Shown here piece after piece: positions 1-28,326 of a stretch of DNA of 28,326 nt. Under the pieces are notes generated by a model. The model saw nothing but the letters and a program-made list of their open reading frames with translations, ran no database searches and was not told the origin of the DNA. This DNA is from Thermoplasmatota archaeon. Lineage in GTDB: Archaea; Thermoplasmatota; Penumbrarchaeia; Penumbrarchaeales; Penumbrarchaeaceae. The DNA is taken from the NCBI GenBank assembly GCA_965234725.1, contig CBDDUX010000052.1, positions 1 to 28,326 of the forward strand, given 5' to 3'. The position numbers and the translations under genes were made by a program. How positions within the stretch are numbered: the first letter of the stretch is position 1; each line of letters starts with the position of its first letter.

Positions 1-52
1 TGTATACGAAAATCCATCATATCTGGGAGGAACTTAGTGAAGTACTGAAACT

Positions 53-67
53 AAACCATTATTTAAA
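53..67 (+). promoter_or_regulatory. Candidate archaeal BRE/TATA element upstream of acyl-CoA dehydrogenase 1
   Basis: AAACCATTATTTAAA starts 34 nt before ATG 87 and there is no SD. A similar motif precedes the paralog at 5561. Confidence 0.4.
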
Positions 68-86
68 GGGTACAGACTACACCCCT

Positions 87-1226
87 ATGGACCTGGAGCT
101 TGATGAGGAAAAGAACAATGTCTTGCAGATGGTCAAGGACCTGTGTATCAATGAGTTCGCTCCCATGGCGGCACATTATGATAAGACAGAGGAGTTCCCC
201 ATTGAGAATGTTAAACGTATGGGCGAGCTTGGATTGATGGGCATCCTGATCCCGAAGGAATACGGGGGAGCAGGTCTGGACTCGATCACTTATGCGCTCA
301 TTATCGAGGAGATATCGAAAGCATGCGCATCTACCGGTGCCATTGCATCGGTCCATAACTCCCTGGCCCCGTATATCATCTACAAGTATGGTTCTGAGGA
401 CCAGAAACGCAAGTATATCCCTCCTCTGGCAAGAGGAGAGGTTATTGGGGCTTTTGCGGCAACCGAACCCAATGCAGGCACAGATCTTGGTTCGATGAAG
501 GCCACAGCGGTCCTTGATGGTGATAATTATATGATCAACGGATCGAAGACCTTCATAACTGCCGGTCCGAAGGCCGGAACTATCATCGTTTTTGCCCTTA
601 CGGATCCTGAGGCGGGATACAAAGGGGTCAGTGCATTCATCGCGGAATCATCGTATGAGGGATACGAGGTAGGATCTGTCTTTGAGAAGATGGGAATAAG
701 AGCCTCAGAAACCTCAGAACTGTTCTTCAATGACATGCTGGTCCCTAAAGAGAACCTTCTTGGAAAGGAGGGTGACGGATTCAAGATCGCCCTTTCAAGC
801 ATTGACGGAGGCCGTATCGGCATTTCCGCTCAGGCTGTTGGTATCGCTCAGGCCGCTCTTGAACACAGCATATCCTATTCAAAGGAGAGGATACAGTTCG
901 GCAAACCGATCGGCAAACTGCAGGCGATCCAATGGATGATATCCGATATGGCTACCAGGATCGAGGCATCAAGACTTCTTACGATTAATGCAGCGATGTT
1001 GAAGGACAAGGGAGTCAGGTTCGGTAAGGAAGCCGCCATGGCAAAACTATTCTCCTCGGAAACCGCGGTATTCTGCACGAATAAGGCCATCCAGATCCAT
1101 GGTGGTTACGGTTATATGAGGGATAAGGAGATAGAGAGATTGTACCGCGATGCCAAGATAACCGAGATCTATGAGGGGACCTCAGAAGCACAAAAAATGG
1201 TGATCGCCTCCAATCTTCTCAGGTGA
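87..1226 (+). CDS. acd: Short-chain acyl-CoA dehydrogenase (butyryl-CoA dehydrogenase-like), copy 1
   Basis: 379 aa with ACAD motifs [49 protein letters not shown] and catalytic-Glu motif IYEGTSE. Confidence 0.95.
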
Positions 1227-1373
1227 ACATCACGATCCAACCGGATCATTCCCAGCATTTCCAAGGAAAGATGCACAGTTAGGACCAATGTCGATCCTTC
1301 GTCTTTGGGGTCCTTTACATGTTATCGGATATCAATATATACATTGACGGATGATTTTATCGGGGGATTCAAT

Positions 1374-1868
1374 ATGGTAGTTCCAGAAAATAAATTGAAG
1401 ATAAGCAAGCCTAAACCACTAGGCGAATTCAAGGAGTTCCTTGTCAAGGGCAATGTCCTGGCAATGGCCATCGGCATCATCATTGGCATAGCTTTCGGAG
1501 CAGTTATAAAATCAACTGTGGACGACGTCCTTATGCCGCCTGTCGGTCTTGCTCTGGGTGGAACGGATCTATCGAACACCTTCATTGTTCTCAAGGACGG
1601 AACCGTTGACGGTAATAAAACATCGGACTTCAACACCCTTGATGAAGCAAATGCTGCAGGCGCTGTAACCTTGCGGTATGGTCTTTTCATCAATTCACTG
1701 ATCAACTTCCTCATTATCGGGTTGATATTGTTCTTTGTAGTCAAATCAGCCGCAAAGATGGAGAAGAAAGCCGAAGAGCCGCCTCCGGAGACTAAACCCT
1801 GCCCGCACTGTGACACACAGATACCCATCAATGCTACAAGGTGCCCGAACTGCACCTCGAAACTCTAA
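1374..1868 (+). CDS. mscL: Large-conductance mechanosensitive channel with C-terminal zinc ribbon
   Basis: EFKEFLVKGNVLAMAIGIIIGIAFGAVI and YGLFINSLINFLII match MscL TM1/TM2. C-terminal CPHC..CPNC. Start moved to ATG 1374, which follows a GGGGGA SD. Confidence 0.92.
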   Translation: MVVPENKLKISKPKPLGEFKEFLVKGNVLAMAIGIIIGIAFGAVIKSTVDDVLMPPVGLALGGTDLSNTFIVLKDGTVDGNKTSDFNTLDEANAAGAVTLRYGLFINSLINFLIIGLILFFVVKSAAKMEKKAEEPPPETKPCPHCDTQIPINATRCPNCTSKL

Positions 1869-1883
1869 GATATGATATCCAGG

Positions 1884-2825
1884 TCACTTCAGGACCTGGG
1901 AAAGGACCTCTTCCGCTGCAGTATAGGGGTCCTTTTCTTTTTTCTCTATCTTATCGATCAGGTCTTCCACCTTCTCTTTGAAGACCGCTTCATCGAATAT
2001 CAGGTTCATCAATCGCTTCCTGATTATCTCCACCAGTTCTGCTTCGTACCTCCTCCTCCTTTTTACCCGGAACTGTTTGGTATCCATCAGGTATTCCATA
2101 TGTGAATCTATCTCATCGGAAATCTCTTTGATCCCGGTGCCAGTCTTTGCAATCGCCTGTAGGACCGGGACTCTCCTATCTCCTTTGTCCGTCGTAAGGT
2201 CCACCAGGCTCTCGATCTCGGCAACTGTCCTATCTATTCCGGGCCTGTCGGCTTTATTGATCACATAGATATCTGCGATCTCCATTATTCCGGCCTTGAT
2301 GGCCTGGATGGAATCCCCGAGGCCGGGAACAAGAACGACAAGGGTCGTATCTGCGATCTTGATCACATCAACCTCTGCCTGTCCCACACCAACGGTCTCG
2401 ACCATGATCACATCCTTGCCGGATGCATCGAGGATCTCCACGGTATCGTATACAGCACCAGTCAAGCCTCCCAGCATACCACGGGTCCCCATGGACCTGA
2501 TGAAGATCTCGTCATCAGTGGCCAGTTTCATCATCCTGATCCTGTCACCAAGGAGAGCTCCACCGCTGAAGGGACTGGTAGGGTCGATCGCTATGATCCC
2601 GACACTCTTTCCCTGTTTTCTGTATTCGAGCGCCATCTCGGAGACCAATGTCGATTTTCCAGCTCCCATCACTCCTGTTATACCGATGACCTGAGCTTTA
2701 CCACTGGCCTTGTGCAGTTCCTTCATCGGTTCGATGGCCTCCGGAGAACTGTTCTCGGCAAGACTGATCATCCTTGCAATGGCCCTTGGTTCCCCCTCGA
2801 GGACCCTCCGGGCGAGGTCGATCAT
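1884..2825 (-). CDS. meaB: Acyl-CoA mutase-associated GTPase chaperone (MeaB/ArgK)
   Basis: [13 protein letters not shown]-loop, [25 protein letters not shown] and NKAD. Overlaps the upstream B12-binding gene (ATGA). Confidence 0.95.
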
Positions 2826-3217
2826 TCTTTCACGTTCTCCCTTATGAATTTGATGATATCTTCCATATGGGTCCCGGGTCCGAACACCCCTTTGATACCG
2901 GCCTTGTTAAGTTCGGGAATGTCCTCTTCCGGGATTATTCCTCCACCCATGACCAGAACATCATCCATCCCCTTTTCTTTCAATAGGTTGGTTACATCGG
3001 TGAAGAGGGTCATATGTGCTCCTGAAAGAAGGCTGAGGCCTATGACATCAACATCTTCCTGGATGGCTGTCTGTATCACCATTTCCGCGGACTGGTGGAG
3101 ACCCGTATAAATGACCTCCATTCCTGCATCCCTGAGTGCTCTTGCAACGACCTTGGCACCTCTGTCATGGCCGTCAAGACCGGGTTTTGCAACCAGTACC
3201 CTGATCTTCCTTTCCAT
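2822..3217 (-). CDS. Acyl-CoA mutase small, cobalamin-binding subunit (IcmB/Mcm-C type)
   Basis: [11 protein letters not shown] (DxHxxG), GLSLLSGAH and GGIIP. Best-spaced start is ATG 3217 after GGAGTGA; alternatives are 3223 and 3226. Confidence 0.93.
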
Positions 3218-3238
3218 CTTCATCACTCCAGTTTGACT

Positions 3239-4915
3239 CTAGAATATTGCGGGTTCCTCGTATTCCCCGAATACTTCTCTCAGGACCTGGCAGGTTTCAC
3301 CAAGGGTATTGTAAGCGTGAACACACTCGAGGATATACGGCATTGTGTTCTCATCACCCTCGGCAGCCCTCCTCAATCTTTCCAATGCTTTATCGGCTTT
3401 GGACTGGTCCCTTTCCGCCCTGAGCTTCTTCAATCTATTGAATTGGATCTCTTCTCCTTTCTTGTCCATCTCGAGGATGGGGATGCCTATCTCTTCGTCC
3501 AACCGGTATTTGTTGACCCCGACAACGGTCCTCTCTCCGGAATCGATCTCCTTCTGGAGCTTGTAGGACGCTTCGGCGATCTCCCTCTGGAAGAAAGACC
3601 TCTCAATTGCCGGTATCACGCCCCCGAAGCTCTCGATCTTGTCGAAATACTTCATGGTCTCCTCTTCCATCCGATCGGTCAGCCATTCAAGATAGTATGA
3701 ACCCCCCAATGGATCCGCTGTTGCCGTGACTCCAGTTTCCTCCTCTATTACCTGCTGGGTCCTAAGAGCAAGTCTAACAGCTTTTTCAGAGGGGAGGGCC
3801 AGAGCCTCGTCCATGGAGTTCGTATGAAGGGATTGTGTTCCTCCCAATACCGCGGCCATGGCCTGGATCGCTACCCGGATAAGGTTGACCTCGGGCTGCT
3901 GGGCAGTGAGGCTGACCCCCGCGGTCTGCGTATGGAACCTCATGAGCATGGACCTCTGTTTCTTTGCTCCCAGTTCCTTCATCCCATTTGCCCATATCCT
4001 TCTGGCGGCTCTGTATTTTGCTATCTCCTCGAAGAAATCATTATGTGCATTGAAGAAGAAGCTCAACCTGGGGGCGAACGCATCGATGTCCAATCCCCTC
4101 TCCATTGCAGCCTTGACATAAGCGAATCCGTCCGCGAGTGTGAAAGCCAGTTCCTGGACCGCAGTGGATCCCGCCTCTCTGATATGATATCCGCTAATAG
4201 AGATAGTATTCCATTTCGGGATCTCCTTGAATCCGAATTCGAAGGTATCCACGGTTAACCTCATTGAAGGACCTGGAGGGAAAATGAAGGATTTCTGTGC
4301 GATGTATTCCTTCAATACATCATTTTGAATGGTCCCCCCTATCCGATCTCTGGAAATGCCTCTATTATCAGCATTTGCAATGTAGAAAGCCCACACGATA
4401 GGGGCCGGTCCGTTAATGGTCATTGAAGTTGTTATCCTGTCCACAGGTATATCCTTGAAAAGGATCTCCATGTCCTTCAGTGATGAGATCGCAACCCCGC
4501 ATTTACCGAACTCCCCTCTTGCCATAGGATGATCGGAATCGTATCCGTAAAGAGTGGGGTAGTCGAAGGCCACACTCAATCCTGTCTCTCCGTGCTCGAG
4601 AAGATATTTGTACCTTTGATTTGTCTCTTCAGCTGTTCCGAAACCAGCGAACTGCCTCATCGTCCAGACCTTGCCGCGGTACATGGTGGAGTGGACGCCG
4701 CGAAGGTAGGGGAATTCACCCGGAAATCCGGACCTTTCAAGATAATCATCTTTACTGATATCAAGGGGTGTGTAGAGCTCCTTAATCTCGGTCCAGGAAA
4801 GGTTCTCGAAACTCTCCTTCATTTCACCTTTCTTTTCCTTGAGCGGCATGTAGCAGGTCTTCTCCCATTCACGCCTTCTTCTTTCCAATTCGTTCAATAC
4901 CTTTTTGTCGAACAT
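3239..4915 (-). CDS. icmA: B12-dependent acyl-CoA mutase large subunit, isobutyryl-CoA mutase (IcmA)-type specificity residues
   Basis: 558 aa mutase TIM barrel with [18 protein letters not shown] (F89), [12 protein letters not shown] (Q207), SGYHIREAG and [17 protein letters not shown]. The family call is secure; the substrate call is inferred from residues. Confidence 0.8.
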
Positions 4916-4930
4916 ACGGACACCTCGATC

Positions 4931-5455
4931 TCAGAATTCGATCCCTTTCCTTGCAGCCACTCCCTTCTGGTAGAAGTGTTTAACTTCTCGCATCTCGGTG
5001 ACAAGGTCCGCGATGTCGATCAATTCCTGAGGGGCGTACCTTCCGGTGAAGATAAGCTCCATCCCAATGGGCTTATTGACTGCCAGTTCCAGGATATCTT
5101 CGACCTTCACCAGACCGAAATCGATCGCAACATTGATCTCATCCAGAATAACAAGGTCATGTTCCCCTTTACTGATGACCTGTTTCGCTCTTTCAAGTCC
5201 TCTTTCCGCGAGTTCAATATCCACCATCTCCGGTTCCTCTTTGGAAACGAACTCATCTCTCCCGTACTGTTCAATGGTGAATCCGGGGAGGAACCCAACT
5301 GAATCGATCTCGCTGTACCTTCTCCCCTTCATGAACTGTATCATGATGACCCTGCATCCGTCTCCTGAAGCCCTCAATCCGAGTCCAAGAGAGGCTGTGG
5401 TCTTTCCTTTCCCGTTCCCTGTATATACCTGGATATAACCGCGTTCGAAGGACAT
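4931..5455 (-). CDS. cobO: Cob(I)alamin adenosyltransferase (CobA/CobO/BtuR family)
   Basis: YTGNGKGKTTA, IQFMKG, LVILDEI, TGRYAP, ADLVTEM and GIEF. Likely start is ATG 5455 with an AGGGGA SD; the ORF track extends to 5518. Confidence 0.93.
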   Translation of the reverse strand: MSFERGYIQVYTGNGKGKTTASLGLGLRASGDGCRVIMIQFMKGRRYSEIDSVGFLPGFTIEQYGRDEFVSKEEPEMVDIELAERGLERAKQVISKGEHDLVILDEINVAIDFGLVKVEDILELAVNKPIGMELIFTGRYAPQELIDIADLVTEMREVKHFYQKGVAARKGIEF

Positions 5456-5596
5456 GGCCAATTCCCCTAATGTCCTATTCGATTTATTACTTTCTTCAAT
5501 AAGAAGACCATATGTCATATCTCAACTGTTTTTTATCAGTTCCATTGGTATGCTAGATAGAAACCTTTATTTTTTAAAATCCCGATGGGCGGCCGC
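5456..5596. promoter_or_regulatory. AT-rich divergent promoter region between the mutase operon and acyl-CoA dehydrogenase 2
   Basis: The flanking genes diverge. AAACCTTTATTTTTTAAAA at 5561-5579 resembles BRE/TATA. Confidence 0.5.
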
Positions 5597-6736
5597 ATGA
5601 TTCTCGAACTTAACGAACAGCAAAGAATGATCAGGAACATGGTGAGGGAGTTCGCCGAGAAGGAGGTCAAGCCCAGAGCTGCCGAACTCGACGAAAAGGA
5701 GGAGTATCCAACAGAATCCCTGAAGAGGATGGCTGAGCTCGGGATCCTGGGAACCATAATTCCCCAGGAATATGGTGGGGCAGGTCTGGACAATGTGACC
5801 TACGCCACCGTTATAGAGGAGATCTCAAGGGCTTGCGCATCAACAGGTGTTGTAACCTCCGTTCATAATTCCCTGACCTCATGGCCGATCATGACCTATG
5901 GGACCGAGGAACAGAAGAAAAAATACCTTCCCATCCTTGCAAAGGGGGAGAAGATAGGAGCTTTCGGAGGCACAGAACCCAATGCGGGATCTGACCTCGG
6001 AGCAATGCAGACCACTGCGGAATTGAAGGGTGACAAATACATCATCAATGGAACAAAGACATTCATTACGAGCGGTCCCAAAGCAGGGATCATAATCGTC
6101 TTTGCGGTCACCAACAAGGAGCTTGGTCCCAAAGGCATAAGCGCTTTCATTGTGGAGAGCAATTTCAAAGGTTATAGCGTAGGGGGAATATTCGACAAGA
6201 TCGGGATCAATGCCTCCCTCACCTCCGAACTTTTATTCGAGGATATGGAGGTCCCCAAGGAGAACCTTCTCGGAAAGGAGGGTGAGGGTTTCAAGATCGC
6301 TCTTGCCACCCTTGACGGTGGAAGGATCGGGATCGCCGCTCAGGCTGTTGGTATAGCCCAGGCAGCAATGGATGAATCCATCGAATATTCCAAGAACAGG
6401 CAGCAGTTCGGAAGGCCGATCTCAAAGTTCCAGGCAATACAATGGATGCTTGCCGAGATGGCAACGAACATCGAGGCGGCCAGGTTCCTCGTGTTGAATG
6501 CTGCGTACGCAAAGGACCAGGGAAAGAGGATAAGCAAGCAAGCGGCAATGGCAAAACTCTTCGCAGCCGAGACCGCTGTCGATGTCACGAACAAGGCGAT
6601 CCAGGTCCATGGCGGATACGGCTATACCAAGGAATATCCCGTGGAACGGCTCTACCGTGATGCAAGGATCACGGGCATCTATGAAGGGACATCCGAGGTC
6701 ATGAAGATGGTCATATCCGGAGCACTTCTGCACTAG
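5597..6736 (+). CDS. acd: Short-chain acyl-CoA dehydrogenase, copy 2
   Basis: Same ACAD motifs (TEPNAGSD, GRIGIAAQAVG, HGGYGY, IYEGTSE) and colinear with 87..1226. Start 5597 matches the paralog's length; alternative is 5585. Confidence 0.95.
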   Translation: MILELNEQQRMIRNMVREFAEKEVKPRAAELDEKEEYPTESLKRMAELGILGTIIPQEYGGAGLDNVTYATVIEEISRACASTGVVTSVHNSLTSWPIMTYGTEEQKKKYLPILAKGEKIGAFGGTEPNAGSDLGAMQTTAELKGDKYIINGTKTFITSGPKAGIIIVFAVTNKELGPKGISAFIVESNFKGYSVGGIFDKIGINASLTSELLFEDMEVPKENLLGKEGEGFKIALATLDGGRIGIAAQAVGIAQAAMDESIEYSKNRQQFGRPISKFQAIQWMLAEMATNIEAARFLVLNAAYAKDQGKRISKQAAMAKLFAAETAVDVTNKAIQVHGGYGYTKEYPVERLYRDARITGIYEGTSEVMKMVISGALLH

Positions 6737-6860
6737 ATCTGAAATTCATTGGGGGGCCATTTTGGAGGATCTCGATCATTTGAACGAAGAACGTATCTTG
6801 AGATGGAACCTTTCCGAGTTCCGGAATCATCTATATGATACCTCCATCATACTCCCTTCC

Positions 6861-7150
6861 AGAGGGAAGGACCTTATATTGACGGCATGGTACAGGGTAT
6901 TGCCTTTAGAGGTCGATCCCACTCTGATAGAACATCCCGCCGCACAGAAGACCGCTGCAGTCTTCCCTTCGGATAACGGAGGGGAGCGGGATGGTCAAGG
7001 CCTTCATCCTTCTGAACAAAGGAAACGAGGCAGGGAGGCGGTCCTCGGGGTATCCAGAACACCATGGAGGAGAACACCCCTCTGAAATAGCGATATAGAA
7101 AGATGGAGTTTGTAAAGGAAATACCGAAAACTCAATCAGGTAAGATAATG
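6861..7150 (+). pseudogene. Decayed C-terminal remnant of an AMP-forming acyl-CoA synthetase
   Basis: Three frames give RGKDLILTAWYRVLPLEVDPTLIEHPA, then MVKAFILLNKG (6991), then IQNTMEENTPLK*RYRKMEFVKEIPKTQSGKIM. These match the ANL-family A8 to A10 region (R.DD.I...GYRI.P.EVE..L..HPA, VKAFIVL, PKT.SGKI). Two frameshifts and a TAG at 7088. Confidence 0.8.
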
Positions 7151-7216
7151 GAAGGTCGATGGGAAAACCTCAATGGAAGATCAAAGAAAACGGATCCAGT
7201 AATCGGAGTGAGAGAA

Positions 7217-7981
7217 ATGAACATCGTGGTATGTGCAAAACAGGTTGTGGATGTTGGGGAGATCAAGTTGAATCCCTCCACCAACAAACCCGTGATCGAC
7301 GGGATCCCAAAGAAGATCAGCGATATCGACAAGAATGCCGTGGAGGAGGCGATCAGGATAAAGGATAAGGTAGGTGGTAAGATCACTATCCTGACCGTAG
7401 GCCCTCCGGACGCCAGGGAGAAGGTAAAGGAACTTCTTGCCATGGGGGCGGATGAGGGAGTGATCGTTCAGCCTCCGGAAAAGGCCGATTATCACCTTAT
7501 AGGTAAGGCGCTGGCAAAAGGAATCGAGAAGATAGGCGGTGTTGACCTTGTCCTCTGCGGGGAAGCTTCCATCGATATGTTCTCCGGACAGGTCGGTCCA
7601 AGGATAGCAGGATATCTCAACATCCCCCAGATCACCTATGCCTTCAAACTGGAGGCGGGAGGGGACCGGATCGTTGCTGATCGGAACATGGGGGATAAGA
7701 TGGTGAGGACGGAATCCTCCTACCCGACAGTCGTAACGGTCACTAAAGAGATCAATGAACCAAGGCTTCCGAGCCTAATGCAGATCCTTGGCTCAGCCAG
7801 TAAACCGATAAACAACTGGTCCCTGGCGGATATTGGAATGGAAGGGGACCAGCCAAAATTGAATGTGGTTGATGTAAACGGCATTGGGATGGAGAGGAAG
7901 AACATAGTCTTCAAGGATGACATTGACGAAGCAGTGAACGAACTTGCCAATAAATTGGCCAAGGATGGAGTCCTGGGGTGA
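7217..7981 (+). CDS. etfB: Electron transfer flavoprotein beta subunit
   Basis: MNIVVCAKQV, DKNAVEEAIRIK, LAMGAD, GQVGP and INEPRLPSL. True start is 7217 after a GGAGTGA SD; the 7103 extension belongs to the pseudogene. Confidence 0.93.
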   Translation: MNIVVCAKQVVDVGEIKLNPSTNKPVIDGIPKKISDIDKNAVEEAIRIKDKVGGKITILTVGPPDAREKVKELLAMGADEGVIVQPPEKADYHLIGKALAKGIEKIGGVDLVLCGEASIDMFSGQVGPRIAGYLNIPQITYAFKLEAGGDRIVADRNMGDKMVRTESSYPTVVTVTKEINEPRLPSLMQILGSASKPINNWSLADIGMEGDQPKLNVVDVNGIGMERKNIVFKDDIDEAVNELANKLAKDGVLG

Positions 7982-7985
7982 TATC

Positions 7986-8939
7986 ATGGTTATGGTGTAT
8001 TCAGATAATGAGAAGAACGGTCTGGAACTCCTTTCGAAGGGAAGGGAGCTTGCGGATGCCAAAGGGTCCAAGCTTACAGCTGTGGTAATGGGACCTGATG
8101 CAAGGTCCGTTGCGGAGAAATATATCAGATTCGGAGCGGACAGGGTAATTGTTGCGGGTACAAGTATGGATCAACCCAAGGCCGAAGAGTCAGCTGACAT
8201 CCTGGAAGCTATCATAAAGGCAGAAGGTCCCTCCGTATTGATGATATCCTCAACAAAGAACGGAAAGGAACTGGCTCCCAGACTTGCGGCAAGGCTTGAT
8301 GCGGGATCTGCATCCGATGTTACCAAGATCGATCTCGAGGGAGAGAACATCGTAGTGGAGCGTGTGGTCTACAGCGGCAACGCCATCTCCAAAGAGATGT
8401 TCACATCCTCACCTGCAATAGTGACAGTTCCAGCAAAGACGTTCGATCCCCTTCCAGAGAATGCTTCAAGAACAGGGGAGATCGTGGAATCCGACATCCT
8501 TCCTTCAGAACATGGATCAAAGATACTGGAGGTCCAGACGATGAGGTCCGAAGGAGCCAACGTCGAGGATGCGGAAATAATCGTATCCTGCGGACGCGGG
8601 TTCAAGAACAGTGAGGACCTGAAGCTTATAGAAGATCTCGCCGGAACCTTGAACGGAGTGACCCTGGGGTGTTCAAGACCGATCGCAGCGGACCTGAAAT
8701 GGCTTTCGGAGGACCACTGGATAGGTCTATCCGGCCACAAGGTCAAACCAAAATTGTATGTTGCATGCGGTATCTCCGGACAGATCCAGCATGTTGCAGG
8801 TATGAGGGATTCAGGCATCATAGTGGCTATAAACAAGGACCCCGATGCCCCCATATTCAATTCCGCCGATTACGGCATCGTGGGAGACCTCTACAAGGTC
8901 CTTCCCAAACTCATAGACGCCATCAAGACCCGGAAGTAG
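7986..8939 (+). CDS. etfA: Electron transfer flavoprotein alpha subunit
   Basis: AEIIVSCGRG, GCSRP, IGLSG, PKLYVACGISGQIQHVAGM and AINKDPDAPIF. Start 7986 follows GGGGTGA. Confidence 0.93.
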   Translation: MVMVYSDNEKNGLELLSKGRELADAKGSKLTAVVMGPDARSVAEKYIRFGADRVIVAGTSMDQPKAEESADILEAIIKAEGPSVLMISSTKNGKELAPRLAARLDAGSASDVTKIDLEGENIVVERVVYSGNAISKEMFTSSPAIVTVPAKTFDPLPENASRTGEIVESDILPSEHGSKILEVQTMRSEGANVEDAEIIVSCGRGFKNSEDLKLIEDLAGTLNGVTLGCSRPIAADLKWLSEDHWIGLSGHKVKPKLYVACGISGQIQHVAGMRDSGIIVAINKDPDAPIFNSADYGIVGDLYKVLPKLIDAIKTRK

Positions 8940-8986
8940 GGTCCAGGCTCATATCATGATCATTCTATCGTTCCGAGGGGGATCCC

Positions 8987-9514
8987 ATGAGCATAACAGA
9001 CTTGACCTCTATGGCAGAGGCGGATAAGGCCAGAAGGCTGGAGATCAACCAGAGGCTGCAGAAGCTGGCGGAGGAGGTTTCGGACCACTGTTATCAGTGT
9101 GCCAAATGCACTTCCGGTTGTGAGGCCCATAAACTGCTGGAACTGGAACCTCACAGGATCGTGGCCCTTTTGAAAAGGGGCCTTATAGACGAGTTGATCA
9201 ATTCCGAGATCATCTGGACCTGCATGAGCTGCTTCAAATGCAAGGAAAGGTGCCCTCAGAATGTGGCCCCTGTTAACATCTTATTCACCTTGAAGAACCT
9301 GGCAGTTGCAAGTGGAAAACAGGTCCCTGGTGATTATACGGCCATGCTCCAATCTGTCATGGGCATGGGCCTCATGCAGAACGAACAATCCGTTCCCACC
9401 AGGGAAGGGGAGACCCGCAATAGAGAGGAGCTGGGACTATGCCCCTGTTCCAAACCCATGGACCCGGTAAAGTTCCAGGGTATGATAATGACGGTAGCAA
9501 TGGAGAAAGTATAG
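8987..9514 (+). CDS. hdrC: Heterodisulfide reductase subunit C-like 2[4Fe-4S] protein
   Basis: CYQCAKCTSGC and IWTCMSCFKCKERCPQ; directly upstream of hdrB. Confidence 0.85.
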   Translation: MSITDLTSMAEADKARRLEINQRLQKLAEEVSDHCYQCAKCTSGCEAHKLLELEPHRIVALLKRGLIDELINSEIIWTCMSCFKCKERCPQNVAPVNILFTLKNLAVASGKQVPGDYTAMLQSVMGMGLMQNEQSVPTREGETRNREELGLCPCSKPMDPVKFQGMIMTVAMEKV

Positions 9515-9524
9515 GTGATAGAAA

Positions 9525-10403
9525 ATGAAACTGGCAATATACCCTGGATGCCTCATGCCAACCGAGCAATATGCCTACGAGATCTCCATGAAGAAGGTCC
9601 TTCCGATCATTGGTGTGGAAACCGTGGACCTTGAGGGTTTCTCCTGCTGTGGTGAACCTCTGAAATCCATAAGTCAGATGATGACACTGACATTATCAGC
9701 GAGGAACATTGCCATCTGTGAGAAGGAAGGTCTGGATATCCTTGTCCCCTGTCCCATGTGCCATCTGGCCCTGAGCGAGGCCAAGAAGATCCTGAAGGGT
9801 GATGGAGAGATGTTGGCAAGGGTCAATGAGAAGCTTGCTGGAGAGGACCTTGAGTTCAAAGGTGTTTCTAAGATATACCATATCATCGACCTGGTCCATG
9901 ACTTAGTTGGGCTGGATGCATTGAAGGAAAAGGTTACCAGTCCGCTGGGTGACCTTGTTTTTGCCACGCACTACGGGTGTCATCTTCACAGACCCTCGGA
10001 ACTGGGAAGACCGGTTGATTCGGAGAATCCACAGAAGATGGAAAGGATCCTGGAAGCGCTTGGAGCGAAGACCAGGGACTATGCTGAGAAGCTTGATTGC
10101 TGCGGTGGACCTCTTCTTCCTGTCCATCCTGAAACATCCCTGGCAAAGACGGGACAGAAATTGAAATCGATACAGGACCAGGGATTCAGCGGGATGGCCC
10201 TTTCCTGCCCGTGGTGCCACAAGATGTATGATTCCAAACAGAAGAAAGCAGGTGAGACCGTGAGTGCAAAACTGTCGGTTCCCGTTCTCTATATTACTCA
10301 ATTGATGGGACTCGCCTTCGGTCTGGACAGATCCGAACTTGGACTCGAACTGAACATGAGCCCGGTTGAAAAGGTCCTTGAACCAAAGGAGGCGGCCCCA
10401 TGA
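9525..10403 (+). CDS. hdrB: Heterodisulfide reductase subunit B-like CCG-domain protein
   Basis: Two CCG domains: YPGC/SCCG/CPMC and HYGCH/DCCGG/CPWC. Confidence 0.9.
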   Translation: MKLAIYPGCLMPTEQYAYEISMKKVLPIIGVETVDLEGFSCCGEPLKSISQMMTLTLSARNIAICEKEGLDILVPCPMCHLALSEAKKILKGDGEMLARVNEKLAGEDLEFKGVSKIYHIIDLVHDLVGLDALKEKVTSPLGDLVFATHYGCHLHRPSELGRPVDSENPQKMERILEALGAKTRDYAEKLDCCGGPLLPVHPETSLAKTGQKLKSIQDQGFSGMALSCPWCHKMYDSKQKKAGETVSAKLSVPVLYITQLMGLAFGLDRSELGLELNMSPVEKVLEPKEAAP

Positions 10404-12358
10404 AGAAGATAGGGGTTTTCGTTTGCCACTGTGGTGTTAACATCGCATCTAAAGTGGATGTGAAAGAGGTTGCGGAATATGCTTCCAAGCTTGATGGTGT
10501 CGTGGTATCCACCGAATACAAATACATGTGTTCCGACCCTGGTGCAAAGCTGATAAAGGATTCCATTGCCGAGTATGACCTCGACGGGATAGTTGTTGCC
10601 AGCTGTTCTCCAAGGATGCATGAGCATACGTTCAGAGGGGTGGCCGAGAGCGGAGGCATGAATCCCTACAATGTTGAGATCACCAATATCAGGGAGCAGT
10701 GCTCATGGGCTCACGATGATCCGGTCGAAGCCACTGCCAAAGCAAAACAACTGGTGGCTGCAGCTGTATCGAAGGCCGCCCTTCTGGAATCCCTTGAGAA
10801 ATCAAGGACCCCCGTAACCTCTGAGGCGTTGGTCATCGGAGCGGGGATCGCAGGGATACAGGCTGCCCTTGAGATAGCTGATTCCGGATTCAAGGTCCAT
10901 CTTGTGGAGAAGGAACCCACTATCGGAGGAAGGATGGCCCAGCTGGACAAGACCTTTCCCACTCTTGACTGTTCATCCTGTATCCTGACACCCAAGATGA
11001 TGGATGTGAAGAACCATCAGAACATCGATCTGATGTCCTATTCTGAGGTCCTTTCTGTAGAGGGTAGTGTTGGGAATTACAGGGTCAAGGTCAGGAAGAA
11101 GGCCAGATATGTTGATATGGAGAAGTGTACCGGATGCAACGAATGTGCCATCGCATGCAGGTTGAAAGGCCATGTCCCGGATCCCTTCAACATGGGTATG
11201 GGAAAAAGGTCTGCCGCCTATATCTCATTCCCACAGGCCATACCGCTAAAAGCGACAATAGATCCAGACCATTGCCTCATGCTGAAGTTCGGGAAATGCG
11301 GTGACGGTCCTCTTTGTCAGAAAGCATGCGATCCCGGGGCAATTGATTTCACTCAGAAAGATGAGGAAGTGGAGTTGACGGTCGGGACCATCCTTGTGGC
11401 CACCGGATATGACCTCCTCGATGCAAGCAGATTGTTCGAGTATGGATATACCCGTTCCAAGGATGTAATAACCACAATGGAACTCGAGCGTCTGATCAGT
11501 TCTTCGGGTCCGACAGGAGGAAAGATCGTCCTCCCTTCGAACGGCGAATACCCGGATTCAGTCACATTCATACTATGCGCTGGATCCAGGGATGAGACCC
11601 AGTGCACATGGTGCTGCAGGATAGGTTGCATGTCCGCCCTCAAGCATGTATATCTACTGAGGGAGAAACTCGGACCCGAGACCGAGATCAACATCTGTTA
11701 CACGGATATCAGAAGTTTCGGCAAGGGATACGAGGAGTTCTACAGGAAGATAAGGGGAAAAGGTGTCAACCTCTTCAGGGGAAGACCCTCAGAAGTGCGG
11801 GTGAACCCCAAGGATATCACCATCGATGTCTTTGACACCACCACTAACAAACTTTTCCAGATAGGCACCAATATGGTGGTCCTTGCCCCTGCCCTGGTCC
11901 CGAGGGCTGATTCGGAGGAGTTCGCAAGGATACTCGGTCTATCCCGGAGCGGGGATGGATTCCTTATGGAGGCCCACCCCAAACTCAGACCGGTGGATAC
12001 GTTCACTAATGGCATCTTCATCGCCGGATGTGTCCAGAGCCCCAAGGATATCTCCGATACGGTGTCCCAGGCCTGCGGTGCGGCATCCCGCGCTCTTGGT
12101 ATACTTACTAAGGATGAACTCGAGAACGATCCTTTGATAGCATGGGTGGACCCGGAGGTATGTGTCGGATGCGGGGTCTGTGTGGAAGTTTGCGCATACA
12201 GCGCAAGGTCACTGAACGAGGTGACAGGCATAGCCGATGTTGATGATGCGCTCTGTGCGGGTTGTGGGGCCTGTATCGCCGCATGTCCGTCCAATGCGTC
12301 TACACACAAGAACTACACCAAACAACAGATGGTCAGAATGATCGACGAGGTGGTCTAG
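10400..12358 (+). CDS. hdrA: Heterodisulfide reductase subunit A, canonical single-module size (652 aa)
   Basis: GVFVCHCG, GAGIAG, LDKTFPTLDCSSC, inserted ferredoxin, CAGSRD, EAHPKLRPV and C-terminal 2[4Fe-4S]. Confidence 0.95.
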   Translation: MKKIGVFVCHCGVNIASKVDVKEVAEYASKLDGVVVSTEYKYMCSDPGAKLIKDSIAEYDLDGIVVASCSPRMHEHTFRGVAESGGMNPYNVEITNIREQCSWAHDDPVEATAKAKQLVAAAVSKAALLESLEKSRTPVTSEALVIGAGIAGIQAALEIADSGFKVHLVEKEPTIGGRMAQLDKTFPTLDCSSCILTPKMMDVKNHQNIDLMSYSEVLSVEGSVGNYRVKVRKKARYVDMEKCTGCNECAIACRLKGHVPDPFNMGMGKRSAAYISFPQAIPLKATIDPDHCLMLKFGKCGDGPLCQKACDPGAIDFTQKDEEVELTVGTILVATGYDLLDASRLFEYGYTRSKDVITTMELERLISSSGPTGGKIVLPSNGEYPDSVTFILCAGSRDETQCTWCCRIGCMSALKHVYLLREKLGPETEINICYTDIRSFGKGYEEFYRKIRGKGVNLFRGRPSEVRVNPKDITIDVFDTTTNKLFQIGTNMVVLAPALVPRADSEEFARILGLSRSGDGFLMEAHPKLRPVDTFTNGIFIAGCVQSPKDISDTVSQACGAASRALGILTKDELENDPLIAWVDPEVCVGCGVCVEVCAYSARSLNEVTGIADVDDALCAGCGACIAACPSNASTHKNYTKQQMVRMIDEVV

Positions 12359-13300
12359 ATGGCAGCTGCCAATGATGAAATCGCACCTGCCGGAGCTTTC
12401 CAAAAGAGAGGGTCGGTCCTTGTGATAGGTGGAGGCATCTCAGGTATCCAGTCATCACTGGACCTGGCGGATGCCGGTTTCAAGGTGTACCTGGTGGATG
12501 AGAACAGGTCCATTGGAGGCACCATGCCTCAACTTGACAAGACCTTTCCAACCAATGACTGTTCAATGTGTATTCTGGCTCCCAAGCTGGTTGCCACTGC
12601 CAGACATCCGAATATCCAGATCATCACCGCTGCAGAGGTCAAGGACCTGCAGGGAGAACCCGGTAACTTCAAGGTGAAGGTCTTGAAATATGCCAGGTCC
12701 GTTGATGAGGATATATGCAATGGGTGCGGAGTCTGTGTCGAGAACTGTCCGGTAAGATATGTCCCTCAGCTTCCGGAGATTGTCGATATAAGAGAGGTCC
12801 TCGGAAAAGATGAGATCGAAAAGCTTGAGGGGATCATTTCAGGTTTTAAAAAGGACCAGAGTTCTCTGGTACCAGTGCTGGAAGCCATTAATGAGGATTA
12901 CAATTATCTCCCTGAGAGCTCCCTCCGGTTCGTATCACAGGAACTGGATGTTCCTCTTTCCCAGGTTTACAACGTTGCAACGTTCTTCACAGCCTTTTCA
13001 TTGACACCCAGGGGAAGACATACCATCAAGGTATGTCTCGGGACTGCCTGCCATGTAAGAGGAGCTCCAAGAGTACTGGATGATATCACCAGAGAGCTTG
13101 GGATCGAACCCGGTCAAACCACAGAAGATGGTGAGTTCACATTGGAGACCGTCAACTGCCTGGGAACCTGCGCACTTGGCCCTGTGGTCATGATCGATGA
13201 GGAGTACCACATGGTCAAACCCGGTTCCTTCCTGAAACTGCTTGAGGATTTCAAAACAGGAAATGCTGTACCCATTGAACCCCCGGAGGTGAAAGAATGA
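12359..13300 (+). CDS. Fusion of an HdrA N-terminal FAD-binding segment plus half-ferredoxin with a NuoE/HydC-like [2Fe-2S] domain
   Basis: The first ~130 aa carry GGGISG, LDKTFPTNDCSMC and CNGCGVCVENCP. The rest carries YNYLP, VATFF, VCLGTACHVRG and NCLGTCALGP. SD GAGGTG. Confidence 0.9.
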   Translation: MAAANDEIAPAGAFQKRGSVLVIGGGISGIQSSLDLADAGFKVYLVDENRSIGGTMPQLDKTFPTNDCSMCILAPKLVATARHPNIQIITAAEVKDLQGEPGNFKVKVLKYARSVDEDICNGCGVCVENCPVRYVPQLPEIVDIREVLGKDEIEKLEGIISGFKKDQSSLVPVLEAINEDYNYLPESSLRFVSQELDVPLSQVYNVATFFTAFSLTPRGRHTIKVCLGTACHVRGAPRVLDDITRELGIEPGQTTEDGEFTLETVNCLGTCALGPVVMIDEEYHMVKPGSFLKLLEDFKTGNAVPIEPPEVKE

Positions 13301-15156
13301 CCGGAGGGAGCAAACTTGGATCCGTAACTGACCTTGAGAAACTGATAGGCACTCTTTCGAAGAAAAGAAATGCCAACAAGAATAGGACGATCGTGGTCCC
13401 GGGCGGAACATGCGGGAATGCAAGGGGAGCCGGAAAGGTCTATGATAAGGTCATGGAGGCTCTTGAGAAGCTCTCGATCAAGGATGTTGATGTAAGAAGG
13501 ACCGGATGCATAGGTTACTGTGCTCAGGAACCTCTCCTCTTGATCCTCCCGGAACGGACCATTTACACATCGGTGGACCCTGAGAAGGTGGGAGATATTC
13601 TGGATTCAACCTTCAAGAAAGGAAAACCTCTTGAAAACGCTCTCTTCAAGGATCCTGATACGGGGAAACCCGTTGAGAAAATGGAGGATCTTCCCTACTA
13701 CAGGAAACAGCAGAGGAAAATTACGGGGAACACCGAGAACGTAGATCCTGAACGGATAGAGGATTACATGTCATTAGGAGGATACAGTTCCTTTCTCAAG
13801 GCCCTTTCATTGACACCTGAGGAGGTAATAGCAGAGATGAAGTCCTCCGGACTGAGAGGTAGAGGTGGAGCCGGTTTCTCCACCGGTACGAAGTGGGAGC
13901 TAGCAAGGAAGAACGATGGTGAGCGCAAATACATCGTCTGCAATGCCGATGAGGGCGATCCCGGAGCATTCATGGACCGAAACCTCCTGGAAGGCAACCC
14001 TCACAATGTACTCGAGGGGATGCTGATCGGTGCTCATGCCATCGGTGCCTCCAAAGGATTCGTTTATGTCAGGAAGGAGTATCCTCTAGCCGTCAAGAGG
14101 TTGAGGAATGCCATCTCTCAGATGAGGGAGTACGGACTCCTTGGGAATGATATCCTGGGAACAGGAATGGACCTCGATCTCGAAGTATACGAGGGAGCCG
14201 GTGCTTTTGTCTGCGGTGAGGAAACCGCCCTTATGGCCTCGATCGAGGGAAGGGCCGGAGAGCCCAGGCCCAGGCCACCCTTCCCTGCTCAGAGCGGCCT
14301 ATGGGGAATGCCGACGAACATCAACAACGTGAAATCGTGGGCCAATGCAACTTTAGTCCTTGGAAAAGGTTCCAAATGGTATTCCAAAATAGGTACCAAG
14401 GGAAGCCCGGGAACCATGCTCTTCTCCCTTGTTGGAAAGACCAACAATTCCGGCCTTGTGGAGGTCCCCATGGGGATCACCCTCAGGGAGATGGTCTTCG
14501 AGATAGGGGGAGGGATCGCATCAGGTAACGAGTTCAAAGCGATCCAGACAGGCGGTCCCTCGGGGGGTTGTCTTCCTCGAGATATGCTTGACCTTTCAGT
14601 TGATTATGACTCTCTGAAAGAGGCCGGGGCCATGATGGGTTCCGGTGGTATGATAGTCATGGACAACAAGACCTGCATGGTCGATGTCGCAAGGTACTTC
14701 GTAAGATTCCTCAAGGATGAATCATGCGGAAAGTGTGCTCCATGCCGTGAGGGATTGGTACAGATGGATATCATCCTGACAGGGATCACAGAAGGGAACG
14801 CCTCAATTGAGGACCTGGATAAACTGGAGGTCCTTGCCGCTACAATGGCTGACGCTTCACTCTGTGCTCTCGGACAGACAGCTCCCAATCCCGTTCTTAC
14901 CACCCTGAAATATTTCAGGGATGAGTACGAGGCCCATATAAACAGCGGGAAATGTCCGGCTGGTGTCTGCAAGAAGCTCACAACATATTCCATCAATGGA
15001 AAGAAGTGCACAGGATGCACTCTCTGCGCTCTGAAATGTCCTGTAAAAGCTATTAGCGGTGAGAAGAAGAAGGTCCACATCATCGATCAGGCCCTCTGTG
15101 TGAAGTGCGGACAGTGTCATGATGTATGCAATTTCTCTGCTGTGGAGGTGGTTTGA
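13297..15156 (+). CDS. NuoF/HydB-like FMN and NAD(H)-binding subunit, long form
   Basis: SGLRGRGGAGF, CNADEGDPGAFMDR, GAGAFVCGEETAL, GGPSGG, ESCGKCAPCREG, CPAGVC and a C-terminal 2[4Fe-4S]. N-terminal thioredoxin-like Fe-S domain (GTCG..GCIGYC). Confidence 0.93.
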   Translation: MTGGSKLGSVTDLEKLIGTLSKKRNANKNRTIVVPGGTCGNARGAGKVYDKVMEALEKLSIKDVDVRRTGCIGYCAQEPLLLILPERTIYTSVDPEKVGDILDSTFKKGKPLENALFKDPDTGKPVEKMEDLPYYRKQQRKITGNTENVDPERIEDYMSLGGYSSFLKALSLTPEEVIAEMKSSGLRGRGGAGFSTGTKWELARKNDGERKYIVCNADEGDPGAFMDRNLLEGNPHNVLEGMLIGAHAIGASKGFVYVRKEYPLAVKRLRNAISQMREYGLLGNDILGTGMDLDLEVYEGAGAFVCGEETALMASIEGRAGEPRPRPPFPAQSGLWGMPTNINNVKSWANATLVLGKGSKWYSKIGTKGSPGTMLFSLVGKTNNSGLVEVPMGITLREMVFEIGGGIASGNEFKAIQTGGPSGGCLPRDMLDLSVDYDSLKEAGAMMGSGGMIVMDNKTCMVDVARYFVRFLKDESCGKCAPCREGLVQMDIILTGITEGNASIEDLDKLEVLAATMADASLCALGQTAPNPVLTTLKYFRDEYEAHINSGKCPAGVCKKLTTYSINGKKCTGCTLCALKCPVKAISGEKKKVHIIDQALCVKCGQCHDVCNFSAVEVV

Positions 15157-18100
15157 TGATCAAATTGACGATCGATTCAGTTGAGTGCCAGGCAGAGGAA
15201 GGAGAGACGGTCCTTCAGGTTGCAAAGAGGAACAACATCAAGATCCCAACTCTCTGCCATCATCCTGCCATACCTCCATATTCCGCATGCAGAGTCTGTA
15301 TCGTAGAGGTGAAACAGGGGAACAGGACCAGGATCACGGCCTCTTGTTCTCTGCCGGTATCCGAGGGAATGGAAGTGCTAACCGGTTCGGAGAGGGTCCT
15401 TCGATCGAGAAAGGTCCTTCTTGAACTCTATCTGGCCAGGTGTCCGGATTCGGAGGATCTCAAGGAATTCGCCTCTGAACTTGGTGTTGATACAACAAGG
15501 TTCACCTCGTATAGGGAGGTGGATGACAAATGTATCCTGTGCGGACTTTGCGTTAATGTGTGCAGGGAAAGCGGGAACACAACCCTCGGTTTCATAGGGA
15601 GGGGCGATAAAAGAAAGATCGGTACCCCCTTCGATGAGGCATCTGCCCATTGTTTGACCTGCGGAGCCTGCGAGTTCGTGTGTCCCACAGGCAGAATTGA
15701 CCTTTCCGAGATCTCATCTCGGAAACCTATCCCCATCAAGGGGAAGTTCGATGAGGGTCTGTGCCAGAGGGGGGCCATTGATATTCCATTCCCCCAGGCT
15801 ATCCCTAATGTCCCGATGATCGACCGGGAATCATGCAACTATTTCATAAATGGAAGCTGCAAGTTCTGTGAGACGGTATGCGAACCAGGTGCATTGAGGC
15901 ATGATTCGGAGGATGAGGAGATAGAAATTGAAGTTGGTTCTGTGATCATGTCCACAGGATTCGAGGAATATGTTCCACCCACAGGCGGAAGCTACGGATA
16001 CAACATCTATCCGAACGTTCTGACCTCCATCCAGTTCGAGAGGATGCTCTCCGCATCCGGACCTTACAAAGGGCACGTTAAAAGGATCTCTGACGGTATG
16101 GAACCTAAAAAGATCGCCTGGCTCCAATGTGTGGGATCAAGGGATGAAAGCTGTGACAATCCTTACTGTTCCTCTGTTTGCTGCATGTATTCAATCAAAG
16201 AGGCGGTGATCGCAAAGGAGCATGCTCCGGGTCTCGACGCCCACCTCTACTATATGGACATGAGGTCCTTCGGAAAGGATTTCGACAGATATTTCGAGAG
16301 GGCCAGGGACGAATACGGGGTCAAGTTCAGAAGGTCCAGGGTCCCCAGGATCGAACAGAACAAGGAGACCAAGGATCTGACCATCAGGTATGTCGATGAA
16401 TCTGGCAAGGTAATGACAGAGGATTACGATATGGTTGTTCTGTCGGTGGGTCTGGAACCCTGCAGTTCGCTCGGAGACCTGGCAGGAGCATTGAATGTGA
16501 ACCTGAACGGATACGGATTCGTTGAGACCGATCCATATTCCCATGTGACCACAAGCCGGCCAGGTGTCTATGCATCCGGGACGGTAACCGAGCCCAAAGA
16601 CATACCGGAGAGCGTAACCCAGGCTTCCGCTGCAGCCGCCGAGGCAGCAAGGGATATATCCTCTGCAAGGGGAACGGATGTCACGATCAAGGACTATCCA
16701 CGGGAAAGGTCTATCATGAACGACTTCCCGAGAATAGGTGTGTTCATCTGCCACTGCGGGATAAACATAGGAGGAGTCATTGATGTACCAAAGGTGGTTG
16801 AGAGCACCAAGACCCTTCCTTACGTAGTACTGGCTGATGATGAGACGTTCACCTGTTCCTCCGATTCACTGGAACGCATCAAGGATAGGATAGTGGACCT
16901 TGGGTTGAACAGGATCGTTGTTGCATCCTGCACACCCCGGACGCATGAGCCGATATTCCAGGACACTCTAAAGGAGGCAGGACTGAACCCCCATCTATTC
17001 GAGATGGTCAACCTCAGGGACCAGAACTCATGGGTCCACAGAGGCAACCCGGTCCTTGCAACCAAGAAAGCCATTGAAACCGTTCGCATGGGAGTGATAA
17101 AGGTAGCAGATATGGTCCCTGTGGAACATCATAAGGTCCCGGTCATCCCGGAAGCCCTTGTGATCGGTGGTGGTGTTGCCGGAATGAGCTCTTCTCTGTC
17201 AATGGCTGATCAGGGCTTCAAGGTCCATCTTGTGGAGAGAGAGGAGAAGTTGGGGGGACTACTGAACGATATCTACCTCGGGGCTGGCCAGGAGGACCCC
17301 GTGGAGCTTTTAAAGACCACCGTGGAGAAGGTGATGTCCCATCCGAACATTATCGTTTATACCTCATCGGAATTGATGGAGATAACCGGATACGTTGGGA
17401 ATTTCACCTCCAAGATCGGTAATTCCGATGGTTCGCAGATGGTTCAGCATGGTGTTGTTGTGGTTGCAACTGGAGCGGACGCGTATGAACCGACAGAGTT
17501 CTCCTATGGAAAAAGCGACCGGATAATACGTCAAAAGGAGTTGGAGAAGGATATCGCCAAGGGATCTGGTTATCTGAAGGACCTAGGTGAGGTCGTAATG
17601 ATCCAGTGTGTGGGATCCAGGAACGAGGAGCATCCGTATTGTTCCCGTATTTGCTGTACCAATGCTTTGAAGAATGCCGTAAGATTGAAGGAGATGAAGC
17701 CCGAACTGCCAATCTATGTTATGTATAGGGACATCAGGTCCTACGGTTTCAGGGAGGACCGTCTCTATTCGAAGGCAAGGAAGCTGGGGGTATTGTTCTT
17801 CCAGTATGATCCCGAAGGCGAGCCCCAAGTGGATGTGAAGGGTAAAGAGATCACTGTTAAGGTCTGGGACCGGGTCCTTCAGAGGGATGTGGTATTCCAC
17901 CCGGACCGCCTGGTCCTTTCCACCGGAATGGTCCCGAAGGACAATTCGGATATCGCCCAGAAACTGAAGGTCCCCTTGAACCAGGACGGGTATTTCTCAG
18001 AGGCACATATGAAGCTCAGACCCGTGGACTTCTCCGGGGACGGTATCTTCCTCGCCGGAACCGCGCATTCCCCCAGATTCCTTGAAGAGGCGATCCTGCA

Positions 18101-18392
18101 GGGGAAGGCGACGGCAGCCAGGGCCGGGACAATCCTATCGAGGGAATTCCTGGAGACCAAAGGTAATATTGCAAGGGTTTCCAGCAGGAACTGTGCCGGA
18201 TGCCAGCTCTGTGTTCAGATATGCCCGTATGATGCTATTGATTACGATGAGGAGAAAAAGGTCGTGAACGTGAACGAGATACTCTGCCAGGGATGCGGTG
18301 CATGCGCCGCGATCTGTCCAAGCGGCACCTCCCAGCAGACCTCCTTCACCAAGCGTCAGATAATGTCCATGATCGATGCAAGTTTGAGATGA
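15156..18392 (+). CDS. Fusion of NuoG/HydA-like N-terminal Fe-S domains with the remainder of a double-module HdrA
   Basis: IPTLC..ACRVC..ASC [2Fe-2S], CILCGLC and CLTCGAC. HdrA sequence follows: FDEGL..PQAIP, QCVGSRD..CSSVCC, GVFICHCG, a second GGGVAG module, EAHMKLRPVD and C-terminal 2[4Fe-4S]. Start at a TGATG overlap after GGAGGTG. Confidence 0.9.
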   Translation: MIKLTIDSVECQAEEGETVLQVAKRNNIKIPTLCHHPAIPPYSACRVCIVEVKQGNRTRITASCSLPVSEGMEVLTGSERVLRSRKVLLELYLARCPDSEDLKEFASELGVDTTRFTSYREVDDKCILCGLCVNVCRESGNTTLGFIGRGDKRKIGTPFDEASAHCLTCGACEFVCPTGRIDLSEISSRKPIPIKGKFDEGLCQRGAIDIPFPQAIPNVPMIDRESCNYFINGSCKFCETVCEPGALRHDSEDEEIEIEVGSVIMSTGFEEYVPPTGGSYGYNIYPNVLTSIQFERMLSASGPYKGHVKRISDGMEPKKIAWLQCVGSRDESCDNPYCSSVCCMYSIKEAVIAKEHAPGLDAHLYYMDMRSFGKDFDRYFERARDEYGVKFRRSRVPRIEQNKETKDLTIRYVDESGKVMTEDYDMVVLSVGLEPCSSLGDLAGALNVNLNGYGFVETDPYSHVTTSRPGVYASGTVTEPKDIPESVTQASAAAAEAARDISSARGTDVTIKDYPRERSIMNDFPRIGVFICHCGINIGGVIDVPKVVESTKTLPYVVLADDETFTCSSDSLERIKDRIVDLGLNRIVVASCTPRTHEPIFQDTLKEAGLNPHLFEMVNLRDQNSWVHRGNPVLATKKAIETVRMGVIKVADMVPVEHHKVPVIPEALVIGGGVAGMSSSLSMADQGFKVHLVEREEKLGGLLNDIYLGAGQEDPVELLKTTVEKVMSHPNIIVYTSSELMEITGYVGNFTSKIGNSDGSQMVQHGVVVVATGADAYEPTEFSYGKSDRIIRQKELEKDIAKGSGYLKDLGEVVMIQCVGSRNEEHPYCSRICCTNALKNAVRLKEMKPELPIYVMYRDIRSYGFREDRLYSKARKLGVLFFQYDPEGEPQVDVKGKEITVKVWDRVLQRDVVFHPDRLVLSTGMVPKDNSDIAQKLKVPLNQDGYFSEAHMKLRPVDFSGDGIFLAGTAHSPRFLEEAILQGKATAARAGTILSREFLETKGNIARVSSRNCAGCQLCVQICPYDAIDYDEEKKVVNVNEILCQGCGACAAICPSGTSQQTSFTKRQIMSMIDASLR

Positions 18393-18407
18393 GAGAGGTG
18401 GGAGGAA

Positions 18408-18833
18408 ATGAGCGAAGAATTTGAACCGAAGGTCGTTGGGTTCCTGTGCAACTGGTGCTCCTATGCCGGAGCTGACCTAGCGGGAACGAGCCGGATACAG
18501 TATCCATCCAATATCAGGGTGATCAGGGTCATGTGCTCCGGGTCCGTTGACAGTATCTATGTGAACAGGGCGCTGATCGAGGGTGCTGATGCTATCCTTA
18601 TCGGCGGCTGCCATCTGGGTGACTGCCATTATCTCAACGGGAACTACAAGGCCAGAAGAAAGATGGTGCTGTTGAAGAACATTCTCACTACACTTGGCAT
18701 GGAGCCGGAAAGGATCTGGGTCAAGTGGATATCCGCATCCGAGGGCCAGAAGTTCGCTGATACGGTCAAGGAGATAGTGGATGAGACCAAGAAGCTGGGC
18801 CCGAACCCTCTTGGCCAGAGGTGGAACGTTTAG
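18408..18833 (+). CDS. mvhD: MvhD [2Fe-2S] adaptor subunit, copy 1
   Basis: FLCNWCSYAGAD, RVMCSG, GCHLGDCHY and SASEG. Confidence 0.93.
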   Translation: MSEEFEPKVVGFLCNWCSYAGADLAGTSRIQYPSNIRVIRVMCSGSVDSIYVNRALIEGADAILIGGCHLGDCHYLNGNYKARRKMVLLKNILTTLGMEPERIWVKWISASEGQKFADTVKEIVDETKKLGPNPLGQRWNV

Positions 18834-18840
18834 AGGTGTT

Positions 18841-19944
18841 ATGATGACTGGTTACGAACTACCGATAAAGGATGACGTTCCGACAACGGTTAATGAGATG
18901 TTGAAGGATTGGTTGGTCAAAGGTAAGGTTGATGCCGTAATTGCCATGCAGGAAACCCCCACCGGAAAGTCCGCCTTTCCGGCAATGGTCTCCGATCCAT
19001 CAAAACTGAAAACGAATGTTTTCGCACCCCTACTACCTGTTTCCACCGGTACGATGTTATCTCGATTGACCAAGGTCAGAGGATTCGAGAAACCCGTGGC
19101 AGTGGTCCTCCGTTCCTGTGAACTGAGGGCTCTGGTGGAACTTGTCAAGCTGAACCAGGCAGATCTGATGAATATCATCCTGGTTGGTGTGGACTGTCCA
19201 GGGACATTCCCCATGAACACATTTTCCTCCTATCCAGGGAAGGAATCCCCCACTGATGCAGTGCTAAAAGGCGGTGAGGCCAGTAAATACATGAGGACCG
19301 CCTGTCTCAACTGCAAGGACCCGGTGGTGGACAAGGCGGATATCGTGATCGGGATCTACGGCGCTGACCTGAAGAAAGGTCTAATTCTGGATGTATTGAC
19401 AGATGCCGGAAATGGACTAATTGATGGTATGGAGCTCAAAGAGATCAAGGACTCCGGGAAGAGAAAGAAGGCCGTGGAAGAAGTGAGGAAGGAGAAGCAG
19501 AAGAACAGGGAGGCCTTCCTCAAGGAGAAGTCAGATATCAAAGGTATTGACAGGCTATTGGAGTTCTTCGATACCTGCGTCAACTGCCATAACTGCATGG
19601 GAGCATGCCCGATATGCTACTGCAAGGAGTGCCTTTTCGAGTCTTCGGTCTTCGACATGGAAGCCAATAAATACATGTCCAAATCCAAGGGAAAGGGGGC
19701 ATTCAAGACACCGACGGATTCCCTTCTGTTCCATGTTACGAGGTTCAACCACATGATACTCTCATGTGTGCAGTGCGGTCTTTGTGAGCAGGCCTGCCCA
19801 TCGAACATCCCACTCATGGATATAATCACAGGAATTGCCGAAAACGCCCAGAAGGAGTTCGAATACCTTCCGGGTTCCGATCCGGAGGCCCCCGTACCCA
19901 TGGTGGTCTACAGGGAGGAGGAATTCCAGGATGTGGGGGAGTGA
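18841..19944 (+). CDS. FdhB/FrhB-family iron-sulfur protein
   Basis: VAVVLRSCELRALVEL, GVDCPGT, RTACLNC, CVNCHNCMGACPICYCKEC and FHVTRFNHM..SCVQCGLCEQACP. Start 18841 or 18844 after GAGGTG. Confidence 0.8.
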   Translation: MMTGYELPIKDDVPTTVNEMLKDWLVKGKVDAVIAMQETPTGKSAFPAMVSDPSKLKTNVFAPLLPVSTGTMLSRLTKVRGFEKPVAVVLRSCELRALVELVKLNQADLMNIILVGVDCPGTFPMNTFSSYPGKESPTDAVLKGGEASKYMRTACLNCKDPVVDKADIVIGIYGADLKKGLILDVLTDAGNGLIDGMELKEIKDSGKRKKAVEEVRKEKQKNREAFLKEKSDIKGIDRLLEFFDTCVNCHNCMGACPICYCKECLFESSVFDMEANKYMSKSKGKGAFKTPTDSLLFHVTRFNHMILSCVQCGLCEQACPSNIPLMDIITGIAENAQKEFEYLPGSDPEAPVPMVVYREEEFQDVGE

Positions 19945-19947
19945 TGG

Positions 19948-20610
19948 ATGGAAGCCGTTGATTCGAGGAAGATCGATCCGAATTTCAAGTTCGAGATAGC
20001 CAAACAGGAAGGCGGAGAAGGCATAATGAAATGCTATGCCTGCGGAACCTGCACTGCGAGATGTCCCGAGATGGATGTCAAGGAGGAATGGAATCCCCGA
20101 ACTGTGATCAGGAAGGCATTGCTTGGCCTGAAGGAGGAGGTATTGACCTCGGAGTTCATCTGGATATGTTCGGCTCATTACAGATGTCTTGAAAAATGCC
20201 CCCAGAAGGTTAACGTAAAAGGATTGATGAACCAGATAAGGGAGCAGAGGATCAGAGATGATCAAGATGGGGTTGTAGTTGAAGGAAGGGATGATTCCTT
20301 CAAATACATGATAGCCGAAGGGGAGTCCGGAGGGGAGATCTACAACTGTTTCTCATGCGGGACATGTACTGCAGGCTGCCCCGAAAGGGACCTTGACCCG
20401 CTTTATTCCCCCAGGAAGGTCATCAAGGCATCGCTTCTGGGAATGAAAAAGAAGGTCTATGAGAACAGGTTCGTTGAGATCTGCTCCACGCATTACAGAT
20501 GTCTGGAGCAGTGTCCCCAGGGTGTCGAGATCCCTAAACTCATGTATGCGATCAGGGAACTGGCAATAAAGGAAGGATATTCAAGGGAGGGTCTTGATGA
20601 GTGCAGGTAG
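19948..20610 (+). CDS. Tandem-duplicated HdrC-like iron-sulfur protein
   Basis: Two repeats: CYACGTCTARCP..CSAHYRCLEKCPQ and CFSCGTCTAGCP..CSTHYRCLEQCPQ. Confidence 0.8.
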   Translation: MEAVDSRKIDPNFKFEIAKQEGGEGIMKCYACGTCTARCPEMDVKEEWNPRTVIRKALLGLKEEVLTSEFIWICSAHYRCLEKCPQKVNVKGLMNQIREQRIRDDQDGVVVEGRDDSFKYMIAEGESGGEIYNCFSCGTCTAGCPERDLDPLYSPRKVIKASLLGMKKKVYENRFVEICSTHYRCLEQCPQGVEIPKLMYAIRELAIKEGYSREGLDECR

Positions 20611-23600
20611 TACCACAGGAGCGGTTGCCGTAGTAGGAGGAGGAATTGCCGGTGTCCAGTCGGCACTGGACCTGGCCGATATGGGATTCAAGGTCTACCT
20701 TTTGGAGAAGAGTCCCGCAATAGGCGGGATCATGGCGATGCTGGACAAGACATTCCCCACCAACGACTGCTCGATGTGCATACTGTCACCGAAACTGGTG
20801 GATTGTTCCAGGCATCCCAATATCCATATCATGACACTTGCCGAAGTTAAAGGAGTCGAAGGCAAGGCTGGGAACTTCAAGGTAAAGGTCCATCAGAAAC
20901 CCAGGTACATTGACATCGAGAAATGTACCTCCTGCGGGGACTGCGAGTCGGTATGTCCGATCAAGATCCCATCTCAGTTCGAGCAGGGGCTCGTTATGAG
21001 GAAAGCGGCCTACAAATACTATGCTCAGGCCATCCCCAATTCCTTTGTTATCGATAAGGAGGGTATACCAGGCTACAGAGGCTGTATCGATTGCGGAGCT
21101 TGTACAAAAGCCTGTAAGGCCGGAGCCGTGGACCACTCCATGAAGGCAAAGGACCTAGAACTCGATGTTGGAGCTGTCATACTTGCCATGGGGTCGGCTC
21201 CGTTCGATCCCAAGATCAAGAGGGAATTGGGCTACGGCAGGTTCAAGAATGTTGTTACATCGCTTGAGTTCGAAAGGATCCTTTCGGCTTCAGGTCCTTA
21301 TGAAGGTAAGATCCTCAGACCCGGAGACGGAAAACATCCGAAGAAGATCGCATGGATCCAATGTGTGGGATCCCGTGACAGGAACATCGACCAGGAGTTC
21401 TGTTCCTCCATGTGCTGTATGTACACGGCCAAGGAGGCTGTGATCGCCAAGGAGCACGAGTCCTCGATAGAACCCACGATCTTCTACATCGATGTAAGAT
21501 CGTTCGGAAAGGATTTCGACAGGTATATCGAGAGGGCCAAGAAGGAGCAGGATATCAGATATGTCAGGTCCAGGATCTCGGAGATATACGAGAACGACTG
21601 CGGGGACCTTCAGATAAGGTATGAGGATACCGAAGGGGAACTCCATGAGGAGACCTATGACATGGTGGTCCTTTCGATAGGACTCTGCATGACGGGGGAT
21701 CGATCCAAGGTATTGAAGGACCTTGGTCTCGATGTGAACGATTTCGGTTTCGCTTTTTCGAACCAGAAGGACCCTGTTTCCCTTGTTAGACCTGGTATAT
21801 TCATGGCCGGGAGTTTCCTGGAGCCACAGGCGATCCCTGAAAGCGTGATGCAAGCTTCTGCTGCAGCATCACAGGTGGCTGCGCTCCTCAGGGATTCGAG
21901 AGGGTCCCTTGTTACTGCAAGACCGGAGTACAAGGAGAGGGATGTGAGCAAGGAGGAGGCCAGGATCGGTGTCTTCATCTGCCACTGCGGCATCAATATC
22001 GGCAGCCAGGTGGATGTTCCAAAGGTTGTGGAATATGCCAGGACACTACCGAACGTGGTCTATGCCAGTGACAATCTCTATACCTGTTCGGAGGACACCC
22101 AGATCAAACTTGGAGAGATAATAAAGAGTGAGAAACTGAACAGGGTGATCGTTGCCGCTTGCACCCCAAGGACCCATGAACCACTCTTCAAGAAATCGAT
22201 GGCAGAAGCGGGTCTTAACCCTCATCTTCTGGAGATGACGAACATCAGGGAACACTGCTCCTGGGTCCATTCAGATCCTGAATTGGCCACATTGAAGTCG
22301 AAGGAGCTAATATCCATGACAGTGGCCAAATCAAGGCTGCTGGAATCGATTCCTGCCATGAAGATCGATGTGGACCAGACGGCTCTGGTGATCGGGGGAG
22401 GGGTTGCAGGTATGACCTCTGCCATTTCTCTTGCCGATCAGGGATTCAAGACGGTCCTTCTGGAAAAAGAAGATAGACTTGGGGGGAGATTGAACTACCT
22501 CAGGTTCACTGTCGAGGGGATCGATATCGATGAACTGTTGAAGGACCTCAAAGGGAAGGTTGAGGGACACGAGAACATCGAGGTCATTTTAGGAGCTTCC
22601 ATTTCTGGAATAAAGGGATACGTGGGCAACTACGATGTCACGATCAAGAGCAATGAGGTTGAGAAGGAACACCGGATCGGTGCGATCGTGGTGGCTGCAG
22701 GGACCAGGGAGCATGTTCCCACTTCCTATGGTTATGGAGATGATGACAGGATCCTGACACAATCTGAGGTGGAGGGATATATCGGAGGGTTAAAACCGGG
22801 AGAGATCAGGTCAGGTGAGACCTTCGTCATGATCCAGTGCGTAGAATCCAGGGAGGGTGAAAGGAACTACTGCTCCCGGACCTGCTGTATGGGGTCTCTG
22901 AAGAACGCTCTTAAGATCAAGGAGATAAATCCAAGGGCAGAAGTATACATCCTTTATCGCGACCTCATGACATACGGTTTCTGGGAGAGATATTACAGGA
23001 AGGCCAGGGACCTTGGCGTCATTTTCATGCAGTATTCGATCGATGGTAAACCGGAAGTGGATATCGGTGAGAAGGTCTCCGTAAAGGTCATGGAACCCAT
23101 GCTCCAAGAAGAGATAGAGATAGGAGCGGATCACCTGATCCTTGCAACAGGGATGGACCCGATCGAAGATAACGAGGAGATCGCCAAGTTATTGAAGGTC
23201 CCTCTGAACCAGGACGGATATTTCCTGGAGGCCCATGTCAAATTGAGGCCAGTTGATTTTTCAACCAGAGGTGTCTACCTTGCAGGAAGCTGCCATACAC
23301 CCAAGTTCATAGGTGAATCCATCTACCAGGCCCAGGCAGCAGCTGCCAGAGCTGCCACGATATTATCCAGTCCAACCCTTGAGGCGGAACCCAACATTGC
23401 AGTCGTTGATGTCGACATGTGCTCCGGATGCAGGACCTGCATATCGCTCTGCCCCTACAACGCCATCGATTCCGTGACGGAGGAGATCGACGGGGTGGAG
23501 GTGACCCATGCACAGATCAATGAAGGATTATGCCAGGGATGCGGTACCTGTGTTGCAGCATGCCCCTCCGGTGCGATAAACCAGAGAGGGTTCAAGGACG

Positions 23601-23656
23601 ATCAGATACTTGCGATGATCAAAGCTCTTAGTACATGCTCCGGAGGTGGTAACTGA
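20597..23656 (+). CDS. hdrA: Large double-module HdrA (~1020 aa), intact
   Basis: GGGIAG module with ferredoxin insert and CSSMCC, internal GVFICHCG domain, second GGGVAG module with CSRTCC, and C-terminal 2[4Fe-4S]. Confidence 0.92.
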   Translation: MSAGSTTGAVAVVGGGIAGVQSALDLADMGFKVYLLEKSPAIGGIMAMLDKTFPTNDCSMCILSPKLVDCSRHPNIHIMTLAEVKGVEGKAGNFKVKVHQKPRYIDIEKCTSCGDCESVCPIKIPSQFEQGLVMRKAAYKYYAQAIPNSFVIDKEGIPGYRGCIDCGACTKACKAGAVDHSMKAKDLELDVGAVILAMGSAPFDPKIKRELGYGRFKNVVTSLEFERILSASGPYEGKILRPGDGKHPKKIAWIQCVGSRDRNIDQEFCSSMCCMYTAKEAVIAKEHESSIEPTIFYIDVRSFGKDFDRYIERAKKEQDIRYVRSRISEIYENDCGDLQIRYEDTEGELHEETYDMVVLSIGLCMTGDRSKVLKDLGLDVNDFGFAFSNQKDPVSLVRPGIFMAGSFLEPQAIPESVMQASAAASQVAALLRDSRGSLVTARPEYKERDVSKEEARIGVFICHCGINIGSQVDVPKVVEYARTLPNVVYASDNLYTCSEDTQIKLGEIIKSEKLNRVIVAACTPRTHEPLFKKSMAEAGLNPHLLEMTNIREHCSWVHSDPELATLKSKELISMTVAKSRLLESIPAMKIDVDQTALVIGGGVAGMTSAISLADQGFKTVLLEKEDRLGGRLNYLRFTVEGIDIDELLKDLKGKVEGHENIEVILGASISGIKGYVGNYDVTIKSNEVEKEHRIGAIVVAAGTREHVPTSYGYGDDDRILTQSEVEGYIGGLKPGEIRSGETFVMIQCVESREGERNYCSRTCCMGSLKNALKIKEINPRAEVYILYRDLMTYGFWERYYRKARDLGVIFMQYSIDGKPEVDIGEKVSVKVMEPMLQEEIEIGADHLILATGMDPIEDNEEIAKLLKVPLNQDGYFLEAHVKLRPVDFSTRGVYLAGSCHTPKFIGESIYQAQAAAARAATILSSPTLEAEPNIAVVDVDMCSGCRTCISLCPYNAIDSVTEEIDGVEVTHAQINEGLCQGCGTCVAACPSGAINQRGFKDDQILAMIKALSTCSGGGN

Positions 23657-24075
23657 TGGGAGACTTCGAGCCTTCGGTGGTCGCATTTCTGTGTAATTGG
23701 TGCTCGTATGCCGGAGCGGACCTTGCTGGTACTTCCCGGTTGAAATATCCTCCCAACGTCAGGTCCATTCGTGTCATGTGTTCCGGAAGGGTGGACCCGG
23801 TGTTCGTTCTGGATGCTATAAAGGAAGGGATCGATGGAGTGTTGGTGGCAGGATGTCATCCGGGGGACTGCCATTATCAATCCGGTAATTACAAGACCAA
23901 CAGGAAGGTCAAGCTGATCAAGAAGATGCTTTTCGAATTGAACATTGATCCCAAAAGGGTGAGGTTCGAGTTCATCTCCGCTTCCGAGGGTCAAAAGTTC
24001 GCAGATGTTGTAACGGATTTTGTGGGACAGCTCAAGGAAATGGGTCCCAATCCGCTTAAGGGGGAATGCCAGTGA
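23656..24075 (+). CDS. mvhD: MvhD [2Fe-2S] adaptor subunit, copy 2
   Basis: FLCNWCSYAGAD, RVMCSGRV and GCHPGDCHY; TGATG overlap with hdrA. Confidence 0.95.
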   Translation: MGDFEPSVVAFLCNWCSYAGADLAGTSRLKYPPNVRSIRVMCSGRVDPVFVLDAIKEGIDGVLVAGCHPGDCHYQSGNYKTNRKVKLIKKMLFELNIDPKRVRFEFISASEGQKFADVVTDFVGQLKEMGPNPLKGECQ

Positions 24076-25052
24076 CAGGAGAGAAACTGAAATTCGCATT
24101 CTACTGGGCTGCCAGCTGCGGGGGCTGCGAGATAGCGGTCCTTGACATAGATGAAAAGATCCTGGAGGTCGCAGCTGTCGCTGATATCCTCTTCTGGCCT
24201 GTTGCGATAGATACCAAATACTCTGATGTAGAGAAGATGGAAGATGGTTTCATCGATGTCTGTTTCTTCAACGGGGCCATCAGGAACTCGGAGCAGGAGG
24301 AACTGGCCCATTTATTGAGAAAGAAATCCAAGGTACTGGTGGCATTCGGCTCATGTGCGATGACCGGAGGAATTCCAGGGCTTGCAAATATGTCGAACAG
24401 GGAAGGTGTCTTTGATACCGTCTATCACGATAATGCATCCATAGAGAATCCTGATGGGACCGAACCCGAGGTGTCTTCTCAGGTTCCGGAGGGTGAACTG
24501 ACAATACCTGAATTCTATGATACTGTTAGGACCCTGGACCAGACAGTGGATGTCGATTACTACTTACCAGGTTGTCCACCACCAACCAACCTGATCCTGA
24601 CTGCGGTTGATGCGATAATCAAGGGAGAACTCCCCCCCAAAGGATCCGTGATCGCTCCTGCCAAATCGGTGTGTGATGAATGCAAGTACGAGAAATCCGA
24701 TAAGAGGATAACGGAGATCAAGAGAATATACGAAGTTGAGAAGCTGGAGGATAAATGTCTTCTCGAGCAGGGGATAATCTGCATGGGTCCTGCAACCAGA
24801 GGAGGGTGTGGGGCTCCTTGCACAGAAGCGAACATGGCCTGCACCGGTTGTGGAGGTCCCACTCCGAATTCTCTTGACCAGGGGGGGAAGATGATATCCG
24901 CTCTTGCTTCGATCCTTGGGTTGGACGGAGAGGAGAACTATTCCGATGAAGAGGTGGATGCTTTAATTGATAAAGTTGTGGACCCGATAGGGACCTTCTA
25001 CAAATACGGTCTTCCCTCTGCCCTTATCAAAAGGAAGGTGATGAAAAAATGA
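24066..25052 (+). CDS. mvhG: [NiFe]-hydrogenase small subunit, group 3c (MvhG)
   Basis: SCGGC, FGSCA, PGCPP, CDEC and CMGPATRGGC..C..CTGC; no Tat leader. Alternative start GTG 24072. Confidence 0.92.
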   Translation: MPVTGEKLKFAFYWAASCGGCEIAVLDIDEKILEVAAVADILFWPVAIDTKYSDVEKMEDGFIDVCFFNGAIRNSEQEELAHLLRKKSKVLVAFGSCAMTGGIPGLANMSNREGVFDTVYHDNASIENPDGTEPEVSSQVPEGELTIPEFYDTVRTLDQTVDVDYYLPGCPPPTNLILTAVDAIIKGELPPKGSVIAPAKSVCDECKYEKSDKRITEIKRIYEVEKLEDKCLLEQGIICMGPATRGGCGAPCTEANMACTGCGGPTPNSLDQGGKMISALASILGLDGEENYSDEEVDALIDKVVDPIGTFYKYGLPSALIKRKVMKK

Positions 25053-26506
25053 GGTCCGTCGTAATAGATCCCATTACCAGATTGGAAGGACATGGTAAGA
25101 TCAACATCTTCCTGGACGATAACGGGAATGTTGCCAATGCATACCTTCAGATTCCGGAGCTCCGTGGCTTCGAGAAGTTCGCTCAGGGAAGAAGAGCGGA
25201 GGATATGCCCCAGATCACATCACGGATTTGCGGAGTATGTCCGGTGGCACACCATTTTGCCGCTACCAAGACATTGGATTCTGCGTTCAAGGTGGACCCT
25301 CCAATCGCAGCAAAGAAGCTGAGAGAGCTGATGAACTGCGGTTATTACATCTACGACCACACGCTGCATTTCTATTACCTGGGAGGTCCTGATTTCGTTG
25401 TCGGACCTGATGCTCCACCTGGAAAGAGGAACATTCTTGGTGTGATCGAGAAGGCCGGTGTTGATATCGGCAAGGAAGTTATCAAGCACAGGGCATACGG
25501 GCAGAGGATCACTGCGATCCTTGGTGGAAAGGCAACACATCCTGTTTGCGGTCTACCCGGTGGTGTTTCCAAGGGATTGAACCGAGATGAAGTGAAAGAG
25601 ATAAAGGAGATGGGAAAGTCCTGCGTGGAATTCGCCAAGTTCTCCCTGGGTCTTTTCGAGGACATCGTGTTGAAGAACAAGGATTATGTGGATCTGATTA
25701 CCAAGGGTCCCTATCAATTGAATACTTACAACATGGGTCTGGTCGATGAGAAGAACAAGGTGAACTTCTACGATGGGGATATAAGAGTGAAGGATCCCGA
25801 TGGAAATGAATTCCTGAAGTTCAAAGTGGATGATTATCAGGAAGAGATAGCTGAAAGAGTGGAGAAATGGTCCTACATGAAGTTCCCGTATCTGAAGAAG
25901 GTCGGGTGGAAGGGCTTTGTTGATGGAAAGGATTCCGGTTTCTATAGGGTAGGACCTCTTGGAAGGTTGAATGCCTCTGACGGTATGGCAACCCCTCTGG
26001 CTCAGAAGGAATATGACAGGATGTACGAGATCCTGGGTGGGGATCCGATCAACTCAACATTGGCATTCCATTGGGCCAGATTGATAGAGTTGTTGTATGC
26101 GACAGAGAGGACCATGGAACTGGTTGACGATGAGGATGTTCTCTCAGATAAGATAAGGAATCCTGTTGGTGAACCCGGAGAAGGATTCGGTGTTGTGGAG
26201 GCTGCAAGAGGGACATTGATACATCACTATGATGTGGATGAGAACGGTCTCATAAAGAAGGCGAACCTCATTGTTGCTACAACGAACAATGCAGGTGCCA
26301 TCACCATGTCCGTCAGGGATGCTGCAAAGGGCCTGATCAAGAACGGAAATGTTACGGATGGGTTATTGAACATGGTTGAGATGGCCTTTCGTGCCTATGA
26401 TCCCTGTTTCGGTTGTGCAACCCATACAATGCCCGGACAGATGCCTCTAATTGCAAATATCTATGATAAGAACGAGAGATTGCTGAGGTCCATCAAGAGG
26501 GATTAG
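25049..26506 (+). CDS. mvhA: [NiFe]-hydrogenase large subunit, group 3c (MvhA)
   Basis: PITRLEGHG, L1 RICGVC and L2 RAYDPCFGCATH followed by a cleavable C-terminal extension. Confidence 0.95.
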   Translation: MRSVVIDPITRLEGHGKINIFLDDNGNVANAYLQIPELRGFEKFAQGRRAEDMPQITSRICGVCPVAHHFAATKTLDSAFKVDPPIAAKKLRELMNCGYYIYDHTLHFYYLGGPDFVVGPDAPPGKRNILGVIEKAGVDIGKEVIKHRAYGQRITAILGGKATHPVCGLPGGVSKGLNRDEVKEIKEMGKSCVEFAKFSLGLFEDIVLKNKDYVDLITKGPYQLNTYNMGLVDEKNKVNFYDGDIRVKDPDGNEFLKFKVDDYQEEIAERVEKWSYMKFPYLKKVGWKGFVDGKDSGFYRVGPLGRLNASDGMATPLAQKEYDRMYEILGGDPINSTLAFHWARLIELLYATERTMELVDDEDVLSDKIRNPVGEPGEGFGVVEAARGTLIHHYDVDENGLIKKANLIVATTNNAGAITMSVRDAAKGLIKNGNVTDGLLNMVEMAFRAYDPCFGCATHTMPGQMPLIANIYDKNERLLRSIKRD

Positions 26507-26950
26507 ATGAGGACCGTTGTGGTCGGTGTGGGTAATCCTATCCTTGGTGATGACGGGGTGGGGATACATGTTGCAAGGGACCTAAAGGGTAAATTGGAAG
26601 TGGATATCAGGGAGGCTTATACCGGTGGTTTGAACCTTCTGGACCTGATCATCGGTTATGATAGGGCGATCCTTGTAGACGCTGTGTATATGGAGGATAT
26701 GGCCATCGGTGAGGTCCGGGTGATGGGTTTGGATGAATTGGGGACGGCCCATTCCTCGAACCCCCATGATGCGACCTTGATGGAAGCGTTGGAGATGTCG
26801 AAAAGAATGGGGGAAGAGAGGATCCCCGAAGAGATAGTTCTTGTTGGAATAAAGATAGAGAGGGTGGATGAGTTCAGTGATGAATTGAGTCCCAAAGTGT
26901 CATCTTCAATAGAGAGGGCCTCTGAAGTGGTAAAAGAATTGATCGAATAA
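26507..26950 (+). CDS. Hydrogenase maturation endopeptidase (HyaD/HycI family)
   Basis: VVGVGNPILGDDGVG, LVDA and SNPH; immediately after mvhA. Confidence 0.93.
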   Translation: MRTVVVGVGNPILGDDGVGIHVARDLKGKLEVDIREAYTGGLNLLDLIIGYDRAILVDAVYMEDMAIGEVRVMGLDELGTAHSSNPHDATLMEALEMSKRMGEERIPEEIVLVGIKIERVDEFSDELSPKVSSSIERASEVVKELIE

Positions 26951-28326
26951 AGGTTCATTTGATCTTTAGCAAGGACCTCTCCGAAAACAGCGGATCTTTT
27001 CCATTTTGGTGCGGAAGTCGGAAATTCTTATTGAAGAGTGACAAATGAAATAGCTTGATTATTTCGCTATTAATTGAGATTATTAAAACTATAATATCTT
27101 AAGAAATAAAGGTAATAATCAAATTTTTTTTCCTACTTCTGCGTAATTGAGCACAAATCGGAAAGGAAATCCTTCGATCTTGGTGGTCTCAACACCATAG
27201 GACCCAGGTTGTGGTCAATAAATTATTTGTTTCAGAATATTAAAGAATTGCCTCTTCTGGGGGGATTGGGCAATAGATTTGAGTTATAAATTGTGATACA
27301 TAGACAGATTTGATTTCCATCTTCTAAATAGAATTGAGAATGGGGTGAAAAATAAACCTAGAATATTTGGTCCACTCCCGGTAAATGTTTTATAGACAAG
27401 TCTGATGAAGATATTTTGCCATATGAGGTCGAGTGGCCGACACTATTGTGACAGCCAACGAACAAGACAATGGACTGTACTACAGCCCTGTCTACCATGA
27501 TATCTTCCATTTTGGAGGAAATCATATATTTGCATACGACCAGAACGAAAATGAGGAGACTATGAACAGAACGGAAATTATTCGGGATGTCGGCTCGATA
27601 AACTCACATGGCACTTTTCCTTTTCTGGGGGGGAAATGGGTATTATCGATCAATCTGTCCAAACAATTCCTCAATTTGTTGGGGTGTCCCATCCCAATGT
27701 TTGATAATTTGAAAAGTCAAGGGGCTAAATTCATGAATATGTCCACATGATTGACATAGGAAGATATAATTTTGATCTTTCCTAATTGCAATGTTTATCT
27801 CCTCATAATTTGGTAATGAAATATTCATATCATTTTTACATTTATTACATAATTCTACAAATGTGAATCCAGAGAATCCTTGAATATAATCTCTATATAA
27901 TACTTGAACAATATTTGCAATTGTTATTTCCGGTAAAATTCTATTATATTGAATGCCTTCGATATTCACAAGAAATCCTTTGATATTTCTTGTAATACCT
28001 TTCTCAATTATTGGTAGAATATAATCAAAAGATTGGATTGAAGAATACATTATATTTGACTTTCTAGCAATTGCATATCCAATTTCTTGATTCATCCATT
28101 GAGAGGTAATACTATTGCGAGTTATTATTGGCATAAATAAATCAAATTGGTTCAGAGCAGTAAGGACTTTTGTAGTAATATTTTCTCCTGGTAAACTTGT
28201 ATTTTCCACTATAATCGGTTCAAGCCCCATCCGTGATAAAGTAATTGAAACCATATTCACAAACTTGGCATCTTTTGATTGATATGAAATGAAGATATTC
28301 ATTACTTCTCCACCCTATATTATTAA
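26951..28326. other. AT-rich segment compositionally distinct from the operon (possible edge of an accessory island)
   Basis: Abrupt shift to AT-rich sequence right after the protease stop, continuing to the window end; judged by eye. Confidence 0.55.
27643..28302 (-). CDS. TIR-domain protein with C-terminal zinc-ribbon-like region
   Basis: IFISY..D, PG..I, SQWMNQEIGYA (WxxxE motif), then CNKC..CQSCGH. SD GGTGGAG. Confidence 0.8.
   Translation of the reverse strand: MNIFISYQSKDAKFVNMVSITLSRMGLEPIIVENTSLPGENITTKVLTALNQFDLFMPIITRNSITSQWMNQEIGYAIARKSNIMYSSIQSFDYILPIIEKGITRNIKGFLVNIEGIQYNRILPEITIANIVQVLYRDYIQGFSGFTFVELCNKCKNDMNISLPNYEEINIAIRKDQNYIFLCQSCGHIHEFSPLTFQIIKHWDGTPQQIEELFGQIDR

Follow-up and report, generated by a model that had tools for sequence, protein, structure and literature searches.

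An acyl-CoA dehydrogenase, ETF, multi-HdrA and group 3c hydrogenase gene array in a non-methanogenic Thermoplasmatota archaeon

The window analysed here is a whole contig (28,326 nucleotides) of a metagenome-assembled genome (97.65% complete) of an uncultured sediment archaeon belonging to the Thermoplasmatota. Gene calls were checked with Pfam and NCBIfam, which upheld every gene named in a preliminary description of this DNA. The following features were identified:

87..1226, + strand, acd1, acyl-CoA dehydrogenase (ACAD) of 379 aa (Pfam Acyl-CoA_dh_N/M/1)
1884..2825, - strand, meaB, mutase-associated G-protein chaperone (PF03308, E 7.5e-86)
2822..3226, - strand, icmB, B12-binding small subunit of acyl-CoA mutase (PF02310)
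3239..4915, - strand, icmA, large subunit of Icm-type acyl-CoA mutase (PF01642, E 3.9e-222)
4931..5518, - strand, ATP:corrinoid adenosyltransferase of the CobO/BtuR type (PF02572)
5585..6736, + strand, acd2, acyl-CoA dehydrogenase of 383 aa, with which the + strand array begins (Pfam)
6762..7085, + strand, orf107, matching the C-terminal section of AMP-binding proteins (541-544 aa) encoded in the same slot of the related genomes G003, G007 and G010
7217..7981, + strand, etfB, 254 aa (PF01012; start set by relatives)
7986..8939, + strand, etfA, 317 aa, ORF open from 7944 (PF01012 and PF00766; start from alignment A2)
8987..9514, + strand, hdrC, 175 aa, two [4Fe-4S] motifs (Fer4_8, TIGR03290)
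9525..10403, + strand, hdrB, 292 aa, two CCG domains (PF02754 twice)
10400..12358, + strand, hdrA, 652 aa, classical, without fused MvhD (NF040770 HdrA2 model, 821 bits)
12359..13300, + strand, HdrA FAD domain, first half only (aa 17-134), fused to a NuoE/HoxE-like [2Fe-2S] protein (NCBIfam)
13297..15156, + strand, bifurcating (Bfu-type) NuoF/HydB-like FMN-NADH subunit, 619 aa (PF01512, PF10589)
15126..18392, + strand, 1088-aa fusion of a NuoG/HoxU N-terminal part, the second half of the split HdrA and a complete second HdrA (NCBIfam)
18408..18833, + strand, mvhD1, 141 aa (PF02662, E 5.9e-52)
18781..19944, + strand, FrhB/FdhB-like Fe-S protein, 387 aa (PF04432, 25.8 bits, cut-off 23.3)
19948..20610, + strand, double HdrC-like Fe-S protein, 220 aa (TIGR03290 twice, Fer4_8 twice)
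20594..23656, + strand, fused HdrA dimer of BamE-like architecture, 1020 aa (blastp)
23656..24075, + strand, mvhD2, 139 aa (PF02662, E 3e-56)
24066..25052, + strand, mvhG, [NiFe]-hydrogenase small subunit (PF01058, VhuG model)
25049..26506, + strand, mvhA, group 3c [NiFe]-hydrogenase large subunit (PF00374, VhuA model, 420 bits)
26507..26950, + strand, hydrogenase maturation protease (PF01750, TIGR00072)

The sixteen genes from etfB to the maturation protease (7217-26950), in the order listed, all lie on the + strand with neighbour spacings of -53 to +47 nt, as expected from the tightly packed run claimed earlier; 47 nt separate the end of etfA from hdrC, and the + strand from 5571 to 27123 is free of T6 runs. 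The earlier claim that the run lacks a membrane subunit also held, as none of its 16 proteins contains a hydrophobic 19-residue stretch with a KD of at least 1.6. The only protein with such a stretch is MscL (1305-1868), encoded outside the run. As its match to the C-terminal section of the AMP-binding proteins encoded at this place in relatives shows, orf107 is what remains of a gene for an AMP-forming acyl-CoA synthetase.

The mutase set diverges from the + strand array. Alignments place Phe (RQF) and Gln (AQK) in icmA at the positions of MCM Tyr89 and Arg207, a combination which by the residue rule we take to indicate Icm, and the HCM-specific Asp is missing. The two ACADs and the Icm-type mutase with chaperone and adenosyltransferase described earlier are borne out. 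The acd1 gene adjoins meaB in four further genomes (G003, G004, G007 and G023). In every family relative examined, and at class level in G031 and G035, acd2 is found upstream of etfBA.

The best PDB matches of EtfB (5ol2_B, 6fah_B and 4kpu_B) and EtfA (6fah_A and 4kpu_A; translation most likely starting at 7986 rather than 7944) are of the bifurcating type, and equivalents of the bifurcating-site Arg146 and Asp93' are retained. Other positions depart from the canonical site, with DMFSGQVGP for DGDTAQVGP, KADY for GADT and Glu for Ile157. The CxxCxxCxxxC motifs of HdrC begin at residues 35 and 79, HdrA carries GxGxxG at residue 147 as well as Fe-S motifs, and in HdrB, with 5odc_B as its best PDB match, none of the ten cysteines of the two CCG motifs is missing (9, 41, 42, 76, 79, 152, 192, 193, 228 and 231).

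Five HdrA-type units were recognised in the run by blastp, made up of the classical HdrA plus two fused dimers of BamE-like architecture; the preliminary description had rightly reported further HdrAs beside the classical one, but had put the total at three. One dimer is split, and the NAD(H) module described earlier could be located inside it (NCBIfam, blastp) as NuoE-NuoF-NuoG(N), at the site where relatives contain a GltD/NfnB-like NAD(P)H module. The 12359..13300 product matches HdrA2 model positions 139-257 followed by NuoE (NCBIfam), its residues 21-136 aligning with hdrA 144-260 (blastp). In the 1088-aa fusion, which matches 9mqx_A and HdrA structures in the PDB, residues 176-499 and 536-1084 correspond to hdrA 243-557 and 3-649, respectively (blastp). 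Residues 8-418 and 457-1009 of the 1020-aa dimer correspond to hdrA 140-555 and 3-648 (blastp), with GxGxxG at residues 15 and 601 and three matches by HdrA structures. The NuoF-like subunit carries a 2Fe-2S domain at its N terminus and 2x[4Fe-4S] at its C terminus, and matches 7t2r_B (745 bits), 9n5u_B and 8a6t_B over the full length, but Nqo1 with only 373 bits. The 387-aa protein, classed as FrhB/FdhB-like by sequence, contains two [4Fe-4S] motifs, and its Atlas neighbours (score 0.97) carry FrhB_FdhB_C. The RICGVCPVAHH and AYDPCFGCATH motifs of MvhA fit the L1 and L2 motifs given in PMC6085437.

The run holds the only ETF, the only full etfA and the only Hdr of the genome: tblastn (E < 1e-6) revealed no second full-length etfA or etfB, contig C50 having just an EtfA-like fragment of 48 residues, and no paralogs of hdrA, hdrB, hdrC or mvhD. 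No CCG domain occurs in the genome besides the two of HdrB. Neither an ETF-QO/FixX domain, Rnf nor F420 FO-synthase CofH was found in the genome, and searches for McrA and DsrC, which the preliminary description had proposed, were likewise negative, with control genomes responding for McrA. The host is a non-methanogenic member of the Thermoplasmatota, and the lack of McrA in a genome of 97.65% completeness makes a CoM-S-S-CoB reductase of a methanogen very improbable.

The whole array recurs in genomes of the same genus and family, and etf/acd is linked to hdrCBA in several gene orders across Thermoplasmatota and Bathyarchaeia. Among the 80 closest HdrB loci, etfA lies directly upstream of hdrC in all 15 judged loci of the window's clade (two more end at a contig edge), and etf is linked in 7/7 judged loci of an outgroup clade of f8-type Thermoplasmatota and Bathyarchaeia and in 10 of the 24 judged in a middle clade, some in another order (mvhD-prot-mvhA-mvhG< hdrCBA> <etfAB <acd). 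Of the hdrCBA loci that are closely related and have flanks of 8 kb or more in each direction, 14 lack etf within a distance of 10 kb. In a sample of 151 Thermoplasmatota genomes, each at least 80% complete, 30 have an ortholog of HdrB (at least 50% identity) and 31 one of EtfA (at least 47% identity, full length); 29 genomes have both, 3 have only one of the two and 119 have neither (Fisher test 1.4e-27, relatives not being independent). The two genes lie within 5 kb in 16 of the 29, while in family f20 the same eight of ten genomes hold both, mostly on different contigs. Both grounds for refutation named in the preliminary description, a methanogenic host and missing co-conservation, turned out in its favour: McrA is lacking, and etf/acd and hdr/mvh are co-conserved across relatives. 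Conserved in this way, the gene neighbourhood is not accidental.

Hdr-type proteins that exchange electrons with ETF are known elsewhere. According to a 2026 preprint on Geobacter BCRII (bioRxiv 10.64898/2026.04.10.717634), ETF was experimentally shown to be the acceptor at the HdrBC-like BamD, whose noncubane clusters are the docking site of ETF domain II, and takes the high-potential electron of the flavin of BamE, a fused HdrA dimer fed by BamGHI (NuoEFG-like) and BamF (MvhD). Mycobacterial EtfD receives electrons from ETF at HdrBC-homologous CCG clusters (PMC13083937). In both EtfD and BamD, one CCG cluster is altered, whereas both motifs are complete in the archaeal HdrB. New here are the five HdrA-type units, the split dimer with its NAD(H) insert, the confinement of the sole ETF, Hdr and CCG proteins to one run, and the etf-hdr co-conservation.

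The reading favoured, at a probability of about 0.55, is that ETF replaces the heterodisulfide at HdrB, so that H2, NAD(H) and ferredoxin would be coupled with acyl-CoA/enoyl-CoA. The array would then form a soluble flavin-based bifurcation/confurcation machine of the HdrABC-MvhADG type, with ACAD-loaded ETF at the HdrB/HdrC end. Electrons would pass from acyl-CoA via ACAD, the ETF alpha-FAD, the HdrB noncubane clusters and HdrC to the HdrA flavin, there to be paired with low-potential electrons from ferredoxin, and may leave through MvhD-MvhG-MvhA as H2 or the Bfu-type NuoEF(G) as NAD(H), routes that would serve as entries in reverse. An add-on between HdrA and MvhD-MvhGA would be made up of both fused HdrA dimers together with the second MvhD, the FrhB-like protein and the double HdrC-like protein; it is missing from relatives with the plain form acd-etfBA-hdrCBA-mvhDGA. 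Beyond the observed gene content, linkage, co-occurrence and absence of alternatives in the genome, we infer that ETF contacts HdrB, which subunits make up the complex and which way the electrons run; sequence permits H2/NADH-driven enoyl-CoA reduction with ferredoxin reduction equally well. The preliminary description had proposed ETF, or a thiol carrier via HdrB, as high-potential partner of HdrA, an interpretation that the analysis supports in part. ETF is supported in this role because the genome encodes no other ETF acceptor or CCG protein, because ACAD is the only substrate enzyme of the compact f8 unit acd-etfBA-hdrCB-HdrA(NAD(P)H insert)-MvhD, as in G031 and G035 with their GltD-like insert, and because of the BCRII precedent. 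A thiol/disulfide substrate at HdrB is possible as well, since all ten CCG cysteines are kept; this difference from EtfD and BamD counts against the favoured reading.

Such a substrate is central to a less probable explanation, under which two independent systems would lie side by side, sharing an operon only for common regulation of fermentative redox balance. ACAD and ETF might constitute a self-contained Bcd/EtfAB-type enzyme bifurcating on NADH, ferredoxin and enoyl-CoA, and Hdr-Mvh with its add-ons would act on some thiol/disulfide, either a protein or a compound of low molecular weight. The similarity to bifurcating ETFs and the 14 etf-free hdrCBA loci, both of which count against the favoured reading, are consistent with this, as are the retained Arg146 and Asp93' equivalents, the methanogen-like HdrB with its complete CCG motifs and the unknown thiol carrier assumed in papers on non-methanogen Hdr (PMC6687939, PMC9723716). 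Against it stand the non-canonical ETF positions, the co-occurrence of EtfA and HdrB even when unlinked, the compact f8 unit, the BCRII experiments, and the absence of DsrC and McrA from the genome and of any other candidate disulfide system from the window.

It is improbable that the assembly is mainly a ferredoxin/NAD(H)/H2 hub (a transhydrogenase or bifurcating hydrogenase), with HdrCB structural or storing electrons and acyl-CoA electrons arriving only via the NAD(H) pool. The Bfu-type NuoF-like subunit, the exchange of NAD(P)H modules at one site and four loci with hdrCBA and the add-on but no etf (L063, L085, L086 and L093) would suit such a hub, but HdrCB is strongly conserved with every cluster ligand present, the genome's ETF would be left without an acceptor, and three short-form loci without an NAD(H) module (L036, L041 and L096) still keep acd-etfBA in front of hdrCBA-mvhDGA. 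Heterodisulfide reduction in a methanogenic Thermoplasmatota can practically be dismissed: HdrABC and MvhADG are closest to methanogen enzymes in the PDB, but neither McrA nor CofH was found in the 97.65% complete genome, and the operon context is acyl-CoA metabolism.

For ETF-coupled confurcation, valine, isobutyrate or butyrate degradation is the likely setting. Icm would convert isobutyryl-CoA to butyryl-CoA, ACAD would supply reduced ETF and a 2-oxoacid:ferredoxin oxidoreductase reduced ferredoxin, both donors then being confurcated to H2 or NADH. The standard potentials are -10 mV for the acyl/enoyl couple and about -480 mV for ferredoxin, and butyrate oxidation by itself gives no reduced ferredoxin, which counts against this reading, as does the roughly 0.2 Pa H2 or less that H2 formation by confurcation would require by our arithmetic from these potentials. 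The combination of acyl-CoA oxidation, ETF, Hdr-type electron splitting and hydrogenase in one predicted soluble operon suggests a membrane-free link from fatty acids to H2. In G031, a 2-oxoacid:ferredoxin oxidoreductase is encoded divergently upstream of the compact unit; the genome studied here encodes six POR_N-type oxidoreductases, and its contig C6 has a thiolase-hbd-crt-acd cluster that includes a gene for an ADP-forming acyl-CoA synthetase.

Every gene named in the preliminary description of this locus was confirmed by Pfam and NCBIfam searches. The 16 genes of the + strand run (7217-26950) are separated from their neighbours by -53 to +47 nt and code, in order, for EtfB, EtfA, HdrC, HdrB, HdrA, NuoE-like and NuoF-like proteins, a 1088-aa fusion, MvhD, a 387-aa Fe-S protein, a 220-aa protein, a 1020-aa fusion, MvhD, MvhG, MvhA and a protease. 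None of the run proteins contains a membrane-like hydrophobic stretch, and neither Rnf nor an ETF-QO/FixX domain was found in the host genome (97.65% complete), in agreement with the earlier reading, which recognised no membrane subunit. The + strand is free of T6 runs between 5571 and 27123 and has a T8 at 27124, behind the protease gene; with about two T6 expected by chance (our own arithmetic), this absence argues only weakly for a single transcript. Promoter and terminator patterns, which follow the bacterial consensus and are uninformative for an archaeon, were counted at or below the shuffled expectation. The features upstream of and within the run that are discussed below are as follows.

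Selected features of the window
87-1226: acd1, acyl-CoA dehydrogenase (ACAD)
1305-1868: MscL, outside the run and the only window protein with a membrane-like hydrophobic stretch
1884-2825, diverging set: meaB (Pfam)
2822-3226, diverging set: B12-binding mutase subunit (Pfam)
3239-4915, diverging set: mutase large subunit (Pfam)
4931-5518, diverging set: adenosyltransferase (Pfam)
5585-6736: acd2, ACAD
6762-7085, + strand: orf107, C-terminal remnant of an AMP-forming acyl-CoA synthetase gene
7217: start of etfB
7986: most likely start of etfA
18781-19944, + strand: FrhB/FdhB-like Fe-S protein, 387 aa

The diverging set comprises split large and small mutase subunits and a MeaB chaperone (Pfam), as in IcmAB + MeaB. 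At the positions of Tyr89 and Arg207 of methylmalonyl-CoA mutase (MCM) the window mutase carries Phe (RQF) and Gln (AQK), and the Asp typical of 2-hydroxyisobutyryl-CoA mutase is missing (alignments to 2xij/8gju and 4r3u). We take the Phe/Gln pair to distinguish Icm from methylmalonyl-CoA mutase and the Asp to mark 2-hydroxyisobutyryl-CoA mutase; the pair rules out methylmalonyl-CoA mutase and, together with the missing Asp, means that the earlier Icm-type assignment holds as a predicted substrate class. The related genomes G003, G007 and G010 have an intact AMP-forming acyl-CoA synthetase gene (541-544 aa) in the acd2-etfB interval; it has been lost in the host genome and in G004.

The classical hdrA matches NF040770 at 821 bits, and its product contains the FAD-binding GxGxxG, the N-terminal cluster domain and both the inserted and C-terminal ferredoxin domains. 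Further HdrA sequence is distributed over the neighbouring genes. At the N terminus of the 313-aa NuoE-like protein lies the front half of an HdrA FAD domain (positions 139-257 of the HdrA2 model); the 1088-aa protein opens with a NuoG/HoxU N-terminal part, goes on with the remaining half of that HdrA domain (model positions 250-560) and closes with another HdrA unit, this one complete. One HdrA dimer is thus split by a NuoE-NuoF-NuoG(N) module (12359-18392), its gene lying in three parts, and the 1020-aa protein is likewise built from two HdrA units but lacks the insert. An mvhD gene directly follows each of these two fused dimers which, with the classical HdrA, give five HdrA-type units in the run; the earlier notion of several HdrAs stands, and its count of hdrA plus two further copies has to be revised. 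The NAD(H) module is inserted at the inserted-ferredoxin position within the HdrA FAD domain, and the same site is occupied in relatives by a GltD/NfnB-like Fer4_20 + Pyr_redox_2 pair within a single protein (hdr loci L018:12429-16934 and L027:8686-12552). From sequence, this looks like a plug-in site at which NAD(P)H modules are swapped. The NuoF-like subunit scores 745 bits against NiFe-HydB 7t2r_B over residues 33-616, as against 373 bits for Nqo1, and has additional domains at both ends (2Fe-2S at the N terminus, 2x[4Fe-4S] at the C terminus), which identifies it, at the level of predicted domains, as the bifurcating Bfu type.

HdrB retains all ten Cys of its two cysteine motif (CCG) domains in alignments, its best PDB match being 5odc_B, and looks fully competent for disulfide chemistry. 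HdrC carries two [4Fe-4S] motifs, and neither subunit has a hydrophobic segment that could serve as a transmembrane anchor as in EtfD/EMO. In relatives of family f8 (L027:7679-8689 and L028:10192-11208) the last Cys of the second HdrB CCG motif is Gly, giving CPWGH for CPWCH, a change reminiscent of the CCG clusters with four Cys in EtfD and BamD, both ETF-accepting. The closest PDB matches of the window EtfB and EtfA are bifurcating ETFs (5ol2, 6fah, 4kpu). The equivalents of Arg146 and Asp93' (named in PMC10279923) are kept, and the window ETF differs at Thr94', Ile157 and the DGDT stretch of the bifurcating site. Complex prediction of HdrB + HdrC with EtfA domain II (residues 196-331), using alignments as input and run with no controls, gave a score of 0.00, which speaks neither for nor against binding.

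MvhD (PF02662) is present twice in the window. The L1 (RICGVCPVAHH) and L2 (AYDPCFGCATH) motifs of MvhA fit those of group 3c [NiFe]-hydrogenases, ICGxCxxxH and AYDPCxxCATH (PMC6085437). The 220-aa protein is a double HdrC (NCBIfam). F420 was considered as the partner of the FrhB-like protein and is unlikely, since no match to the F420 FO-synthase CofH was found in the host genome.

The whole array was found again in the related genomes G003, G004, G006, G007, G008 and G023, and five forms of it occur among the relatives.

Array forms among relatives (G, genome; L, hdr locus)
Form 1: long, as in the window
Form 2: long, with the NuoE-NuoF-NuoG(N) insert replaced by Fer4_20 + Pyr_redox_2 (GltD/NfnB-like) in one 1500-aa protein (G006, G008, G023)
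Form 3: short, acd-etfBA-hdrCBA-mvhD-mvhGA-protease (L036, L041, L096, L098)
Form 4: compact, acd-etfBA-hdrCB-HdrA(GltD-like insert)+MvhD (G031, G035)
Form 5: rearranged, mvhD-protease-mvhA-mvhG (reverse), hdrCBA (forward), etfA-etfB-acd (reverse) (L054, L072, L087)

Locus L087 belongs to isolate M17C-73-05, listed as DHVEG-1 (PMC10477458). Four Bathyarchaeia loci show yet another order, with hdrA in reverse, hdrCB and acd forward and etfAB in reverse. In G031 a diverging 2-oxoacid:ferredoxin oxidoreductase lies alongside the compact unit, which is followed by a gene for a 652-aa protein containing at least three CCG stretches (L027:12546-14504, + strand). A 95%-identical same-genus copy of the array (L013/L014, on contig C15 of G004) has nuoF, hdrA, hdrC, acd1 and the 220-aa gene each in two frames, reflecting either assembly errors or decay.

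Among the 80 closest HdrB loci, nearly all titled Thermoplasmatota or Thermoplasmatales MAGs, a tree built by a quick method with SH-aLRT support only places the window HdrB in a clade with L041 ('ex4484_6') and L040 (isolate M17C-73-04). The latter is given as Thermoplasmatota (EX4484-6) in Table 2 of PMC10477458, which makes EX4484-6 the probable class of the host; this class has been named Ca. Penumbrarchaeia (PMC12220078). Within the window's clade etfA lies directly upstream in 15 of the 15 judged rows, with contig ends interrupting two more. Linkage to etf is found in 7/7 judged rows of the outgroup clade and in 10/24 of the middle clade, where the other 14/24 have no etf within 10 kb. 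Of the 31 loci flanked on each side by at least 8 kb of sequence, 17 have etf within 10 kb. Thermoplasmatota-type hdrCBA genes also occur in L107 (titled Bacteroidales bacterium) and L098 (Ca. Aenigmatarchaeota); both are nested in Thermoplasmatota groups on the HdrB tree and are probably mis-binned contigs.

Co-occurrence was counted by hand in 151 Thermoplasmatota genomes at least 80% complete, with orthologs defined by at least 50% identity for HdrB and at least 47% identity over the full length for EtfA. HdrB orthologs are present in 30 genomes, EtfA orthologs in 31 and both in 29. The three exceptions are G011, which is 81% complete, G010, where the contig stops 277 nt past etfA, and G050, where the top HdrB match reaches 47% identity. 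Of the 29 genomes holding both, 16 have the two genes on one contig and no more than 5 kb apart. Both orthologs occur in the same eight of ten genomes of family f20 (in seven on different contigs) and neither in the other two, and all 16 genomes of family f11 have only a distant HdrB (34-39%), with an EtfA match in one of them. A Fisher test on the co-occurrence gives 1.4e-27, a value that overstates the association because the relatives are not independent. The recurrence of the array in relatives, its linkage in several gene orders and the co-occurrence of the orthologs together show etf/acd and hdr/mvh to be co-conserved; a lack of such co-conservation, with separate transcription, was what the preliminary description had named as refuting it.

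The window represents one entire contig (C52, 28,326 bp) of a 3.54 Mb assembly in 114 contigs and, at 49.7%, has the highest GC content of them all (mean 44.8%, sd 2.5). With 51.0%, the operon (5585-26950) heads the ranking of 392 20-kb windows of the genome, and the GC content falls to 41% in the final 2 kb of the contig. The high GC raised the possibility of mis-binning. This is rejected in view of the recurrence of the whole array in relatives and of the identity of EtfA orthologs, which falls with kinship from 72-95% in the same genus to 61-71% in the family (full-length matches) and 39-57% in the class, and the GC content is read as a property of the gene set. A methanogen using this Hdr for CoM-S-S-CoB had been named earlier as the contrary case; McrA (PF02249) gave no match in the host genome, control genomes responded, and the host is considered non-methanogenic. 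DsrC, for which a genome check had also been proposed, was not found there either. The genome holds no copy of hdrA, hdrB, hdrC or mvhD outside the window, no CCG domains other than the two of the window HdrB, and no second full-length etfA or etfB; all that turned up was an EtfA-like fragment of 48 residues on contig C50. Of the beta-oxidation genes that were to be looked for, contig C6 carries a thiolase-hbd-crt-acd cluster (two ACADs) along with an acyl-CoA synthetase gene of the ADP-forming type, and the genome encodes six POR_N-type 2-oxoacid oxidoreductases. Two NuoD/group-4-like genes (contigs C58 and C114), a locus apparently of the Hox-type NuoEF-[NiFe] kind (contig C82), another [NiFe] locus, and a second NuoEF pair with a NuoF 54% identical to that of the window (contig C8) are also encoded.

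The MvhADG-HdrABC complex of hydrogenotrophic methanogens (5odc, 8rvu) is built from the same six subunit families as are encoded in the window, and its gene set stands in one row in the relatives' short form. The window differs in the absence of mcrA from its host, in the etfBA and ACAD genes directly ahead of hdrC, and in the addition of four HdrA-type units, a Bfu-type NADH module, a second MvhD, the FrhB-like protein and the double HdrC; its proposed high-potential partner is ETF rather than CoM-S-S-CoB. In the class II benzoyl-CoA reductase (BCRII) of Geobacter, as described in a 2026 preprint (bioRxiv 10.64898/2026.04.10.717634), BamGHI is a NuoEFG/HydBC-like confurcating module, BamF an MvhD-like adaptor, BamE a fused HdrA dimer and BamD an HdrBC-like protein with noncubane clusters. 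By cryo-ET and assays, ETF domain II docks on BamD as the high-potential acceptor, and this ETF can pass electrons to butyryl-CoA dehydrogenase. The window shares with Bam[(BC)2DEFGHI]2, so described, the NuoEFG/HydBC-like module, the MvhD-like adaptor, the fused HdrA dimer (a likeness to BamE by architecture, not by alignment) and the HdrBC-like CCG protein. ETF at the CCG end, shown in BCRII, would be a further shared feature; what the analysis shows for the window is gene linkage and co-occurrence. No AOR-family domain, as in the tungsten module BamBC, was found among the 26 window proteins, and the low-potential side would be taken by the [NiFe]-hydrogenase and presumably ferredoxin in place of BamBC. 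Relative to that description, the window further has a separate classical HdrCBA, an archaeal host, no selenocysteine seen, and a NuoEF(G) module inside the HdrA dimer gene instead of a separate BamGHI.

Bcd-EtfAB and CarCDE (5ol2, 6fah, 4kpu) contain an ACAD and ETF of the same broad group as the window and, if NADH is the partner, would share its overall reaction (enoyl-CoA + NADH + ferredoxin); the window ETF is changed at several bifurcating-site positions, however, and the operon places an HdrA-type bifurcation site behind it. In EtfD/EMO, of which PMC13083937 gives the mycobacterial structure, an HdrBC-homologous Fe-S/CCG module accepts electrons from ACAD-loaded ETF. That protein is membrane-anchored, reduces menaquinone and has one CCG cluster as a linear [3Fe-4S], whereas the window HdrCB is soluble, has ten Cys and precedes HdrA. 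In anaerobic bacteria FlxABCD-HdrABC, described in part in PMC6687939, combines an NAD(P)H-oxidising module and an MvhD-like protein with HdrABC in non-methanogens, its disulfide partner not being identified; compared with this, the window NAD(H) module is NuoEF/HydBC-like and inside HdrA rather than FlxA-type, and the array includes a hydrogenase and ETF. No paper describing an etfBA-hdrCBA-mvh array in archaea was found in literature searches, and ETF goes unmentioned in PMC12220078.

The array is best placed with the HdrABC-MvhADG and BCRII-type bifurcating systems, with ETF as the putative partner. ACAD-loaded ETF would serve HdrB/HdrC as high-potential partner, ferredoxin would take the low-potential side, with the HdrA-type flavins coupling the two, and the mid-potential two-electron partner would be either H2 via MvhD-MvhGA or NAD(H) via the Bfu-type module. 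The potentials concerned are -10 mV for acyl-CoA/enoyl-CoA, about -480 mV for ferredoxin and -414 mV for H2. From these potentials, by our own arithmetic, confurcation to H2 would require H2 at about 0.2 Pa or below. The oxidative direction would suit the degradation of valine, isobutyrate or butyrate: a 2-oxoacid oxidoreductase would supply reduced ferredoxin and isobutyryl-CoA, Icm would form butyryl-CoA from the latter, an ACAD would reduce ETF, and one ferredoxin pair with one ETF pair would yield two H2. The acyl-CoA synthetase gene of the relatives and the diverging oxidoreductase in G031 lean towards this direction. The reverse, enoyl-CoA reduction with ferredoxin reduction feeding membrane complexes, is a plausible alternative. 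The ETF-HdrA interpretation of the preliminary description is supported in part, by precedent, linkage, co-occurrence and the lack of McrA and DsrC matches, with both the ETF-HdrB contact and the direction remaining inferred.

In its full extent the oxidative reading is tentative, with a probability of about 0.3. In these archaea, which are not methanogens, ETF would be the physiological stand-in for the HdrABC heterodisulfide, and a soluble ACAD-ETF-Hdr-Mvh supercomplex would drive acyl-CoA electrons to H2 via ferredoxin confurcation. Syntrophic or fermentative oxidation of branched- and short-chain acyl-CoA could then proceed without membrane-bound reverse electron transport, and at the modular HdrA site NAD(P)H modules of the NuoEF(G) and GltD types would be interchangeable. 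If true, this would offer a testable answer to what HdrABC reduces or oxidises where no CoM-S-S-CoB is made; in papers on syntrophs and uncultured archaea, Hdr schemes carry an 'unknown thiol/disulfide' (PMC6687939, PMC9723716). ETF-to-Hdr-type coupling, just shown for Geobacter BCRII, would extend to archaea and to hydrogen metabolism. For bacterial butyrate oxidisers the accepted route to H2, as presented in PMC6687939, is membrane-bound reverse electron transport via ETF:quinone oxidoreductases; the array would offer a soluble route from the acyl-CoA/enoyl-CoA couple to H2 in a class of archaea that live in sediments and were enriched on protein (PMC12220078).

The contig has an AT-rich tail, where a 105-aa ORF without a family match (27433-27750, + strand) overlaps the gene for a TIR-domain protein (PF13676; 27643-28302, - strand).

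Follow-up and report, generated by a model that had tools for sequence, protein, structure and literature searches.

Three translationally coupled genes on the forward strand of a Thermoplasmatota contig (12359-18392) probably encode a single composite enzyme, which we call Hdr-Bfu, with two bifurcation modules operating in series. Alignments show a tandem (BamE-like) HdrA interrupted within the 2x[4Fe-4S] ferredoxin domain that is inserted in its first unit, with the N-piece fused to BfuC, the C-piece placed behind a short BfuA, and a full BfuB encoded between them. The window analyzed here is the whole 28,326-nucleotide stretch in which these genes lie, and all HdrA-type genes of this 97.65%-complete genome fall inside it. 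Those besides the split one are whole, and an intact tandem (BamE-like) paralog (P0004; 20594..23656, +) served as the yardstick for comparison.

Two HdrA pieces complement an intact paralog

The first gene (P0001; 12359..13300, +; 313 aa) is an HdrA-N::BfuC fusion, as judged from Pfam, BLASTP, PDB matches, and residues invariant in the alignment. A first-pass annotation had read its start by eye as following the intact paralog to the first ferredoxin motif before switching to NuoE, and BLASTP and Pfam bear this out. P0001 18-150 aligns without gaps to P0004 9-141 (56% identity, E 7e-47), with real similarity ending just past ferredoxin motif 1, CNGCGVCVENCP (residues 120-131; 12716..12751, +), the last HdrA-type element before BfuC, so that the HdrA portion amounts to the ∼135 first residues of a tandem HdrA. 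Residues 18-113 hold the first part of a TrxR-like FAD domain, with GGGISG and DCSMC (C68/C71), and residues 20-137 match 5ODC_A 146-263 in a PDB search. The N-terminal GxGxxG (residues 24-29) and DCxxC (67-71; D67/C68/C71) of the HdrA-type FAD domain align to P0004 and 5ODC_A and are invariant among 22 sequences, as are C120, C123, C126, and C130 of motif 1. The rest of the protein is a full NuoE/HydC-type [2Fe-2S] domain (2Fe-2S_thioredx, PF01257; residues 157-298, E 3e-45) of the four-Cys, Trx-like kind, its C226, C231, C267, and C271 invariant in the 22-homologue alignment and its best PDB match being 7T2R_C.

The third gene (15156-18392; P0003 is the frame from 15126) joins a short NuoG/BfuA domain to the remainder of HdrA. 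Its first ∼190 residues comprise a Fer2_4 and a 2x[4Fe-4S] domain of NuoG/BfuA type (Pfam, PDB match). The BfuA/NuoG-N domain (15156..15710, +) is of the short type 2, with a [2Fe-2S] site and two complete CxxCxxCxxxC motifs, residues 12-195 matching BfuA 9MQX_A 5-187, and the His-ligated cluster motif is absent from 15156..15710. HdrA-specific similarity restarts at about residue 200 (nt ∼15726), where the first-pass annotation had placed it, and P0003 195-457 matches 5ODC_A 251-509 in the PDB search. The remainder of HdrA unit 1 (15711..16715, +; BLASTP, PDB match, alignment, complex model), fused in frame to BfuA, contains ferredoxin motif 2 (nt 15834-15881, +) and the rest of the TrxR1 FAD domain with its C..C...CC cluster, Lys358, and second FAD motif. 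HdrA unit 2 follows (16716..18392, +; Pfam, BLASTP, alignment), with an N-terminal-type [4Fe-4S] domain, TrxR2 with its own GGGVAG, and a C-terminal 2x[4Fe-4S] ferredoxin domain. BLASTP aligns P0003 176-1085 with P0004 111-1011 at 47% identity over 919 columns; we note that BLAST places the second BfuA Cys motif (P0003 176-187) on the HdrA motif already supplied by P0001.

Checked by alignment and BLASTP, the two HdrA parts together cover the intact paralog (20594-23656) from one end to the other, and the junctions put the NuoE/F/G-like cassette inside the ferredoxin domain inserted in HdrA unit 1, both as first proposed. Whereas every solved HdrA and BamE has its FAD domain on one polypeptide, here the parts are separated by stop codons and two further reading frames. 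The expected division of the FAD site is seen, with GxGxxG and DCxxC on one chain and the Lys, proximal cluster, and second FAD motif on the other. In the C-piece (P0125), C325, C338, C342, C343, and K348 are invariant among 20 sequences, so that the proximal [4Fe-4S] and the conserved Lys (assigned to flavin N5) are present; K348 of P0125 is K358 of P0003 and aligns with K280 of P0004. One Cys motif lies on P0001 and three lie on the N-terminal part of P0003, with all 16 Cys invariant (22 and 20 homologues). Both motifs of the inserted 2x[4Fe-4S] domain are therefore present and invariant but split over two chains, in keeping with the earlier argument that the 1+3 parity implies a two-chain ferredoxin domain.

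The NAD(H) cassette is of the bifurcating type

The middle gene (13297..15156, +) encodes a complete BfuB/HydB-type subunit of 619 aa (Pfam, PDB alignment). Pfam and 7T2R_B delimit an N-terminal Trx-like [2Fe-2S] domain, an FMN/NAD(H) core, an N3-type [4Fe-4S], and a C-terminal 2x[4Fe-4S] domain, so that every BfuB domain defining the Bfu (HydABC-type) family was found. Residues 33-616 align with 7T2R_B (745 bits), and 9N5U_B and 8A6T_B also match. Because bifurcating HydB/NfnB chains match BfuB over its full length while complex I NuoF matches residues 149-550 only, the cassette is, by its domain content, of HydBC/Bfu (bifurcating) type and not respiratory NuoEFG. The first description as a NuoE-NuoF-NuoG (HydCBA-like) module is to that extent corrected. 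With BfuA so fused, the "third substrate" of BfuA is here, on domain order, the attached HdrA.

A structure model reassembles the two pieces

In predicted complexes, all 3 runs dock the N-piece (P0001) into the C-piece (P0125) with an ipSAE of 0.86, whereas the highest value among 3 controls is 0.01; the score may partly reflect memory of solved single-chain HdrA structures, and the model lacks cofactor geometry. In calibration, 58 of 80 solved complexes attained the ipSAE mark, as did 2 of 110 mismatched pairs. The partner pLDDT was 83, and at least 94% of contacts were common to the runs. The modeled pairing brings P0001 20-23 to P0125 259-266, and P0001 119-140 contacts P0125 224-249 and 164-175, so that the ferredoxin motifs touch. 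The interchain packing anticipated for the two pieces, including the two-chain ferredoxin domain, is thus what the model predicts.

Junctions, neighborhood, and distribution

The genes are coupled as first reported, with a TAG|ATG junction at 12356-12361, an ATGA overlap at 13297-13300, a TGATG overlap at 15154-15158, and GGAGGTG-like sites upstream of 13297 and 15156. Given the TGATG overlap, the true start of the third gene is 15156, in agreement with the database gene call (1078 aa). The source is a metagenome-type assembly of 114 contigs, for which misassembly at the junctions had been raised as a concern; contigs from an independent study (X2; ∼96-97% identity) span 12000-13966 and 14197-16223 and hence both domain junctions.

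Upstream on the same strand lie hdrC (8987-9514), hdrB (9525-10403), and a canonical hdrA of 652 aa (10400-12358) that abuts the split module. Directly 3' is an MvhD/FlpD adaptor (18408..18833, +), which also sits directly downstream in all seven related loci with room for it. An FrhB/FdhB-like Fe-S protein follows (18781..19944, +; weak FrhB_FdhB_C match plus 2x[4Fe-4S]), the start of which is probably later than 18781; its relatives come after MvhD in three loci (L001, L018, L020) and weakly in L005. Beyond the intact tandem HdrA, mvhD, mvhG, mvhA, and a maturation protease occupy 23656-26950 (+).

A search for HdrA-N::NuoE beside NuoG::HdrA, suggested with the first reading, found the gene order kept in 9 of 13 loci, from uncultured sediment archaea and from bacteria whose labels name five or more phyla. 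Of 201 sampled Thermoplasmatota genomes, 17 carry the fused frame (13 of 111 genera). Among the matches listed, all 120 relatives of P0001 span 80-100% of its length, and both the FAD-type and NuoE Pfam matches are present in 117 of them, while the BfuA::HdrA form is found in 49 of the 120 listed relatives of P0003. The split pattern recurs in independent assemblies and cannot be chance, and the design is widespread, neither rare nor special to this genome. Variants include a free-standing N-piece gene beside the cassette (L006, L018, L020, L076) and further-fused N-pieces. Two Desulfobacterales-type loci have an in-frame TGA at the C71 position, which probably represents selenocysteine and would mark a site under selection.

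Proposed mechanism and alternatives

We hypothesize, from homology and the complex model, that the Rossmann sheet of the first FAD domain is made whole by the N-piece, whose Cys motif joins motif 2 of the other chain; with motifs 1 and 2 so paired, each of the two ferredoxin clusters would draw its ligands from both chains (3+1 Cys). The candidate bifurcating site would likewise be two-chain, with Cys68/Cys71 on one and Lys358 plus the proximal cluster on the other; that the first of the two FADs is the bifurcating one we infer. Through the two BfuA clusters, the HdrA ferredoxin arm would be wired on to the FMN/Fe-S site of Bfu. If, as solved HdrA and BamE suggest, the low-potential branch of the HdrA flavin runs through this arm, Bfu would replace the free ferredoxin, or the BamBC, of other systems. 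HdrBC would sit on the high-potential branch and MvhD (with the FrhB-like protein or Mvh hydrogenase) would be the mid-potential port, with which the context, HdrCB upstream and MvhD downstream, is compatible. The complex most likely connects NAD(H) and ferredoxin, in a reversible manner, with a thiol/disulfide or ETF-type couple as well as with a mid-potential donor, H2 or another.

The same architecture could also be read with the cassette as a plain NADH (or NADPH) input through the ferredoxin arm, with no second bifurcation, a less probable but serious alternative. HdrL-like proteins have a GltD/NfnB-like module flanked by the same pair of Cys motifs, stand closest to the HdrA part among the matches listed (61-74% identity), and nest inside the archaeal split clade in quick trees; HdrL is regarded in the literature as NADH-linked, so that an NAD(P)H module at this arm would be an input and the arm an entry rather than an exit. 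Against this, BfuB retains, in its full-length HydB match, the N-terminal Trx-like and C-terminal 2x[4Fe-4S] domains that separate HydB from NuoF, and the plain-input reading is weakened because a plain dehydrogenase would not need them.

It is very improbable that the HdrA pieces stay apart, the N-piece being a vestige or having its own role on BfuC and unit 1 a flavin-free scaffold. Noncatalytic HdrA units do exist, given that a structural role is ascribed to the second FAD of BamE, but the N-piece FAD and Cys motifs are invariant across archaea and bacteria, its persistence as a free-standing gene near the cassette and the probable Sec at the C71 position speak for function, the break is exactly complementary by BLASTP, and the complex model favors reassembly. 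An artefact, whether misassembly, chimeric contig, frameshifted single gene, or decaying pseudogenes, has a negligible chance despite the fragmented metagenome-type source, and we reject it on the bridging independent contigs, the same order in nine loci of other organisms, and open frames whose start and stop codons are coupled.

Flavin-based electron bifurcation enables anaerobes to live close to the thermodynamic limit, and few types of bifurcation module are known to us. The two-stage Hdr-Bfu enzyme, if real, would be a second, topologically different coupling of HdrA-type and Bfu-type modules, and by placing two [4Fe-4S] clusters and a candidate bifurcating flavin between subunits it would offer a "split-protein" handle on HdrA flavin gating. 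More tentatively, and with less than even confidence, we suggest that Hdr-Bfu could be an unrecognized, widespread two-stage bifurcating class. In it the low-potential electron would pass from the HdrA flavin through the two-chain ferredoxin domain to the Bfu flavin/Fe-S site without free ferredoxin, joining four couples (a mid-potential donor such as H2 via MvhD, a high-potential thiol/ETF couple via HdrBC, NAD(H), and ferredoxin). The shared flavin site and interchain clusters would turn assembly into a point of control, and within Thermoplasmatota a single site of the scaffold would accept either the Bfu cassette or the one-chain NfnB-like insert as exchangeable modules. The pieces carry public names such as "NADH:ubiquinone oxidoreductase subunit E," "NAD(P)H-dependent oxidoreductase subunit E," and "FAD-dependent oxidoreductase," so that metabolic reconstructions overlook the complex or take it for a part of complex I.

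Comparison with known systems

The relatives originally named, BamE with BamGHI and HdrL, proved to be the right ones. To our knowledge, class II benzoyl-CoA reductase is the sole characterized enzyme coupling HdrA-type and Bfu-type bifurcation, and we know of no characterized precedent for a Bfu module wired through the inserted ferredoxin domain of HdrA. In this complex of Geobacter metallireducens, Bam[(BC)2DEFGHI]2 or "Bam-Bfu," BamE is a tandem HdrA, BamF is MvhD-type, BamD is HdrBC-like, and the Bfu module (BamGHI) likewise has a short BfuA. BamE is, however, one chain, with BamGHI separate and docking via BamI/BamF on the C-terminal ferredoxin domain while the inserted domain leads to BamBC, whereas here Bfu is covalently joined to the inserted domain. 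There is no tungsten AOR (BamB) gene nearby, the sole PF01314 (AFOR) match of the genome being on contig C14 and the window on C52. Roles for the ferredoxin arm, Lys280, and the Cys59-Cys62 pair of BamE are given in a preprint (10.64898/2026.04.10.717634); P0004 has Cys59, Cys62, and Lys280, an equivalence that reflects identical residue numbering rather than alignment.

The MvhAGD-HdrABC complexes of methanogens (5ODC, 8RVU, 7BKB) are the best structural templates for both HdrA pieces and share their cofactor motifs and their HdrBC and MvhD operon partners, but canonical HdrA is a single 650-aa dimerizing chain that delivers low-potential electrons to free ferredoxin and has no NAD(H) module. 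With the Bfu family (HydABC, NiFe-HydABCSL, NfnABC, Stn, WOR-Bfu), as set out in the main text of PMC9304861, the cassette shares a type 2-like BfuA and a BfuB/BfuC core in which no family domain is missing; that main text describes no Bfu class with BfuC and BfuA fused to halves of another flavoprotein.

Closest are HdrL of sulfate reducers and syntrophs (Desulfobacterium autotrophicum HdrL1-3; the Syntrophobacter fumaroxidans HdrABC/HdrL cluster) and ANME-1 HdrA9-11 (HdrA-NfnB), which are likewise tandem or long HdrA with the inserted ferredoxin domain interrupted by an NAD(P)H-oxidizing flavin/Fe-S module. The operon context of HdrL in S. fumaroxidans (hdrABC, FdhB-like Fe-S protein, mvhD) is also the same. 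In the HdrL-like P0175 (526 bits on NF009410) the insert lies between the same two Cys motifs. That insert is a single ∼500-aa GltD/NfnB-like domain in one chain, whereas here a three-subunit HydBC/Bfu-type module cuts HdrA in two, and P0001, P0002, and P0003 give no GltD-type match. In the HdrL-like proteins the insertion comes after the QAIPN..IDKE stretch; here it follows motif 1 immediately, ∼30 residues earlier. Because an NAD(P)H module inserted at this site within a single chain has already been published, the interleaving, of which the first-pass annotation knew no characterized example, is itself a variant and not a new principle; no description of the split HdrA-Bfu architecture was found in the main texts of the literature searched. 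What is apparently new here, as modeled, is a flavin site and a ferredoxin domain each built from two chains, and a Bfu module on the low-potential arm of HdrA.

An HdrA split around a Bfu cassette

The gene at 12359-13300 (P0001) aligns without gaps at 56% identity to the start of P0004, the intact tandem HdrA paralog of the same window, and the alignment ends just beyond the first cysteine motif of the inserted ferredoxin domain (motif 1, residues 120 to 131), after which a full NuoE-type [2Fe-2S] domain occupies residues 157 to 298. The second gene (P0002, 13297-15156) is NuoF-like, and the third (P0003) opens with a [2Fe-2S] domain and a two-motif [4Fe-4S] domain of the NuoG N-terminal (NuoG-N) type and then resumes as HdrA, aligning from residue ∼200 through to the C terminus with residues ∼122 to 1011 of P0004 at 47% identity. 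Residues 146 to 263 of the solved HdrA 5ODC_A correspond to residues 20 to 137 of P0001 and residues 251 to 509 to residues 195 to 457 of P0003, which puts the break within the inserted ferredoxin domain. The complementarity of the two HdrA parts claimed in the first-pass annotation is borne out by both alignments, with an overlap confined to the motif region, which BLAST can place twice. The gene junctions are coupled (TAG abutting ATG, an ATGA overlap, and a TGATG overlap), and the start at 15156 assigned earlier to the third gene agrees with the database gene call (1078 aa).

Residues 33 to 616 of P0002 align to bifurcating HydB/BfuB chains (7T2R_B at 745 bits, 9N5U_B, and 8A6T_B), while complex I NuoF covers residues 149 to 550 only. 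An additional N-terminal Trx-like domain and a C-terminal ferredoxin domain mark the Bfu family (PMC9304861), and from these extra domains of P0002 we therefore identify the cassette as BfuC-BfuB-BfuA with a short, type 2-like BfuA.

The assembly was checked against Logan contigs, leaving aside depth as well as joints at <95% likeness, where related organisms and conserved motifs enter. Contigs of an independent study (run X2, ∼96 to 97% identical) cover 12000-13966 and 14197-16223, bridging both domain junctions, at which misassembly had been a concern, and both gene boundaries; a second run (X1) spans them too, although its contigs may derive from the source sample. The split architecture is neither an artefact nor a one-off.

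Gene array and genome setting

The split module (12359-18392) belongs to a single long redox gene array on the plus strand (5585-26950), which opens with genes for an acyl-CoA dehydrogenase and then etfB and etfA, followed by hdrC (8987-9514), hdrB (9525-10403), and a canonical hdrA (10400-12358, 652 aa) directly before the module. Downstream, on the same strand, come mvhD (18408-18833), genes for an FrhB/FdhB-like Fe-S protein (ending at 19944) and a double HdrC-like protein (19948-20610), the intact tandem HdrA P0004 (20594-23656, 1020 aa), and finally a second mvhD, mvhG, mvhA, and a maturation protease, with which the array ends at 26950. Every HdrA-type gene of the genome (3.5 Mb, 97.65% complete) sits in the window, the DNA of which was also met in marine-sediment metagenomes; a search for RNA runs carrying 12359-18392 listed none. 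The names given to close relatives of the proteins indicate an uncultured archaeon of the Thermoplasmatota. More NuoG-N/NuoF-like genes are present on contigs C8 (a 1143-aa frame) and C82 and may belong to other Bfu-type complexes.

Judged by eye from translations, the minus strand at 1884-5518 holds look-alikes of a MeaB-like GTPase, the small and large methylmalonyl-CoA mutase subunits, and a corrinoid adenosyltransferase, and these mutase-type genes adjoin two acyl-CoA dehydrogenases and etfBA, a neighborhood that hints at a redox array serving acyl-CoA or amino-acid fermentation. Between the acyl-CoA dehydrogenase gene and etfB lies a 107-aa open reading frame (ORF) (6762-7085), and the long etfB frame, which starts at 7103, opens with a stretch, EFVKEIPKTQSGKI, that we take to resemble the C-terminal end of acyl-CoA synthetases and that may be the remnant of a degraded ligase gene (6762-7220 region). 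At the far end of the window (27001-28326), G+C falls to 34% versus ∼50% elsewhere, and the ORF 27643-28302 on the minus strand encodes a TIR_2 domain (E 3e-12); this stretch, at the operon end, may be an insert of foreign origin or one related to defence.

Distribution and variants of the split

Among the matches listed for P0001, all 120 relatives cover 80 to 100% of the protein at 54 to 93% identity, and 117 carry FAD-type and NuoE Pfam matches together. The 120 relatives among the matches listed for P0003 divide into 49 of the BfuA::HdrA form (1077 to 1098 aa), 60 HdrL-like proteins of ∼1500 aa, and 11 that are other or truncated. Relatives of ∼830 to 880 aa (P0202, P0239, and others) looked like a third split form but were set aside, as they come from contigs of 2.7 to 6.5 kb and may be truncated gene calls.

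A survey of one-genome-per-species contigs kept 80 loci, and both halves of P0001 were matched in 13 of them, three of which are cut by contig ends. The arrangement that the first-pass annotation proposed searching for, HdrA-N/NuoE beside NuoG-N/HdrA, recurs with its complete order (HdrA-N, NuoE, NuoF, NuoG-N, HdrA rest) in 9 of the 13: in an archaeon (L001), Spirochaetes (L002), Desulfobacterales (L003, L004, and L006; L018 is Desulfobacterales-type), Eubacteriales (L007), an Acidobacteria-type contig (L008), and Dehalococcoidia (L020). In the Thermoplasmata locus L005, it is a single, canonical HdrA that is split in this way. Across an even sample of the phylum, the fused frame occurs in 17 of 201 genomes and 13 of 111 genera.

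The form of the N-terminal piece varies. Four loci (L020, L076, L006, and L018) have a free-standing gene for it that ends a few residues past the CP of motif 1 and is followed by a separate NuoE gene; the free piece is listed at 132 aa in L076 and 162 aa in L020, and in L006 and L018 it was seen in frame translations only. In these last two, which are Desulfobacterales-type (L006:8061-8354 and L018:8055-8348), an in-frame TGA stands at the position of Cys71 (DCAM*IISP versus DCSMCILAP). Selenocysteine is known in HdrA, and from the sequence the TGA probably encodes it, a codon at which gene callers would truncate this small gene. Three of the 120 longer proteins listed are further fused forms, namely, HdrA-N::NuoE::NuoF fusions (P0394 and P0395) and a 1356-aa form (P0396), and the best 150 matches in a 50%-identity library include 8 full-length fused representatives, with the HdrA N-terminal domain in 4 (418 to 436 aa). 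A Dehalococcoidia contig (L076:773-9175) encodes an unsplit tandem HdrA, MvhD, and separate NuoE, NuoF, and NuoG-N genes in a BamEFGHI-like order, and directly after this set comes the start of a split copy (free HdrA N-piece, NuoE, NuoF), such that both forms are adjacent. From these variants, the cut after motif 1 is therefore the constant feature, and fusion to NuoE is frequent but optional.

Three bacterial loci have a 127-aa ORF between NuoE and NuoF (L002:2965-3348, L007:8888-9271, and L008:8857-9240), which from its place and size we take for a detached N-terminal Trx-like domain of BfuB. NuoF is 1022 aa long in L007; in L008, extra genes spanning ∼2.9 kb lie between NuoF and the NuoG-N::HdrA gene.

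Cofactor ligands and predicted interchain sites

We scored ligand conservation in alignments of 22 N-terminal and 20 C-terminal pieces. Invariant in the former are the glycine motif, D67/C68/C71, the four Cys of motif 1, and the four NuoE Cys; invariant in the latter are the four [2Fe-2S] Cys and both four-Cys motifs of the BfuA domain and, in the HdrA part, the four Cys of the second ferredoxin motif (motif 2), the C..C...CC cluster with the following Lys, and the unit 2 ligands. The two BfuA motifs suffice for a two-cluster domain of their own, as in the 247-aa BfuA chain 9MQX_A, and a two-cluster domain is likewise counted for BamI in a 2026 preprint (10.64898/2026.04.10.717634). Because the BfuA motifs pair among themselves, no partner for HdrA motif 2 remains on P0003, and as judged from sequence its sole candidate partner is motif 1 of P0001. 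Each cluster of a 2×[4Fe-4S] ferredoxin fold is held by three Cys of one motif and one of the other, and with the motifs on separate chains both clusters would be interchain.

Packing between the chains was predicted by pairing residues 100 to 520 of the C-terminal piece (P0125) with residues 1 to 150 of the N-terminal piece, each with its own alignment. In line with the interchain packing expected earlier, ipSAE was 0.86 in each of three runs, compared with 0.01 for the best of 3 controls, with 393 to 439 contacts (≥94% common to the runs) and a partner pLDDT of 83; the pass mark, which 58 of 80 solved complexes attain, and likewise 2 of 110 mismatched pairs, is a rough guide here, where our own alignments were used. 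The best-defined contact in the model is a strand pairing of P0001 20 to 23 with P0125 259 to 266 in the Rossmann sheet, and residues 119 to 140 of P0001 lie against P0125 224 to 249 (motif 2) and 164 to 175 (the second BfuA motif). Because HdrA has been solved as one chain, this result may reflect memory of its fold, and what the model demonstrates is a fit of the pieces as in a single HdrA rather than their binding.

Proposed function

The architecture, its conservation, and its cofactor motifs are matters of observation, and we propose that the two chains would reconstitute the first FAD domain together with the ferredoxin domain. The BfuA clusters would then prolong the wire of the ferredoxin domain to the FMN/Fe-S site of Bfu, which would place Bfu on the arm that forms the low-potential branch of HdrA and of BamE. 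The main alternative accepts the same architecture and makes the cassette a plain entry point for NADH, as is assumed for HdrL; we consider this unlikely, though worth keeping in view.

The neighboring genes supply further candidate partners. HdrC/HdrB are encoded upstream of the split module here and in L001, L006, and L007, and MvhD is encoded downstream in all 7 split loci with room for it, followed by an FrhB-like protein or MvhGA. HdrC/HdrB, MvhD, and Bfu together would occupy all three HdrA ports, and in net terms the complex would couple NAD(H) and ferredoxin (via Bfu) to two further redox pairs, one of high potential at HdrBC and one of mid potential at MvhD, in either direction. Given the etfBA and acyl-CoA dehydrogenase genes close by and the link from BamD to ETF in the preprint, ETF is a candidate for the high-potential partner in this organism, as a lead only.

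Comparison with known systems

The two modules and their cooperation are already known, as is the insertion site. In the full texts searched, an HdrA divided around a Bfu/NuoEFG cassette is nowhere described, although a catalogue entry may exist; new within the literature searched are the three-chain interleaving, the predicted interchain flavin and cluster sites, and the placement of Bfu on the ferredoxin arm.

In class II benzoyl-CoA reductase, as the preprint describes it, BamE is a fused HdrA dimer with the bifurcating FAD in its first unit, together with Lys280 and a Cys59-Cys62 pair, and BamGHI is a HydBC-type confurcating module that feeds BamE via BamI, the C-terminal ferredoxin domain, and BamF; low-potential electrons leave BamE towards BamBC by its inserted ferredoxin domain, and BamD hands high-potential electrons to ETF (10.64898/2026.04.10.717634). 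P0004 has Cys at its positions 59 and 62 and Lys at 280, the residue numbers given for BamE, and the split counterparts are C68 and C71 of P0001 and K358 of P0003. The operon itself was rejected as a benzoyl-CoA reductase: no AOR gene is nearby, and the only AOR-family gene of the genome is on another contig.

The nearest relatives of the HdrA part among the matches listed are the HdrL-like proteins (61 to 74% identity, versus 47% to P0004), which belong to Thermoplasmatota/Thermoplasmata wherever the source names them. In the sixty of ∼1500 aa among the matches listed (within P0175-P0240), a GltD/NfnB-like module separates ferredoxin motifs 1 and 2; one of them, P0175 (1499 aa), scores 526 bits on NF009410. 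As published, ANME-1 has an NfnB-like insertion of ∼500 aa in the HdrA ferredoxin domain (PMC9012536), HdrL is reported for D. autotrophicum (PMC2702500), and a cluster of S. fumaroxidans comprises hdrABC, an FdhB-like Fe-S gene, mvhD, and hdrL (PMC5947623), which mirrors the gene context of the split module. In two quick trees of 23 hand-chosen rows, rooted only at the midpoint and weak in their deep forks (78), the seven sampled HdrL-like proteins nest within the archaeal split clade (SH-aLRT 95 to 100), which suggests plug-in exchange of modules on one HdrA scaffold.
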